This document shows, piece by piece, positions 1-42,356 of a stretch of DNA of 42,356 nucleotides. A model generated the notes under the pieces. It worked only from the letters and a program-made list of their open reading frames with translations. It searched no databases and was not told where the DNA came from. Positions within the stretch are counted from its first letter, which is position 1, and the number at the start of each line of letters is the position of its first letter. The stretch is from NCBI GenBank assembly GCA_001824275.1, contig MHWW01000013.1:1-42356 (forward strand). Direction: 5' to 3'. Source of the stretch: Candidatus Zambryskibacteria bacterium RIFOXYC1_FULL_39_10. GTDB lineage: Bacteria; Patescibacteriota; Minisyncoccia; Phycocordibacterales; WO2-35-19. The translations under genes were made by a program, and so were the position numbers.

Positions 1-62
1 ATTATTATGAGTTATCATCTGTCCTACTTGAGGGGTAGCGGGAGGGGTATCTTCTGTTATTA

Positions 63-91
63 AGTATAGCATACTTGACCTTTTTAGTCAA
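63..91 (-). promoter_or_regulatory. sigma70-like promoter for a leftward gene outside the window, overlapped by a palindrome
   Basis: Minus strand reads TTGACT-17 nt-TATACT with TG extension. The ACTTGAC/GTCAAGT inverted repeat (73-93) overlaps the -35 and spacer. Confidence 0.6.
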
Positions 92-115
92 GTGGCAAGG
101 TTGAACCTTGACACT
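91..115. repeat. CAAGGTTGAACCTTG-core palindromic REP-like element (intergenic copy)
   Basis: AGTGGCAAGGTTGAACCTTGACACT differs by 1 nt from the perfect palindrome inside dus at 8348-8372. Confidence 0.75.
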
Positions 116-118
116 TTG

Positions 119-1051
119 CTAGGCGAGGCGGATTTCGCCGAGGGATTCACGGATTAGGCCTTTGAGTTCCAAAAGTGAAAGCAAGGTTTGAGTTTCGCCG
201 ATAGGGATTTGATGTTGAGTTAGGGCTTCACGCAAAATCTCATCACGCGCCAAAGGTTCTATTAAAAGTTTTATAATTTGCATTTCTCTTTCCGAGCAAT
301 CTTCATAATTGGTTTCTTTTTTACCAGAACTCTTTTTTGATGACGAACCCAAATCTAATTTGCCAATATTCAGAGCTTCCAAAATATCGTCGGCATTGCG
401 GATTGGAGTCGCTCCCAGGCGCAGGAGCATATGGGGACCATCAGAGTGTGGAGAAAATATGCTCCCAGGAATAGTGAGAACTTCGCGATTGTATTCGGTC
501 GCTAATTTGGAGGTAATGAGAGTTCCGGATTTTAGTTCTGCCTCCACAACCAAAATGGCGTGGCACATACCAGCCATTATCCGGTTACGCCTCGGGAAAC
601 TGAAAAAAACTTTTTTGGCCACCGTGTCGTGCATCATAAGCGATGCTTTTTGTTCTGGTTCCATTTCTGAAATTAAAGTACCACCTCTCTCTACAATTTC
701 TTCGGCAAGCATAACATGCGTCTGCGGATGTAGTGCCTCGGGGTGAAGCCCTGAGCCAGGTATAGCAATGGTAGGTAAATTATTTTTGAGCGCGGCTCTG
801 TGGGCAATGGAGTCTATACCGAGTGCTAACCCCGATACAATGGTTATGGGGTAACCAGCAAGTTCTCTTATCAAATATTCAACTGCCTCTCGGCCGTAAT
901 TTGTATATTTGCGACTACCAACAACACAAAGGAGTTTACGGTTATAATCGGGCACATTGCCAGCGAAATATAATTGCTCGGGCGGATCGTTTATTTCGGT
1001 AAGCAACGGCGGCCAATCGGTCCTTTTAAGTGTATTTATTTTATAACTCAT
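119..1051 (-). CDS. dprA: DNA processing protein DprA (Smf)
   Basis: Motifs VVGSRK, IVSGLALGID, FPRRNRI and EAELKSGTLIT, plus a C-terminal winged helix. Confidence 0.95.
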   Translation of the reverse strand: MSYKINTLKRTDWPPLLTEINDPPEQLYFAGNVPDYNRKLLCVVGSRKYTNYGREAVEYLIRELAGYPITIVSGLALGIDSIAHRAALKNNLPTIAIPGSGLHPEALHPQTHVMLAEEIVERGGTLISEMEPEQKASLMMHDTVAKKVFFSFPRRNRIMAGMCHAILVVEAELKSGTLITSKLATEYNREVLTIPGSIFSPHSDGPHMLLRLGATPIRNADDILEALNIGKLDLGSSSKKSSGKKETNYEDCSEREMQIIKLLIEPLARDEILREALTQHQIPIGETQTLLSLLELKGLIRESLGEIRLA

Positions 1052-1099
1052 TTCACTTTTATTTTAACAGATGTTAATATTATTTACATGAAATCGGAC

Positions 1100-1150
1100 T
1101 AACCCACCCAACCCCTCCCTTAATTTAAGGGAGGGGCAAGGGGATAGTTA
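1100..1150. repeat. CCCTC(T)CCT/AGG(A)GAGGG REP-like palindrome
   Basis: CCCCTCCCTTAA-T-TTAAGGGAGGGG at 1112-1136. Related copies at 3295, 4033, 6957, 7034, 7536 and 7630. Confidence 0.75.
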
Positions 1151-1173
1151 AGATAATCATTTAAAATTTCATT

Positions 1174-2493
1174 ATGTTAGACATAAAATTTATAAGAGAA
1201 AATGCGGAATTGATTGCTCTCGGTGCCGTGAAGAAGCACATTCCATTTGATGTGCAAAAACTTTTGGAAGTAGATGATAAGAGAAAAAAGTTGAGTCAGG
1301 AAGTTGAGGAAAAGCGGGCTCGGCAAAACAAGGTGAGTGAAGAAGTGGCCCGCCTGTCATCGCCTGAAGGCTCAGCCGATGGCGGACAGGCAAAGGCGGA
1401 CTTGATTAGACAAATGCAACCGCTCAAAGAAGAAACGCAAAAATTGGAGGAAGAGCTCAAAGAAGTGATGGTGGAATGGCAAAAGTTGATGGTCTCTGTT
1501 CCCAACATTCCCGATGTGTCAGTACCAGAAGGTGATGATGATGCGGCAAATGTTGAAGTTAGACGATGGGGCCCCGCCTCATCGGCGGGCGGGGATATTC
1601 CAAAATTTGATTTTACTCCCAAAGACCATATCGAACTTATGGAAAATTTGGACTTGGCTGATTTTGAAACTGGGGCCAAGGTGGCTGGATTTCGTGGTTA
1701 TTTTTTGAAAAATGAAGGAGCGGAACTTTCTTTTGCACTCTGGCAACTTTCGGTAGATTTGTTTAGAAAAAATCATCCAGAATATTCTATGATGCTTGTG
1801 CCGTCTCTGGTGAAAAGGGAAACTTTGCTTGGTTCAGGGTATCTGCCTCAAGGAGAAGATGATTTGTATCATACTCAAGACAATGATTATTTGGCGGGAA
1901 CTGCCGAGGTAGCTACCATGAGTTATTTTTCGGATAAGGTTTATGAAAAGAAAGATTTACCAATGAAAAAATTTGCATTTTCGCCAGCGTTTAGGAGAGA
2001 GGCCGGAAGTTATAGTAAAGATACTAAAGGCCTTTATCGAGTGCACGAGTTTATGAAATTTGAACAAGTTATTATTTGCGAAGCCTCACACGAAGAAAGC
2101 GTCAAATATCACGAGGAACTTTTGGCTAATGCCGAACAAATTTTGCAGGCTCTCGAGCTTCCTTATCATGTAGTAGTTAATTGTGGAGGGGATTTGGGCT
2201 TGGGACAAGTCAAAAAATATGATATAGAAACTTGGATACCATCAAAAAATAAATATGGCGAGACTCATTCCTGTTCGTATTTTCACGATTTTCAAACTCG
2301 TCGATTAAATATTAAATATCGAGACAGTGATAATAAATTAAAATTTGCTCACTCACTGAACAATACCGCTCTAGCGACTCCTCGGATTTTGATTCAACTG
2401 CTTGAAAACAATCAACTCTCCGATGGCTCAATCGTGATTCCAAAAGCTTTGCGTCCTTATATGGGAGGGAAGGAAAAGATTTCTAAGAAATAA
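1174..2493 (+). CDS. serS: seryl-tRNA synthetase carrying two in-frame palindromic inserts
   Basis: MLDIKFIREN start, coiled-coil arm, GTAE, motif 2 FRREAG..GLYRVHEF, motif 3 HSLNNTALATPR. Confidence 0.97.
   Translation: MLDIKFIRENAELIALGAVKKHIPFDVQKLLEVDDKRKKLSQEVEEKRARQNKVSEEVARLSSPEGSADGGQAKADLIRQMQPLKEETQKLEEELKEVMVEWQKLMVSVPNIPDVSVPEGDDDAANVEVRRWGPASSAGGDIPKFDFTPKDHIELMENLDLADFETGAKVAGFRGYFLKNEGAELSFALWQLSVDLFRKNHPEYSMMLVPSLVKRETLLGSGYLPQGEDDLYHTQDNDYLAGTAEVATMSYFSDKVYEKKDLPMKKFAFSPAFRREAGSYSKDTKGLYRVHEFMKFEQVIICEASHEESVKYHEELLANAEQILQALELPYHVVVNCGGDLGLGQVKKYDIETWIPSKNKYGETHSCSYFHDFQTRRLNIKYRDSDNKLKFAHSLNNTALATPRILIQLLENNQLSDGSIVIPKALRPYMGGKEKISKK
1349..1390 (+). mobile_element. 42-nt in-frame palindromic mini-element in serS (RLSSPEGSADGGQA)
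   Basis: GG|CCCGCCTGTC...GGCGGACAGG hairpin with GG at both junctions. Same ends as the dus insert at 8596-8628. Confidence 0.7.
1572..1592 (+). mobile_element. 21-nt in-frame palindromic mini-element in serS (PASSAGG)
   Basis: GG|CCCCGCC...GGCGG. Removing it restores RRWGDIPKF. Confidence 0.7.
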
Positions 2494-2494
2494 T

Positions 2495-3337
2495 ATGCAA
2501 GGTAGAAGATATAATAAGGCTTCTTCAAGAATTGCCAAAAGGAACAATGCAAGAAGAGTTTTTGGTTTGGTTTTGAAAGTTGGATTACCGATCATTTTTT
2601 TGATTGGTATTATTTTTATTTTGAGAGCCGATTTTTTGCAGATAAAAAATATTGTAGTTTTGGGTGCCGAAACTGTATCTACCGAAAATCTCAAAGCTAC
2701 AGCCCTAAGTCGGACTTCGGGCGACCATTTTTTTATAATACCAAAGACAAATATTTTGTTTTTAAATAAACAAGAATTGGCTGACACCCTGCTCACTACT
2801 TTCCCAAGATTAGAAAAAGCAGAAATTAATAAACAATATTTTAGTAAGAGTATTGTTTTGAAAGTTCTAGAGAGGGAAGCAGACTTTTTATGGTGCGCTT
2901 CTTCAGAAGAATGTTTCTATATGAATAAAAGTGGTTTGATATTTGAAAAGGCTGAAACCCTAAGTGACAAATTTATTTTTAAAGGTGGTGTGACTGGAGA
3001 CCCTATCATGCAAAGTTTTGCTACTGCAGGCAAAATTCAAAATTATTTAAAATTTATTGATGTGTTTGAAAAGGCGGGTTTTGAGGCGACATATATAAAT
3101 ATCGAGTCTTCTGACAAGGCTATATTGGGCACCAGTATCGGGGAAGTATTTTTTAGTCCGGGAGAGGCTGATCTTGCTCTGATAGCGCAAAATGCCTTGC
3201 TTTTAATAGATGAAATAAAAAGCAATAACCTTGACGCCACATTTGAATATATTGACGCTCGCTTTGGCAATAAGATGTTTTATAAGTTGAAATACCCTCA
3301 CCCGCCTCGCTCTGCTCGGCACCCTCTCCTCGACTGA
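2495..3337 (+). CDS. ftsQ: FtsQ/DivIB-like cell division protein (TM + POTRA + YIDARFG C-terminus)
   Basis: Basic N-terminus, single TM, POTRA-like region and EYIDARFGNKMF. The last ~14 codons come from the adjacent repeat. Confidence 0.65.
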   Translation: MQGRRYNKASSRIAKRNNARRVFGLVLKVGLPIIFLIGIIFILRADFLQIKNIVVLGAETVSTENLKATALSRTSGDHFFIIPKTNILFLNKQELADTLLTTFPRLEKAEINKQYFSKSIVLKVLEREADFLWCASSEECFYMNKSGLIFEKAETLSDKFIFKGGVTGDPIMQSFATAGKIQNYLKFIDVFEKAGFEATYINIESSDKAILGTSIGEVFFSPGEADLALIAQNALLLIDEIKSNNLDATFEYIDARFGNKMFYKLKYPHPPRSARHPLLD

Positions 3338-3347
3338 GGAGAGGGAA
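3295..3347 (+). repeat. REP-like palindrome, left member of the inverted pair flanking the ncRNA and DUF559 gene
   Basis: CCTCACCC...CACCCTCTCCTC-GACT-GAGGAGAGGGAA. Confidence 0.8.
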
Positions 3348-3457
3348 CACGCGAGCACTTTTTCCACCAGCCTAAATTTCTGATTTTTTCTTAAATTACA
3401 AAAAATTGTTATTTTAAAACATTTTTTTCAACTTAACTTTACAAAACAAGAAAAGGG

Positions 3458-3485
3458 TTGACAAATTTTATAGATTTGATATGTT
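3458..3485 (+). promoter_or_regulatory. sigma70-like promoter of the candidate ncRNA
   Basis: TTGACA-16 nt-TATGTT with TG extension. No + strand ORF downstream. Confidence 0.6.
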
Positions 3486-3492
3486 GTTTATC

Positions 3493-3634
3493 GGGTAGAT
3501 CCGGCGATGAAGTATCTCCTCCCCTTGAGGAAGCCCGCGAGTGGGCGTTCACTTGAGAGAGTAATCACTCTCGGAGGGTAGTTACTAAGGGGAGGGCTGG
3601 TGAAAGGACCACCGTACGGTAACGGATTCTGCTC
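3493..3634 (+). ncRNA. candidate structured ncRNA (family not recognised)
   Basis: GC-rich tract between promoter and terminator. Closing stem GGGTAGATCCG/CGGATTCTGCTC, stem TCCTCCCCTT/AAGGGGAGGG, inner hairpins, possible AGTAAT/GTTACT pseudoknot. Confidence 0.65.
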
Positions 3635-3660
3635 AGGCCATCCTTCGGGGTGGCCTTTTC
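3635..3660 (+). terminator. intrinsic terminator at the convergence with the DUF559 gene
   Basis: AGGCCATCC-TTCG-GGGTGGCCT followed by TTT. Confidence 0.8.
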
Positions 3661-4012
3661 ATTTAAAATTTTCTTCTATTATTTTAATTACCTTATTCAT
3701 ATCTTCATCAACCTGCTTATTTTTGAATCTCAAAACTTTGTAGTCTAGTTCTTTGAAAAATTTATCTCTGATTTTATCGTATTCTCGGTTATCATTTTTG
3801 TTGTGAATTTCTCCATCAATTTCAATTATTAATCTTTTCTCAGCGCAATAAAAATCTAAAATATATCCTCCTATACTGGTCTGTCTTCTGAATTTGAATC
3901 CCAACAATCTTCTGTCTTTCAAATACCACCACAATTTTTCTTCTTGCGGAGTTTGTTCCCTCCGCAGTTCTTTCCTTCTATCTATATATTTATTTAAATT
4001 ATGAACCTTCAC
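3659..4012 (-). CDS. DUF559 / Vsr-like endonuclease domain protein
   Basis: RKELRREQTPQEEKLW, KFRRQ, YILDFYC, IIEIDGEIH, D..RD..VLRF. Confidence 0.9.
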   Translation of the reverse strand: MKVHNLNKYIDRRKELRREQTPQEEKLWWYLKDRRLLGFKFRRQTSIGGYILDFYCAEKRLIIEIDGEIHNKNDNREYDKIRDKFFKELDYKVLRFKNKQVDEDMNKVIKIIEENFK

Positions 4013-4032
4013 TACACATTAATTATGAGGTT

Positions 4033-4078
4033 TTCCCTCTCCTTATTCAAGGAGAGGGTGGCCGTAGGCCGGGTGAGG
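4033..4078 (-). repeat. REP-like palindrome, right (inverted) member of the pair flanking the ncRNA and DUF559 gene
   Basis: Reverse complement CCTCACCC...CACCCTCTCCTT-GAAT-AAGGAGAGGGAA aligns with 3295-3347. Confidence 0.8.
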
Positions 4079-4132
4079 TGTTTTATGGATGAGGTTGTTA
4101 ATATTTTATGTAGTTATTGCTATAATATACCT

Positions 4133-4534
4133 ATGTCTGATGTTTATGAGAATGACTCATTTTTTTTAGCTTATATAAAATGGCACTATAGAAAAGGGTT
4201 AAGAGAACTCTTTTATGTGTCTCAAAACTTTTTGTGGTTTGTGACCCACTTCTTTTCATTTAGGCTTTTAATCAAAACCTTGTTTGCTCCATGGAAAAGG
4301 TTGGGCGAAACTTATGAAGGCGGTTTCAATCTGAGTGCATTTGCCTCAACCCTTATAGTAAATAGTCTTATGAGAGCGGTTGGGTTCTTCACTAAGATTT
4401 TGGTTTTGTTTGTCGGAGCCATTTCGTATATTGTAGTTTTGGCATTTTCAATTTGTATCCTAGTGATCTGGATATTGGCACCACTTATACTCGTCGGTAG
4501 CCTTGTTCTATCAGTAACATTTTTTGTGATTTAA
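4133..4534 (+). CDS. membrane protein, probably co-transcribed with the Clp-like ATPase
   Basis: WHY...FSF...TLFAPWKR motif and TM helices. Start moved from 4001 to 4133 because the extension runs through a repeat and TGcTATAAT lies at 4118-4126. Confidence 0.8.
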   Translation: MSDVYENDSFFLAYIKWHYRKGLRELFYVSQNFLWFVTHFFSFRLLIKTLFAPWKRLGETYEGGFNLSAFASTLIVNSLMRAVGFFTKILVLFVGAISYIVVLAFSICILVIWILAPLILVGSLVLSVTFFVI

Positions 4535-4538
4535 TTTT

Positions 4539-6956
4539 ATGACTTTTAAAAAACTTAAAGAAATTTCAGAACCACATTTTTATAGTATTGCACTAGATCG
4601 GTATTTTGCTAAAAAGTGGCGGAGTGTTTTGAGGAAATTGACAGCTCTCGCTGCTCTCATCTCTTTTGGTTTGTCTTTTGATATCCTGCCTCTTTCGTTT
4701 GGCAAAGCTGACGGTATGTTTTTTGTTTTCATTTTTATTTATCTCACTCTCTCTTTTGTTGAATTCTTTTATAGGTCAATGATGGATGATGGGCTGACAG
4801 TCAGGATAAAAGAAAAAATGATAGATAAAAATGTTAGTCTCGATTATGGTCTTTCCAATATATTGTATGCTACTGATGAAATTGATGTGACGAGAGGTCT
4901 CTTTGAAACTAAAATTGGACTTATGATTTTCCTCAGACTCGGTATTCCTTATGAAAATTGTAAAAATTTTGTTTATTCAGAGAGGTCTCCGATAATGGCC
5001 TCGGCGTTAAACTTTGATAGTGATTTTGTCAATTTACCTCAATACGCAAGCACTCTTTACGATATCGATAAATCATTCCAATCATTCCTCGCCCAAAATT
5101 CTATAAACAAGGTTGAATTTGTTGGTGCAGTCCTGTGGGTGAGTAGAATGGAAGAGTCGAAACAATGCAAAGAAAGATTTTGGGGGCGCGAAAATTTGGG
5201 AGCGATCCCTTCCATAGGTACGAGTTGGTCATATGGGGTTGTGACTGACCTCGGTAAATTTGGAGTGCCTTTTGAGTACTCAGTTGACATCTCTCTTTTT
5301 GATTCAGAAAATGGTTATCGAGAAAAAGAGGTTCAAATACTTGAAAATATTCTGCAGAGGAGTAGTGAAGCCAATGCGATTATAATTGACGATGACGAAA
5401 AAGTCGCCAGAGATATCGTGGGGCGATTACTTAAAAAAATTAAACTCGGAACATCATTACCTTCGGTTGAGCATAAAAACATTATTGAGCTTGACGCAAA
5501 TAATTTGATAGCTTCATTCAAAAATAGAAGTGAACTTGAGGCAGAGATTTTAAAAATTTTGAATCAGTCGGTTTTGGCGGGCAATATTATTCTATATGTG
5601 AGCGACTTGTCAGGATTTGTCTCGAGTACCAAAAATTTGGGAATAAACCTACCATCACTCCTCTCACCTTTCCTTGCTTCAGATCACATTCAAATAATTT
5701 CTTCTGCTACTAATTCTGATTTTCATTTTATTATTGAATCGAGCCCGACACTACTCGAAAGATTTGAGAGGGTCATTCCTGATGCAATCGGGGTGGAAGC
5801 CTCTGTCAGTGTCCTCCTGGAGCAAGTTTTGCCTATTGAAAAGCAGTATGGGGTGATGTTTTCTTATCCAGCAATTTTAAATTTGGCTAAGTCGGCCGAT
5901 GAATTTATAACTTACGGAGAGATGCCAAGCAAAGCGCTTGATATGCTCATCGAAATTGCCCCTTGGGCGGCAGAGCGGAAAATTGGAGTTTTGAAAGAAA
6001 ATGATGTGTCAGTTTTTGTTTCTGAAAAGACGGGTATCTCTACCGGCATGATAAAAGAAAAAGAGATGGAAAAGATAGAGCACCTTGAAGAACTTTTGCA
6101 TAAGAGAGTGGTTGGTCAAGACGAAGCGGTAAGCGGTATCGCGAGTGCCATAAGGAGATCACGCTCTGGCATCGCCAATCCCAAAAGACCGATATCTTCG
6201 TTTCTTTTTATCGGCCCGACAGGGGTGGGGAAGACTGAAGTCTCCAAATCTTTGGCAGAAAGCTTTTTTGGTGACGAAAAAAAGATGGTGCGATTTGATA
6301 TGTCTGAATATAGTTCTCCTGAAGCTCTCTCCCAACTTATCGGGGACTTCGCTATGAACCGAAGTGGGCTTCTGGCTAGCAAAGTCAGAGATAATCCTTA
6401 TGGAGTATTGCTCCTAGATGAATTTGAAAAGTCAGCGCCGGATGTGCTGGACTTATTTTTGCAGGTGCTGGATGAAGGTGTGTTTACTGATGCGCTGGGT
6501 AGGCAGGTGAATTGTCGCAACCTCATAATTATTGCGACCTCGAACGCGGGGAGCGATATGATTTGGGAGACTATCAAATCGGGAAGTAATTTAGTCAAAT
6601 CAAAAGATGTGATAATCAATTCAATTATAAAAGATAAAATTTTCCGCCCTGAACTTCTCAATCGTTTTGATGGCATCATCTTCTTCCATCCATTACAAAA
6701 TAACGAACTTGAAAGTGTCGCTCGGATGGGGCTTGAAAAATTGGCGAGGAGGCTCAAGGAGAGGGATATTGAATTTGTCGTTAATCAAGATATTGTTAAT
6801 TTTTTGGTAGAAAAGGGCAGTGACCCGCAGTTTGGTGGGCGCTCTATCAATCGCGCAATTCAAAATGAAATTGAAGACCTCATTGCTCGCAAAATAGTTT
6901 CAGGCAAAGCTAAACCGGGGAGCAAGATTGAAATCAAAAGGGAGGAGCTCAATTAA
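4539..6956 (+). CDS. membrane-anchored ClpA/ClpB-family AAA+ ATPase with a degenerate first ATPase domain
   Basis: Two N-terminal TM helices. D2 intact (RVVGQDEAV, GPTGVGKT, LLDEFEK, FRPELLNRFD). D1 Walker A position reads NAIIIDDDEKV. Confidence 0.9.
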   Translation: MTFKKLKEISEPHFYSIALDRYFAKKWRSVLRKLTALAALISFGLSFDILPLSFGKADGMFFVFIFIYLTLSFVEFFYRSMMDDGLTVRIKEKMIDKNVSLDYGLSNILYATDEIDVTRGLFETKIGLMIFLRLGIPYENCKNFVYSERSPIMASALNFDSDFVNLPQYASTLYDIDKSFQSFLAQNSINKVEFVGAVLWVSRMEESKQCKERFWGRENLGAIPSIGTSWSYGVVTDLGKFGVPFEYSVDISLFDSENGYREKEVQILENILQRSSEANAIIIDDDEKVARDIVGRLLKKIKLGTSLPSVEHKNIIELDANNLIASFKNRSELEAEILKILNQSVLAGNIILYVSDLSGFVSSTKNLGINLPSLLSPFLASDHIQIISSATNSDFHFIIESSPTLLERFERVIPDAIGVEASVSVLLEQVLPIEKQYGVMFSYPAILNLAKSADEFITYGEMPSKALDMLIEIAPWAAERKIGVLKENDVSVFVSEKTGISTGMIKEKEMEKIEHLEELLHKRVVGQDEAVSGIASAIRRSRSGIANPKRPISSFLFIGPTGVGKTEVSKSLAESFFGDEKKMVRFDMSEYSSPEALSQLIGDFAMNRSGLLASKVRDNPYGVLLLDEFEKSAPDVLDLFLQVLDEGVFTDALGRQVNCRNLIIIATSNAGSDMIWETIKSGSNLVKSKDVIINSIIKDKIFRPELLNRFDGIIFFHPLQNNELESVARMGLEKLARRLKERDIEFVVNQDIVNFLVEKGSDPQFGGRSINRAIQNEIEDLIARKIVSGKAKPGSKIEIKREELN

Positions 6957-6996
6957 CCTCACCCCTTACCCCTCTCCTAGATGCAGGAGGGGGGAA
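6957..6996 (+). repeat. REP-like palindrome, left member of an inverted doublet
   Basis: CCTCACCCC..CCCCTCTCCT-AGATGC-AGGAGGGGGG. Shares CCTAGATGCAGG with the inverted copy at 7034. Confidence 0.75.
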
Positions 6997-7033
6997 ACAT
7001 ATCTCACACAGTACTAGTTCTAGATTTTTGTAT

Positions 7034-7175
7034 TTCTCCCTTCCCCTGCATCTAGGGGTGAAAAGCGAATACTTGGAGCTTTGCAAGAGTCATTGAGATT
7101 TTTTGAATAAAAAATCCAATGACTGGACAGTTCCTGTAAGGAAGGGCAATTCCACTTTAGTGGAATGGGATGAGG
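7034..7175 (-). repeat. REP-like palindrome interrupted by an 83-nt insertion (7059-7141)
   Basis: Removing 7059-7141 restores CCCTTCCCCT-GCATCT-AGGGGAAGGG...GGGATGAGG. Confidence 0.65.
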
Positions 7176-7260
7176 TTTTTTATGAGCAACAAAAAAATGG
7201 CTCTGTTAAGCCATATTTTACCACACCTACATACAAAATAGAAAAATCGTGTCAAAATGC

Positions 7261-7288
7261 TTGACAGATTTTGTGGTTGTGCTATACT
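7261..7288 (+). promoter_or_regulatory. near-consensus sigma70 promoter
   Basis: TTGACA-16 nt-TATACT with TG extension. Confidence 0.8.
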
Positions 7289-7294
7289 ATATAC

Positions 7295-7465
7295 AGACGT
7301 TGTGATGCTTTGGGTAACGGCGTGGCGAGTCCACCAACTCAGGTATTACAGCTATCACAAAGGAGCCAAACATGCACGCACGCAACCGCGGTGCGCCGAT
7401 GGCCACCATCGGCACCGCAAGGGCCAATTCCAATTATAGAGTCTGAACCGCCGGCCGCCGGCAAC
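7295..7465 (+). ncRNA. candidate structured RNA or small-ORF transcript (sORF 7372-7446, 24 aa)
   Basis: Stems TTGTGATGCT/AGCTATCACAA and GCCGATGG/CCATCGGC. AAGGAG precedes ATG 7372. Bounded by a promoter and a terminator-like hairpin. Confidence 0.55.
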
Positions 7466-7507
7466 GCCCCGCCCCCTATAGTAAAAGGGGGGCGGGGCTA
7501 AATTTTT
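7466..7507 (+). terminator. intrinsic terminator-like hairpin
   Basis: GCCCCGCCCCCT...AGGGGGGCGGGGC followed by TAAATTTTT. Confidence 0.65.
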
Positions 7508-7535
7508 ATATGACCTTATTTTTTATGTTCTTATC

Positions 7536-7669
7536 TAACCTCCCCGCACTTCGTATCGACCCTCCTTACTTTAAGGAGGGAGCCGCGCAACTAGTTCAAT
7601 AGTTTAGAGAGAATAATAAATAGCAGTCACCCCTCCCTTAATGTAAGGGAGGGGAAGGGGGAAGGTTAG
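7536..7669. repeat. inverted doublet of REP-like palindromes (7536-7581 and 7630-7669)
   Basis: CCCTCCTTA-CTT-TAAGGAGGG and CCCCTCCCTTA-ATG-TAAGGGAGGGG, with outer TAACCT/AGGTTA tails. Confidence 0.75.
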
Positions 7670-7712
7670 AAAAGAGGGATAGAGTAATCTTTTTATATGC
7701 TAGGATAATGAT

Positions 7713-8777
7713 ATGAATTTTTGGAATAAAATAAAAAAATCCTTCGACAATGCTCAGGATAAACCCATTTTATGTTTGGCGCCGATGGCCGATGTCACTG
7801 ATCGGGCCTTTCGACGTATTATTACCAAATATGGTAAGCCAGATGTTTTGTGGACGGAGTTTGTTTCTGCGGACGGATTATTTCTGGGAGGATATGATGC
7901 TCTCATTAATGATCTTTCTTTTTCTCCGGAGGAGCGACCGATTATTGCTCAATTTTTTACAAGCAAACCTGAAATGATGGAAAAAGCAGCGAGATTGGCG
8001 GTAGAGTTTGGTTTTGATGGAATAGATATAAATATGGGCTGTCCTGACAAAAGTGTAGAAAAGCAAAATGCTGGAGCATCTTTGATGAAAAATCCGAGTT
8101 TATCTAAGGAAATAATTTTAGCAGCCAAACAAGGAGCTCAAACTAAAATCCAAGGCCGAACCTTGGAAATTCCGGTTTCTGTTAAAACTCGTATAGGTTA
8201 TAACAAGGATGAGTTAGAAACCTGGCTTCCCAATCTTTTGGAAACCGAGCCGGCCGTTATCACTATCCACGCGCGCACTCGCAAAGAGATGTCACTTGTG
8301 CCGGCAAGATGGGAACATGTAAAAAGAGCAGTGGAAATTAGGGATGAAGTGTCAAGGTTGAACCTTGACACTAAAACTTTGATATTTGGAAATGGTGATG
8401 TGGAGAATATTGCTGATGCACGACAAAAAGCAGAGGAGTCAGGTTGTGATGGGGTGATGCTTGGCAGAGCGATATTTGGAAATCCTTGGTTATTTTCAGG
8501 CCACATTCCAACAGTAGAAGAAAAATTAAAAGTTTTGATTGAACATACTAAACTTTTTGAGGAATTAGTTTTGCCCAAATCACCTATTGGCCAGGCCCGC
8601 CTGCCAACGCCTGGCACTGGCGGGCAGGGCAAGAGTTTTGCTGTAATGAAAAAGCATTACAAGGCTTATGTAAATGGGTTTCTCGGTGCCAAAGAGCTTC
8701 GAGTGAAGCTTATGGAAGCTCCTAATGCAGATGAGGTAGAAAAAGTAGTAAATAATTTTTTGATATCGTATAATTAA
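7713..8777 (+). CDS. dus: tRNA-dihydrouridine synthase carrying three in-frame palindromic inserts
   Basis: LAPMADVTD, DINMGCP, PVSVKTR, TIHART, GNGDV, DGVMLGRA. Confidence 0.95.
   Translation: MNFWNKIKKSFDNAQDKPILCLAPMADVTDRAFRRIITKYGKPDVLWTEFVSADGLFLGGYDALINDLSFSPEERPIIAQFFTSKPEMMEKAARLAVEFGFDGIDINMGCPDKSVEKQNAGASLMKNPSLSKEIILAAKQGAQTKIQGRTLEIPVSVKTRIGYNKDELETWLPNLLETEPAVITIHARTRKEMSLVPARWEHVKRAVEIRDEVSRLNLDTKTLIFGNGDVENIADARQKAEESGCDGVMLGRAIFGNPWLFSGHIPTVEEKLKVLIEHTKLFEELVLPKSPIGQARLPTPGTGGQGKSFAVMKKHYKAYVNGFLGAKELRVKLMEAPNADEVEKVVNNFLISYN
8149..8167. repeat. CAAGG-N5-CCTTG palindrome inside dus (IQGRTLE)
   Basis: TCCAAGG-CCGAA-CCTTGGA, a variant of the 91-115 / 8348-8372 family. Confidence 0.55.
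8348..8372. repeat. perfect 25-nt palindrome inside dus (VSRLNLDT)
   Basis: AGTGTCAAGGTT-G-AACCTTGACACT, with a near-identical intergenic copy at 91-115. Confidence 0.8.
8596..8628 (+). mobile_element. 33-nt in-frame mini-element in dus (RLPTPGTGGQ)
   Basis: CAGG|CCCGCCTGCCA...TGGCGGGCAGG, same family as serS 1349-1390. Confidence 0.7.
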
Positions 8778-8781
8778 ATTT

Positions 8782-9006
8782 ATGGAATATATTCCAAATA
8801 TTTTGGGCAAAGTTTCGCTCTCGGGCAAATCTGTCTCTGACCTCATTTTATTTTTAGTGGCGGCTTTCACAGCAATTGCGTCGCTTGTGATGTTTTTCCA
8901 TTGGAGGCGATACGGAATGGGAGGTGCGACACTCGCACTTATGGAAATAGTTTATGTCGTCGTCGCGGTGATGCTTATTGTCGTAGCATTTTTAAGTTTA
9001 AATTAA
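8782..9006 (+). CDS. small two-TM membrane protein
   Basis: Two hydrophobic helices around FHWRRYG, with tight operon spacing. Confidence 0.75.
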   Translation: MEYIPNILGKVSLSGKSVSDLILFLVAAFTAIASLVMFFHWRRYGMGGATLALMEIVYVVVAVMLIVVAFLSLN

Positions 9007-9546
9007 ATGATTACTTTTGAAGAAGGTGAACAAATAGTTAAAATTGTGAGGAGACATTATTTGGTAATTATCCCCATGATAATGTCACTTATGTTTGCGG
9101 CACTCGCACCACTACTTTTTTATACTTTTATCACTTCGGGCTTCGTGCCACTTGAAGCGGGGGCAATAAGCGCAATCCAAAACATATTTACTAAATGGAA
9201 GACATTTGGTTACTCATTGTGGCTACTACTGTTGTGGGTGATATTTTTTATTGAATGGACTGATTATTATTTGGACCTTTGGATAATCACTAGCAAGAGG
9301 ATTATTGATGTAGAACAAAAAGGATTTTTCCATCGTGAAATCACCAGTTTTCGCTATGAGCAGATTCAAGATATAACAGTAGAAACCCGTGGACTTATTG
9401 AGACATTTTTTAAATTTGGCACACTCCAAATTCAAACCGCCGGTCACAGCCGAGATATTATAATCAGAGATGCCCACTATCCAGAAGTTGCCAGATCTTT
9501 AATTTTGAGATTGAGTGAGAAATCCAAAGCCACAACAAACCAATAG
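9007..9546 (+). CDS. bacterial PH-domain (bPH_2/DUF304-like) membrane protein
   Basis: Two TM helices, then WIITSKRII..GFF..IQDI..FGTLQIQTAG. Confidence 0.85.
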   Translation: MITFEEGEQIVKIVRRHYLVIIPMIMSLMFAALAPLLFYTFITSGFVPLEAGAISAIQNIFTKWKTFGYSLWLLLLWVIFFIEWTDYYLDLWIITSKRIIDVEQKGFFHREITSFRYEQIQDITVETRGLIETFFKFGTLQIQTAGHSRDIIIRDAHYPEVARSLILRLSEKSKATTNQ

Positions 9547-10015
9547 CATACCCCGCCAAGACATCAGATAAATAATGGACTCCCAAATAAAGTCGGCTAA
9601 CTCCGACTAATATTATTAAAGTTCCTAAAAATAAAATAAAAGGATTTTTGAGGTGGTGCCTCTGGTGTGTCCAGATGGTGTAAAAAATAAATCCATACAG
9701 TGCCATAGCCATTGCGGCGTGGCCACTTGGGAATGAATAAGTCGATTCTAAATACAGAGCTTCGGTCAAAGGTCTTGCTCTGTAAAAAATATTTTTGAGC
9801 AAGAATACTGTAATCGCACTACCGAGAACGGAGACAAGCAGAGTCAAAATTCGGAGGTAATGCTTATGAATATAAAACGAAAGAGCGGAAAGAGCGGTGA
9901 CTCCGCTTATCACTACATAACTTGCCGAATAGGTAATAATTAAAAATATGAAAGAGAGCCATTCAACCCTCAAGCTTATAAAAAAATTTAAAACACTTTG
10001 GTCAATAGATTGCAT
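9464..10015 (-). CDS. PAP2-family phosphatase
   Basis: K..FYRARP, YSFPSGHA, SRLYLGVHYLSDV. The ATG at 10015 is preferred as start. Confidence 0.92.
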   Translation of the reverse strand: MQSIDQSVLNFFISLRVEWLSFIFLIITYSASYVVISGVTALSALSFYIHKHYLRILTLLVSVLGSAITVFLLKNIFYRARPLTEALYLESTYSFPSGHAAMAMALYGFIFYTIWTHQRHHLKNPFILFLGTLIILVGVSRLYLGVHYLSDVLAGYAIGLLWLWISHSISKLKIWQLLDSGHL

Positions 10016-10020
10016 CAGGT

Positions 10021-10182
10021 TTAACTTAAGAGAGCCAAAAGTTTGTACACTAAAATTGCTGGCCAAACAATTGCCTTAAGCAGACCAAGTATCCCTGTTC
10101 CAAAAGAAGTTGCGTGTTGGATAAAGAATACTATTGCTCCTATAAAACCCAAGCCGTATACTGTTCCTGAAGTTTTGCACAT
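10021..10182 (-). CDS. small membrane protein
   Basis: VYGLGFIGA...GLLKAIVWPA. ATG 10182 lies 6 nt after a TATAAT, so probably leaderless. Confidence 0.7.
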   Translation of the reverse strand: MCKTSGTVYGLGFIGAIVFFIQHATSFGTGILGLLKAIVWPAILVYKLLALLS

Positions 10183-10188
10183 ATATAA

Positions 10189-10240
10189 ATTATACATTGC
10201 CACGCCCCAATATTGCAACAAGTTGTATTTTTGATACAAT
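10189..10240. promoter_or_regulatory. divergent promoters sharing a palindromic TTGCAA -35
   Basis: + strand: TTGCAA(10213)-16-TACAAT(10235) for tRNA-Asn. - strand: TTGCAA-18-TATAAT(10189-10194). Confidence 0.55.
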
Positions 10241-10271
10241 ACTGAGTGTTCTTTGTATAAAAGAATATTGT

Positions 10272-10641
10272 TCCGTGGTAGCTCAGCGGTAGAGCGGTCG
10301 CCTGTGTAGTGTCACGCAGCTTCCCAAAGAAATTTGGGATTAAAAACGAGGTGAACTCGGGGAAGCCCAAACTTTAAAAAGTGGGTAATCCCGAGCCAAG
10401 CCCAGCACAACTCCTGAAAGTAAATATTTATTTTTAGAAGTTGTGCTGGGAAGGTGTAGAGACTATCTCGCAAGAGAGTAGAGTGTGAGTGTAAAGCATT
10501 TGCATTCGAAGCGCCTCGCCCCCTAACGTACCGTGCGGGTTTATCCCGAGCGTAGTCGAGGGAGATGATATAGTCCATGCTTCTAGTAATAGGAGATTAA
10601 ATGTAAGCGATTGGTCGTAGGTTCGATCCCTACCCACGGAG
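10272..10641 (+). tRNA. tRNA-Asn(GUU), split by a group I intron (exons 10272-10305 and 10604-10641)
   Basis: Acceptor TCCGTGG/CCACGGA with G73, D-arm GCTC/GAGC, anticodon stem GTCGC/GCGAT, spliced loop CT-GT|T-AA, T-arm GTAGG-TTCGATC-CCTAC. CCA not encoded. Confidence 0.92.
10306..10603 (+). ncRNA. group I intron (298 nt, no ORF) at anticodon position 35/36
   Basis: P1 CTGT|GT/ACGCAG with U.G splice pair, P3 CGAGG/CCTCG, P4 CTCGGG/CCCGAG, P7 GAGACTAT/ATAGTCC, terminal G. Two hairpins between P7 and P3' are IA-like. Confidence 0.92.
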
Positions 10642-12285
10642 CAAAGGTCGTGAAAGTGAGGTGCAAGCCTCCTGTCGTGGCTTAACTGAGGACTTTTTTG
10701 AGGTTCGAAAATTATTTTGAGCCTCCGGAAGTTCCATCGAAGAGTGATTATTTATTTTTCGCAAAGACCCGCTAGAAGCAATGCTTTTAGTGGTTTTTTG
10801 TTGCAGTTCGAAATTTTTTTCTAGGTCGATCTTTTCTTGTACTCTTTTGGCTAGGACCGAAACGGATTCTTTCAGTTCATAAGTCGTTTCTCCGTCTTTC
10901 AATGTAAGCATCGAGAATACGTGCTTCAAAAGCATCCTTCTTTCCTCCGGAGTTCTTTTTTCATAAATTTCTCTGGCCCTTCTAGCTAGATCCATGATAT
11001 TGAGCCAAATTTCGAAATATTTAGTTTCTTCACTTTTGACCCTGTTTATCTGCTCCAAAAGAGTAGCTTGCGCCTCGTTTATTTCTTGCTGTTTCTTTTC
11101 CCAAAATTCGCGGCTGATCTTGTTATCGAGGCGATCATCATAAAGGTTATCCAAACGCCTCTGTAGGCCGCTGTAACGTTCATTGAGAGACTTTAAGGTA
11201 CTTTCCTTGTATTCAATCTCGGCGGAGTGATCATTCTTTATTTTTTCCTTAATCTGTTCAGCTTCAACATAAGTAATATTTTCAAAAAATTTGAATACCC
11301 CCATTAACTTCTGCTCAACCTGCTCCTCGGGAGTGTATTTTTTCTGACTACAACCACGATAATGAGTGCAATGGCAATAGACAGTACCTTTTTGAATTTC
11401 AAAAGTAATGGTTCCATCACATTCACCGCACTTAATCATTTTTCTGAAAGTGAATTGGTGCCTTTGGTATTTCGGGGCATCACCTCTGGTCCTTACTTGT
11501 TGGACCTTATCGTACAATTCTTTAGTTATCAAAGGTTCATGCGACCCAGCATAAACCAAATCGTTCCAACGCATGGCTCCGTAATAAAAGGGGTCTTTTA
11601 GGATATCCTCAACTTTGCTTTTTGCGGGTTTTTTACCGGCTCTATTTCTAAATCCTTGCTCATATAATTCATCCACTACTCTTTTCATGGAATAATTTCC
11701 AGTAGCATAAAGTTCAAAAATTCTTTTTACATACGAAGCAGTATTTTCATCGATCACATGAATCTTATGGCCCTTATCTCCAATAGTTTTATAACCAAGT
11801 GCTGGTTTGGTTGGCAGCCATCCCTGTCTGATTTTTTCAGCTTGGCCTTTTTTAACTTCTTCCGAAAGATTGTTTGTATAGAATCTAGCAATGGCTACTT
11901 TCATGTCCCAGACCAAATTTTCGTGGGCACGAGTATTCTGATTTAATACGAAATTTTCTTTAACAAAGTGGACTTCCTTTTCACTTTTTGTGTGGACCCA
12001 ATCGTCAACAGTGGCGGCATCCTTCAAACTACGTGTTAGGCGATCAATTTTTTCGCACAAAATGATGTTTACATCTCTTTTGTCAGCAAATGAAAGCATG
12101 TCACCGAGAGTTTTTCTGATCTGCCATTTACTTGCTGATTCCGTAATTTTAAATACCTTTGGCACTTCAAGGTTTTTCTTATCCGCGTATTCTTTCAAGA
12201 GTTTCTCTTGCGCGTCCAGAGAATAGCCCGTTTCTTCCTGTTCTTTGGAAGATACTCTGCAATAGATCACAGCCTTAGTTTTCAT
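10630..12285 (-). CDS. large serine recombinase 1; stop codon lies inside the tRNA-Asn 3' end
   Basis: IYCRVSSKEQ (catalytic Ser), DRLTR, recombinase domain (LGY, PFYYG, HEPLI), zinc ribbon CGEC...CTH..C, coiled coil. Confidence 0.95.
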   Translation of the reverse strand: MKTKAVIYCRVSSKEQEETGYSLDAQEKLLKEYADKKNLEVPKVFKITESASKWQIRKTLGDMLSFADKRDVNIILCEKIDRLTRSLKDAATVDDWVHTKSEKEVHFVKENFVLNQNTRAHENLVWDMKVAIARFYTNNLSEEVKKGQAEKIRQGWLPTKPALGYKTIGDKGHKIHVIDENTASYVKRIFELYATGNYSMKRVVDELYEQGFRNRAGKKPAKSKVEDILKDPFYYGAMRWNDLVYAGSHEPLITKELYDKVQQVRTRGDAPKYQRHQFTFRKMIKCGECDGTITFEIQKGTVYCHCTHYRGCSQKKYTPEEQVEQKLMGVFKFFENITYVEAEQIKEKIKNDHSAEIEYKESTLKSLNERYSGLQRRLDNLYDDRLDNKISREFWEKKQQEINEAQATLLEQINRVKSEETKYFEIWLNIMDLARRAREIYEKRTPEERRMLLKHVFSMLTLKDGETTYELKESVSVLAKRVQEKIDLEKNFELQQKTTKSIASSGSLRKINNHSSMELPEAQNNFRTSKKSSVKPRQEACTSLSRPLLRG

Positions 12286-12323
12286 GATTTTTATATTTTA
12301 GCACTTTTAATTTTTTATAAATA

Positions 12324-12556
12324 GAACGACTTTTACCTTTGATGTTATCTGGGGTAATGTTATTTCTTATGACACCGAGGATGCGGAGAAGTCATTGTGA
12401 TTACCTTTGAATCCAATGCTACCCTGAAGTATTCCGATGCTCTTCAAATGGCCGGGCGAGAAGTCGTCACTCGTTTCCCCGGCTTTCACAAGAACACCTG
12501 AATACTCCTTAATGGTTTTTACTAAGAGCAAGTTATCCTGATGCCCTTACAGCAGG
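12324..12556 (-). promoter_or_regulatory. structured 5' leader of recombinase 1 (candidate cis-regulatory RNA)
   Basis: Crossing pairs AGTATTC/GAATACT and TGCTCTT/AAGAGCA, hairpin GCCGGG/CCCGGC, loop AAGTCGT complementary to ACGACTT (12326-12332). Confidence 0.5.
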
Positions 12557-12557
12557 T

Positions 12558-12743
12558 TTATCCTCGATTTTTTTGGTCCCCAGCCAACACAAACTCTTTA
12601 GAGGCTGGATCTAAAGAGTTTGTGTTGACATTCGACCCTTTCTTTAAGTGATCATTGTAATCGTACTGAGCGAGCAGGTCGAAAAATTCTGCTAGAGCAG
12701 TGATGTTATCTTCGTTTAGAGCATGATCGTTCTCAACGTTCAT
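12558..12743 (-). CDS. small helical protein upstream of recombinase 1 (possible directionality factor or regulator)
   Basis: Amphipathic ALAEFFDLLAQYD. Positional counterpart at 26657-26830. Confidence 0.6.
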   Translation of the reverse strand: MNVENDHALNEDNITALAEFFDLLAQYDYNDHLKKGSNVNTNSLDPASKEFVLAGDQKNRG

Positions 12744-12853
12744 GCTTTGATTTTCTTAAAATAAAAAGCCTTAGTATATTGGGCTTTTAAGGATTTTCTG
12801 TGGAAATGCCCTTAAAATAAAAGTGATTTGGTAGGGAAAAGTCCCAAAAAGTC

Positions 12854-13564
12854 CTACTCCATTTTTATTTCTAGAATATAAAGATTCTTCCCAGCACTTT
12901 CAATAGATAATGGCATCTTATATTCCCTTAGTCTCATCCTTAGTTTTTTCAGAGCTGATCGGAATGAATCTTCATCATCATAATGCCCATATTCTTCAAG
13001 ATCAATTCTGGGTATTGGCTTGCCTTTGGACAGCACGTTTCCTTTTTTAATTTTTTTTGGATTCTTTAGAAAAAAATCCATTATGGCTTTTTGCCCACTT
13101 CTTATTGGCATTTTTACAGTTCCACACATCAAATAATTATTGATAATCTTTATTTCGCTGATCTTGGAAATTACTGGGACAACAACCTGTTCTTCAAATT
13201 GGGTTAAGATAATCTCTTTTTCTTTTAGAATTGACCTCAACTTTTCCATATCTTCAAACATCCGCAGAGCATCTTCTCTTTGAAGTTTTATATTTTTACC
13301 GGAATGAATTTTGTTAAAAGATGGTAAATAATCTTTTATTAAACTCCATTTCTCAAAGAAACGATGGTATCGATTATTTTTTAAAAATATTCTACAAGCT
13401 TTTTCATCCCATTTTTTATATTCCGCATAAATTTTTAGGGCCAAGCTTCTTTTTTCATTTTTGCTGAAAGGCGCACCATCAATAAGATGGATTAAGCCAA
13501 ACAGCTCTATCCTTAAAATTTCTACTTGAGCGGCATATTGTGGACCCAACCTGTCCAAATTCAT
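12854..13564 (-). CDS. putative regulator with C-terminal winged helix-turn-helix
   Basis: C-terminal DSFRSALKKLRMRL...IESAGKNLYIL resembles an OmpR-type recognition helix and wing. Divergent from RNA motif 1. Confidence 0.65.
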   Translation of the reverse strand: MNLDRLGPQYAAQVEILRIELFGLIHLIDGAPFSKNEKRSLALKIYAEYKKWDEKACRIFLKNNRYHRFFEKWSLIKDYLPSFNKIHSGKNIKLQREDALRMFEDMEKLRSILKEKEIILTQFEEQVVVPVISKISEIKIINNYLMCGTVKMPIRSGQKAIMDFFLKNPKKIKKGNVLSKGKPIPRIDLEEYGHYDDEDSFRSALKKLRMRLREYKMPLSIESAGKNLYILEIKME

Positions 13565-13602
13565 ATACTTACATATTCTCTCAATTATGCTAAAATTTCA
13601 AT

Positions 13603-13764
13603 ACAACTGAATATAAAGCCTAGTAGCCTAAACCGGTGGTCGCCGGCATGGTGAAAAGTGAAGAAAGTCGCGAACAGCGTAAAAAACCCATCATCAGGGT
13701 TGCTGTTCGCGCCATATCGGGAAACTGGTATGTGGCCTCCGGGCCATCTGGTGGTGGGCTTTTT
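13603..13764 (+). ncRNA. conserved structured RNA motif, copy 1
   Basis: Follows TGcTAAAAT (13588-13596). Multi-stem junction ending TGGGCTTTTT. Covaries with copy 2 at 27810-27967. Confidence 0.8.
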
Positions 13765-13778
13765 GTATGTAAAAAACT

Positions 13779-14018
13779 ATGTGGAAATTATTTTGGAACA
13801 TCTTGGCGGTAGTAGTCGGTTTATATACCGGATATAGAATTTTTATTTGGTGTGGGGAACATATCCCAGCTTTTGGATATTTTCCTTTGGGTGTGATTGG
13901 CGGTTTGGCTGCATTGGGATTTGGTATTTATTTGATACATGGAGTAGAACTTTTAATTTCTTGGATTATAGGGAGATTATTTAAAATTCAAAAGGAAGAA
14001 GATTTACCTTTCAATTAA
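13779..14018 (+). CDS. small membrane protein
   Basis: Two hydrophobic segments. First gene of cargo array 1. Confidence 0.7.
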   Translation: MWKLFWNILAVVVGLYTGYRIFIWCGEHIPAFGYFPLGVIGGLAALGFGIYLIHGVELLISWIIGRLFKIQKEEDLPFN

Positions 14019-14029
14019 AACCCACTCAA

Positions 14030-15022
14030 ATGTTAAATTTTTTCAAAAACAAATTCATTAAAACATACAAACCTATTCTAGTTATTGTGATTATCTTAAT
14101 CATTTGTATTTTTGGTTTTATTGGTGTTAGAAAATACAGCGATTACAAAAATTTGCAGCAAAACACTACCCAAGAACTGATACAACAGCAACAGAAATCA
14201 TTAGAAGAAGCAATAAAAGAAATAAATGATTTAAAATCTGCAAACCAAGCAACATCCGAAAAATTGGACCAAAAAATCAACCAAATTGAAAGCAAAAGCC
14301 AAAAAACTGATTCTATAGGTTCTACCGATTTAGAACCTTATATAACCGGTGTTGTAGAAATAACCTGTAAGGATTCGTCAGGGAGCGGCTCATTGTGGAA
14401 TATTGATTCTAAAAATGTAGTCATTACAAATGATCATGTAGTAGAAACTCCCTTTTATAGCTCGTATAACAAACAAAGCTATTGTGTTGTGTTTGCGGAA
14501 AAAATAAATGGGGATTTCGATATGATTTATACAGTATTTCCGTCTTCAAAATGGAATTGGAATAATGAAACGGATATTGCAGTTATGAATCTTGTTGAAA
14601 AGTTTTATCCGGATGGCAATCCTCTTCCTAGTGAATTGGAGAAACCAGCGAATCATTTGAATTTTAAAATTTCTACACTAAAAAAATGCCCATCACAAAT
14701 AGCAGTTGGGTCTCCTGTAGTAGTGATTGGATATCCTGCCTCTGGTATGCAAGAGACATTTAATGGTATGGGGATTGATGCAGCAAGAATTGTTACGAAT
14801 GGGGTGGTTAGTGGATATGACAAGACTGTAAATCCTCCGTATGGAGGACTATTAAACCCAAATTATTATGTATCAGCAAAGATTGATAGTGGAAGTTCTG
14901 GGGGTATAGCATTATCTAGAAACGACGACAAATTGTGTGTCTTAGGTATCCCTACATGGATAAACGTCGGTAATTATGACACCCAGGGCGTGATTCAAAA
15001 TATTCATAATGTTATGAAATAA
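14030..15022 (+). CDS. membrane-anchored trypsin-like serine protease
   Basis: TM and coiled coil, with catalytic triad motifs TNDHVV, TDIAV and DSGSSGG. Confidence 0.88.
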   Translation: MLNFFKNKFIKTYKPILVIVIILIICIFGFIGVRKYSDYKNLQQNTTQELIQQQQKSLEEAIKEINDLKSANQATSEKLDQKINQIESKSQKTDSIGSTDLEPYITGVVEITCKDSSGSGSLWNIDSKNVVITNDHVVETPFYSSYNKQSYCVVFAEKINGDFDMIYTVFPSSKWNWNNETDIAVMNLVEKFYPDGNPLPSELEKPANHLNFKISTLKKCPSQIAVGSPVVVIGYPASGMQETFNGMGIDAARIVTNGVVSGYDKTVNPPYGGLLNPNYYVSAKIDSGSSGGIALSRNDDKLCVLGIPTWINVGNYDTQGVIQNIHNVMK

Positions 15023-15037
15023 AAATTTATTTTTAAG

Positions 15038-15322
15038 ATGACAAATTCATTTAAAAAAGTTGTTGCTTACATTGGCTCTGTAATAGTTTGTTTATGGCTT
15101 GCTTTAAACATTTTCATTGGCTTTGCATATCCGTCCCTAGTTGCTTTTGACGGAATAAAATTATTTTTCACAAATCCTCAAGAATTGATCAGACAAATGG
15201 TTGATCTTTTCGGAATACTTGGTCTTACTGTCATAGTTTTGATATTTCCCGGTGTTTTGATCTGGAGTTACGAAAAGTTTTCTGTTTTTTTGTTAAGAAA
15301 AAGATTATCTAAATGTAAATAA
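15038..15322 (+). CDS. small membrane protein
   Basis: Two TM helices, with array spacing. Confidence 0.7.
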   Translation: MTNSFKKVVAYIGSVIVCLWLALNIFIGFAYPSLVAFDGIKLFFTNPQELIRQMVDLFGILGLTVIVLIFPGVLIWSYEKFSVFLLRKRLSKCK

Positions 15323-15323
15323 T

Positions 15324-15494
15324 ATGCCTCATCAATTTCAATCAATAAATTGTAAAAAGTGCGGTCACGGATACTGCCCGGTATGCAAGGACAAGTGTCC
15401 GAAATGCGGAGAAGTGGATGTGGCTGACGAAAAAACGATGGAGATTAGAGAGCAGATGAAAACATTATTAAAATCAAATGGAAGAAAAAAATAA
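15324..15494 (+). CDS. 56-aa Cys-rich zinc-finger microprotein (not in ORF track)
   Basis: MPHQFQSINCKKCGHGYCPVCKDKCPKCGE... has three CxxC pairs and fills the gap between its neighbours. Confidence 0.7.
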   Translation: MPHQFQSINCKKCGHGYCPVCKDKCPKCGEVDVADEKTMEIREQMKTLLKSNGRKK

Positions 15495-16290
15495 AATATC
15501 AAAAAAAATTATTCTGTATTTTATCGGGATCGGCCTTGTCTCTTTTTTACTGGGGACCCTAGTCATGATTATACCCGAAGAAACGGGTCCGGAAGATAAC
15601 TTCTGTAATGTTATGGTCCTCTCATTAAACGGAGTACTCGCAACCTATCTACCCCCTAAATCTGAAGACGATTCGGAGATGTTCTACTCCTCCGAAAATG
15701 TTTTGGCTGCCATAGAAAAAGCGGAAAATGATCCCGATGTCAAAGGTCTCATTCTTTCAATCAATAGCCCGGGCGGCGATATTGTGGCCGGGGAAGAAAT
15801 AGCCAATGCCCTCAAGGCCATGAAGAAGCCAAATGTCGCTGTAATACGCAATATGGGAGCTTCTGCAGCCTTCCTTGCTTCCTCCGGAGCCGACAGAGTA
15901 TATGCTTCCAAACTGTCTGACACTGTTGGAATCGGGGTCACAATGTCTTACACCGATCAGACAGAGAAAAACAGGAAAGAGGGCTTAACTTTTAACCAAC
16001 TCTCAACCGGTAAATTCAAAGATGCCGGAGATCCGGATAAACCACTTACCGAAGAAGAAAAATTAATCTTCATGATTGATCTAGAAAAAGCTCACAAAAT
16101 TTTCGTTGAAGAAATAGCTCAAAACAGAAATCTCAAAATTGAAGATGTGTCTAAAATATCTACCGGCAGAACATATCTCGGGGAAGAGGCTCTCAATTTT
16201 GGCCTTATTGATGAGATTGGAAGTATAGATACTGCCGTTAAATACATTGAAAGTTTAACTGGAGAAAAAGCCGAAACTTGTTGGTATTAA
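15478..16290 (+). CDS. sppA: signal peptide peptidase SppA-like S49 peptidase
   Basis: INSPGG, MGASAAF, GIGV, GKFKDAG, GLIDEIG. Confidence 0.9.
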   Translation: MEEKNKISKKIILYFIGIGLVSFLLGTLVMIIPEETGPEDNFCNVMVLSLNGVLATYLPPKSEDDSEMFYSSENVLAAIEKAENDPDVKGLILSINSPGGDIVAGEEIANALKAMKKPNVAVIRNMGASAAFLASSGADRVYASKLSDTVGIGVTMSYTDQTEKNRKEGLTFNQLSTGKFKDAGDPDKPLTEEEKLIFMIDLEKAHKIFVEEIAQNRNLKIEDVSKISTGRTYLGEEALNFGLIDEIGSIDTAVKYIESLTGEKAETCWY

Positions 16291-16324
16291 AAACTAATTT
16301 AAAAAATATGGGATTAGCGATAAG
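16288..16324 (+). repeat. ~36-nt direct repeat, copy A (duplicated gene-start region)
   Basis: TAAAAACTAATTTAAAAAATATGGGATTAGCGATAAG, compared with 17111-17146. Confidence 0.7.
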
Positions 16325-16338
16325 TAAAAATAAATTAT

Positions 16339-17106
16339 ATGAAAAAATGTCCATTTTGCAAAAATGAAATTAATGTGGACGTAGCGCAATGCCCAATCTG
16401 TAAAATGATACTTATTGAAAAAATACCTCATATTAATCCTACTTCAGAACGAGTCTACACTTCATCATCACCAAAAGAACCAAAAAAGCAAACGCATACT
16501 TCTTATTACACTCCCCCTCAAAAATCTTCTTCTAAAGAGCGGTTTAAAATTCCAAATGGTAGTGGTTGGATAATTTCAATCGTTGGATCAATTGCACTCA
16601 CTTTAATTTTGAATGGTAATTATGGTTCTTCGAATCCGCTCCCCGCGCCATTATCTGATCCGACTATCGTAGATACTAATCTATCTTTAACACCAATTCC
16701 TCATACTTCATATTATTCACTTCCAAATGGCACAGTTCTCTTTTCCTCATCACTTAATGGAGAGGGCATTTTAAGCATTTCGAATGGGACCAAATCCGAC
16801 GCAGTCGTAAAACTCATTACAACAGGCGGTAGCAAAGTTTATTCTGTTTATGTGCGTGCCAATAGCAGCTATTCGATTGAAAATATAAACGACGGTATCT
16901 ATAGATTGCTTTTTTCTTTTGGTTCAAATTGGGACCCGAATCAAAATAAGTTTTTGGTTAATCCAAGGGCGGAAGCTTTTGATGATACTTTCGATTTTGA
17001 GACTTCAGATACCAAATCTACAGGTTTTACTATTACTTTAAATCCGGTAATTGACGGAAAAGCCACAACGAGCCCACTCGATTCAAATGTATTTGATAAA
17101 TACTAA
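16339..17106 (+). CDS. zinc-ribbon + TM + extracellular beta-rich domain protein
   Basis: CPFC...CPIC, S/P/T-rich linker, one TM, C-terminal DGIYRLLFSFGSNWD. Confidence 0.8.
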   Translation: MKKCPFCKNEINVDVAQCPICKMILIEKIPHINPTSERVYTSSSPKEPKKQTHTSYYTPPQKSSSKERFKIPNGSGWIISIVGSIALTLILNGNYGSSNPLPAPLSDPTIVDTNLSLTPIPHTSYYSLPNGTVLFSSSLNGEGILSISNGTKSDAVVKLITTGGSKVYSVYVRANSSYSIENINDGIYRLLFSFGSNWDPNQNKFLVNPRAEAFDDTFDFETSDTKSTGFTITLNPVIDGKATTSPLDSNVFDKY

Positions 17107-17110
17107 ACTT

Positions 17111-17146
17111 TAAAAATTAATTTAAAAACATGGGATCAGCGATAAG
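17111..17146 (+). repeat. ~36-nt direct repeat, copy B
   Basis: TAAAAATTAATTTAAAAACATGGGATCAGCGATAAG. Confidence 0.7.
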
Positions 17147-17288
17147 AGTAGCTATACAACTTTTAGAAGAATTTTGGAAAATGCCTTTCGAAGGAAAACT
17201 CCTGTTCATTATTCCAACAGTAATTGTAGTCAGTTTGATTATTTGGAAAGAGGAAAGAAATAAAAATAAAATATGGAATAAAAAATAA
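17130..17288 (+). CDS. 52-aa single-TM microprotein (not in ORF track)
   Basis: MGSAIRVAIQLLEEFWKMPFEGKLLFIIPTVIVVSLIIWKEERNK... Confidence 0.55.
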   Translation: MGSAIRVAIQLLEEFWKMPFEGKLLFIIPTVIVVSLIIWKEERNKNKIWNKK

Positions 17289-17322
17289 AATTTTTCATAA
17301 ATTCATGTTTTTGTTATTTGTT

Positions 17323-17395
17323 GCCCTCGTAGCTCAATGGACAGAGCAAGACGCTTCTATCGTCAAGGTTGGAGGTTCGACCCCTTCCGAGGGCA
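17323..17395 (+). tRNA. tRNA-Arg(UCU), island-borne
   Basis: GCCCTCG/CGAGGGC acceptor, GCTC/GAGC D-arm, loop CT-TCT-AT, T-arm GGAGG-TTCGACC-CCTTC. A27:A43 mismatch. Confidence 0.88.
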
Positions 17396-17485
17396 CAAGA
17401 TTAAGTGAATATGGAACCTTTGTATTGAGAGGTGTATTATGGGACCATATCGCCGATCAACTTTTGATTTTTAATATCAAAAAAT

Positions 17486-18310
17486 ATGTTTGTTTCAAAG
17501 AAAATAATTTATATATCAGCTGGGGCCATTGTTTTATTGTTCATATCTTCCATCATCTCATTTTTGGGGAGCGGAAATTCAAATTTGCCACTGGAGCAGA
17601 TAACAACTACAGAAGAAGTGGTGGAAATAAATCCACTGCCTCAGTCCGGTGATTTGTATAAAGTGGTCAAAGTAGTAGATGGCGACACGGTCACGATAAA
17701 CATGAACGGCAAATCACAAACCATTCGTTTGATCGGTTTAAACACTCCGGAGACTGTGGATCCGAGAAAACCGGTAGAGTGTTTTGGTAAAGAAGCCTCG
17801 GATAAAGCTAAAGAAATTTTAACAGGGAAAGAAGTGAGAATTGAGAAAGATCCGGGTCAAGGGGATTATGATAAATACAATCGACTTTTGGCTTACGTAT
17901 TTTTGGAAGATGGGACTAATTTCAATAAATACATGATCGAGCAGGGTTTGGGCTATGAGTATACATATAATCTTCCTTACAAATATCAAAAAGAGTTTAA
18001 AACGGCCCAAGAACAGGCTAAATCACAGAAAAGAGGACTATGGGCAGATAATGCCTGCAAAATCGAACAGTCAACCAAAACAACCACTACAACCTCTGCT
18101 CCTGCACCAATACAGCAATTCCAAACCACCACCGAAAGCAAGCCTGCCACAAATGGTAATTACATTTGTTCATACAACGCCTATAACTGCTCCAATTTCT
18201 CAACTCAAAACGAAGCACAGGCCGCTTTTGAGGCCTGTGGAGGAGTGAATAACGATATTCATGGACTGGATCGAGACAAGGATGGGGTGGTTTGCGAAAG
18301 TCTACCATAG
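17486..18310 (+). CDS. thermonuclease (SNase) with C-terminal Excalibur-like Ca-binding domain
   Basis: VVDGDT, IRLIGLNTPE, DKYNRLLAYV, RGLW. C-terminus NCSNF...LDRDKDGVVCE. Confidence 0.93.
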   Translation: MFVSKKIIYISAGAIVLLFISSIISFLGSGNSNLPLEQITTTEEVVEINPLPQSGDLYKVVKVVDGDTVTINMNGKSQTIRLIGLNTPETVDPRKPVECFGKEASDKAKEILTGKEVRIEKDPGQGDYDKYNRLLAYVFLEDGTNFNKYMIEQGLGYEYTYNLPYKYQKEFKTAQEQAKSQKRGLWADNACKIEQSTKTTTTTSAPAPIQQFQTTTESKPATNGNYICSYNAYNCSNFSTQNEAQAAFEACGGVNNDIHGLDRDKDGVVCESLP

Positions 18311-18336
18311 CCGAAAAATATAATTTTTTATAAAAA

Positions 18337-19629
18337 ATGACTCAAGGATATTTATTTAAAATTCCGCCCGATAGACGCTCAATTTTTAACGATCATATCG
18401 AAGGTGAATTCGCCCAACCTGTTCCAAGTTTTTCTCACAGTCGTGGGTCAGCTCTTATAGTATTTATCTCTTTAGAGGAAGGGCTGATTACTCATTTAGC
18501 CTCTGGGCGGGCCGGTAATCACGCGGGGACTGATTTGCGTCGGTTAAATTTGGAACAAATTCATATTTTAGAAAACCCATTAAATTTTAGTGATATTTTA
18601 GAACATTCTCCTTCAAATGTTCGACGATATATTAGTAACGCATTTGAACATGGAGGTATTTTACCGCCAGGGAGTTTTAACGGAATGGTAAATGCAATCT
18701 ATGAATTAAATCCCGATGCCGGTTCTTTACTTGCCCGATACAGTACACAACGTCAAGAAACAATAGCGAATCTATCATCAAATGTCTCTAAATCACTTGC
18801 GGCTCAAAAAGAAGCACTGAACACTGCATTGAGTATTGCTGGTATTGATAGGAAGCCTTTACTTGAGTGGACACCTAACCATGTAGAACAATCATCCTCG
18901 TTTCTTACTGGCTTGCCCAATGCATATTTAAGAGAAGATCAGATGATATTAAATGATTTCAATTTCATTCCTGGTTTTGACCGAATTAGAGGCTCTGTAA
19001 CTGGTACTGTACAATTTGAAAACAGGGATACAAAATTAAATGTAATTTTAGCTAATAGACTTCCTCTGGAAGAACAAACCGGAGCGGATTTAATATATTA
19101 TAATGCTACTTATCAATCATTTGTCTTGGTGCAATATAAAGCTATGGAGGATGGGACGGATGATTATGGCCCATCGTTTCGGCTTCCTAATTGGCAATTA
19201 ACCGAAGAATTAACTCGCGCGGATGCTTTAATGGATCAAATTAGATCAGTGCCGCCGGTATCAAATCGGAATGGGTATCGTTTAGCTGAAATTCCATTCT
19301 TTTTGAAATTGTGTCCAAGAATTGTGTTAAAACCAGATGATGTTGGATTGACGCCGGGCATGTATTTTTCTCGAGATCACTGGAAGTTTCTTGAGACGGA
19401 CAGCGATTTAGTTGGAGCTCGTGGTGGGCGAAAAATAACTTATAACAATATAGGGAGACATATAAATAATACGGAATTTATTAGTCTTGTACAAAATGCT
19501 TGGATTGGAACTACTCCGGCCCAAAGTCAAATGTTAGAACCAATTATTTCAGAAATTCTTACGAATGGAAAATCTGTTATTATCGCCTGTAAATCAAATA
19601 AAGAAGCCTTGGATATTGAAGAATTTTAA
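18337..19629 (+). CDS. hypothetical protein, putative PD-(D/E)xK-like nuclease
   Basis: LEEQTGADLIYY...FVLVQYK, a D...QxK pattern. Confidence 0.6.
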   Translation: MTQGYLFKIPPDRRSIFNDHIEGEFAQPVPSFSHSRGSALIVFISLEEGLITHLASGRAGNHAGTDLRRLNLEQIHILENPLNFSDILEHSPSNVRRYISNAFEHGGILPPGSFNGMVNAIYELNPDAGSLLARYSTQRQETIANLSSNVSKSLAAQKEALNTALSIAGIDRKPLLEWTPNHVEQSSSFLTGLPNAYLREDQMILNDFNFIPGFDRIRGSVTGTVQFENRDTKLNVILANRLPLEEQTGADLIYYNATYQSFVLVQYKAMEDGTDDYGPSFRLPNWQLTEELTRADALMDQIRSVPPVSNRNGYRLAEIPFFLKLCPRIVLKPDDVGLTPGMYFSRDHWKFLETDSDLVGARGGRKITYNNIGRHINNTEFISLVQNAWIGTTPAQSQMLEPIISEILTNGKSVIIACKSNKEALDIEEF

Positions 19630-19657
19630 TTTGGGTATACTATTGCAATTTACTACC

Positions 19658-20134
19658 ATGGAAGAGGGGAAATTTGAACAGAAAAAGAGGGCGGATGTGG
19701 TTATAGGTATAGCCATAGCTGCTATTGCTGGCTTTATTTTAAACTTGTTAGCAAATTTGTATTATGATCTTTTTATAATCGAAACTACTGTCTGGGCCAA
19801 GGTTAACCACTTTCAAGTTATTTGTGTTTCGTTAGCTCTTTTGGGGCTAATTGGATTTTTGGAATTTTTTATTTTTGATTATAAAAATAACTTTGAAGTA
19901 AACAAGAGTTTTTTAAAAAGATATTTAAATTATTTCTTTTATAATTTTACTCCTGGCAAAATTATTAGAGTCATTACTGGTTTATACGTGTCAGCTATTC
20001 TTGTTGGGTTCACAATTATAATTTACATTTTTATGGCCAAATCTGCCGGATATTATATTGCAACCGGAGTTTTTCTGGCCGCCTTTTTAAAAATTTATCT
20101 GGAAGAAAGAGAGAAGAAAAAGCTACTCAACTAA
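19658..20134 (+). CDS. four-TM membrane protein
   Basis: Hydrophobic helices. ATG 19658 preferred because it avoids overlap with the upstream gene. Confidence 0.75.
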   Translation: MEEGKFEQKKRADVVIGIAIAAIAGFILNLLANLYYDLFIIETTVWAKVNHFQVICVSLALLGLIGFLEFFIFDYKNNFEVNKSFLKRYLNYFFYNFTPGKIIRVITGLYVSAILVGFTIIIYIFMAKSAGYYIATGVFLAAFLKIYLEEREKKKLLN

Positions 20135-20150
20135 TAAAGATTTAGATAAT

Positions 20151-21101
20151 ATGTATGCATATGGTCTAAAATGCGACCATTTGCGACAGTCTATTGATCA
20201 AAAAGGGCTCCACGGATTTTATCAACACCGCCGCCAGAGAATAGCTTGCTCTCCGAGAGACTTTTTTTATTTAAACATCAAAATACGGAACCGTCTGATT
20301 TTTGTTAAAATATATAGTATGGCTATAAACGATTGCGTAACCGCCTCTATGTTCATGTGTCAGCCGGAATGGATCAAGCATAATTTATCCCGGAGATTTC
20401 ATTTTTGCTTGTGTAAAATGCTTGATGGCGGTTTAAGCAGCGGAACCACTATGATTACTGGTTTACGAGCGGTCCATGGTTGGGGGATGGTCCCTGAAGC
20501 TTCATTTTTTCCATCCAACAGAAAGTTAAGCGAAGAGGAATATTCCAACTGGAGAAAAATACCACCTATCATGTGGGAATATTCCAAAAAGATAGATATT
20601 TTAGGTAACGAGCAGCTACTGAAAACACCAAATGTGCTCTACAGAAAAGAATATTTAAATAATAACAAGAAGTTTGAAGTGTACATGACTTGTTTTTCTG
20701 CACTCGGATTTTTGCATACGAATTTAAATGTCTGTACTTCTAAATTTGAAACTGCCGGTTGGCTCAATGTCATGATAAATCACAATGACCATACGGCGTA
20801 TCCGGATGATCTGTTTGTTAAACCGGAATTCAGAAGGATTGGAATTGGCAATTTCCTGCTCAAGGAATTGGAATTTTTGATCTTAAGCGGTACTCTAGAG
20901 GGGTATGTAATGGAACTGCAGACGGGGAAAAAGGCTGAGATTAAAAACGTAAACTTCAGGATTCCTTCAGTCGATATTTATACGAAAAATCGCAAGGAAG
21001 CGGCGCTTAAGCTATTTAGAAAAAACGGCTACAAACTCGTTATTGATGACTCTAAGAAAATTGTTGACTCAAAATTATTAGCAATTAAGGAAATAAAATG
21101 A
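20151..21101 (+). CDS. protein with C-terminal GNAT acetyltransferase domain and papain-like N-terminal segment
   Basis: DLFVKPEFRRIGIGNFLL...AALKLFRKNGY (GNAT). NDCVTAS...LSRRF..CKMLDG..GT...WGMVPE. True start uncertain. Confidence 0.65.
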   Translation: MYAYGLKCDHLRQSIDQKGLHGFYQHRRQRIACSPRDFFYLNIKIRNRLIFVKIYSMAINDCVTASMFMCQPEWIKHNLSRRFHFCLCKMLDGGLSSGTTMITGLRAVHGWGMVPEASFFPSNRKLSEEEYSNWRKIPPIMWEYSKKIDILGNEQLLKTPNVLYRKEYLNNNKKFEVYMTCFSALGFLHTNLNVCTSKFETAGWLNVMINHNDHTAYPDDLFVKPEFRRIGIGNFLLKELEFLILSGTLEGYVMELQTGKKAEIKNVNFRIPSVDIYTKNRKEAALKLFRKNGYKLVIDDSKKIVDSKLLAIKEIK

Positions 21102-21613
21102 AAGAAGAAAACAATGTTATTTTTGAATGTCCGGACCAGAATCTGACAGCGATTTTAAAAGAATTATTTCCAGATGTTTCCATTAATCCAGACCCTCCGA
21201 AAGAACAATCTGGCAGCAACGATGTAGATGACTACAATCCGGAACCTCTTACGGGTGGGGCCGGTTTTGATCCGAATTTTTCTTCCTTCATTCTTACCGT
21301 GATTTATACTGCCGGTTACGATGGCATAAAATTTACTCTAAAGAAAATATTCGATGCAATAAAAAACATTGACCCCAAGAAAACGGATTTTCTCCTGGTT
21401 AAATATCCGAATATTAACGACTGCAAGATCTCCTTCATATTGCCAGCACAAATGTCTTCCGAAAAACTAGATGATCTGAAAGAAAGCATGGATTCTCTTT
21501 ATAATAATTTGGGCAATTTCATCTCTTCAAATAATGGCTGTATTCTAAATTCAAAATTTGAATACTCGTACAATGATGAGGAGGATAAGTGGGAGTTTAA
21601 ATCAATGATCTAA
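21098..21613 (+). CDS. hypothetical protein
   Basis: ATGA and TAATG overlaps couple it to both neighbours. Confidence 0.75.
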   Translation: MKEENNVIFECPDQNLTAILKELFPDVSINPDPPKEQSGSNDVDDYNPEPLTGGAGFDPNFSSFILTVIYTAGYDGIKFTLKKIFDAIKNIDPKKTDFLLVKYPNINDCKISFILPAQMSSEKLDDLKESMDSLYNNLGNFISSNNGCILNSKFEYSYNDEEDKWEFKSMI

Positions 21614-22908
21614 TGAACACTCCTCTTGATGCTGCTTATAATCGTTTAGATGAGGCCCATAGGGCTTGGCACAGCGCTTTATCAGGATATCATCGAATAG
21701 ATGATTTTCGAGCCGGTATAAACGGGGCCATACAGGCACTTAGAAATTTAACTTTTGTTTTGCAAAAGCAAAAAGATAACCTTGCTAACTTTGATGTCTG
21801 GTATTCTGGGTGGAGACAAAAAATGCAAGATAATCAGCTCCTTAAAGAGCTTGTTGAAGCTCGAAATATAATTGTTAAACAAGACGATCTAAAATTACAT
21901 AGCGTCGCTAAAGCCAGAACGAGAGGGTGGGTTGACTTCGAGAGGGTTGCTTTTACTTTCGATCCGTTTGCTGACAGCTTAGAAGTCGCTACGGGTTTTT
22001 ATAATACGTATGCAAAATATTTGCCCGTACCGGAAGAACTTAAAAAGAGACTGATCTTTGAATTTGAAAGGAAGTGGGTGTACGAAAAATTGCCAGATTA
22101 TGAGTTGCTTGATGCGATCGCTCAATCCTATCATTTTTTTCACGAAATGCTCCTAGACGCATCCGATAAATTTTCAATTCATTCAAAACGAAATCTCTCT
22201 TCTGGTAATTATTGTCTCGGAGAATTAAACGATAAAAATAAACTGAAATGCATGATGGTCACAGATCAAAATCGCCGTCTTGTTTTTGGATTTAGCGATG
22301 GAAATATGCTTGGAATGAAAACCGGAAAGATTGAACGGGATGAAGTTGACTTGGAAAAGGCAAAGGAAAGATACGGTGATGGATGGAAATCTGGAGAAAT
22401 TGTTTCTTTGTTAGAAGGTATTTTCCCGGAAAAGCATCCTTTTAATCAGATGAGGTTGTTTGCTCAGTCAGGATTGAATTGCCTCAAGAAAGACAAGTTT
22501 CTTGTTCCGGTGTCTTTCATATTCGTTGAAAATGAGAAAACACCACCTATTGTTATAAATCACTTCTTTCAAAACCAAGAACAAAAAATGGTGGCTATGG
22601 ATAGCGTGGCGGCAAAAATTATCGAAAATAATGGGAAATTTGTTCTCTTGATGGTTGAATCATGGATATATCCTTTTAACAAAGAGAAACCATTGGTCCC
22701 GCCCGAGTTTAGTTCAAAAAACGCAAAGGAGGTGGTTCAAATTTTTTGCTTATCTGAAAAAACGGTAAAAGTAATTAATGTTCCTTTTCATAAAAATATG
22801 TTTGGACAAGTAACTCTATCTAAGCCGTCCGTAGAAAATTTTTCAACCGAAGATCATAATTATTTTGTTATTTCGCCATTGACGAAAGCTCTTAAAGAAA
22901 ATAAATAA
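21613..22908 (+). CDS. hypothetical protein with HEPN-like N-terminal helical domain
   Basis: RLDEA...FRAGINGAIQALRNLTFVLQK...W...ARNIIVK. The RxxxxH His is replaced by K. Confidence 0.6.
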   Translation: MNTPLDAAYNRLDEAHRAWHSALSGYHRIDDFRAGINGAIQALRNLTFVLQKQKDNLANFDVWYSGWRQKMQDNQLLKELVEARNIIVKQDDLKLHSVAKARTRGWVDFERVAFTFDPFADSLEVATGFYNTYAKYLPVPEELKKRLIFEFERKWVYEKLPDYELLDAIAQSYHFFHEMLLDASDKFSIHSKRNLSSGNYCLGELNDKNKLKCMMVTDQNRRLVFGFSDGNMLGMKTGKIERDEVDLEKAKERYGDGWKSGEIVSLLEGIFPEKHPFNQMRLFAQSGLNCLKKDKFLVPVSFIFVENEKTPPIVINHFFQNQEQKMVAMDSVAAKIIENNGKFVLLMVESWIYPFNKEKPLVPPEFSSKNAKEVVQIFCLSEKTVKVINVPFHKNMFGQVTLSKPSVENFSTEDHNYFVISPLTKALKENK

Positions 22909-22944
22909 ACACAAAAATGTTTACTTTTGTTTACCTTTTTTGGA

Positions 22945-23337
22945 TTATCCTCTGTTATTAAGAAATTTCAAAACTCTATATCCGGATTGTTTTGCACATC
23001 TTGGGCTGTACCCAGATTGTATAGCCGCCTTTGTTGCATTGAACCTGTTTGTAAGAAGGTGCTTTATAAAAGTTAATCGCCTCACTGTGGGTCCATTAAG
23101 ATAACAGCCCCGCAGGTTATTTTCGACTAAGTTACCTGCTATGATGCCCGGCAAATTTTTGTATAAATAGGGTTTATAAAAAATATAATCCATAATGAAT
23201 TTAAACTCATCCATATTAAATTTTGGGCTTGGTTTTGTTTTTTCATACTTTTCCGTTTTGTAGATCTCAGTAAGCACATCTATCACATCTTTTATGGTTA
23301 ACAGTAGCTCCTCTTTTTTCTTTTCCTTTTTGGCCAT
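22945..23337 (-). CDS. terminase small subunit-like HTH protein 1
   Basis: FIKHLL..FNATKAAIQSGYSPRCAKQSGYRVL matches the TerS HTH pattern, here at the C-terminus. Confidence 0.7.
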   Translation of the reverse strand: MAKKEKKKEELLLTIKDVIDVLTEIYKTEKYEKTKPSPKFNMDEFKFIMDYIFYKPYLYKNLPGIIAGNLVENNLRGCYLNGPTVRRLTFIKHLLTNRFNATKAAIQSGYSPRCAKQSGYRVLKFLNNRG

Positions 23338-23343
23338 ATTCCT

Positions 23344-25152
23344 TTAATTTTTAAGTGTCGGATCAGCAAGCAGTTCTTTTAATTCCGCCAAAGCAATTGA
23401 AGGAAAGGGGTATTCATTTACCCAATCTATCGTTCTAAAATCGTCAGCCAGTGCGATGAGGGCAGGAAATTTACCTTCAAATTCTCCACTTTCTCCTTTA
23501 TTTACAACATATTCTCTTGGTTCGAACCCCACAATTTCGGACCTTGCAACTTGGAGTCCATTTATGTAAGCAGAAATTGATTTAGTGTTGTTAATCCTAA
23601 CTTTTCCACGATTAAACAGAAGGTTCGAACCAAACTTAACTAAAGCATCCCTCTTTTTTTCAAACGGTCCATTTTCAAGTAGCTCCGACATTTCGATAGA
23701 TAAATTTACAATTTTTTTCGCTTCACTAACCCAATCTATATTTTCAATCTCGGCCAGCTTTTTATTTCCTTGAATCGGGCTAATTTGCCTCTTGGCGAGA
23801 CTAAACTCCTCGTCGTTGATCAAACCTCTGTCATGCATATCCAAGAGCCTTAGGAGCTTCTTTTGGCCGTTTTCGGAGGATTGCTCGTTTGAACGAGTTA
23901 CCGCCTTATTTTCTTGAAGCTCTTTGTCTTTGATTTCGTCAATATGTCTTAATGCCCAGTCTGCTAACCCTTTGGAAATCTGGAAGTTTTGGACCAAGTA
24001 GTCAATCACTTCGCCATTAAGCTTCTTCTCTTCGATACTCACAGCCTTAATTCCGGGGCTTTTTCTTTCTTTGACGCTGGCGTAGAAAACATAGTTTTTA
24101 AATTTCGGCCTGTTCATATTTTGGATCTTGATACCACACTTTGGGCACTGGTCCTGGTTGATGTAAGAAAACTTATGCTTGCACGCCGTGCATCTTATTT
24201 GAAATTTTGGGTCTCCGACTACAGCACAATTGTTAACCTCATCCCAAATAAGACCACCATACAGCAGGTTTCTTTTTTGTGATCGCGGCCTGCCTTTTTT
24301 ACCAAGCATGTCTTGAATTTGCCAATACTGATCCTCGGTTATCATTCTTTTCAGTTTTTTATCCAAATCTTGCCTTACTACCTCACCATCTTCTTTGGCA
24401 TAATAAAAGAAGCCGGCATATACGGGATTTCTCAAAAGAAAATACAGATATGAAAGAGAGATTAATTTACCACCCTCTCTTTTCCTTGGGGGCGTAGTCA
24501 ATTTTAGTTCGTCCCGCGCTATAAAATAAAGTTTTCTCACAGAATACGTCCCCTCAAGAAATTTTTCAAAAATCATTTTAACGAGAGGCCACCTAACAGG
24601 ATCCTCATACCAGTCTCTGTTGCCTTTCTCCCTGGTCATATCATTAAAATACCCTATATGAGCCAAACCGTTCGGTAGCCCTTTAAGGTATCTTGTTCTT
24701 AAGCCAGTCTTTACGTGCTCGCTCTTATCGTCCGAGTCCTTCTTTGAAAAAATAAGCTCTAAAGCGAGAAATGCTTTATCTGTTGCTGTATTGTAGTAAA
24801 CTTTAGAAGGAGTTCTAACCTCTACCAATTTTTTAAGATCCATAAAATAGATAATCATCCCAGCATCAACAGGATTTCTGGATAGGCGATTGGGGAAAAG
24901 GACGAGCAATCCGTTTGCCTCTCCGGCACTAATTCTCTGGATCATTTCGTTAAATTTCGGTCGGCCCGGAGTATGGGCACTCTGCGACTCGTAAATAATG
25001 TCAACAATTTCCAGTCCGTTTTTCTCGGCAAACTCCCCGAGTTCTCGGATTTGAGTTTCGATGGACTGGACCTGTCTATCCTCGGCTTCGCTCGATTTAC
25101 GGCAATATATGAAATACCTTAATTTTCTAATGACCGGCATTAAATTTTTCAT
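23344..25152 (-). CDS. large serine recombinase 2
   Basis: IYCRKSSEAEDRQ, GRPKF, NRLSRN, NPVYAG, zinc insert CTAC...CPKC, GSNL, FEP, DDFRT. Confidence 0.95.
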   Translation of the reverse strand: MKNLMPVIRKLRYFIYCRKSSEAEDRQVQSIETQIRELGEFAEKNGLEIVDIIYESQSAHTPGRPKFNEMIQRISAGEANGLLVLFPNRLSRNPVDAGMIIYFMDLKKLVEVRTPSKVYYNTATDKAFLALELIFSKKDSDDKSEHVKTGLRTRYLKGLPNGLAHIGYFNDMTREKGNRDWYEDPVRWPLVKMIFEKFLEGTYSVRKLYFIARDELKLTTPPRKREGGKLISLSYLYFLLRNPVYAGFFYYAKEDGEVVRQDLDKKLKRMITEDQYWQIQDMLGKKGRPRSQKRNLLYGGLIWDEVNNCAVVGDPKFQIRCTACKHKFSYINQDQCPKCGIKIQNMNRPKFKNYVFYASVKERKSPGIKAVSIEEKKLNGEVIDYLVQNFQISKGLADWALRHIDEIKDKELQENKAVTRSNEQSSENGQKKLLRLLDMHDRGLINDEEFSLAKRQISPIQGNKKLAEIENIDWVSEAKKIVNLSIEMSELLENGPFEKKRDALVKFGSNLLFNRGKVRINNTKSISAYINGLQVARSEIVGFEPREYVVNKGESGEFEGKFPALIALADDFRTIDWVNEYPFPSIALAELKELLADPTLKN

Positions 25153-25183
25153 GACTTTGTAAGTTAATCTTATAAACGGAAAA

Positions 25184-25273
25184 GGGGTAACAATAGGAAC
25201 TTTAATCGCCAGACTAAAGCATTGTTACCCCGCCTCTATATACAAAATTATTGCGTTTTAACTTTAGTCTGGC
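25184..25273 (-). promoter_or_regulatory. H-type pseudoknot or two-state switch in the recombinase 2 leader
   Basis: Perfect 12-bp GCCAGACTAAAG/CTTTAGTCTGGC and 11-bp GGGGTAACAAT/ATTGTTACCCC stems interleaved ABA'B'. Confidence 0.7.
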
Positions 25274-25275
25274 TT

Positions 25276-25872
25276 TCATATTATATTACGATTTTCCTTA
25301 ACATTCCACCTAATTTCTTTCTCCCATTTGACCCTGTCCAGATCTTCTGACAGATTATTGTATCTCAACAACTTCTTTGTTTCGCGGCCCTTCCACTTTA
25401 AGCTTCTTGGCATGTGCTTTTCAATCTTTTTCATCCTCTTTTCTATAATTATTTTTCTGATGTCTGGATGCCATCTCAATTTCTTGGTTAATAACTGAGA
25501 TATGTATTTTAGACTATGGCAGTGCCTGCACAGGAAACGCCCCTCGAAGAAATAGATGGACACTACACGGCGGAAACAGCCCGGACATATAAACCAGTAT
25601 CTGAAACCGCCAAAGTTGCAGGAAATTCTCTGCAGGTTTATTTTACAATCATAATCTATGTAAGAACTATTATAAGATCTTCTATCGTGTATATATTCAA
25701 GCTTTATATATGGGTATCTATAGTCAAGATGTATCTCGTAATAAATATCCCCGTCTACAATAAGCAAGTTGTCCCAACATAGAGTGCCCGTCTTGTATCC
25801 ATTTCTAAAATTCTCCAACATCATTCGGGTATGGATATTTTTTGATAATTCAATTATTCGTGTGGTTTTCAT
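25276..25872 (-). CDS. Cys-rich zinc-binding protein of mobile-element type
   Basis: GGFRYWFICPGC.RR...Y...FLCRHCH.L.Y.SQ. Confidence 0.8.
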   Translation of the reverse strand: MKTTRIIELSKNIHTRMMLENFRNGYKTGTLCWDNLLIVDGDIYYEIHLDYRYPYIKLEYIHDRRSYNSSYIDYDCKINLQRISCNFGGFRYWFICPGCFRRVVSIYFFEGRFLCRHCHSLKYISQLLTKKLRWHPDIRKIIIEKRMKKIEKHMPRSLKWKGRETKKLLRYNNLSEDLDRVKWEKEIRWNVKENRNII

Positions 25873-25916
25873 ATCGTCTCGTCAACCGAACTCATTAAGA
25901 GTTGGGTTAACAAAAT

Positions 25917-26099
25917 TTATTGCTCTTCTAAGCTTTCTTTAGGTTTAAAATAGTCTGTAAATATCTCATCAGTAAGTTTCGACATAGTCTTACCTTTATC
26001 TGTAGATTTCCATTTCAACAACTTATGGTTGTCTGTGCTTATTCTTATTAAACGCGTTTCTCTTTTATATTTCTCTTTTTGTTCTTTTATTGTTGGCAT
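25917..26099 (-). CDS. ribbon-helix-helix-like small DNA-binding protein
   Basis: TRLIRIS.DNHKLLK......TMSKLTDEIF strand-helix-helix pattern. Confidence 0.65.
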   Translation of the reverse strand: MPTIKEQKEKYKRETRLIRISTDNHKLLKWKSTDKGKTMSKLTDEIFTDYFKPKESLEEQ

Positions 26100-26100
26100 T

Positions 26101-26343
26101 TTATTTTCTTGAATAATTTTTATTAATTATACTAAGCGGATGTTCTTCGCATCTACGCGGTGCTTCTAATGCTCTCTTTATCATTTTAAACCACACATTA
26201 AACATGGCTTCCATATCTAAGTGCTTATTTTTAAGTATTTCCAATTCGATTTTGTTTAACTCTCTACCATATTTACACGTTGTTAGTTGTCGTATTAATT
26301 CCTCGTAGATTTTAAATGCATACACAGTTTTATTTTCAAACAT
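26101..26343 (-). CDS. hypothetical protein
   Basis: ORF with a 1-nt gap to the RHH gene. Confidence 0.6.
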   Translation of the reverse strand: MFENKTVYAFKIYEELIRQLTTCKYGRELNKIELEILKNKHLDMEAMFNVWFKMIKRALEAPRRCEEHPLSIINKNYSRK

Positions 26344-26656
26344 AATTTATTTTGTTAATTTATAATTTTGTTTACTTAACCCCCGGCCCGGATTTTTCGA
26401 CCCCCTCCCTCCTCCGCTTCCCTCTGATGATAAAGTCTTTCCTTGTTCCTTGCAGACAGCCCTAGTTTAGTTTGATTAGTTTCTTTCCCGTCATATTTGG
26501 GAGCAGACGGAACTAATTAAATTACCAGAGCGCGCCCTCTCTCATCATCGTCGGTCGCGTTGTCGGTTGGCCTGCAACCCTTCGGATTTCTCCGACCACG
26601 TGCAGATGTGGCCCGGGCCAAATGACCCTAAATTATCCACTTAACAAATGGACAAT

Positions 26657-26830
26657 TTAGGAACTTTTGGCTAAGCTGACTTTATATTTGATAATTACTG
26701 CCATGATCCCGAGCAACCTGGCCCCAAAGTCATTCAAATCATCTTCGCTAAAAAGCGCGAGACCCCTTTCTCCGATGTCTTTCCGGAGAATTTCTCTAAG
26801 CTCTTCTTTTGCTTTTTGGCTGAGTTCCAT
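26657..26830 (-). CDS. 57-aa helical microprotein (not in ORF track)
   Basis: MELSQKAKEELREILRKDIGERGLALFSEDDLNDFGARLLGIMAVIIKYKVSLAKSS. Same slot as 12558-12743. Confidence 0.65.
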   Translation of the reverse strand: MELSQKAKEELREILRKDIGERGLALFSEDDLNDFGARLLGIMAVIIKYKVSLAKSS

Positions 26831-26943
26831 TCATTCATTTTAAATTGCCCCTTGCAGTAAAACCCGACTTACTTTTTACAGATGAAAAGAAAAAAACCGC
26901 TTTTTATAAAGCAGTTTTTATTCATATTGTGTTATCCACAAAC

Positions 26944-27792
26944 TTACTGGAACTTACTCAAATTCTTTTCATAAGTGCCATTACCGATACGTTTAATTTT
27001 AATTAGAAATTTATACTCTCCATTTTCCAGTTTAATAACGTCTTTTAACAAAAATCCCGCTCTTGCATACATAGGATTGTCCTTGTTTAAATTCCAATAC
27101 TTATGTGCTTGATTTCCATAATCATCTACAGCAAGTCTGTGTGGAGACTTAGAAATATCATAGAGCAATCTGCCACTTTTATTTATTTTACCGCTTAGGC
27201 CCTTAAAGGGGGCCGTTAGAGGGGGCTTTATGGAGTAGTCATCATTTACCAGATAAATAAATTTATCACCTCGATCTTTAGTGTATTCAACTACTGTTAT
27301 GAATTTTATTTCTTTAGTTACTAGTTTAAATTTGGAAGGATGTTTCCCAACTTTTTTTCTGACTTCTTGCAGAATATCAAGTTTTTTATAAGTCTCTTCC
27401 CTTATATTTTTGACCCATTGTTGGCCTTCTTCCTCTGACACTAGCAAATCTTCTTCAAGGTTTGTTACTGGAACTGAATCGGTTCTAGAGAATTTTTCAA
27501 ACTCGTCTAGCAGATATTTTTTATGTATCTCTAATAATCTTCTTGCTGTGCTTTTCCATTTCAAATACATTCTCCTGAAATCTTGGTGGAAATATGGCTT
27601 ATTGGACTTATATCGATCTAATATACTTTCTTCCGTGTATGCAGTAATTTCTTGACCGGTGGAAATAAGCTCATAAAGTTTATTTTGGGTATCTTTGATA
27701 GAATAATCCTCTAAAAAATGGCTCAAATCAAGTTTAAAATGAACTGGACCTTTATTAGTCACCATTTTATATAGTTTATCTTTTCCTCCCAT
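26944..27792 (-). CDS. hypothetical protein, positional counterpart of 12854-13564 (putative regulator)
   Basis: Divergent from RNA motif 2. Helical N-terminus with Y.KW...A like its counterpart. Start may be 27765. Confidence 0.65.
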   Translation of the reverse strand: MGGKDKLYKMVTNKGPVHFKLDLSHFLEDYSIKDTQNKLYELISTGQEITAYTEESILDRYKSNKPYFHQDFRRMYLKWKSTARRLLEIHKKYLLDEFEKFSRTDSVPVTNLEEDLLVSEEEGQQWVKNIREETYKKLDILQEVRKKVGKHPSKFKLVTKEIKFITVVEYTKDRGDKFIYLVNDDYSIKPPLTAPFKGLSGKINKSGRLLYDISKSPHRLAVDDYGNQAHKYWNLNKDNPMYARAGFLLKDVIKLENGEYKFLIKIKRIGNGTYEKNLSKFQ

Positions 27793-27809
27793 AATGTTAA
27801 TATGTAAAC

Positions 27810-27967
27810 ATAATTGAATAGAGTTTGAAAGGACCTAACCTCATTGCTTCGGCAGTGAGCACGGTCCAAAGTCGAGTAAAGCGTAAAAAGGCCCAACGGG
27901 CTCGCTTTACTCGCCATATCGGGAAACCGGTATGAGAGGCTTCGGTCTCTACCCGTTTGGGCTTTTT
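27810..27967 (+). ncRNA. conserved structured RNA motif, copy 2
   Basis: Follows TGtTAATAT (27795-27803). Same stem order as copy 1 with compensatory changes, and UUCG and GAAA tetraloops. Confidence 0.8.
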
Positions 27968-27999
27968 GCGCATAAGACAAAAAGTCCACCAACAAAGAT

Positions 28000-28482
28000 A
28001 TGTTTGGCTGGACAAAAAACAATACAACAACATCTCAGTCGGATAAAAAGGAAGAAAAAACTTCTTTCTTCTCTTGGCGTATTAGTGGTCCAGAGTTAAA
28101 AAGACAAATTGAAAATTATCACACTTTTAAAATCACCGAGTCATATCGTGGCATATCAACAATAATAATTATTGCAATCTTTGGTTTGGTATCTCTCCTA
28201 AGTCTTTTTAGTATTGGTGTTGAACCTTCAGAAAAAGTAATCAGCATATTTTTTAATGCGGTGGTTATGCTACCAGTAGCATTCTTTGTGTATAAAGGTC
28301 ATCGCTGGGCAATAGTAGTTATGGTGGCGTTAATTACTTACGGTGTTGGTTCCTATCTTTTAGAAAGTGGCAAGATATCGGTTCTTGCTATTTTCATTTG
28401 GCTACTTCTTATCCCGCGTTTTTGGAAAGCGTTAAAGATTGAGAACGAAAGACGGAAAGTTAAAGCTCCGTCAACATTTTAA
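28000..28482 (+). CDS. four-TM membrane protein
   Basis: Hydrophobic helices. First gene of cargo array 2. Confidence 0.8.
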   Translation: MFGWTKNNTTTSQSDKKEEKTSFFSWRISGPELKRQIENYHTFKITESYRGISTIIIIAIFGLVSLLSLFSIGVEPSEKVISIFFNAVVMLPVAFFVYKGHRWAIVVMVALITYGVGSYLLESGKISVLAIFIWLLLIPRFWKALKIENERRKVKAPSTF

Positions 28483-28500
28483 TAATAGTTAAACGAGTAT

Positions 28501-29340
28501 ATGAAAAAGAAATATATATTAACAACGATTGCTCTCATTGTGTTTGTTGCTCCACAAGTGGTCTTTGCCTCTTGGTGGAACCCCCTGACTTGGAAAGTTT
28601 TTAAGTTTTTACAGAAGTCGGAAGTAAAAACCGAACAAGTTATGAACGCTCAGGAAGCCTTAAACACAGAAAACAATGATCAGCCGTCAGAGTTGGAGGA
28701 GTTAAAAAAAGAAATAGAAGAGCTGAAAAAGGCTCAAACTTCTAATACCACAAAAAATACCCCCGCTAAACAGCCGGTCCAGTCAGCAACGGTAAAAGAT
28801 GTCGACCCCACACCAATTACCGTATCAATCCCCCAATATAATGCCCAACTATGCATAGCTATTAATGAGGAGGAGAAGTTGTTGAATAAAAACCTATCCG
28901 TATCCATCGGGTATTTCCAAAGGGACTTAATACCTGTATTTGATGCTCAAGTAAAAACAACAGACTATACGCAAAGATATGACAACCTAACTAAAGTAAA
29001 GACCTCATTTTTTAAAGCTTTAAGCGATTTTAAAAACAAAGATATTGCAAGAATAAGTTCTTCCTACTTGGATCCTGTTTATATAAAAGAATTAAAGGAT
29101 ACACTCACAGCTCTTGCGGACGGATATGAAGATGTTTGGGACCAATTTCAGATAGATAGTTTGAAGCTCAAAAGTATAGATTTTTACGACAGCTATGACA
29201 AAAATATAGGCTATGCCCTCATAGAAAAAGACTACGATTTGCTAAAAGAAAAAAATAAACTACTGCTTAAATCTATAGAGCTCTGGGAGCTTACATTTGA
29301 TAAATATAAAGAAGTGAAAGTTAAAAATTCTTGCTCTTAA
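28501..29340 (+). CDS. secreted coiled-coil protein with ASWWNP motif
   Basis: Signal peptide ending VFA-SWWNPLTW, then coiled coil LEELKKEIEELKK. Confidence 0.8.
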   Translation: MKKKYILTTIALIVFVAPQVVFASWWNPLTWKVFKFLQKSEVKTEQVMNAQEALNTENNDQPSELEELKKEIEELKKAQTSNTTKNTPAKQPVQSATVKDVDPTPITVSIPQYNAQLCIAINEEEKLLNKNLSVSIGYFQRDLIPVFDAQVKTTDYTQRYDNLTKVKTSFFKALSDFKNKDIARISSSYLDPVYIKELKDTLTALADGYEDVWDQFQIDSLKLKSIDFYDSYDKNIGYALIEKDYDLLKEKNKLLLKSIELWELTFDKYKEVKVKNSCS

Positions 29341-29349
29341 TACTAAACT

Positions 29350-29640
29350 ATGAAAAATGCGCTCAATATGTTTTTAGAGTTTTGGAGGTTATATTTTTCA
29401 AGTGTATTTTGGATGATTGTATATCTGCCGCGCCTAATGCTCTGGTTCCTGATGATTTTGGGACCCGTCGCACCTATTGTCATCATTGGCCACAAAATAG
29501 CTGAGACGCCCGGGTCCGAAGGATTTTTAATTGCTACGAATGTAATCTCCGCCGGCCTAATCTATTACCTCTTGGAACACACAAAATGGGGCGAATGGAC
29601 CAAGAAAGTATCTCCGTTAAAAGACTACCCGGATGATTAA
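29350..29640 (+). CDS. small membrane protein
   Basis: Hydrophobic helices, with array spacing. Confidence 0.7.
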   Translation: MKNALNMFLEFWRLYFSSVFWMIVYLPRLMLWFLMILGPVAPIVIIGHKIAETPGSEGFLIATNVISAGLIYYLLEHTKWGEWTKKVSPLKDYPDD

Positions 29641-29659
29641 ATTTTATACATTTTAAAAT

Positions 29660-30136
29660 ATGGACAAACAGGAACTTTTTAACACAGTATTTCGCCAGAT
29701 GTTGGATTATGCTGACAATGATTTTGTTAAACATCTTGCTGATTGGGGAGTAGAAATATACGACTTGCTTGATAGTAATAATAAGATAATTTATACATAC
29801 CAAAATGAATTGAATTATGACCAATTTATATACGCAGTAGCTCTTGCCCGCATCGTTGGTTTGTTTGGAATGCGCGCCTTCAATGACCACCTATCGGACG
29901 AAATAGAATTTGGCGATCCTTTGCCAAAAACAAGACTAAAGAATATATGGGTCCCTGTGTATTCCAAAATAGACGAGATATATTCGGCGCTTATTGATAT
30001 TTACAAACAACAAGGAGAGGACGACCCAAACCACAAAATTTTGTCATCGTTAAAAGAAGTTTTTGGAGAGATTAGTCAGACAAGTTCCAATGAACCACAA
30101 GCATACGATTTTGTGAGAAATCGTTTTAATTATTGA
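29660..30136 (+). CDS. hypothetical protein
   Basis: ORF in the co-oriented array. Confidence 0.7.
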   Translation: MDKQELFNTVFRQMLDYADNDFVKHLADWGVEIYDLLDSNNKIIYTYQNELNYDQFIYAVALARIVGLFGMRAFNDHLSDEIEFGDPLPKTRLKNIWVPVYSKIDEIYSALIDIYKQQGEDDPNHKILSSLKEVFGEISQTSSNEPQAYDFVRNRFNY

Positions 30137-30141
30137 ATAAT

Positions 30142-30618
30142 ATGACATATCACATTAAAAGACCGAACTATATGTGTAAAAAATGCGCTGTTATATACAT
30201 TCCTTTCAATAAGGACATTGCCTGTCCTAATTGCGGAAATCAGGCAGATACGGAGGAGCATTTTGATTTTATTATTGATATAGCGAACTCTATGAAAGCC
30301 CACAAAATACGATACGGTTCTTTTATGCCACCGGCTTTCTTTTGCGATGGCTCATTGGCCGCAAATATACAGTCAAGCTGTCTCAAGATTTTTGACAAAT
30401 TTGAAGCAGCAAAACCCAAGGATGAGAAAGGCTGGTTATCAAAGGCCGTGGTAGAAAAAATCGAGTTTTCCGAGGAATATAAATATCTGATTAAACACAT
30501 CACTGATATTATTTTTAGTATATATGGGCTATATAAAAAGCAAAACAAGTTCGCTCCATCAAAACTCAAGAGATGGCTTTCGGAAGAGTTAAAAAAATTA
30601 TTGCCTTACCTACCTTAA
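30142..30618 (+). CDS. hypothetical protein with N-terminal zinc ribbon
   Basis: CKKC...CPNCG. ATG 30142 preferred over TTG 30133. Confidence 0.7.
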   Translation: MTYHIKRPNYMCKKCAVIYIPFNKDIACPNCGNQADTEEHFDFIIDIANSMKAHKIRYGSFMPPAFFCDGSLAANIQSSCLKIFDKFEAAKPKDEKGWLSKAVVEKIEFSEEYKYLIKHITDIIFSIYGLYKKQNKFAPSKLKRWLSEELKKLLPYLP

Positions 30619-30622
30619 TGTT

Positions 30623-31093
30623 ATGGCATCTAATCCTTTAAAAAGAAAGATTGAAAAAATAAAAAGAGCAGTTGTTGGAGCTATGGAAGAAAGCGAGCTG
30701 ACCCGTATGAAAGCCAAATATTACATCGATACTTTGTGGCCGGAGGAGATGGAAAAAGCCGCCAAAATACAGCTACCTAAAAAATTCTCTCGGTGGTTTA
30801 ATCAAAAGGTTATAGTCCGCAGAGGGCAAGGAAATACCATTGATGTTTCAACACTGTCTGGTTTTGAGGATTATCTCAATAAATCAAGAGAAGCTTATTA
30901 CAAAATTAAACCCGCCTCTCCTTATGAATTTAACTTCTTTCCAAGGTGGGCTTGTGGACCGATTTTTCAAACAGAGATAGATAAAGCCGGTGTGCTATTT
31001 GTGCCGAAGCAGACATATCAAAACTTAAAATTGCCAGGTGTATTCGTGTTTAAAATAACTAAAAGAGGACTTGAAATAACTGCTAATAAGTAA
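30623..31093 (+). CDS. hypothetical protein
   Basis: Last gene of array 2, convergent with terS-like 2. Confidence 0.7.
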   Translation: MASNPLKRKIEKIKRAVVGAMEESELTRMKAKYYIDTLWPEEMEKAAKIQLPKKFSRWFNQKVIVRRGQGNTIDVSTLSGFEDYLNKSREAYYKIKPASPYEFNFFPRWACGPIFQTEIDKAGVLFVPKQTYQNLKLPGVFVFKITKRGLEITANK

Positions 31094-31598
31094 AGGTCTT
31101 CACATCATTGAGTTTTGCATCTTTACCAGTGCTGAGCATTTTAATCAATGTGTTTATGCTTTCTAATGTTGGGTTTACATCATCCTCTTGCTTATCTGGT
31201 TCTTTTTTATAATATCCCTTGAGTTTATAAGCCATATCTAAACCTTTAATAACGGCGTTAGTATCTAATTCTTCTATCTCCATTACCAATTCCCCATGAC
31301 GCGTTGTCCTCACTTTCCGTGGCACGGTTAAAAGCTCCAAATGTTTCTTTAGCAATAAATCATCCGGTATTCTATCTGCAAAACTTTCTATAATCCTACA
31401 AATCTTAGGTTTTCTTAAGTTTTCTGAAGCTATTACAGCGGCACTGTTTCTGTTTTTTACATTATAATTTCTTACTGCTGCCTCCGTTCCATTACCAGTC
31501 AGAATATAGTCTTTTATGAACCCTGCCTCTTTTTTAGAGACCGAATATTCACCCCTATTTCTAATTGTTATTGGATTTTCTGTAAGGGTAAGTTCCAT
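31083..31598 (-). CDS. terminase small subunit-like protein 2
   Basis: FIKDYILTGNGTEAA..Y....SAAVIASENLRKPKI and KGLDMAYKLKGYY. ATG 31598 preferred. Confidence 0.8.
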   Translation of the reverse strand: MELTLTENPITIRNRGEYSVSKKEAGFIKDYILTGNGTEAAVRNYNVKNRNSAAVIASENLRKPKICRIIESFADRIPDDLLLKKHLELLTVPRKVRTTRHGELVMEIEELDTNAVIKGLDMAYKLKGYYKKEPDKQEDDVNPTLESINTLIKMLSTGKDAKLNDVKTFTY

Positions 31599-31687
31599 AG
31601 CAAAAATTGTATCATATATTATTTTAACAATACCAACAATTAACAAACTTATTCCAGCCCCCAACGAAGATATAGAGGCTATTTATT

Positions 31688-31736
31688 ACCAAAAACCAAC
31701 CAAAAATGACCAAAATTTTCCACGTATTTCCACGTA
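31688..31736. repeat. helically phased short direct repeats upstream of terS-like 2
   Basis: ACCAAAA at 31688, 31699 and 31709. TTTCCACGTA at 31717 and 31727. Confidence 0.65.
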
Positions 31737-31788
31737 TTTTATTAGTAGCGATTTTACTGGGCTTAGACCCAAATATAGAAAAGTATAT

Positions 31789-32523
31789 TTAAAATAACTT
31801 AGGCGGATTTTCTAATGTTACTCGTCTCGAACCGCTTTTTCCAACACCTTCAAAAATAAAGAAAGCACCCTGTTCTTTTAAGTCTCTCGTATCTTCAATA
31901 GGATCAATGGTTTCCATTGAATAAATAGGTTTTATTTGGACAGATGATACTTTAAGCATAGCTCTTGCCACTTCTTTTGTTGATCCATTTTTTGGAATAT
32001 CAGATACCATAAGACCGGGAAATACAAAGAAAATGTTATCGAGACTAGTTGCCTCTTGCAGAATTATTTCCGAGTTTCTCTTAAAATCAAAAACTCCGCC
32101 TTGGGATATATAGCATACAAGTATAGTATTTGGTTCATATTGTTTACTTGAAAGTTTCTTTCTAACTGTATCAAGCAGGTTACCATCTTTGTGTTCCACT
32201 ATTTCTACTTCACGCACACACATTTCTGGAAACCCCTTGTCCTCCATAATAGTTCCAATAACGCCATCAGGTGGATCATTTTGGGGTTTAATCATCCACC
32301 ATTGCCTTTGATCTGATTTGGACATAGCTTTGGCAATTATAGACATAGCGTATATTTCCTTGGCCCTTTTTAATTCTCTATGATCCCATACATACTGAAA
32401 TGGTTTGTCGGCAAATTTTTGTGCAAGTTTTCTTTGTTCTTCCCAGAAATATCTGAGGCCATATGAGGGATTGAACCAAACTGTTCCTTTTTCTTTTAAA
32501 TATAATAGGTGGGGAGGATACAT
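31789..32523 (-). CDS. hypothetical protein, PD-(D/E)xK-like fold
   Basis: E...DPPDGVIG...EVEIVE...KKL.K.Y pattern. Confidence 0.6.
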   Translation of the reverse strand: MYPPHLLYLKEKGTVWFNPSYGLRYFWEEQRKLAQKFADKPFQYVWDHRELKRAKEIYAMSIIAKAMSKSDQRQWWMIKPQNDPPDGVIGTIMEDKGFPEMCVREVEIVEHKDGNLLDTVRKKLSSKQYEPNTILVCYISQGGVFDFKRNSEIILQEATSLDNIFFVFPGLMVSDIPKNGSTKEVARAMLKVSSVQIKPIYSMETIDPIEDTRDLKEQGAFFIFEGVGKSGSRRVTLENPPKLF

Positions 32524-32534
32524 TATTTTAAGTA

Positions 32535-33470
32535 TTACGCTTTTATATATTTAGGAAATACTCTGTGAAATTTCTCTGCCATATCTAACAACCATTCAAA
32601 TTCATCTTCCCAACCTTTTTCACCCTCAAAACATCCGGCCTTCAAAATTCTAGCTCTACTAGCCTTTTTGGCTGGAAGTTCCATCCATTCAAGATTTTCT
32701 CCAAGATCGATCTCAATGGCATCTTTTTGTTTAAAGAGCTTGTTATATAAGTCCTTATTATCTGGAATATATAACTCAACCCCATAAGCTTCCTCACGGG
32801 AATTGATTGTTAAAGCTATGTGAGCATCGGAGCTTCCAATGCTTATATTGGACCAGTGTTGCGGATTGCTTTTCCGTATATGTAGTTTGGTTCCTCTTCT
32901 ATCTGCATATTCCTTAAATTGGGTCCAAAACTCTAATTGTTTTATTTTTGTGTCTGTAAGCTCTGCTTTATCGGTTGAGCTTCTAACCACCTTGGCCCAG
33001 TCGTTTGGTTTAGAAATAATATCGAACTTAGGAGCAAAAGGAGAGTTTTCTATCTGCCATAGCTCTATTTTCACCAAATAAAACTCAATATCTTCGTCTG
33101 TGTGTTCGTTGAGCCAGTCAATGGCTTGTCTATGTTCTTCTCTAACATCCTTTACTACCCAAACCACTACGCGAGCATCGTATCCGGAGGCGTAAGTAAT
33201 GATCTTTCCGAGATGGTCGTGGTTAGTTATTTCAAGTTGGTTCTCAATAATAATCTTTTTGCCGGTGTTTTCTTCCTCTGCGAGAATATCTACATTAAAA
33301 CTGCCGACTTCTGCTTCCGTTTGGACCAACTTAATATCAAAACCAATCTCGTCTCCCAAAAGATCCAGATTTTCCTCTTGAGCAAGCCATTGAGTAAAGT
33401 TATTAGCTTCGTGTTTCCACGCCTCTCTTAACTCTACCTTTTTAAGCTTTCCAAGATTATTATTGTTCAT
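32535..33470 (-). CDS. DUF4268 domain protein with N-terminal endonuclease-like domain
   Basis: LREAWKHEANNFTQWL, VDILA..IIIENQL..DHLGK. C-terminal LEFW...LEW..LP.KKASR. Confidence 0.85.
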   Translation of the reverse strand: MNNNNLGKLKKVELREAWKHEANNFTQWLAQEENLDLLGDEIGFDIKLVQTEAEVGSFNVDILAEEENTGKKIIIENQLEITNHDHLGKIITYASGYDARVVVWVVKDVREEHRQAIDWLNEHTDEDIEFYLVKIELWQIENSPFAPKFDIISKPNDWAKVVRSSTDKAELTDTKIKQLEFWTQFKEYADRRGTKLHIRKSNPQHWSNISIGSSDAHIALTINSREEAYGVELYIPDNKDLYNKLFKQKDAIEIDLGENLEWMELPAKKASRARILKAGCFEGEKGWEDEFEWLLDMAEKFHRVFPKYIKA

Positions 33471-35523
33471 ATTTTTTATTATTTAACATACTGTTATTAT
33501 TAGCTAATTTCTCATCAAAAAAATCAACTATTACGGGTTTATCACAACTTGAACCTTTCCCAACAACTATTGCTCTAAATCTTGGTAGTATACTCATACT
33601 ATCAAGATATTTTTGATTGATATAAGCACTCATAAAGTTCTTTGATGTCTCATCGAATGATTGCAAGGCAATTATTGTGTGGCACTGATAAAGTATTGTT
33701 TTAGTGACTAAGGCTGTTCTTTGGGTAATAATTAAAAAGCCGATGTTATGTTTGCGGCACTTTAGAACAACTTGAGATATGCGACTTACTTTCTTTTGAC
33801 CGAAACCCTGGTCTCCAAATGTGCTTTCTGGAATAAAATCATAGGCCTCCTCCATTGCTATACATATTTTCTGGTCCTCATTTAGGGTCTGATAAGCAAC
33901 AACCTTTTCAATTAAGTTTGCAGTAATTTCACTTAAATTTAGAGTTCCTGTGCTTTTATCTTTGTCATCAGTCTGCCAATTTATAGAAATTACGTTTTTG
34001 GTAGTCTTAGAAAGATCAAAGGTATCAGAGTTTTGCTCCTCAATTATTTCTGAGTTTATATAAGTAGTAAGAGATTGTTTATGCTTACGATCCACCTCTA
34101 AAATAACAACTTTGAACCCATCTGTAGCCATTTTTTCTAATATCTTCGCGGCCATTCTTGATTTGCCTGTCCCTGTTTTTCCTATAACTGCGATATGGTG
34201 GCTAACACTCTCTTCGAGATCAATAAATATGGGGTATTTTGAACGAGGAACAACTCCAACTTTATAACAAGAACCGTTTATTATATCTATCTCTTTTGTA
34301 TCGTTTTCAATAAAAACAGGAGAATTAACACTCGGAACCCAACCTGTGTCGGTAAATTTTTGTTTATCATCTTGCCAGTATCCAATTTGTTGGGCAGTTA
34401 TTGTTTTTGAACCCTTTTTACTTTGACCGTCGATATTCTCGGAGTCAGTTTCTACATTTATAATTTGATATTTGGTTGAATTTTTATAAAAACTTACAGA
34501 AATTAAATCGCCCTCTTTTAGAGTTTTGTTCTCATCTATACCATCTATCATTTTTACCTTAATAACATCAATATCTGAATTTGTGCTAACAAATCCAATT
34601 ATATTATCCCGATTTTTGTATACCTCTAATTCTTTTACACATTCTGGGACTTCATCTGTATTTTTATGTAAATAAATTTGTTTCGAGACATCAAGTTCTT
34701 TTTGATTTAAACAGTTAAAATGAAGATATTTTTTACTGTCAGCAGTTAATTCCTCTATAAACATAGCAAATACCAACTTTTCTTTAGTATGAGAATTATT
34801 TATATCATCTATAATCGCTATATCGCCCGTCTTTAAATTTGGGGACCCGGGTAATTGCTCTATGTAAAGTATGCCTGGATTTAATCTTTTTACTATTCTG
34901 CCAATTAATTTGGGTTTACTCTTATTCCTAATTTTTTCGAGTAAAGGATCGATTATTTTCCTATCTATTGGCTCTATAAGAATAGCTGTTCCCCAAAAGG
35001 CAATCATAAGTAATACCGCGATCTGTCCTTTATTTACGGAGGATATTCCTTCCAGATATGGAACAAAATAACTAAAAATAGAAAGTATAAACACAACAGA
35101 AAACAGCATTTTTGAACTACCAAAAAAACTCGATACAACATTTGCAGAATGAGCTATTTTTTGTGATATATGATTTTTATCTTTTTCTTCATTAATAAAA
35201 AGAAAAGAAATTATGGCGATTACCGCAATTATTGAAGCATATATAAGTAGGGGTTTATAAAGCAAGAAAGCATTTATATTATCTAATGTAGTTAAAACAA
35301 CAAAAAGCGAGGTTATGTTTACTATTACATCAAGAGGTTTTGTAAAATACTTTTCCGTCACAAAAACACCAAGAATTATCAAAAGTAAGCCACTTGTAAA
35401 CCATATCTGCGCATCCTTTCCGATATTCACGAAAATACGGTCAATAATTAAAAACCTTATAATAAACAAAGCTCCTGCAAAAAGAATAAAATATACTAGG
35501 TTTTTAATTCTTTTCGTATTCAT
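33460..35523 (-). CDS. HerA/DUF87-family ATPase with multi-TM N-terminus
   Basis: About 6 TM helices, HIAVIGKTGTGKS, IAMEEAY, RK..IG..IITQR. Confidence 0.85.
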   Translation of the reverse strand: MNTKRIKNLVYFILFAGALFIIRFLIIDRIFVNIGKDAQIWFTSGLLLIILGVFVTEKYFTKPLDVIVNITSLFVVLTTLDNINAFLLYKPLLIYASIIAVIAIISFLFINEEKDKNHISQKIAHSANVVSSFFGSSKMLFSVVFILSIFSYFVPYLEGISSVNKGQIAVLLMIAFWGTAILIEPIDRKIIDPLLEKIRNKSKPKLIGRIVKRLNPGILYIEQLPGSPNLKTGDIAIIDDINNSHTKEKLVFAMFIEELTADSKKYLHFNCLNQKELDVSKQIYLHKNTDEVPECVKELEVYKNRDNIIGFVSTNSDIDVIKVKMIDGIDENKTLKEGDLISVSFYKNSTKYQIINVETDSENIDGQSKKGSKTITAQQIGYWQDDKQKFTDTGWVPSVNSPVFIENDTKEIDIINGSCYKVGVVPRSKYPIFIDLEESVSHHIAVIGKTGTGKSRMAAKILEKMATDGFKVVILEVDRKHKQSLTTYINSEIIEEQNSDTFDLSKTTKNVISINWQTDDKDKSTGTLNLSEITANLIEKVVAYQTLNEDQKICIAMEEAYDFIPESTFGDQGFGQKKVSRISQVVLKCRKHNIGFLIITQRTALVTKTILYQCHTIIALQSFDETSKNFMSAYINQKYLDSMSILPRFRAIVVGKGSSCDKPVIVDFFDEKLANNNSMLNNKKYEQ

Positions 35524-35531
35524 ACCCTACT

Positions 35532-37472
35532 TTATTTATTATCTCCCCATAGTTCAGCGACCTTTTGTTTTATTTCTTCATTGTTATTCAGTATATGTTT
35601 TTCAAGTTTTTTATTTTGAAAATTTATATCTTCAATTTGTTTTGATGTTTTACCGACAATATTCTCATAAATCGGTATCTTTAAGGATAAAAATATCTCT
35701 TTAGGAACAACCCTCCGTCTATTCGCAGTTCCTTTCATAGAATTTTTGTATAAATTAATAGCAACAGGAGATCTTAATATATATTCTAAATATATAATGG
35801 GTATATCGGATCTTTTTACTCTCCATACATCATATGCAGGACTTACTGCGGCATAGTCATATTTTGTTTGAAAACCTAAAACACCCTCATCAATTGGGAA
35901 ACCAACAACAAGTTCATCTCTCTTTACTAATTTGTATTTAGATATGTCTATATTTGCAATTCTTTTTTTAAATTTTTTAGATTGGTCTATTAACCCATTA
36001 TTCATAGTAATTGACATCACTGGTATATTTTTTCTTTTTCCAACTTTTTCTCCAGACTTTTCCAAAATAGACGACAAGGGGACCATCCCCCATATCTGCT
36101 GTGGTCCTGTATTATCAAAATAGTATTCCTGTTTCAAAAAAGCATTCTTGCTGTTCAAAATGGTCTCTTTTGATTTAAATTTAATATCAAGCGCGTTTTC
36201 AATTTCTTGACTATTTAAACTAATTGCTTTTTTAATGTCTATCAACTTATCGGTAACTAGTCCTATATTTATCGGCATTGACTGACTAATCTCGTAAGAA
36301 GTGTTTACTTGAATAGTTTCGACTTTCAAAAAATAAATATTTCTTGATTTTATAGATTTATCAATAAATAAGATTGAAGTTTTTACTTTACTGTAAGGCT
36401 GAAAGATACCAGCTGGCAAATCAACTATTGCCCATAATCCGCCGCCGACTAACTCTTTCCTTAAACTATTGTAAGTCCGACCCGATGTATTTATCACACC
36501 ATCTGGGACAATAATACCGGCTCTGCCGTCTGGTCTTAGATGCTCCTTGATATAGTCGACGAAAAGAACTTCTGAACGGTTAGCTTGCACGCTAAAGCGT
36601 TTGTGGGGCCTTATACCACCCTTTGGAGACATAAAAGGTGGGTTGGCCATTATTACGTCATAAAACTCGTCCCAACGCTCCTCACTCGACAGGGTGTCAT
36701 ATTCGTAGATTTTAGGGTCAGCAAAGCCGTGGAGATACATATTGACTTTAGAGAGCTTTACCATATCTGGAGAAATGTCATAGCCAACAAGGTTACCTGT
36801 AAGTTTTTTCTTTTCATCCGGAGTAAGTGATTGTTCTGCATTTGTAAGTTCTCCAGTTTTATTATCTCTACAGTCGTGTTGGTTTATGATATGTTTGTAG
36901 GCGGAAATAAGGAAGCCGGCAGTGCCGCAAGCTGGGTCCAAGATAGTCTCGTCTTTCTTTGGGTCTATAACATCAACTATAAAATCTATAATGTGGCGCG
37001 GGGTTCTGAATTGGCCGGCATCTCCCTGGGATCCCATTATGGAAAGCATATATTCAAAAGCATTACCCAAGTTCTCACTATGATCATATTCAAAACCATT
37101 TATTTCTTTAAGAAAAAGATTGAGTGTTTCCGGACTTCTGTATGGGAGGAAAGCGTCTTTAAAAAAGTCTCTGAATAACTGCGGAATATGCGGGTTTTGG
37201 GACATCTTCATTATTGCTTCTCCATAAAGCTCTAATCTTTCTTGACCGCCAAGCTTGGGGTCCATTAGTTTACTCCAAGCATATTTTTCAAACCCATTGG
37301 AAAAGAAACGGGACTTGCCCCCAAACACAACCGAGGCCTTATCCATATCATCCATAAATTTATAGATAAGGGCTGTAGTTATTTGCTCCACCTGCGCTTT
37401 TGGATCGGGAACCTTACCAACGAGAATATCTCTGGCCGAGTCGATTTTCTTTTTTATCTCTTGAGTAAGCAT
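35532..37472 (-). CDS. hsdM: type I-like N6-adenine methyltransferase fused to one HsdS-type target recognition domain
   Basis: GQFRTP, LDPACGTAGF, ANPPF. C-terminal W..VPL...VSPAY...YLEYILRS...LKIP plus coiled coil. Confidence 0.9.
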   Translation of the reverse strand: MLTQEIKKKIDSARDILVGKVPDPKAQVEQITTALIYKFMDDMDKASVVFGGKSRFFSNGFEKYAWSKLMDPKLGGQERLELYGEAIMKMSQNPHIPQLFRDFFKDAFLPYRSPETLNLFLKEINGFEYDHSENLGNAFEYMLSIMGSQGDAGQFRTPRHIIDFIVDVIDPKKDETILDPACGTAGFLISAYKHIINQHDCRDNKTGELTNAEQSLTPDEKKKLTGNLVGYDISPDMVKLSKVNMYLHGFADPKIYEYDTLSSEERWDEFYDVIMANPPFMSPKGGIRPHKRFSVQANRSEVLFVDYIKEHLRPDGRAGIIVPDGVINTSGRTYNSLRKELVGGGLWAIVDLPAGIFQPYSKVKTSILFIDKSIKSRNIYFLKVETIQVNTSYEISQSMPINIGLVTDKLIDIKKAISLNSQEIENALDIKFKSKETILNSKNAFLKQEYYFDNTGPQQIWGMVPLSSILEKSGEKVGKRKNIPVMSITMNNGLIDQSKKFKKRIANIDISKYKLVKRDELVVGFPIDEGVLGFQTKYDYAAVSPAYDVWRVKRSDIPIIYLEYILRSPVAINLYKNSMKGTANRRRVVPKEIFLSLKIPIYENIVGKTSKQIEDINFQNKKLEKHILNNNEEIKQKVAELWGDNK

Positions 37473-37481
37473 TTGTATTTT

Positions 37482-37733
37482 TTATTTACCCCAACGTTTT
37501 GATGCTCCTAATCTTCCAATACTGGCCATATGTTCTTTACCGTATTTCTTAATTACTATTTTTCCACCTTTAGCCCCAGCTTCTTTGGTAGTAATTACTT
37601 TAAGGTTTTTACTTTTTAGTGATAATTCTTTGGTTAATTGATTATAAATACGATCAAACAATTCCAAAGCTTTTAATAATTCACCTTTATTTTTTAAATT
37701 TTTGATATTTTTCAACTCTTTTTGTAAGTTCAT
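37482..37733 (-). CDS. small protein with KGG-repeat-like C-terminus
   Basis: EAGAKGG....KYGKEHMASIGRLG. Confidence 0.65.
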   Translation of the reverse strand: MNLQKELKNIKNLKNKGELLKALELFDRIYNQLTKELSLKSKNLKVITTKEAGAKGGKIVIKKYGKEHMASIGRLGASKRWGK

Positions 37734-37738
37734 AGTAT

Positions 37739-40252
37739 TTACATAAAAATATTAAGCGAAACATAGTCCTTCACATATTCTGGAACGACATCTCTATATC
37801 CATTCAAACTGCTGAAGTCAGCCATAGTAACCTTTGGATTGGTAGCGAAACGAGCATATTCTTTTGACTCAACAATCTCTCGTATTTCAGTATCAGTTAT
37901 GTAAGCTTTTAAGTAGTTTTTGATTGGGTAGTAGTATTTGCTCTCTGGTTTGTAGATAGAAATAAATTTCTCAAATTCTTCTTCAAGAAGTTCGTCCTTA
38001 TTTTTGAATTTATCCAGCCGGCCAAATACTTTATCTAACACCTCACTTAAAGTGAGACGGCGATCTATCTTTAGGGCCTTACGAATTTTATCTAGACTGA
38101 AATACTCTTCCGGTTTATCAAATATCTCTGTTTTTACATAATCTTCAACGGCTTGCATATCGCCAGCTTCGTATTTCTCTTTAACAAATTCATCTGATTT
38201 AATCACTTCCTCAAATTTCTCAAACAGCTTCCTGTCTACTTTCATACCTTCCGGACCGATAGCCTTTTCTTGGAAAGTTTTGAGAGGATCGGGAGTGAAA
38301 ATAGTTGTCTCATCTATTGGAACGGGTCCAGGTCCTGGGCCTGGTCCGGGACCAGTGCGAGGCGGTAAAGTAAGAATTTCATCGTAATTAAATTTCTCCT
38401 CAAAGTATTCGCAGTTTGCAAAGAAATCAAAAAGCTTGAAATTATTCTTATCGTTATTACGTGTCTCTACCTCCCCGTTTTCTTTGGTCTGGTAAGAGAA
38501 GTTATATTTTCTTGTCCCTCTGCCTTTTATTTGAATAAAGTCTGTGGGAGAGAAAATGGGTCTCATTAGACAAAGGTTTAATATGTCTTGGCAATCATAT
38601 CCGGTAGTCATCATACCAACAGTTACGCATATACGAGACTTGCTCGACAAATAACCCTCAAGCCACTTAGTGTGCCCGTTTAAATTATTGTTTGAGAAGT
38701 TTATGGTGAAAGTTTGCGCATCAGATATGTTAGAAGTGACTTGGACCGCAAAATCAGAATTGTATTTACCGGGCCAGTATTTATCTGCGAATTGATTGAG
38801 TATTTGAGTGATTTTGCTTGCGTGATTTTGGCTTACACAATAAACAATACTTTTACCAAGCTCTCCGGAAATCGGATCCATAAGGGCATTCTTAAGAAAA
38901 GTCTCAGAGAATATAAGATTAGTTTTATCGGAAAAGAATTTTCTTTCAAAGTCTGTGTGATAAAAAGTTTGCTCTTCCTTACCTTCTTCTGCGTCAATAA
39001 GCAGGGAGTATCCTTTTTCTGAAAGAAGTTCGGTTGTTATCTCCGTCCTTGCATCAGCAACTACCGGATTTATAAGGTATCCTTCTTTAACTCCATCAAG
39101 CAGGCTGTATCTGAAAGTAGGTTCACCAACTTCACAACCAAAAGTTTTATAAGTATCTAAAAGCTGCCTTCTTTCCCACGCTCGCGGATCCTTTTCATTC
39201 AATTTATTTGGGTCGATACCCTTAAGGTAGTTCTTTGGGGTAGCAGTAAGGCCAAGTTTATAACCAACAAAGTATTCAAATACAGCGCGGCTGTTTCCGC
39301 CTATGGACCTATGGGCTTCGTCTGAGATAATCAAATCGAAGTCGGTAGGAGTAAAGAGTTTTTGGTATTTATTATTAGCAGAAAGACTTTGAACTGTGGA
39401 GACAACAATCTCCGCCTTTCGCCAGTCGCCTTTATTTTCCTTATAAATAACAGTTGTGTAATCTTTGGATAGCCATTTCTTGAAATTTTTGGCTGCTTGG
39501 TCCTCCAACTCAAGACGATCTACAAGAAAGAGAACTCTTTTGGCATTGCCTGTCTTTAGAAATAATTTTATTACCGCCGCGCAAGTAAGAGTTTTACCGG
39601 TTCCGGTAGCCATTTCAAACAAATATCTATCAAACCCGTTTTTAGCTGAATTTTGAAGGGCGTGAATTGCTTTTAACTGGTATGGTCGGAGAAACTTGAA
39701 ATCCTGCTCTAACACGAAACTCTTTCTCTCACCATCATTATCCCAACGAGGGTCTTCTTCATAATCAGCATTTTGAGTGAGCACAATATAATCTTCCTTC
39801 ACTTTTTCGTCTGACAATCTTCTCGTATCCGGCTTAAATTGTTCAAAATGAGACAAGGACTCCTGTGTCGGGAAAGAAGTAATGACATTGGGACTACCGC
39901 GCTCTAGATCCCAAAAGTAGTGGAGATTGCCATTTGAAAGTATTACAAAACGGACACTTAGAGATTGAGCATATTTCCTTGCCTGTTCTTTACCATCAAG
40001 AGGGTTTTTACCTTCCGATTTTGCCTCTAAAACAACGTATGGGAAGCTCTGTTGGTCCAAAAGTAAGAAGTCGACAAATCCCTCCTTTACTTTATCAAAA
40101 TCCTCTCCAAGCTCGTTTACAGCCTTTGGAGTGAGTTTTACATTCTCCTCAAGAACTATGTTGGCTGATCCTTTTTCATTATCAAAAAAACGCCATTTAG
40201 CCTCTTCCAACAGCTTGTTTATCTTTATTCTTGCTCCAGCCTCTTTTTCCAT
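37739..40252 (-). CDS. hsdR: type I restriction endonuclease subunit R (nuclease + SF2 DEAH translocase)
   Basis: VDFLL..VLEAK, LRPYQ, MATGTGKT, FLVDR, DEAHRS, GLTATP, QIKGRGTR. Confidence 0.92.
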   Translation of the reverse strand: MEKEAGARIKINKLLEEAKWRFFDNEKGSANIVLEENVKLTPKAVNELGEDFDKVKEGFVDFLLLDQQSFPYVVLEAKSEGKNPLDGKEQARKYAQSLSVRFVILSNGNLHYFWDLERGSPNVITSFPTQESLSHFEQFKPDTRRLSDEKVKEDYIVLTQNADYEEDPRWDNDGERKSFVLEQDFKFLRPYQLKAIHALQNSAKNGFDRYLFEMATGTGKTLTCAAVIKLFLKTGNAKRVLFLVDRLELEDQAAKNFKKWLSKDYTTVIYKENKGDWRKAEIVVSTVQSLSANNKYQKLFTPTDFDLIISDEAHRSIGGNSRAVFEYFVGYKLGLTATPKNYLKGIDPNKLNEKDPRAWERRQLLDTYKTFGCEVGEPTFRYSLLDGVKEGYLINPVVADARTEITTELLSEKGYSLLIDAEEGKEEQTFYHTDFERKFFSDKTNLIFSETFLKNALMDPISGELGKSIVYCVSQNHASKITQILNQFADKYWPGKYNSDFAVQVTSNISDAQTFTINFSNNNLNGHTKWLEGYLSSKSRICVTVGMMTTGYDCQDILNLCLMRPIFSPTDFIQIKGRGTRKYNFSYQTKENGEVETRNNDKNNFKLFDFFANCEYFEEKFNYDEILTLPPRTGPGPGPGPGPVPIDETTIFTPDPLKTFQEKAIGPEGMKVDRKLFEKFEEVIKSDEFVKEKYEAGDMQAVEDYVKTEIFDKPEEYFSLDKIRKALKIDRRLTLSEVLDKVFGRLDKFKNKDELLEEEFEKFISIYKPESKYYYPIKNYLKAYITDTEIREIVESKEYARFATNPKVTMADFSSLNGYRDVVPEYVKDYVSLNIFM

Positions 40253-40345
40253 CTTATTTAGATAATTTTGTTAACATAATTACAAAAACAATACCACTTT
40301 TAAACGATTTTTGAAAGGTTAAAAATTGTTAGCTCTTTTGATACT

Positions 40346-40585
40346 ATGCGTCCAATGAGAAGATGGAAAAATAGAAATTATATATCAAAAAACGGTCTTG
40401 ATCCGGATACCAATCGCTTTATCGGCAGTCTAACTTATTTCATATTCCACTCAATTATTTTTTTGGTAAGTTATAAAATATGGGGGATTGATATGTTTGA
40501 AGAGGTATTTTTCTACCTTATGCATCTGGCCACTTTCTTTCTTGTTGGCTTTACTCTCCGCAAGTTAAAAATTTGGGTTTATTAA
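40346..40585 (+). CDS. small membrane protein
   Basis: Two hydrophobic helices. Confidence 0.55.
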   Translation: MRPMRRWKNRNYISKNGLDPDTNRFIGSLTYFIFHSIIFLVSYKIWGIDMFEEVFFYLMHLATFFLVGFTLRKLKIWVY

Positions 40586-40600
40586 GTTTTTCAAAAATTT

Positions 40601-40756
40601 ATGAGAAAAAGTAAGGTTCCTAAAATTGAATACATTTGTATTGCTGACAAAAACCCCAAAGAAAGTGAGGACAGAATGCGCGAGGCGTATTTTATATTGT
40701 TTGAAGAAGTAGAAAGAAGAAGGAGAGAAAAAGAGGGTCAGAAAAAACAGGATTGA
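40601..40756 (+). CDS. 51-aa microprotein (not in ORF track)
   Basis: MRKSKVPKIEYICIADKNPKESEDRMREAYFILFEEVERRRREKEGQKKQD. Confidence 0.5.
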   Translation: MRKSKVPKIEYICIADKNPKESEDRMREAYFILFEEVERRRREKEGQKKQD

Positions 40757-40811
40757 TTTTTTATAGTATGGTAATATGTTAGCGACCTTAAAAGTCATTC
40801 GTCTACGGCTT

Positions 40812-40838
40812 AGGGGCCTAATATCTTGGGTCCCTTTT
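40812..40838 (+). terminator. intrinsic terminator-like hairpin
   Basis: AGGGGCCTA-ATATCT-TGGGTCCCT followed by TTT. Confidence 0.55.
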
Positions 40839-40883
40839 GCATTATAAATAAACATTAAATAAATTTGGACCTTCTTTTTAAAA

Positions 40884-40912
40884 TTGGCATTTCTTATATT
40901 TTTTGTTAACAT
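40884..40912 (+). promoter_or_regulatory. promoter of the second tRNA-Asn
   Basis: TTGGCA-17-TAACAT with TG extension, followed by a leader hairpin TGTTCCT/AGGAACA as upstream of tRNA 1. Confidence 0.55.
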
Positions 40913-40942
40913 AATCATGTTCCTTATTTAGGAACACAGCAT

Positions 40943-41248
40943 TCCTCGGTAGCTCAGTGGTAGAGCGGCCGCCTGTGTCGAATAACGCAGCTTCCAAAAG
41001 AAATTTTGGTTGAAAAACGAGGTGAATTCGGGGAAACCCCAATGGGGCAATCCCGAGCCAAGTCTCGATTAACATCGGGAAAGGTGTAGAGACTATCCTT
41101 TATGGAGTAGGACGTGATTGTAAAAATTTTACGTTCGAAGCGCCTCGCCCCTAAGTCTTAAAGATATGGGGATGATATAGTCCATACTTCTGGTAACAGG
41201 AGATTAAATGTAAGCGGTTGGTCGTAGGTTCGAATCCTACCCGAGGAG
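40943..41248 (+). tRNA. second tRNA-Asn(GUU), split by a group I intron (exons 40943-40976 and 41211-41248)
   Basis: Acceptor TCCTCGG/CCGAGGA with G73, anticodon stem GCCGC/GCGGT, spliced loop CT-GT|T-AA, T-arm GTAGG-TTCGAAT-CCTAC. Confidence 0.92.
40977..41210 (+). ncRNA. group I intron (234 nt, no ORF), homologous to 10306-10603
   Basis: Same P1, P3, P4 and P7 cores (GGTGTAGAGACTAT, CGAAGCGCCTCGCCCC, GATGATATAGTCCAT, AGGAGATTAAATG), with shorter peripheral stems. Confidence 0.92.
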
Positions 41249-41282
41249 CTCTTGACTTTTGTATATGTTAATTGCTTGATAT

Positions 41283-42290
41283 ATGTATCTGTTGAACACA
41301 ATGGAACAAGATAGAGCAAAAAATAAAAAGCGGCTTTGGGCGGCAATAACAGGATTTGTTATCGCCGTTTTAGCTGTGTTTACGTATCTCATATTCTTCC
41401 AGTCGGCACGATCGGGAATGGAGACGGAAAGATTTGTTGTCCCCATAAACTCGGACCAATCGATTGCTTCCACACTTGAAGAACAAGATTTTATAAAAAC
41501 TTCTATCGGTTTTAGTATCGCCAACCTGCTTAGAGGTGTAGGAACAGTTGAGTCGGGAGGTTACAAAATTTCCAAATCAATGACAGCTTGGCAAATTGCC
41601 GGAGTTCTTGCTAAAGAGCCATATATGAAATGGGTTGTCATTCCAGAAGGTTTAAGGAAAGAAGAAATTGCCGGCTTGCTTACTCAAACTCTCGGCTGGT
41701 CCGATGAAGAAAAAAATAAATGGATCAATACTTACACTGTCATGGATTTTGATCACACCGAGGGTGTGTATTTCCCCGATACATATCTCATTCCTGTCGA
41801 CGAAGCGCCTTTGGATGTTGCTAAGAGACTAAGGGCCAAGTTTGAAGAAAAGTTTGCGCCATATGCCAAAGAGACCGTAACAGAAAATATCAAATGGACC
41901 ACACTTTTGAAAGTTGCTTCTATTGTCCAAAGGGAAGCAAATGGAAAAGAGGATATGCCTTTGGTATCGGGAATTATTTGGAACAGATTACTCAAAAATA
42001 TGAAGCTTGAAGTTGATGCAACACTTCAATATGCCAGAGGTGATACCAAAGACGGTTGGTGGGCTCCAATTACGATAGCCGAAAAACAAATCGACTCGCC
42101 TTACAATACTTATAAAAATACCGGCTTACCTCCTCATCCCATTTCAAATCCCGGTCTTTCTGCTATAGAAGCCGCTTTGCACCCGACAAAGACGACCTGT
42201 TTGTATTATTTACACGACAGCTCCGGGGAAATTCATTGTTCCGAAAATTATGAAGGGCATAAAGATAATATAGAAAAATACTTGAAGTAG
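41283..42290 (+). CDS. mltG: endolytic transglycosylase MltG (YceG)
   Basis: TM, IPEG, EGVYFPDTY, ASIVQRE, L.VDAT, SPYNTY..GLPP.PI.NPG. Start may be 41301. Confidence 0.93.
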   Translation: MYLLNTMEQDRAKNKKRLWAAITGFVIAVLAVFTYLIFFQSARSGMETERFVVPINSDQSIASTLEEQDFIKTSIGFSIANLLRGVGTVESGGYKISKSMTAWQIAGVLAKEPYMKWVVIPEGLRKEEIAGLLTQTLGWSDEEKNKWINTYTVMDFDHTEGVYFPDTYLIPVDEAPLDVAKRLRAKFEEKFAPYAKETVTENIKWTTLLKVASIVQREANGKEDMPLVSGIIWNRLLKNMKLEVDATLQYARGDTKDGWWAPITIAEKQIDSPYNTYKNTGLPPHPISNPGLSAIEAALHPTKTTCLYYLHDSSGEIHCSENYEGHKDNIEKYLK

Positions 42291-42356
42291 CCCAAAAAAG
42301 TAATCGTAACTATCCACACCCCTCACCACGCTTCATGATATAATGTCAAGGTGGAA

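What the first reader, a model, noticed from the sequence alone, without database searches (positions are those of the whole stretch)
10639..31670. Repeated satellite-like module: serine recombinase, microprotein, regulator, RNA, cargo, TerS
Seen: the same order occurs twice. Module 1: 10630 LSR, 12558 small ORF, 12854 wHTH, RNA 1, cargo to 22908, terS-like 22945. Module 2: 23344 LSR, zinc protein, RHH, 26657 small ORF, 26944 gene, RNA 2, cargo to 31093, terS-like 31083. I see no capsid, portal, large terminase, primase, relaxase or T4SS gene. Established: PICI/SaPI satellites encode TerS alone to hijack helper packaging, but typically use tyrosine integrases and pri/rep genes. Inference: an undescribed family of ~8-13 kb Patescibacteria satellites or integrative elements, here in tandem.
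Basis: partly seen in the sequence, partly recalled or inferred. Interest (0 to 1): 0.85.

Follow-up and report, generated by a model that had tools for sequence, protein, structure and literature searches.

The report
Tandem serine-recombinase islands with LOOT RNA
Two mobile DNA islands sit head to tail beside a tRNA gene in a tiny groundwater bacterium; each has a serine recombinase, a known but unexplained structured RNA (LOOT), variable cargo and a phage DNA-packaging gene at the far end, so they may be the first candidate phage satellites in this group of bacteria.

Summary
The repeated layout is real. Each module has a large serine recombinase (LSR), small ORFs, a structured RNA, a divergent cargo operon and a terS-like gene. 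The RNA is the Rfam family LOOT (RF03000).

**Integration.** Module 1 abuts the 3' end of an intron-bearing tRNA-Asn. Module 2 starts 7 nt from module 1's terS-like ORF.

**Layout elsewhere.** The same order recurs in other Patescibacteria:
- L154 is a 4.75-kb version at tRNA-Glu.
- L155 is a tandem pair at tRNA-Asn, with an LSR 56% identical to LSR1.
- L333 is a 12.8-kb contig with identical ends that carries LSR, a microprotein, Prim-Pol and LOOT.

**LOOT and LSR.** LOOT lies within 5 kb of an LSR for 17 of 32 copies in the family. Of 119 metagenome loci, 45 hold an LSR.

**The two terS-like genes.** TerS2 is a genuine small terminase. Its relatives in ~40-kb phages precede TerL and portal genes, and those phages carry neither LSR nor LOOT. 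TerS1 is only a 36-residue HTH relic with no homologues.

**Packaging genes across the family.** They are optional. The TerS2 family appears in 1 of 119 loci, and a methylase, small-HTH, TerL trio in 15 of 150 sources. No structural gene family was seen.

**Not shown.** No excision was detected in this genome.

**Verdict.** These are LSR-LOOT integrative islands, and the ones with packaging genes are plausibly satellite-like.

The parts
10272..10641 (+). tRNA-Asn(GUU), copy 1. It is the native integration target. Exon 1 is 10272-10305, the group I intron 10306-10603 and exon 2 10604-10641.
   Evidence: Rfam Intron_gpI at 74.8 bits. I folded the exons by hand. Intron-less orthologues in G033:C20, G023:C13 and G024:C14 are contiguous exactly at these borders. 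The left-flank synteny DprA..PAP2-tRNA is kept in G023:C13 and G034:C8.
10630..12285 (-). LSR1, a large serine recombinase of 551 aa. Its last ~12 nt, including the stop codon, lie inside the tRNA-Asn 3' end (attL).
   Evidence: Pfam. It is 56% identical to L155 LSR_A, which abuts tRNA-Asn in the same way. The same geometry is seen for 10 further LSRs of 46.
12558..12743 (-). 61-aa microprotein directly upstream of LSR1.
   Evidence: 36% identical to the 62-aa ORF at the same position in L155. Similar small ORFs precede the LSR in L333, L154 and L035 by eye. No Pfam hit.
12854..13564 (-). 236-aa protein, first gene of the recombinase-side operon and a possible winged-helix regulator.
   Evidence: No Pfam, PHROG or padloc hit. 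There is a weak Atlas structural lead to Trans_reg_C for residues 132-236, with TM 0.34-0.41.
13568..13766 (+). LOOT RNA 1 unit: a promoter-like site (13568-13596), a conserved 5' box (about 13604-13614), the Rfam core (13625-13746) and a conserved 3' tail with a U-run (to about 13766).
13779..22908 (+). Cargo operon 1. It encodes a small membrane protein, a trypsin-like protease, an S49 peptidase, tRNA-Arg(TCT) at 17323-17396, a secreted SNase+Excalibur nuclease, a GNAT and unknown proteins.
   Evidence: Pfam. ARAGORN. SNase homologues recur in 6 LOOT neighbourhoods.
22945..23337 (-). TerS1, a 130-aa ORF. Only residues 89-124 (DNA 22963-23073) are a terminase-type HTH, so it is probably a decayed terS at the far end of element 1. 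It lies 7 nt from the LSR2 stop.
   Evidence: Pfam and PHROG. In the six-frame search it scores 25.7 bits, which is borderline. No homologues were found. BLASTP against TerS2 gave E 0.57 and hhalign against A1 gave probability 0.3.
23344..25152 (-). LSR2, a large serine recombinase of 602 aa, at the left end of element 2.
   Evidence: Pfam. It is 25% identical to LSR1 and 31% to LSR-a on contig C17.
25276..27792 (-). Recombinase-side genes of element 2: 198 aa (Cys-rich), 60 aa, 80 aa, the 57-aa microprotein (26657-26830) and 282 aa (26944-27792).
   Evidence: ORFs. No Pfam hits. The 282-aa protein is 27% identical to L153 p241.
27797..27970 (+). LOOT RNA 2 unit: the 5' box, the Rfam core (27832-27950) and the 3' tail.
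28000..31093 (+). Cargo operon 2: six ORFs of 96-279 aa. The first is a membrane protein.
   Evidence: No Pfam family above cut-off.
31083..31664 (-). TerS2, a phage-type small terminase at the far end of element 2, with no TerL beside it. The likely true start is the internal Met near 31601.
   Evidence: Pfam 36.7 bits. phrog_51 covers residues 43-188. It has 167 homologues, nearly all carrying PF03592. The family profile hits the PDB small terminases 4zc3, 2cmp and 3zqp.
31789..40918 (-). Defence island next to element 2: 244 aa, PDC-S11/DUF4268, a HerA-like ATPase, a type I methylase fused to a specificity domain, 83 aa, a type I restriction subunit and 117 aa. Whether it belongs to element 2 is open.
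   Evidence: Pfam and padloc. The 244-aa protein is 52% identical to a gene beside LOOT in G006:C3.
40943..41248 (+). tRNA-Asn(GUU), copy 2, with a group I intron at 40977-41210. Its acceptor stem differs from copy 1 by compensatory changes.
   Evidence: Rfam 69.4 bits. Sequence. Direct repeats D1, D2 and D5.

Best explanation
The stretch holds two tandem members of a family of integrative islands of Patescibacteria that are moved by a large serine recombinase.

**Anatomy of each element**
1. A recombinase-side operon with variable proteins, a ~60-aa microprotein and the LSR. It ends at the attachment site, so the LSR stop codon lies ~12 nt inside the 3' end of a tRNA gene.
2. A LOOT RNA, transcribed divergently from a promoter-proximal conserved box. 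It lies 5-50 nt ahead of the first cargo ORF.
3. A variable cargo operon encoding secreted or membrane proteins, nucleases, proteases and restriction-modification genes.
4. A 'far-end slot', co-directional with the LSR and convergent with the cargo. In part of the family this slot holds DNA-packaging genes.

**This window**
- Element 1 (about 10642-23337) sits at tRNA-Asn. Its slot keeps only a decayed terS (TerS1).
- Element 2 (23344 to about 31700) was joined to it at the LSR2/TerS1 border. It carries an intact small terminase (TerS2) captured from ~40-kb phages of these bacteria.

**Most likely working**
1. The LSR integrates and excises the element at the tRNA end.
2. In the circle the LSR gene runs into the packaging slot across attP.
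3. LOOT acts in cis on cargo transcription.
4. When a related phage infects, TerS2 directs the phage's TerL to the element's DNA, so the element spreads in phage particles in a satellite-like way.

**Shown:** the anatomy, its recurrence, the tRNA junction geometry, the tandem arrangement, the identity of TerS2, and one circular-looking relative.

**Inferred:** excision of these two copies, any role of LOOT, and packaging by a helper phage.
For: **Domains and RNA.**

**LOOT goes with LSR**
- G000 has 5 LSRs and 6 LOOT copies. Five of the LOOT copies lie 1.2-2.7 kb from an LSR.
- In the family, 17 of 32 LOOT copies lie within 5 kb of a Resolvase domain and 22 of 32 within 10 kb. Six of the other 10 are at contig ends or on short contigs.
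- In 119 metagenome loci found with a LOOT 3' pattern, 45 hold an LSR. Of these, 28 are upstream and divergent, 15 downstream and co-directional, and 2 otherwise.
- The only widely shared gene family around LOOT is the LSR, with 24 members in 18 of 27 sources.

**Integration at tRNA ends**
- The LSR1 stop overlaps tRNA-Asn.
- Ten further LSRs of 46 overlap the 3' end of a convergent tRNA: Asn x3, Gln x2, Lys x2, Glu, Asp and Leu.
- Relatives with an empty site and the same left synteny exist.

**Same order elsewhere**
- L154 reads TerS, then cargo running from LOOT, then 265 aa, 115 aa, 75 aa and the LSR, ending at tRNA-Glu, in 4.75 kb.
- L155 is a tandem pair with 28 nt between the LSR_B stop and the TerS_A start. 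Its LSR_A is 56% identical to LSR1 and sits at tRNA-Asn. Its microprotein is 36% identical to the window's.

**Circular relative**
- L333 is a whole 12,866-nt contig with identical 97-nt ends. The LSR ORF (46% identical to LSR1) closes across them. It also holds a microprotein, Prim-Pol+PriCT_1 and LOOT at 86.6 bits.

**TerS2**
- It has 167 homologues.
- In 12 of 12 inspected IMG/VR loci, terS is followed by a 516-772-aa ORF. In one of the 12 a 171-aa ORF lies between, and in another two small ORFs. A 597-682-aa ORF comes next.
- Two of 3 tested downstream ORFs are GpA_ATPase TerL, and 1 of 2 is an SU10 portal.
- None of 50 such phage records holds LOOT or a Resolvase domain, and 15 of the 50 are at least 90% complete.
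- Seven of 10 genomic hits are in MAGs titled as Patescibacteria lineages.
- All 4 orphan-TerS genomic loci hold LOOT, against 0 of 5 phage-context loci scanned.
- G000 has no TerL or portal by four searches.

**Packaging slot in relatives**
- A trio of ParB/N6_N4 methylase, a small HTH protein and TerL sits convergent with the LOOT cargo in 15 of 150 LOOT sources. Three of these are genomes of the window's genus.
- No portal, capsid or tail family is among the 25 families listed for 137 ORFs of these loci.
Against: - No joint at any module border appeared in Logan contigs of four runs. Raw reads were not available.
- Most family members lack packaging genes. Terminase_2 is over its cut-off in 2 of 39 genomes. 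The TerS2-family HMM hits 1 of 119 loci. Three of the 5 LSR-LOOT modules of G000 have no terminase hit.
- TerS1 is a relic.
- Orphan TerS copies are scattered among phage TerS and mostly sit on long branches, 1.4-2.5 against a median of 0.64. That fits decay as well as a change of specificity.
- No LOOT was found in 9 of 80 IMG/VR loci that hold LSR1 relatives.
- The cargo looks like ordinary island cargo.
- The identical ends of L333 could also come from a tandem repeat.
- In one search a further 110 families, each with fewer members, were not displayed. A single structural gene cannot be excluded.
Confidence: 0.5

Rival explanations
1. These are ordinary serine-recombinase genomic islands, spread by some route other than phage particles or no longer mobile. 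The terminase genes are passenger debris picked up from phages and play no part in the islands' life cycle.
For: - Packaging genes are absent from most LSR-LOOT elements.
- TerS1 is decayed.
- Orphan TerS genes have several origins and long branches.
- The cargo is typical island cargo: defence genes, nucleases and proteases.
- No excision signal was found.
Against: - Packaging genes sit again and again in the same slot and orientation in unrelated lineages, as intact ORFs: TerS in the window, L035 and L152-L155, and the methylase, HTH, TerL trio in 15 sources.
- All 4 orphan TerS loci found by a TerS-only search turned out to hold LOOT. Random debris would not do that.
Confidence: 0.28
2. The TerS-like proteins are DNA-binding helpers of the recombinase, acting as a directionality factor or regulator at attP, and not as packaging proteins.
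For: - terS lies directly next to an LSR gene on the same strand in the window (7 nt), L155 (28 nt) and G006:C3.
- In the circle it would follow the LSR across attP.
- TerS1 keeps only the HTH.
Against: - TerS2 and the other orphan copies are full length. They include the part beyond the HTH and are 31-50% identical to one another, and TerS2 is up to 52% identical to phage TerS that precede TerL.
- Most LSRs of the family work without one.
- In relatives the same slot holds a TerL, which has no known role in site-specific recombination.
Confidence: 0.1
3. The modules are the remains of two prophages whose structural genes were deleted.
For: - terS is a phage gene.
- An S49 peptidase, a family that includes prohead proteases, lies in cargo 1.
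- phrog_19262 hits the 431-aa cargo ORF.
Against: - The phages that carry the TerS2 family have no serine recombinase and no LOOT, in 0 of 50 records.
- No structural family is hit in the window.
- The compact layout is conserved down to 4.75 kb in L154.
- The S49 peptidase is shared with G006:C3 as cargo beside LOOT.
Confidence: 0.07

Closest known systems
SaPI/PICI phage satellites
   Same: A small chromosomal island with an integrase at one end and its own small terminase but no large terminase or capsid genes. TerS is used to redirect a helper's packaging motor, a principle described in passages of 10.1101/2024.04.22.590561. Elements of 8-13 kb compare with ~37-43 kb related phages. A relative (L333) carries a Prim-Pol replication gene.
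   Different: The recombinase is a large serine recombinase, not a tyrosine integrase (the tyrosine integrase of PICIs is recalled, not from a call). No pri-rep gene or repressor was recognised in the window. terS is optional in the family. A conserved structured RNA heads the cargo. The host is a Patescibacterium. Helper dependence is not shown.
PLE of Vibrio cholerae
   Same: A satellite that uses a large serine recombinase (PMC6002521, abstract in the search listing) and parasitises a lytic phage. Here the phages with the related TerS also lack any serine recombinase, in 0 of 50 records.
   Different: PLE has no recognisable TerS homologue (passages of 10.1101/2024.04.22.590561). No sequence relation to PLE genes was tested here. 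PLE does not integrate at tRNA ends, as far as I recall.
Serine-recombinase integrative elements and prophages in general
   Same: The Resolvase, Recombinase and zinc-ribbon architecture. The recombinase gene sits at the very edge of the element. No long direct repeats mark the ends.
   Different: The stop codon regularly lies inside a tRNA 3' end. Elements accrete in tandem. The link to the LOOT RNA and to a packaging-gene slot is, to my knowledge, not described. Two searches for 'LOOT motif' and 'LOOT RNA' found no paper on its context.
LOOT RNA motif (Rfam RF03000; Weinberg et al. 2017, PMC5737381)
   Same: Both RNAs match the model end to end above the gathering score.
   Different: Rfam files it as an sRNA of unknown role. 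Here it has a genomic context (LSR islands, head of a cargo operon), a conserved 5' box, and a 3' extension outside the Rfam model that pairs with the apical loop of the long hairpin.

Membership tests
Large serine recombinase | N-terminal Resolvase catalytic domain followed by a Recombinase domain and a zinc ribbon | tested here: met
   LSR1 hits all three Pfam domains. LSR2 hits Resolvase and Recombinase, and Cys pairs are visible in the zinc-ribbon region, but Zn_ribbon_recom gave no hit at E<=0.01.
Site-specific integrative element | Defined junctions with the host chromosome at a specific target | tested here: inconclusive
   The left junction at the tRNA-Asn 3' end is well supported. The right junctions are placed only by analogy with L154 and L155.
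Site-specific integrative element | Excised circular form or empty site in the same population | tested here: not met
   No joint at module borders in contigs of 4 runs, and no raw reads were on hand. Only a relative, L333, looks circular.
Small terminase, Terminase_2 family (TerS2) | N-terminal HTH plus the following oligomerisation region, related to TerS genes that precede TerL | tested here: met
   Pfam 36.7 bits over profile positions 3-98. phrog_51 covers residues 43-188. The family profile hits SF6-type TerS structures at E 3e-7 to 7e-7. Phage relatives precede TerL.
Small terminase, Terminase_2 family (TerS1) | N-terminal HTH plus the following oligomerisation region | tested here: not met
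   Only profile positions 7-41 match, at the C-terminal end of the ORF. No homologues were found, and hhalign against the TerS2 family gave probability 0.3.
PICI/SaPI-type satellite | Own TerS (or a cos/pac mimic) without TerL and without virion genes | tested here: met
   Met for element 2. Element 1 has only a relic.
PICI/SaPI-type satellite | Tyrosine integrase, pri-rep replication module and a helper-sensing repressor | tested here: not met
   The integrase is a serine recombinase. No primase or replication family was hit in the window. Prim-Pol occurs in relatives, in 5 of 109 ORFs. A repressor is not recognisable.
PICI/SaPI-type satellite | Induction by and packaging in particles of a helper phage | not testable with these tools
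   This needs virus-particle fractions or an infection experiment. No RNA or raw-read run was listed.
LOOT RNA (RF03000) | Full-length match to the covariance model above the gathering score | tested here: met
   58.4 and 81.4 bits against 46.4, over model positions 1-121.

The most novel reading that the evidence does not exclude
LSR-LOOT elements are a radiation-wide family of phage satellites of Patescibacteria. They park at tRNA ends, pile up in tandem, and carry either a small terminase alone or a complete terminase with no capsid. They ride in the particles of lytic ~40-kb phages. The LOOT RNA, with its two competing conserved pairings ahead of a U-run, is the switch that turns the cargo or transfer programme on when the helper arrives.
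Probability: 0.2. Interest if true: 0.85.

Novelty: new variant of a known kind. Interest (0 to 1): 0.68.

Why it matters
- Patescibacteria have tiny genomes and few described mobile elements. A 744-kb genome here carries five serine-recombinase islands.
- The work gives the orphan LOOT RNA motif its first genomic context. It also extends the motif's structure, which makes its function testable.
- If the elements with packaging genes are satellites, they would be the first in this radiation. They would also be a new combination: a serine recombinase, a recognisable terminase and a structured RNA.
- The recombinases come with natural tRNA targets that can be read off the junctions, which is of practical interest for site-specific integration tools.

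Tried and rejected
- **Single island between two tRNA copies: rejected.** I considered one 30-kb island bounded by the two tRNA-Asn copies as att repeats. Both copies are complete genes with self-consistent acceptor stems. The YceG gene to the right is itself accessory: it is 34% identical to the copy on contig C22 and 78-79% identical to two copies near LSRs in G034. The native right flank of relatives maps to contig C19.
- **LOOT as a phage RNA: not found.** None of 50 phage records with TerS2-family genes holds it, nor do 9 of 80 IMG/VR loci with LSR1 relatives.
- **LSR plus TerS as the ends of a temperate phage: rejected.** None of 50 phage records holds a Resolvase domain.
- **Excision evidence: none obtained.**
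  - The look-up of sequencing runs listed 19 DNA holders and no RNA holder.
  - Read laying on 12301-32300 with 4 runs gave only short contigs. Its four joints have short sides (21-69 letters) and none lies at a module border.
  - Run X17 covers a diverged element 2 but little of element 1. Loose ends near 23156/23171 (X12) and 31701 (X17) did not match the other element end by eye. I draw nothing from them.
- **Single-protein search for TerS2 in IMG/VR:** found nothing. The alignment search did.
- **Function of the 236-aa and 282-aa proteins:** no Pfam, PHROG or padloc hit. The Atlas gave only a weak lead for the first and nothing for the second.
- **The 110-aa HTH ORF of L333:** it is not related to the TerS2 family by hhalign.
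- **P3 of LOOT:** on the MAFFT alignment it counts only 53.7% paired. I put this down to register shifts and rely on the Rfam model for that helix.
- **attP of L333 against attL of the window:** only a ~10-nt resemblance, not conclusive.
- **My recollection that PLE has a TerS homologue:** wrong, and corrected from the paper.
- **Tools and files closed to me:** Supplements were closed, and the LOOT description in the supplement of PMC5737381 may already name neighbouring genes.
- **Not used:** Structure prediction, fold search, complex prediction and the search of protein representatives.

Full report
**Observation**

- LSR1 (10630-12285, -) and LSR2 (23344-25152, -) are large serine recombinases by Pfam. 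They are only 25% identical to each other.
- The two RNAs are members of the Rfam family LOOT, RF03000. They lie at 13625-13746 (58.4 bits) and 27832-27950 (81.4 bits), against a gathering score of 46.4.
- Both terS-like ORFs hit Pfam Terminase_2 and phrog_51.
- Between 10.3 and 41 kb no main ORF hits a capsid, portal, large terminase, primase, relaxase or secretion family. About half of them hit nothing.
- The two small ORFs and the two 'regulators' are not detectably related to each other. The labels wHTH, zinc protein and RHH have no Pfam support.

**Setting**

The window is a whole contig (C13) of a 744-kb genome that is 98% complete. Runs holding it are groundwater and soil metagenomes.
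- Positions 1-10100 are housekeeping genes. Their order up to a PAP2 gene and a tRNA is kept in two genomes of the same genus.
- That tRNA is tRNA-Asn(GUU), split by a group I intron between anticodon positions 35 and 36. Exons are 10272-10305 and 10604-10641 (Rfam, sequence).
- Three relatives have the intron-less gene, contiguous exactly at these borders.
- A second complete copy with its own intron lies at 40943-41248. Its acceptor stem differs by compensatory changes.
- The region to its right is not chromosome backbone either. The YceG gene at 41283 is 34% identical to the copy on contig C22, which matches the YceG of relatives. It is 78-79% identical to two copies near LSRs in G034.
- In relatives, the genes that follow the tRNA-Asn region map to contig C19 of this genome. 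So everything from 10642 to the contig end is accessory DNA.
- Positions 31789-40918 form a defence island: PDC-S11, HerA and a type I restriction-modification system.

**LOOT marks serine-recombinase elements**
- This genome has 5 LSRs and 6 LOOT copies, on contigs C13, C17 and C20. Five LOOT copies lie 1.2-2.7 kb from an LSR and the sixth is at a contig start.
- In the 39 genomes of the family, LOOT occurs in 19, with 32 copies in all. Resolvase domains occur in 31, with 85 matches.
- Seventeen of the 32 LOOT copies lie within 5 kb of a Resolvase domain and 22 within 10 kb. Six of the remaining 10 are next to a contig end or on a contig of 4.2 kb.
Forty-five hold an LSR. In 28 it is upstream and divergent, as in the window. 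In 15 it is downstream and co-directional, and in 2 otherwise.
- Of 22 loci with at least 5 kb on the 5' side, 10 have the divergent LSR within 5 kb. Of 22 with at least 6 kb on the 3' side, 7 have the co-directional one within 6 kb.
- In an all-against-all comparison of ORFs around LOOT, the LSR is the only widely shared family, with 24 members in 18 of 27 sources. A methylase-like family (10 in 8) and the SNase nuclease (6 in 6) come next.
- Two literature searches for the motif's name found no paper on its context.

**Anatomy of the RNA unit**
- In all 32 copies looked at, an ORF starts shortly downstream on the same strand. The distance is 5-50 nt in the eight cases I measured, and the ORF mostly encodes a membrane or secreted protein.
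- Upstream there is a -10-like hexamer. For LOOT 1 the promoter-like site is at 13568-13596. It is followed by a conserved box of about 11 nt, which would then be at or near the transcript's 5' end (this placement is an inference).
- Downstream of the Rfam model there is a conserved tail ending in a U-run. It is complementary to the apical loop of the long hairpin.
- The mean duplex energy is -26.0 kcal/mol for each copy's own tail. It is -19.4 for tails swapped between copies and -16.7 (sd 3.1) for shuffled tails.
- On an alignment of 36 copies, 21 pairs are 90.3% paired, against 46-55% when the partner is slid. Twelve pairs show compensatory changes, and 0 of 500 shuffles reach the observed scores.
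- The loop and its closing stem cannot easily hold a helix of this length at the same time. I therefore read the two pairings as alternatives or as a strained pseudoknot. With the U-run, this looks like a terminator or attenuator ahead of the cargo. This is inference.

**Junctions and relatives**
- The last ~12 nt of LSR1, stop codon included, lie in the tRNA-Asn 3' end.
- Among 46 full-length LSRs near LOOT with sequence beyond their stop, ARAGORN finds a convergent tRNA overlapping the stop in 10: Asn x3, Gln x2, Lys x2, Glu, Asp and Leu. One is LSR-b on contig C17 of this genome. LSR1 is an eleventh case, missed because of the intron.
- Occupied sites read the same few bases after the tRNA end in the window, G023 and G028. 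Empty sites differ. G023 keeps only remnants homologous to the LSR1 3' end.
- L155, a 218-kb contig of a MAG titled Saccharibacteria, holds an orthologous element at tRNA-Asn. Its LSR is 56% identical to LSR1 and its microprotein 36% identical to the window's. LOOT, cargo and TerS are at the far end. A second element's LSR ends 28 nt before that TerS. This mirrors LSR2 and TerS1 in the window, which are 7 nt apart.
- L154, a 606-kb contig, holds the same order in 4.75 kb at tRNA-Glu.
- L333 is a complete 12,866-nt metagenome contig with identical 97-nt ends. Closed into a circle of 12,769 nt, it completes an LSR ORF of 547 aa that is 46% identical to LSR1. It also carries a 52-aa microprotein, a Prim-Pol/PriCT_1 protein and LOOT. 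It is the only sign of a free or tandemly repeated form.
- For the window's own elements, contigs of four runs show no junction at module borders.

**The terminase genes**
- TerS2 has 167 homologues, nearly all carrying PF03592. The family profile hits solved small terminases at E 3e-7 to 7e-7.
- In IMG/VR, 99 loci encode relatives. In 12 of 12 inspected, terS is followed by a 516-772-aa ORF and then a 597-682-aa ORF. In 2 of the 12, one or two small ORFs lie between terS and the large ORF.
- Pfam of 3 of the first ORFs TerL (GpA_ATPase) and 1 of 2 of the second a portal.
- None of 50 such phage records, 15 of them at least 90% complete, holds LOOT or a Resolvase domain.
- In species genomes, 10 loci encode relatives, 7 of them in MAGs titled as Patescibacteria lineages. 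Six have a TerL-sized ORF downstream. Four are orphans, and all four hold LOOT. Three of those have an LSR whose stop overlaps a tRNA. None of 5 phage-context loci scanned holds LOOT.
- The genome of the window has no TerL or portal by Pfam GpA_ATPase, SU10_portal, a phage TerL protein and my own TerL profile.
- TerS1 matches only the HTH (residues 89-124). It has no homologue among 5.8 billion proteins apart from its own record, and hhalign does not relate it to the TerS2 family. I read it as a relic.
- terS is not a core gene. Terminase_2 is over its cut-off in 2 of 39 family genomes, and my TerS2-family profile hits 1 of 119 metagenome loci.
- On a tree of 28 TerS sequences the six orphans need six changes of label. 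Well-supported branches force at least two origins. Five of the six sit on long branches.

**A packaging slot**
- Pfam tallies of 109 ORFs upstream of 48 LSRs near LOOT showed large-terminase domains (Terminase_6C 4, Terminase_6N 3, GpA_ATPase 2), Terminase_2 (3), HTH_Tnp_1_2 (5), N6_N4 methylase (6) and replication domains (Prim-Pol 5, AAA_25 4, Phage_rep_O 3).
- Six of 10 ORFs of ~500 aa tested singly hit large-terminase domains.
- A profile built from them finds such an ORF in 15 of 150 LOOT sources, including three genomes of the window's genus. It is preceded by a ~130-aa HTH protein and mostly by a ~425-aa ParB/methylase. It is convergent with the LOOT cargo and co-directional with the LSR. 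This is the place that TerS1 and TerS2 hold in the window.
- Among 137 ORFs of these 15 loci, the 25 families listed include no portal, capsid or tail family. A further 110 families with fewer members were not shown.

**Reading**
- *Shown:* a conserved, mobile-looking element type with LSR, microprotein, LOOT, cargo and an optional packaging slot. Also shown are its insertion at tRNA 3' ends, tandem accretion, and the phage origin of TerS2.
- *Inferred:* these two copies can still excise, LOOT gates the cargo operon, and TerS2 recruits a helper's TerL.
- I put the satellite-like use of the packaging genes at about even odds within the best explanation.
- The main rival is that they are inert passengers (0.28). 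A role as recombinase helper (0.10) and prophage decay (0.07) follow.

**Comparison with known systems**
- The elements work most like SaPI/PICI satellites, which have their own TerS and no TerL or capsid. They fail that family's membership on the integrase type and on a recognisable pri-rep and repressor module.
- They share the serine recombinase and a lytic-looking partner phage with PLE. PLE has no recognisable TerS (passages of 10.1101/2024.04.22.590561; abstract of PMC6002521).
- The RNA is a known motif whose context and 3' extension appear to be new.

**Limits**
- Only contigs, not reads, could be laid.
- The right-hand junctions are placed by analogy.
- The kinship of the compared genomes inflates the counts.
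- The metagenome loci were chosen by a LOOT sub-pattern that fits perhaps half of the copies.
- ORFs in relatives are my own six-frame calls.

Noticed in passing
window 10272-10641 and 40943-41248: There are two complete tRNA-Asn(GUU) genes, each split by a group I intron (298 and 234 nt) between anticodon positions 35 and 36. Intron-less orthologues in the same genus confirm the borders. One literature search ('group I intron' + 'tRNA-Asn') listed only organelle papers. A bacterial tRNA-Asn group I intron may be undescribed.
   Followed up: partly
window 41283-42290; G034:C4:16924-17916 and 57299-58291: This is an accessory YceG-like gene. It is 34% identical to the genome's other copy and 78-79% identical to two copies in a relative, each about 4.5 kb from an LSR. 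A cell-wall enzyme gene seems to travel with these islands.
   Followed up: partly
window 31789-40918: This is a defence island: PDC-S11 (DUF4268), a HerA-like ATPase, a type I methylase fused to a specificity domain, and a type I restriction subunit.
   Followed up: partly
window 17323-17396: tRNA-Arg(TCT) lies inside the cargo of element 1.
   Followed up: no
window 17486-18310; L044, L046, L050, L037: A secreted SNase+Excalibur nuclease is a recurrent cargo gene of LOOT elements. Copies are 54-69% identical, and in L050 the gene follows directly after LOOT.
   Followed up: partly
window 3659-4012; contigs C2, C5, C6, C8 of G000: A DUF559 (Vsr-like endonuclease) gene is present in at least seven places in a 744-kb genome.
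   Followed up: no
L071:4082-5566, L078:4415-5950, L151:5917-7452: The ~40-kb phages that carry the TerS2 family encode a Cpn60/GroEL-like protein a few genes upstream of terS.
   Followed up: no
L160:9419-9495, L161:14965-15041, L162:14363-14437: RT-18 RNA (RF03021) hits at the gathering threshold lie in IMG/VR contigs that encode LSR1 relatives.
   Followed up: no
G000 contig C17 (31 kb): Three further LSR-LOOT modules lie on this contig. Two are in tandem, and one abuts tRNA-Gln. Together with C13, these islands make up a sizeable share of the accessory DNA of this genome.
   Followed up: partly

Follow-up and report, generated by a model that had tools for sequence, protein, structure and literature searches.

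The window, that is, the whole stretch of 42,356 nt analysed here, comes from Candidatus Zambryskibacteria bacterium RIFOXYC1_FULL_39_10, a groundwater bacterium whose tiny genome (0.74 Mb) is available as a metagenome bin of 25 contigs. The window carries two tRNA-Asn(GUU) genes, tRNA1 and tRNA2, and the 30.6 kb between them hold two large serine recombinase (LSR) genes, SR1 and SR2, two LOOT RNAs and cargo genes. The features are listed in Table 1.

Table 1. Features of the tRNA-Asn locus, in window coordinates.
Feature	Position	Strand	Details
tRNA1 promoter-like site	10213-10240	+	TTGCAA, 16 nt, TACAAT; TG before second hexamer (extended -10)
tRNA-Asn(GUU) copy 1 (tRNA1), judged native	10272-10642	+	5' exon 10272-10305, intron 10306-10603, 3' exon 10604-10641
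SR1, large serine recombinase of element A	10630-12285	-	Pfam Resolvase, Recombinase, weak zinc ribbon
LOOT RNA of element A	13625-13746	+	Rfam RF03000, 58.4 bits
Cargo tRNA-Arg(UCU) of element A	17323-17396	+	
Small Terminase_2-like (HTH) gene, last of element A	22945-23337	-	Pfam and PHROG matches
SR2, large serine recombinase of element B	23344-25152	-	Pfam
P_A, predicted distal attachment arm of element A	23420-23456	+	Degenerate mimic of tRNA 3' half
LOOT RNA of element B	27832-27950	+	Rfam, 81.4 bits
Second Terminase_2-like gene	31083-31664	-	
Defence/restriction cargo: DUF4268, HerA/DUF87 ATPase, N6 DNA methylase, small ORF, ResIII helicase-nuclease	31789-40252	-	Pfam
Spacer upstream of tRNA2 (~690 nt), probably non-coding	40253-40942	.	
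Terminator-like hairpin in spacer	40812-40835	+	~50 nt upstream of tRNA2 promoter-like site
tRNA2 promoter-like site	40884-40912	+	Extended -10
tRNA-Asn(GUU) copy 2 (tRNA2), probably element-borne	40943-41249	+	5' exon 40943-40976, intron 40977-41210, 3' exon 41211-41248
Accessory YceG/MltG-like paralogue	41283-42290	+	Pfam

Default ARAGORN overlooks both tRNA-Asn genes, and the intron search mode finds both as tRNA-Asn(gtt), interrupted after anticodon base 35 by introns of 298 nt in tRNA1 and 234 nt in tRNA2. Searched in this mode, the whole genome holds 40 tRNAs over its 25 contigs, and its two tRNA-Asn genes both lie at this locus. After removal of the introns, each copy forms a cloverleaf with anticodon GUU in which all stems pair, and U1-A72 and G73, which we take to be identity marks of tRNA-Asn, are present. 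The exons are identical at 63 of 72 positions (87.5%), and the differences include three fully compensated pairs (4-69 and 5-68 in the acceptor stem, 28-42 in the anticodon stem). Similarity between the two loci spans 10247-10642 and 40918-41249 and ends at the common GGAGC. A stop at GGAGC is expected for any two tRNA genes. An earlier sequence-only reading had described two complete, diverged, intron-bearing genes with compensatory changes in perfect acceptor stems, and the ARAGORN and Rfam searches and the exon alignment agree with it on all of these points. It had also assigned tRNA2 its own promoter and a leader hairpin similar to that of tRNA1; both were seen, with the reservation that promoter-like sites are no more numerous here than in shuffled sequence.

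We regard tRNA1 as the native gene because its exons, promoter and leader match those of the nearest relatives and its synteny with PAP2 recurs. The tRNA1 exons and the intronless tRNA-Asn of G011 have the same sequence (100% identity), and the promoter-like block and leader hairpin are conserved upstream of tRNA-Asn in the same-genus genomes G011 and G001. PAP2 also adjoins tRNA-Asn in G004 and G025 and lies ~1.5 kb from it in G007. Where relatives keep PAP2 beside tRNA-Asn, the stretches fetched showed none of the cargo genes. When 28 tRNA-Asn genes from 27 relatives were parsed, none had the tRNA2 acceptor allele, TCCTCGG. The sequence-only reading had raised the case of relatives carrying both tRNAs without the island. 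No single locus with two tRNA-Asn genes was present among the relatives' loci read with ARAGORN. Two tRNA-Asn loci apiece occur in G032, G042 and G045; they are sited on separate contigs, and no island is seen to separate them.

Both introns match the group I intron model of Rfam (RF00028) over its full length, model positions 1-253, with 74.8 bits at 10296-10596 and 69.4 bits at 40969-41203 (cut-off, 50 bits). The U.G pair at the 5' splice site (P1, columns 34/47) is present in all six aligned genes, and both introns end in ...AAATG, whose terminal G is followed by the TAA of the 3' exon. Both tRNAs are presumably spliced and used. No sense-strand ORF of at least 30 aa was found in either intron, and the two antisense ORFs tested had no Pfam match; neither intron holds an endonuclease ORF, unlike mobile group I introns with a homing endonuclease. 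The longer intron versions of relatives encode an HNH endonuclease in 4 of 4 cases (one ORF tested per intron), and G009 has a free-standing HNH gene immediately upstream of its tRNA-Asn. The same exon allele occurs both with and without the intron among relatives, and this patchy spread can be explained by ordinary homing because of the HNH endonucleases in the longer versions. In the intron phylogeny, which the sequence-only reading had called for, introns 1 and 2 share a clade with introns from the same genus and family, which points to a close relative as the donor. The sister of intron 1 is the G001 intron rather than intron 2, and a clade of introns 1 and 2 is not rejected (AU p 0.34). 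There is no sign of the island copy passing its intron to the host gene. The earlier proposal that one copy came from a related host with the island stands in a refined form, with tRNA1 native and tRNA2 most likely imported with mobile DNA, and the proposed role of the island in spreading an endonuclease-free intron is not needed, given the HNH genes within the long introns and beside the tRNA of G009.

The 3' end of tRNA1 is overlapped by the last 13 nt of SR1 (Pfam Resolvase, 87 bits; Recombinase, 67 bits; zinc ribbon, 22.3 bits, below its cut-off of 25.3). SR1 ends with ...PLLRG-stop inside tRNA1 and, fused to tRNA2, would end with PLLLG-stop (read by eye), in line with the earlier statement that such a join keeps the stop codon. 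The crossover had been placed at or after GGAGC, and this also held, since both acceptor stems are perfectly paired and their sequences differ. Among the cargo downstream, the tRNA-Arg(UCU) is roughly 70% identical (estimated from an alignment) to the chromosomal tRNA-Arg(UCU) on contig C11, and the Terminase_2-like gene has a 44% homologue at the same position in the island of G017, a genome of another genus whose SR1 is just 64% identical. P_A recurs in G017 with all 37 nt conserved (100% identity) and in L126 with 89% identity over 44 nt. At each of the three loci, the similarity breaks directly after ...GCGA, and the sequence past this breakpoint is SR2 in the studied genome and terminators in G017 and L126. 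The ends of element A are defined in this way by the tRNA1 end and P_A.

SR2 (Resolvase, 63 bits; Recombinase, 26 bits; no zinc-ribbon match) is joined exactly after P_A, which supplies the last 37 codons of the gene. The spacer between the defence cargo and tRNA2 contains a 117-aa ORF that looks spurious. On the other side of tRNA2, a TTGACT promoter box of the YceG paralogue starts 3 nt past GGAGC. The sequence-only reading had called this gene mltG; the housekeeping YceG/MltG copy was found on contig C22, the gene beside tRNA2 is 35% identical to it, and homologues at 78-79% were found only in G007 (two copies) and G019. The backbone in relatives resumes with genes that are sited on contig C19 in the studied genome. 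Accessory DNA thus lies on both sides of tRNA2, and because the right flank is the accessory YceG gene, the right border is not chromosome backbone and the old host half-site is unrecognisable. The two tRNA genes that had been said to bracket an island are both real, and the right-hand one is not followed by backbone. No further tRNA-Asn-like stretch turned up in the window, nor any spare recombinase tail in the genome, which leaves tRNA2 as the sole tRNA-like candidate in the window for the distal end of element B. No pair of occupied and empty sites was found for element B.

The two recombinase families were compared across loci. In the SR1 family (79 loci, 69 assessable), a convergent tRNA overlaps or abuts the recombinase 3' end in 48 of the 69 loci (30 Asn, 17 Gln and 1 Val, two loci being reassigned by eye) and was not found there in the other 21. 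SR2-family recombinases have tRNA-Asn at their 3' end in 12 of 18 loci, the remainder being one Leu, one Ser, one miscalled intron-bearing tRNA and three with none. LOOT RNA was present in all six other SR1-type loci scanned. The distal ends of related elements carry direct repeats of the last tRNA bases, terminating in GGAGC or GGAGCA: 19 nt in L159 (7.4 kb apart), 17 nt of tRNA-Gln in L139, 19- and 20-nt copies at 14.0 and 15.4 kb in G308, and 13 nt in G171. Each repeat copy of G308 has a TTGACA box within the next 3-4 nt, and the GGAGC of tRNA2 is likewise followed by TCTTGACT. Whole tRNA genes occur as element cargo, namely tRNA-Arg(UCU) in the studied genome and in G171. A second complete tRNA-Asn at the distal end was seen in none of the 79 SR1-family loci (10 kb on the element side), none of 12 SR2-family stretches (up to 20 kb) and not in the fully visible 19.8-kb island of G017; all sets together, the count is 0 of 92 other loci examined.

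Judging by sequence, the 30.6 kb between the tRNA genes is at least two stacked LSR elements and not one island. We lean towards a reading in which the tRNA1 3' end hosts a stacked LSR array and element B closes with the whole tRNA2 gene. The tRNA1 3' end would serve as the landing site. Element A (about 10643-23456), with SR1, LOOT RNA, peptidases, tRNA-Arg, a nuclease and the Terminase_2-like gene, joins the tRNA just past GGAGC and closes with P_A, and P_A together with the old host flank would then resemble a fresh target for the next element. Element B (about 23457-41249), with SR2, LOOT RNA and restriction/defence cargo, presumably entered at P_A, so that the last 37 codons of SR2 now come from P_A; the order of insertion would be A and then B. 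Its distal arm would be the whole of tRNA2, with its own promoter and ORF-less group I intron, brought from a close relative, and the tRNA2 3' end would act as the attachment arm.

The same interval might be a single element of 30.6 kb moved by SR1, with the tRNA2 3' end and the SR1 end as its attachment site and SR2 as cargo or a nested element. SR1 does abut tRNA1, the join to tRNA2 preserves the stop codon (PLLLG-stop), the direct orientation and the GGAGC limit agree, and composite excision of stacked elements is conceivable. However, in G017 and L126 the P_A arm closes the SR1-type element at a distance of 9.7 and about 5.9 kb, respectively, from the tRNA, SR2 is joined here at the very base where the P_A similarity stops, and the SR2 family itself targets tRNA-Asn ends. 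A single element is improbable, and the earlier view of the interval as one island of recombinase 1 does not hold, as element A ends at 23456. A chimeric contig, in which two populations were fused at a tRNA-Asn gene, might be suspected from a metagenome bin of 25 contigs whose contig ends have repeats in common. Contamination is, however, just 0.09%, and the longest exact match between the two tRNA loci is below 21 nt (read from the alignment). The SR2 junction and the surroundings of tRNA2 were checked against Logan contigs from a possible source run and from a run of an independent study. A single 23.7-kb contig links element A, SR2 and the cargo with the tRNA2 intron, the ResIII gene, tRNA2 and the YceG gene are joined through abutting or overlapping contigs, and further pieces continue across the tRNA2 3' exon and the YceG gene. 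These pieces show 0 differences at a depth of 18-26 in one run, and they recur in the run of the other study. At the SR2 junction and in the surroundings of tRNA2, the assembly can be relied on. A fusion artefact is extremely improbable, and the mis-assembly at tRNA2 considered in the sequence-only reading is contradicted by independent contigs for the distal junction, on the tRNA2 side only.

There remains the question of whether tRNA2 arrived with element B. It may instead be a resident second tRNA-Asn, left by an old duplication or belonging to an earlier layer of the variable array, with element B ending in the spacer. In that case tRNA2 would be no attachment arm, and the two recombinase elements would just occupy the space separating two chromosomal copies. 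Its own promoter-like site, the terminator-like hairpin upstream of that site and the junk-like spacer ahead of the gene are what a resident gene might show; the two tRNA-Asn loci each of G032, G042 and G045 and the unrejected sister relationship of the introns point the same way. Against element B carrying the gene also stand the lack of a complete distal tRNA-Asn in the 92 other loci and, against its 3' end being the arm, the loose resemblance between P_A and that end and the unrecognisable host half-site in the accessory flank beyond it. A resident tRNA2 is nevertheless rather unlikely: no relative's locus read with ARAGORN has two tRNA-Asn genes, accessory DNA lies on either flank, the acceptor allele is absent from the parsed genes of relatives, and the window offers no other tRNA-end repeat or recombinase tail to close element B. 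On balance, we favour an element-borne tRNA2.

Since ~0.7-Mb genomes usually have one gene per tRNA, an insertion at such a gene, or a second copy of it, touches an essential function. The locus appears to show serine recombinases piling up at one tRNA end, with the newcomer using the previous distal arm and the recombinase tail rewritten by the neighbour on which it lands, and an island apparently able to carry a complete spare tRNA with a predicted self-splicing intron. If tRNA2 is element-borne, it would explain the origin of the tRNA-like attachment arms in a large island family, and such islands could plausibly carry tRNA alleles and introns from one close relative to another. As a tentative and rather doubtful extension, the distal tRNA-end mimics of Patescibacteria LSR islands may be decayed whole tRNA genes, with tRNA2 as the undecayed state. 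An island could then deliver a working spare tRNA-Asn and intron to each new host, which would allow replacement of the host tRNA allele and an endonuclease-independent transfer of ORF-less introns between co-resident copies.

We found no description in the literature listings searched of an LSR-island family with LOOT RNA at tRNA 3' ends of Patescibacteria/CPR. The related LSR loci likewise have the recombinase running antisense into the tRNA-Asn 3' end, LOOT RNA between recombinase and cargo, defence cargo, stacking and distal arms that mimic the tRNA end; their distal repeat is 13-20 nt, whereas the studied locus has a complete, promoter-bearing, intron-containing tRNA-Asn. Classical tRNA islands and prophages use tyrosine integrases, and their far side is marked by a short duplicate of the tRNA 3' end. 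A passage in one source states that many attP sites complete the interrupted gene (PMC12884075). The studied locus shares with these islands the tRNA 3' end as target, a gene that stays intact and a direct repeat at the far border, but it has a serine recombinase, a crossover at or beyond the last tRNA bases and, in place of the short repeat, a whole diverged 307-nt gene with an intron. In Haemophilus phage HP1, the attP region duplicates tRNA gene sequence, so that tRNA sequence flanks the integrated element as it does here; HP1 has a tyrosine integrase and a near-identical copy, whereas tRNA2 has 87.5% identical exons, compensatory stems and its own group I intron. SCC/SCCmec composites and the ssrA islands of Dehalococcoides are likewise serine-recombinase elements stacked at a conserved gene 3' end with target-end repeats. 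Here, the target is a tRNA, the recombinase tail varies with its neighbour and one of the repeats is a whole gene that looks functional. Group I introns of the anticodon loop occur in tRNA-Leu(UAA) of cyanobacteria, tRNA-Ile of Azoarcus and tRNA-Arg of Agrobacterium. The introns studied here are similarly small, lie in the anticodon loop and have the U.G pair at the 5' splice site, the terminal G and the conserved core, but a single 0.74-Mb genome has two diverged copies, one in each of its tRNA-Asn genes, the same exon allele occurs among relatives in intron-bearing and intronless form, and the long forms encode an HNH enzyme. Compared with these systems, the gain is one new feature, a complete distal tRNA, and not a new system.

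Both tRNA-Asn(GUU) genes of the window, tRNA1 and tRNA2, are complete, diverged and intron-bearing, and ARAGORN, Rfam and the exon alignment bear out this part of the sequence-only reading. The default ARAGORN run on the window returned tRNA-Arg only, and an intron search was needed for both genes. The 40 tRNAs found in the genome (G000) include no other tRNA-Asn. The Rfam group I intron model matched both introns over its full length (74.8 bits for intron 1 and 69.4 bits for intron 2; cut-off 50), and neither contains a sense-strand ORF of at least 30 amino acids. The exons are identical at 63 of 72 positions, and three base pairs differ on both strands with pairing kept. The U.G pair at the 5' splice site is present in all six sequences aligned, and compensatory change was seen in 19 of the 88 predicted pairs.

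Coordinates of the features in the window, in other contigs of G000 (C numbers) and in loci of relatives (L numbers)
Feature	Location	Coordinates	Remarks
tRNA1	window	10272-10642	intron 298 nt, after position 35; ARAGORN with intron search
tRNA2	window	40943-41249	intron 234 nt, after position 35; ARAGORN with intron search
SR1 gene	window	10630-12285	
SR2 gene	window	23344-25152	
P_A	window	23420-23456	
Stretch between tRNA1 and SR1 body	window	10643-10720	
LOOT RNA, element A	window	13625-13746	
LOOT RNA, element B	window	27832-27950	
tRNA-Arg(UCU), element A cargo	window	17323-17396	no encoded CCA
tRNA-Arg(UCU), chromosomal	C11	54208-54282	
tRNA-Arg(UCU), G171 island	L346	12799-12871	
YceG gene	window	41283-42290	
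YceG gene	C22	16675-17598	
LSR gene	C17	12247-13941	
LSR gene	C17	18811-20043	
LSR gene	C17	29434-30450	
tRNA-Gln	C17	20259-20330	
SNase-YceG cassette, G007	L120	9122-10920	
SNase-YceG cassette, G007	L121	9079-10895	
tRNA-Asn, G032	L323	45-324	
tRNA-Asn, G032	L045	3553-3894	
HNH gene, long intron	L046	9986-10375	on tRNA strand
HNH gene, long intron	L047	9565-9921	on tRNA strand
HNH gene, long intron	L115	10393-10743	on tRNA strand
HNH gene, long intron	L048	6112-6459	on tRNA strand
HNH gene, G009	L034	10222-10602	
HNH homologue, G000	C9	49850-50257	
tRNA-Asp(GUC), G152	L116	9976-10284	intron 234 nt; ARAGORN
tRNA-Met, G019	L122	3283-3604	intron 250 nt; ARAGORN

The assembly (744 kb in 25 contigs; 98% complete; contamination 0.09%), of which the window is contig C13 in full length, belongs to a genome whose relatives bear the names Candidatus Paceibacterota, Nomurabacteria and Taylorbacteria, among others. 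One Logan contig of 23.7 kb, from what may be the source run, spans 22357-41014 at 0 differences, the SR2 junction included; intron 2 onward, the 3' exon and the YceG gene are covered by short pieces and a 1.1-kb piece at a depth of 18-26. A run of another study gave 37081-41014 and 41008-42179, also with 0 differences. The contigs were compared for the distal half, and of the two tRNA junctions the one on the tRNA2 side is supported by both runs. The final 51 nt of the contig (42306-42356) are a multi-copy repeat with a depth of about 105 vs 26 elsewhere (about four times), which also occurs at the ends of C2 and C9. An artefact of assembly is hardly credible as the source of the arrangement. 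GC content was tried as a mark of the island and rejected, because the values inside (0.30-0.40) and outside (0.36-0.43) do not set it apart.

The interval between tRNA1 and tRNA2 is a stack of at least two large serine recombinase (LSR) elements, where the sequence-only reading had described one island. It contains two LSR genes, SR1 in element A and SR2 in element B, and element A ends at the block P_A, which makes the one-island version quite improbable. Beyond each recombinase follow small genes, an opposite-strand LOOT RNA (Rfam RF03000), cargo on the plus strand and a Terminase_2-like gene. The LOOT RNA was also detected in all six other SR1-type loci scanned (L124, L125, L126, L127, L128 and L043). 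In these eight elements it heads the cargo genes at a distance of 1-5 kb from the recombinase, on the strand opposite the recombinase in seven and on the same strand in L126. Compared as proteins, the genes adjoining the two LOOT RNAs showed no similarity, nor did the two Terminase_2-like genes of the window, and terminase-like genes were the only ones named in a PHROGs search. The cargo of element A includes a tRNA-Arg(UCU) that is roughly 70% identical, judged from aligned letters, to the chromosomal one; an SR2-type island in G171 likewise holds a tRNA-Arg(UCU).

Public genomes provided 79 loci of the SR1 family, 69 of which were assessable, the other 10 ending with their contig at the recombinase gene. 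A convergent tRNA overlaps or abuts the recombinase 3' end in 48 of the 69 (29 Asn, 16 Gln, 1 Val and two loci that the script labelled by a neighbouring tRNA, in which Asn or Gln overlaps the end), and none was found there in 21. In the SR2 family (18 loci, 29-43% identity), the tRNA at the recombinase 3' end is Asn in 12 loci, and the remaining loci have Leu (1), Ser (1), a miscalled intron-bearing tRNA (1) or none (3); in G216, about 37 nt of the tRNA, on the opposite strand, are included in the alignment to SR2. Both families therefore use tRNA 3' ends. Three further LSR genes were found on C17, one of which ends about 200 nt from a tRNA-Gln on the opposite strand, and this contig looks like a second recombinase island site in G000.

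The end of element A was compared with G017, a genome of another genus in the same family, which has an island of 19.8 kb, bordered by PAP2 and an inverted tRNA-Asn, with homologues of SR1 (64%), the gene beside SR1, DUF4268 and the Terminase_2-like gene. The 37 nt of P_A are 100% identical in G017, beside its Terminase_2-like gene, and similarity starts abruptly at that edge; the same block is found in L126 (SR1 63% identical) as 44 nt at 89%, about 5.9 kb from its tRNA. When aligned in the tRNA direction, the three sequences agree up to ...GCGA and then diverge, continuing with the SR2 body in G000 and with a GC dinucleotide and a terminator hairpin in G017 and L126. By eye, the block resembles a degenerate tRNA 3' half, with a T-loop-like GTTCTAAAA and an end similar to the GGAGC of the tRNA. 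From these alignments we read P_A as the distal arm of SR1-type elements, which would place element A at about 10643-23456. The last 37 codons of SR2 (...ALADDFRTIDW...) come from P_A. A tRNA-end repeat is absent from the far side of the G017 island, no second copy of the SR1 or SR2 tail was found in the window or genome, and the search for a tRNA-like arm beside the second Terminase_2-like gene (31665-31790) gave nothing convincing.

The stretch between tRNA1 and the SR1 body forms a hairpin whose arms differ among G000, G017 and G004 yet stay paired, followed by a T-run and a T-arm-like GAGGTTCGAAAAT. A 28-nt block in it is identical in G000 and G017 (L043), whose proteins are only 64% identical, and the stretch may be the tRNA terminator, a further recombinase site, or both. 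Another candidate crossover point, the T-arm-like GGTTCGAAAAT that lies within the SR1 gene some 80 nt downstream of tRNA1, was set aside because the repeats in L159, L139 and G308 lie at the tRNA end itself.

Of the two copies, tRNA1 is the native gene, because its exons, its promoter and leader and the gene order around it are all conserved. The exons match those of G011, whose tRNA-Asn is intronless, at 100% identity, and among the relatives compared G011 also has the flanking genes most similar to those of G000 (SerRS 96%). The promoter block and leader hairpin were found again 5' of tRNA-Asn in G011 and G001, and G004, G025 and, with a gap of 1.5 kb, G007 share the order DprA-SerRS-FtsQ-ClpB-Dus-(bPH)-PAP2-tRNA-Asn. 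The gene beyond tRNA2, taken in the sequence-only reading as mltG of the flank, proved to be an accessory YceG paralogue and not backbone. G000 has two YceG/MltG genes, and the one on C22, which is 35% identical to the copy in the window, is the counterpart of the single YceG in most relatives. Among 37 genomes searched, close homologues of the window copy (78-79%) were found only in G007 (two places) and G019, and the best YceG matches in all others were 26-45%. In G007, this type of YceG and an SNase gene form a duplicated two-gene cassette (85% nucleotide identity over 1.8 kb) in two variable regions adjoining tRNA clusters. The genes past tRNA-Asn in G001, G004, G007, G009, G017 and G045 correspond to contig C19 of G000. 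As the YceG copy is accessory, tRNA2 is flanked by accessory DNA on both sides.

An integrated element would carry its own tRNA-like arm at the far end, followed by the old host flank, and this combination would seem a free target to a recombinase recognising tRNA-Asn ends, so that a later element could enter at the distal end. Arrays of stacked elements with tRNA-end repeats exist: in G308, the last 19-20 nt of the tRNA are repeated, 100% identical, at 14.0 and 15.4 kb, with a TTGACA box within 3-4 nt after each copy. Such repeats measure 19 nt in L159, 17 nt in L139 and 13 nt in G171. In the window, TCTTGACT comes directly after the GGAGC of tRNA2, with the YceG gene beyond it, and the end of tRNA2 is therefore exactly at the position of a closing repeat; no other tRNA-Asn-like stretch or recombinase tail was found in the window or genome. 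We lean towards the view that tRNA2 is element-borne and that element B (about 23457-41249) has it as its distal arm. The earlier placement of any crossover at or after GGAGC holds, since each acceptor stem pairs perfectly within its own sequence.

That tRNA2 is instead a resident second tRNA-Asn gene seems rather unlikely, although a promoter-like site belonging to tRNA2 itself counts against the element-borne reading, and a similarity that ends at GGAGC is to be expected of any pair of tRNA genes. The sole ORF in the roughly 690 nt before tRNA2 is noise-like and without homologue, and a terminator-like hairpin is present, so element B could end there. Two tRNA-Asn loci each, on separate contigs, are also found in G032, G042 and G045. 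A whole tRNA-Asn at the far side was seen in 0 of 79 SR1-family loci (over 10 kb of the element side only), in 0 of 12 SR2-family stretches and not in the G017 island. The contigs of four runs, which are blind to rare forms, held no junction between tRNA2 and the SR1 or SR2 end and no empty site, a result that favours neither reading. Joints of the type 'skips 234' were rejected as intronless forms of tRNA2, as they have sides of 18-37 nt and come from intronless tRNA-Asn genes of other organisms. Of 119 stretches retrieved from metagenomes by an IUPAC pattern of the tRNA2 5' exon, 80 were checked; all of these were tRNA-Asn genes, none with an intron of the tRNA2 type or a flank common to the window.

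In G032, a genome of the same family (76% complete, 110 contigs), both tRNA-Asn genes bear introns, of 207 and 269 nt. The genes are on separate contigs, one of only 3.4 kb, and this pair could be a second case like that of G000 or a strain mixture. Relative to the same flanking genes, and with G000, G001, G004, G007 and G025 as the reference orientation, tRNA-Asn is reversed in G017 (L043), G009 (L034) and G032 (L045); in G009, what is left of the usual upstream region is found, inverted, 0.7-0.9 kb downstream. Inversions seem frequent at this site.

The intron was present in 14 and absent in 14 of the 28 tRNA-Asn genes parsed from 27 relatives, with three more loci unparsed. When the order was sampled evenly, 61 of 401 genomes (G000 counted) matched tRNA2 at E ≤1e-12, a threshold that demands intron similarity. 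Identical exon alleles are found both intron-bearing and intronless (tRNA1 vs G011; G009 and G019 vs G012 and G007). A tree built from 61 introns unites introns 1 and 2 with those of G001 and G009 (same genus) and G032 (same family) in a clade with support of 92/97. The sister of intron 1 is the intron of G001 (84% identity), and intron 2 is nearest that of G009 (89%); a grouping of just introns 1 and 2 was not rejected (AU p 0.34), and G006, of the same genus, has an intron from a distant clade. Nothing shows conversion between tRNA1 and tRNA2.

Intron lengths form two groups, 179-310 and 533-625 nt, and in all four long introns tested (G018, G021, G045 and G152) the sense-strand ORF is an HNH endonuclease. 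In G009, a free-standing HNH gene ends just upstream of the intron-bearing tRNA-Asn, and by eye G006 has the same arrangement. Ordinary homing followed by ORF loss is therefore available to this intron family, so the proposed spread of the intron with the island is possible but not needed. A 36% HNH homologue in G000 adjoins tRNA-Phe. Introns also appear to be present in other tRNA genes of relatives, namely a tRNA-Asp(GUC) in G152, 71% identical to tRNA2 over 240 nt, and a tRNA-Met in G019.

In the literature searched, we found no description of serine-recombinase islands with LOOT RNA at CPR tRNA ends and, by title and start of abstract, nothing on group I introns in CPR tRNA genes; the publications listed on group I introns and tRNA-Asn mostly concern organelle genomes. 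The closest published counterparts are classical tRNA islands and stacked SCC or ssrA islands. The stack in the window belongs to the CPR type of serine-recombinase island, with LOOT RNA and a tRNA end as its site, and what is new here is a complete, diverged, intron-bearing tRNA at the end of a stack.

Follow-up and report, generated by a model that had tools for sequence, protein, structure and literature searches.

The window, that is, the whole stretch of 42,356 nucleotides that was analysed, belongs to the 744-kb genome (Patescibacteria/Paceibacteria-like) of a tiny groundwater bacterium. It contains two modules, each with a gene for a large serine recombinase and a structured non-coding element; the two recombinases are 25% identical. 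The two ~160-nt elements, proposed by an earlier sequence-only reading at 13603-13764 and 27810-27967, are real and can be read directly in the sequence. They form D5, the only direct-repeat family joining the modules, in agreement with the claim that they are the sole conserved link. Both face a minus-strand gene and precede co-oriented ORFs, as had been described. The minus-strand genes had been called regulator-like, a label that found no backing: neither matched Pfam or PHROG, the 236-aa protein gave only a weak winged-helix lead (TM 0.36), and structure comparison of the 282-aa protein gave nothing.

A cmscan search against Rfam returned full-length matches to RF03000 (LOOT RNA) for copy 2 (81.4 bits, E 5.8e-14) and copy 1 (58.4 bits, E 1.4e-8), the gathering cut-off being 46.4 bits. 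Both copies cover all 121 model positions and have the same helices, so that on sequence their membership of the LOOT family is close to certain. The sequence-only reading had not recognised the family, and had named beforehand a strong Rfam match as what would remove novelty; LOOT is already in Rfam, and the novelty is therefore gone. The features of the two modules are as follows.

10630..12285, minus strand: large serine recombinase of module 1, with Resolvase, Recombinase and Zn_ribbon_recom domains
13568..13596, plus strand: predicted promoter of copy 1, with -35-like CTTACA, 17-nt spacer and extended -10 TGcTAAAAT (consensus scan and sequence)
13603..13613, plus strand: 5' motif of copy 1, ACAACTGAATA, putative RNA 5' end (sequence)
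13625..13746, plus strand: LOOT core of copy 1 (RF03000 model 1-121; 58.4 bits)
13669-13679/13701-13711, plus strand: S1 of copy 1, the 11-bp stem, within the core
13713-13732, plus strand: P3 of copy 1 with its GAAA loop, within the core
13733-13746, plus strand: P4 of copy 1, within the core
13679..13699, plus strand: tail-helix 5' strand of copy 1 (alignment columns 142-172)
13747..13766, plus strand: 3' tail of copy 1, TCTGGTGGTGGGCTTTTTGT, tail-helix 3' strand, terminator-like, beyond the Rfam model
13779..14018, plus strand: first co-oriented ORF after copy 1, 79 aa, hydrophobic
22945-23337: small HTH gene adjoining the module 2 recombinase
23344..25152, minus strand: large serine recombinase of module 2
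27795..27803, plus strand: extended -10 of copy 2, TGtTAATAT (sequence)
27810..27820, plus strand: 5' motif of copy 2, ATAATTGAATA (sequence)
27832..27950, plus strand: LOOT core of copy 2 (RF03000 model 1-121; 81.4 bits)
27873-27883/27903-27913, plus strand: S1 of copy 2, within the core
27915-27934, plus strand: P3 of copy 2 (GAAA at 27923-27926), within the core
27935-27950, plus strand: P4 of copy 2, within the core
27883..27899, plus strand: tail-helix 5' strand of copy 2, GTAAAAAGGCCCAACGG (MFE and family covariation)
27952..27969, plus strand: 3' tail of copy 2, CCCGTTTGGGCTTTTTGC, tail-helix 3' strand (MFE and family covariation)
27978..27987, plus strand: CAAAAAGTCC, partial repeat of the tail-helix 5' strand, able to pair with GGGCTTTTTG
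28000..28482, plus strand: first co-oriented ORF after copy 2, 160 aa, membrane-like, without a match in family searches

LOOT derives from the Weinberg/Breaker ZWD alignments and has the Rfam type 'Gene; sRNA'. The legend of Figure 1 in the Rfam 14 paper labels it a 'metagenomic-based RNA' (PMC7779021), and the main text of PMC5737381 contains no description of it. As displayed by cmscan, the 121-position model leaves out the promoter and 5' motif, the tail helix with its competition against S1, and the repeat at the start codon, as well as the assignment to islands of Patescibacteria; some of these features may already have been noted in the original LOOT description. The homologue search that had been proposed found LOOT in 47 of 151 relatives and in 30 of 151 genomes sampled across the phylum, as compared to 0 of 14 control genomes. 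Up to six copies occur per genome; the host genome has six, differing in their S1 sequences, and the window holds two of them, whose cmscan scores and fold z-scores (-5.8 and -4.7) go well beyond chance. Within the genus, 6 of 16 genomes carry LOOT. It is thus an orphan structured RNA, widespread but patchy in Patescibacteria. The family-wide analysis below covers 67 loci of the order, together with a replicate set of 40 loci elsewhere in the phylum, which played no part in forming the tail-helix idea.

In both copies the putative RNA start lies at the seventh nucleotide after the extended -10 (TGCTAAAAT, 13588-13596; TGTTAATAT, 27795-27803), as the sequence-only reading had it. The consensus promoter scan lists the promoter of copy 1; that of copy 2 is not listed, and its -35 is poor. 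Upstream of the core, RYAAYTNAAT is present in 50 of the 67 loci, and the motif recurs in only 6 of the 40 loci elsewhere in the phylum. Among the 50 motif-bearing loci, 49 have TANNNT 3-9 nt upstream of the motif, with a TG extension of the -10 in 34. In the promoter region of many loci, a covarying palindrome spans the -10. Each copy appears to be a unit of ~165 nt with its own predicted promoter and a co-oriented gene directly after it.

The order of elements given earlier was borne out by the sequence, both in the 5' part (hairpin domain, AAAGT, 11-bp stem, TAAAAA, apical hairpin, C) and in the 3' part (CATATCGG-GAAA-CYGGTATG, tetraloop hairpin, TGGGCTTTTT). The copy 1 core also holds the receptor-like P1 and the apical hairpin. 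In essentially all 67 loci, P1 contains CCUAA(A/C)...(C/U)AUGG and P3 a GAAA; GAAA and UUCG/GCAA tetraloops cap the hairpins. Between the window copies, S1 shows the three compensating changes and the one GU-to-GC change that had been claimed, and 10 of its 11 pairs have changes on both sides in the 67-locus alignment. Six helices with compensatory changes fit an RNA covariance model.

The TAAAAA segment had been taken as unpaired. It is instead one strand of a covarying helix of ~19 bp, in which the TAAAAA 'bulge' and the apical hairpin pair with the 3' tail, including the 'U-tract'. In copy 1, the 5' strand of this tail helix runs from the S1 top through the TAAAAAA 'bulge' into the apical hairpin, of which it includes the 5' strand and the loop. 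The middle of each core forms a more stable duplex with its own tail (-29.5 kcal/mol) than with the tails of other loci (-19.2 kcal/mol), and the own tail is among the top four partners in 45 of 67 loci. In a plain MAFFT alignment, the 19 pairs are 84.6% paired versus 71.8% in shuffles, with a covariation score of 0.414 versus 0.183, a value reached by 0 of 500 shuffles; slid controls scored at most 0.150. Pair types such as CG 26/AU 20/GC 16, CG 47/UA 19 and AU 39/GC 21 occur at single positions, and G-U pairs are frequent and strand-specific (UG 62/67 and UG 47 at two pairs). The replicate loci behaved alike (-27.3 versus -18.0 kcal/mol; own tail in the top four in 32 of 40). S1 and the tail helix therefore both keep pairing by compensatory change. 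A closing stem between the 5' leader and the tail, also proposed earlier, found no support: it occurs in the MFE of copy 1 only, and in the family cognate pairing (-7.23 kcal/mol) did not differ from non-cognate pairing (-7.26 kcal/mol), ranking best in 0 of 66.

The 5' strands of S1 and the tail helix abut with zero linker (alignment columns 141/142). Of the 67 MFE structures, 41 contained S1 and 26 the tail helix, and none contained both. Constrained folds with one or the other differ by -3.6 +/- 3.9 kcal/mol in totals of about -57, as nearest-neighbour energies without tertiary terms or pseudoknots. In silico folding and a steric argument together suggest that the two helices are mutually exclusive and nearly isoenergetic. 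In copy 2, the MFE of the 163-nt RNA forms the tail helix and not S1, while that of the 211-nt transcript contains the previously noted alternative pairing of the U-tract with CAAAAAGTCC, a hairpin that coexists with S1. At least four U follow within 8 nt of the GC-rich part of the tail in 63 of 67 loci. The terminator-like stem is a long-range helix enclosing ~70 nt, which is unusual for intrinsic terminators. For copy 1, the consensus scan also lists a small hairpin at 13744-13757 that is local and terminator-like, with GCTTTTTGTA after it. In a few loci with an interrupted U-tract (e.g. CTTAGTG), a canonical hairpin-plus-U terminator lies just past the tail.

An open ATG frame begins 14-53 nt past the tail in 54 of the 67 loci, and 20-115 nt past the core in 38 of the 40 replicate loci. 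The ATG of the 79-aa ORF lies 13 nt past the copy 1 tail and is preceded by GTAAAAAAC; in copy 2, CAAAAAGTCC lies 12 nt upstream of the ATG at 28000. In both window copies, the consensus scan found the stretch from tail to ATG free of promoter-like sites. A second copy of the S1 5' strand, in 24 distinct sequences, lies directly at the start codon of the following gene in 28 of 67 loci. Pairing of the S1 3' strand with the leader reaches -14 kcal/mol or lower in 28 of 67 loci (non-cognate mean -7.5) and stops 0-5 nt before the ATG in 23 of 28. The same site-antisite-site layout occurs in ~10 of the 40 replicate loci. The repeat is absent from 39 of 67 loci, including both window copies (a3 energies -4.3 and -8.1). 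The downstream genes are very diverse, encoding signal-peptide proteins, small membrane proteins, methylases, nucleases, DGR parts and others, and co-oriented runs following LOOT are short, with 0-2 genes in 43 of 67 loci. Recombinases and phage-like genes are found on the islands, and 33 of 67 loci have a large serine recombinase gene no more than 6 kb away.

The analysis supports the family identity, the presence of promoter-like sequences and of both helices, the in silico exclusivity of these helices, and the genomic setting. On this basis we give an even chance to LOOT being a cis-acting two-state leader, either an attenuator or a translation gate; this estimate concerns the switch and not the family identity. 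Fold A would be the Rfam structure, with the 11-bp S1 and the apical hairpin flanked by the P1 hairpin, with its GAAA-receptor-like internal loop, and by P3 with the invariant GAAA loop. Fold B would be the ~19-bp helix of the S1 top, 'TAAAAA bulge' and apical 5' strand with the 3' tail, in which a U-rich tract follows a GC-rich segment. If transcribed from the predicted promoter, with its putative start at the 5' motif and its end at the tail, the RNA would adopt fold A first during transcription, which would let the polymerase continue into the cargo genes; the tail would then invade and produce fold B, which resembles an intrinsic terminator and would turn the operon off. In the start-codon-repeat subtype, the S1 3' strand would also be released in fold B and could then cover the translation start. 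Since the window copies lack the repeat, the terminator arm alone would apply to both. The balance might be tipped by Mg2+, by a ligand, or by a protein, encoded by the host or the island, that acts on the tetraloop-receptor clamp at S1; as the downstream genes have no function in common, no obvious signal suggests itself. The attenuator guessed at earlier, still a predicted function, thus gains some support from the competition, across the family, between the 11-bp stem and a tail helix resembling a terminator. Points against the cis-acting leader are the filing of LOOT in Rfam as a stand-alone sRNA, the canonical terminators after interrupted tails, which fit a discrete RNA equally well, the downstream genes without common function, and the long-range terminator stem with its ~70 enclosed nucleotides.

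The Rfam type and the separate terminators directly past the tail (e.g. loci G029, G088 and G047) point to a possible, if rather unlikely, stand-alone trans-acting or protein-binding sRNA, transcribed from a promoter of its own as far as the tail. The only roles of the tail helix would then be termination and the tucking in of the 3' end for stability, and the neighbouring gene would be reached by occasional read-through or be independent. The conserved promoter, the U-rich end in most loci, the compact fold with its tetraloop-receptor-like pair and the multiple copies per genome (up to six), whose S1 sequences differ as expected for specificity variants, suit such an RNA. However, if the gene were independent, one would not expect the tight spacing of tail and ATG seen in 54 of 67 loci, and the window copies have no intervening promoter-like site. 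A mere terminator also leaves unexplained both the competing covarying helix of near-equal energy and the repeat at the start codon. That repeat would be the target of a c4-like antisense RNA (phage P1; or CI of P4) on the same transcript: the S1 3' strand would bind a complementary site where translation of the following gene begins, the S1 5' strand, as an upstream copy of that site, would keep the S1 3' strand masked, and each island would gain its own 'immunity' specificity. The layout in 28 of 67 loci with 24 sequences and in ~10 of 40 replicate loci, the S1 differences within one genome and the island recombinases and phage-like genes are consistent with this, and c4, icd and ant share one operon according to a passage of PMC8198154. 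We nevertheless consider it doubtful, as 39 of 67 loci lack the downstream site, no match to an Rfam C4 family reached the gathering score, and the downstream genes are a very mixed set, not antirepressors. The c4/CI guess of the sequence-only reading gains some support from the complementarity in 28 loci, which do not include the window copies.

A conserved core with a predicted tertiary contact, a competing terminator-like helix of similar energy and a co-oriented gene downstream make a classic aptamer/platform arrangement, in which P1-S1-P3 would sense a metabolite or ion and the tail helix would be the expression platform. The hallmark of a riboswitch class, however, is coherence among the genes under its control, and the genes after LOOT are incoherent; moreover, its patchiness and its recombinase-bearing islands are unlike a housekeeping sensor. 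The riboswitch suggested earlier is therefore quite improbable. Finally, the nearby recombinase genes and the palindrome over the -10 might indicate DNA-level sites, such as operators or recombination sites of the serine recombinases. This is barely conceivable: the G-U pairs would be A-C mismatches on the opposite strand, tetraloops cap the hairpins, and the six compensating helices fit an RNA model.

As compared to RF03000, the core of the window copies shows no difference. HK022 put and EAR are processive antitermination RNAs and resemble LOOT in being structured RNAs close to the promoter of a mobile or accessory operon, but the LOOT gene runs are short and LOOT carries a terminator-like end. 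The 11-nt GAAA receptor occurs in group I/II introns and RNase P; the P1 loop and the invariant P3 GAAA of LOOT are similar and might dock. The canonical receptor is written CCUAAG_UAUGG in a passage of 10.1101/2024.03.11.584472, whereas the position of its G-U pair is A/C or C/U in LOOT and covaries across the 67 loci. Like c4 (P1/P7) and CI (P4), LOOT is a short structured RNA heading an operon on a mobile element. The c4 layout, a1/b1-a'/b'-a2/b2, was reportedly described by Citron and Schuster in 1990, and in 28 of 67 LOOT loci an internal segment likewise complements an upstream copy and a copy at the next translation start. In a passage of PMC8198154, c4 RNA blocks the downstream part of the operon that it shares with its targets icd/ant. 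LOOT differs in lacking a C4 family match at gathering score, in the absence of the downstream site from the window copies, and in targets that are not antirepressors. From attenuating leaders and riboswitch platforms, LOOT differs in its long-range terminator-like stem, which encloses two hairpins, and in having no evident ligand or common regulated function; what it shares with them is two exclusive helices of similar energy, one of which has a U-rich tract at its end, just ahead of a gene in the same orientation.

Both stretches belong to a catalogued RNA family. When the whole window was searched with cmscan against Rfam 15, the second copy (27832-27950) matched LOOT RNA (RF03000) at 81.4 bits (E 5.8e-14) and the first copy (13625-13746) at 58.4 bits (E 1.4e-8), both above the LOOT gathering cut-off of 46.4 bits and both spanning model positions 1-121 of 121, without truncation. 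At the gathering thresholds the window gave five matches, namely the two LOOT elements, two group I introns and one tRNA, and no Rfam model of the C4 or CI type matched in it. The two stretches described in the sequence-only reading are indeed present, aligning with each other over ~190 nt at 79% mean column identity. It did not recognise the family and had named a strong Rfam match as the result that would take away the novelty: since both copies exceed the RF03000 cut-off, the two elements are new members of LOOT and do not constitute a new family. Its functional intuition about the motif was reasonable.

In a sample of relatives, 67 LOOT matches were usable, each fetched with up to 6 kb per side (less at contig ends); one truncated, sub-threshold match at a contig end was left out. 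In a MAFFT alignment of these loci, 81.4% of the cells in the LOOT consensus helices are paired, as compared to 62.2% after shuffling, and two-sided changes occur at 36 of the 39 pairs. The covariation expected of a structured RNA is borne out across the family, with a score of 0.509 against 0.194 for shuffled alignments, none of 500 of which reached it.

The own genome (744,429 bases in 25 contigs, 98% complete) contains six LOOT copies. Further homologues were found in 47 of the 151 genomes of the relatives sample (own genome included), with one to six matches per genome, and in 30 of 151 genomes drawn evenly over the phylum, while the 14 control genomes gave none in either survey. Within the relatives sample, LOOT occurs in 6 of 16 other genomes of the genus and 18 of 38 of the family. 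The distribution is wide yet patchy, and LOOT is now placed in identifiable organisms, the Paceibacteria-like Patescibacteria, with up to six copies per 0.74-Mb genome. A blastn search of phage records with copy 2 gave no match. A pattern search of IMG/VR yielded four contigs, three of which bear LOOT above the cut-off together with recombinase, methylase, GmrSD and KAP NTPase genes; this gene content is recombinase- and defence-like and not clearly viral. On another contig of the own genome (C17), the LOOT copies at 27207-27320 (+) and 17549-17661 (-) are identical in the 11-bp stem (S1), apical hairpin, hairpins P3 and P4 and tail, whereas their first hairpins, promoters and downstream genes differ, a pattern that suggests recent duplication or recombination inside the RNA.

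In the literature searched, only the Rfam papers and the CaCoFold paper mention LOOT, and none states a function. A figure legend of the Rfam 14 paper (PMC7779021) calls it a 'metagenomic-based RNA', the Rfam 15 paper (PMC11701678) tabulates it among the R-scape-improved families, and the CaCoFold paper uses it as a covariation test case. LOOT is absent from the main text of the discovery paper (PMC5737381), and the original description is presumably in the supplement. To this catalogued orphan RNA, the present analysis adds a taxonomic home, a position heading island cargo and a testable structural switch.

The Rfam core is followed by a tail of 20-odd nt beyond its last hairpin (e.g. CCCGTGGTGGGCTTTTTGT), which is complementary to a segment made up of the top of S1, the 'TAAAAA bulge' and the apical hairpin's 5' strand and loop. 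Over the 67 loci, the duplex with the own tail has a mean energy of -29.5 kcal/mol, as compared to -19.2 kcal/mol with the tails of other loci; with tighter segment definitions the values are -21.1 and -11.3, and the own tail comes first in 35 of 66 loci and is among the top four in 58 of 66. In a sequence-only MAFFT alignment, the 19 pairs of this tail helix are 84.6% paired (71.8% shuffled), with a covariation of 0.414 against 0.183, a value that none of 500 shuffles reached, and slid controls stay at or below 0.150. Compensatory series are evident at individual pairs (CG 26/AU 20/GC 16; CG 47/UA 19; AU 39/GC 21; CG 47/AU 13), and a TACTGA bulge goes with CTTAGTG in place of the 'U-tract'. 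Because U-G pairs are frequent, the strand of the helix is fixed. The helix was replicated in 40 matches from 28 other genomes of the phylum, which had no part in forming the idea (-27.3 versus -18.0, own tail among the top four in 32 of 40). At least four U lie within 8 nt past the GC-rich tail strand in 63 of 67 loci, the stem being long-range and enclosing ~70 nt; a simple terminator scan picked up no more than a local hairpin of 5 bp in copy 1, and in copy 2 it found none. The closing stem P1 of the earlier reading, formed between the 5' leader and the tail, lacks any cognate signal as a family feature (-7.23 versus -7.26 kcal/mol, best rank in 0 of 66 loci). A hairpin between the tail and a downstream partner repeat was likewise too weak family-wide (cognate -13.7, non-cognate -12.0 kcal/mol), with clear single cases, copy 2 among them.

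S1 itself carries two-sided changes at 10 of its 11 pairs over the 67 loci, and its 5' strand abuts the 5' strand of the tail helix with no linker. Alignment column 142 can pair with column 264 in 59 of the 67 loci and with its S1 partner in only 35. Of the 67 minimum-energy folds computed from the inferred start to the tail, 41 show S1, 26 show the tail helix and none shows both, and when S1 with its apical hairpin (fold A) and the tail helix (fold B) were forced in turn, their energies differed by -3.6 +/- 3.9 kcal/mol. For copy 1, the minimum-energy fold contains S1. A 163-nt RNA of copy 2 folds into the tail helix, and its 211-nt transcript into S1 plus the tail/downstream hairpin. By a steric argument, the direct junction on one side and the very short linker of a few nucleotides on the other would leave no room for complete helices of 10 bp and 19 bp together, so that S1 and the complete tail helix would exclude each other.

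S1 is flanked by the hairpins P1 and P3 of LOOT. In essentially all 67 loci, P1 presents CCUAA(A/C)C facing G(C/U)AUGG, and P3 bears a GAAA loop. By these motifs, P1 and P3 may well form a tertiary clamp.

Upstream of the core, the motif RYAAYTNAAT lies at a distance of 10-33 nt in 50 of the 67 loci, and in 49 of these 50 it is preceded, 3-9 nt 5', by TANNNT, with a TG extension in 34. The promoter scan gave CTTACA-17-TAAAAT with TG for copy 1, while for copy 2 the extended -10 alone is evident, in the sequence. Elsewhere in the phylum the motif is rare (6 of 40 loci), and it is thus largely limited to the order. Its pairing with the leader downstream of the tail was rejected (-1.84 observed versus -2.31 shuffled, 40 loci). 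Many related LOOT promoters (e.g. at loci L088, L049, L051 and L065) also have a covarying palindrome over the extended -10, at roughly -10 to -30 relative to the 5' motif, such as GATAGCA-N5-8-TGCTATC, ATACCA...TGGTAT or ATACAA...TTGTAT. The palindrome, not obvious in either window copy, resembles the binding site of a dimeric regulator (an operator).

On the other side of the element, an open ATG frame begins 14-53 nt 3' of the tail in 54 of the 67 loci. Copy 1 is not among the 54 because the count used its longest ORF; its first ORF, of 79 aa, begins 13 nt past the tail. The leader of the following gene pairs with the 3' strand of S1 at -14 kcal/mol or below in 28 of the 67 loci, the non-cognate mean being -7.5. 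The paired site repeats the 5' strand of S1 in direct orientation, occurs in 24 distinct sequences and ends 0-5 nt 5' of the ATG in 23 of the 28 loci. This start-codon mimic is present in about 10 of the 40 replicate loci, against 3.6% of non-cognate pairs, and in a copy on contig C20 of the own genome. It was not found in the window copies, whose values (-4.3 and -8.1 kcal/mol) are at background.

The genes downstream of LOOT are highly mixed and include those for signal-peptide proteins with an ASWWNP-like motif, small membrane proteins, DNA methylases, secreted SNase-type nucleases and parts of diversity-generating retroelements (reverse transcriptase and bAvd). Nine of the 67 loci, one of them in the own genome (C20, 243-4046), carry the hallmark of such a retroelement no more than a few kb from LOOT, namely an RVT_1 reverse transcriptase accompanied by a bAvd-like four-helix protein. 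A large serine recombinase gene is located within 6 kb in 33 of the 67 loci, although for 16 loci one flank is shorter than 3 kb. Of the 29 recombinase genes upstream, 28 lie on the opposite strand, and of the 11 downstream, 9 are co-oriented. LOOT is tied to the heads of accessory gene arrays, in many cases with a large serine recombinase gene nearby. No paper on serine recombinase integrative elements of Patescibacteria was found in the literature searched.

In the window, each LOOT follows a recombinase module (10630-12285 and 23344-25152). The upstream genes that had been taken as regulator-like have no Pfam or PHROG family, and their two products share no relationship; a structure-atlas search of them gave leads only. 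Among the cargo of the first module are genes for tRNA-Arg and for a trypsin-like protease, an S49/ClpP-type peptidase, an SNase nuclease and a GNAT enzyme. Other features of the window are as follows.

Features around and within the two LOOT modules
10272-10643, + strand: intron-split tRNA-like gene, TCCGTGGTAGCTCAG...CCCACGGAGCA, with an Rfam intron match
17323-17396, + strand: tRNA-Arg(TCT) gene within the cargo array of the first module
31789-40252, - strand: defence-like block with DUF4268, HerA/DUF87 ATPase, N6 DNA methylase and ResIII/HSDR helicase-nuclease
40943-41250, + strand: intron-split tRNA-like gene, TCCTCGGTAGCTCAG...CCCGAGGAGC, with an Rfam intron match
41283-42290, + strand: YceG/MltG-like gene, a second, divergent paralogue

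The two tRNA-like genes, neither of which was called by ARAGORN, contain group I introns at 10296-10596 and 40969-41203, and their acceptor stems show compensating differences. These paralogous genes flank an accessory region of ~30 kb that holds both LOOT modules, with the defence-like block between the second module and the second tRNA gene. The S49/ClpP-type peptidase gene (15478-16290) lies shortly upstream of tRNA-Arg and has a phage head maturation protease as its best PHROG match; the pair hints at a phage-derived past. The YceG-like gene is an accessory paralogue, with 35% identity to the genus-wide YceG/MltG orthologue on contig C22; close copies (78-79%) occur in one other genome only (G007), twice, on its two-LOOT contig, one of them ~1.4 kb upstream of a LOOT. 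Two pairs of repeated GC-rich palindromes between core genes (1111-1150 / 7629-7668 and 90-115 / 8347-8372; ACCCCTCCCTTAATTTAAGGGAGGGG..., AAGTGNCAAGGTTGAACCTTGACACT) may be terminators or a small repeat family. Synteny within the genus gave no island borders, Dus and the YceG-like gene being on different contigs in the relatives, and the Logan contigs of four DNA runs over 12000-31999 were uninformative on them. These contigs are short and gave only short-sided joints and loose ends at the 3' part of LOOT, consistent with other LOOT copies in those metagenomes. The 19 sequencing runs listed for this DNA include no RNA run.

The competing, covarying helix, the start-codon mimic and the gene context turn an 'unknown function' into a testable two-state model. 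In our judgement, the chances are about even that LOOT is a cis-acting two-state leader. Fold A, perhaps clamped by docking of P3 on P1, would form first and allow RNA polymerase, starting at the putative promoter, to enter the cargo. Invasion by the tail would then give fold B, in which a U-rich tract follows a GC-rich helix and transcription could terminate; at loci with the mimic, fold B would also release the 3' strand of S1, which could then mask the start codon. More tentatively, and at less than even confidence, we propose a 'double-lock' class of cis leaders on the serine-recombinase islands of Patescibacteria, in which a tetraloop-receptor-clamped stem (ON) would compete with a long-range terminator helix (OFF), and in one subtype the OFF fold would free an anti-start-codon strand, so that each island could gate any cargo by one signal. 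The gated cargo would then include defence genes, secreted and membrane proteins and diversity-generating retroelements, and the signal could be cellular or island-encoded.

The tail helix could instead be merely the terminator and 3'-end protection of a stand-alone small RNA, a reading that we consider rather unlikely. The complementarity to downstream leaders recalls a self-targeting antisense RNA like c4 or CI; this is a poor candidate, weaker still for the window copies, both of which are without such complementarity (-4.3 and -8.1 kcal/mol) and in whose window no Rfam model of that kind matches at gathering thresholds. As a special case of the cis model, LOOT could be a small-molecule riboswitch, having a structured domain with a competing expression-platform helix (S1 against the tail helix). 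However, its immediate downstream genes are highly diverse and form no coherent regulated set, the 808 neighbouring ORFs falling into 588 clusters, and we regard a riboswitch as improbable. That LOOT acts as a site in DNA rather than as RNA is barely credible.

Patescibacteria have tiny genomes, and to our knowledge few of their regulators have been described. A reusable RNA switch on mobile islands, if real, would be a good starting point for studying the control of the genes that they acquire. As compared to c4/CI-type RNAs, LOOT has the complementarity to a downstream start region in 28 of the 67 loci and in neither window copy. Its P1 loop is similar to the 11-nt GAAA receptor, of which the canonical form is written CCUAAG/UAUGG (10.1101/2024.03.11.584472), but differs from it at one receptor position.
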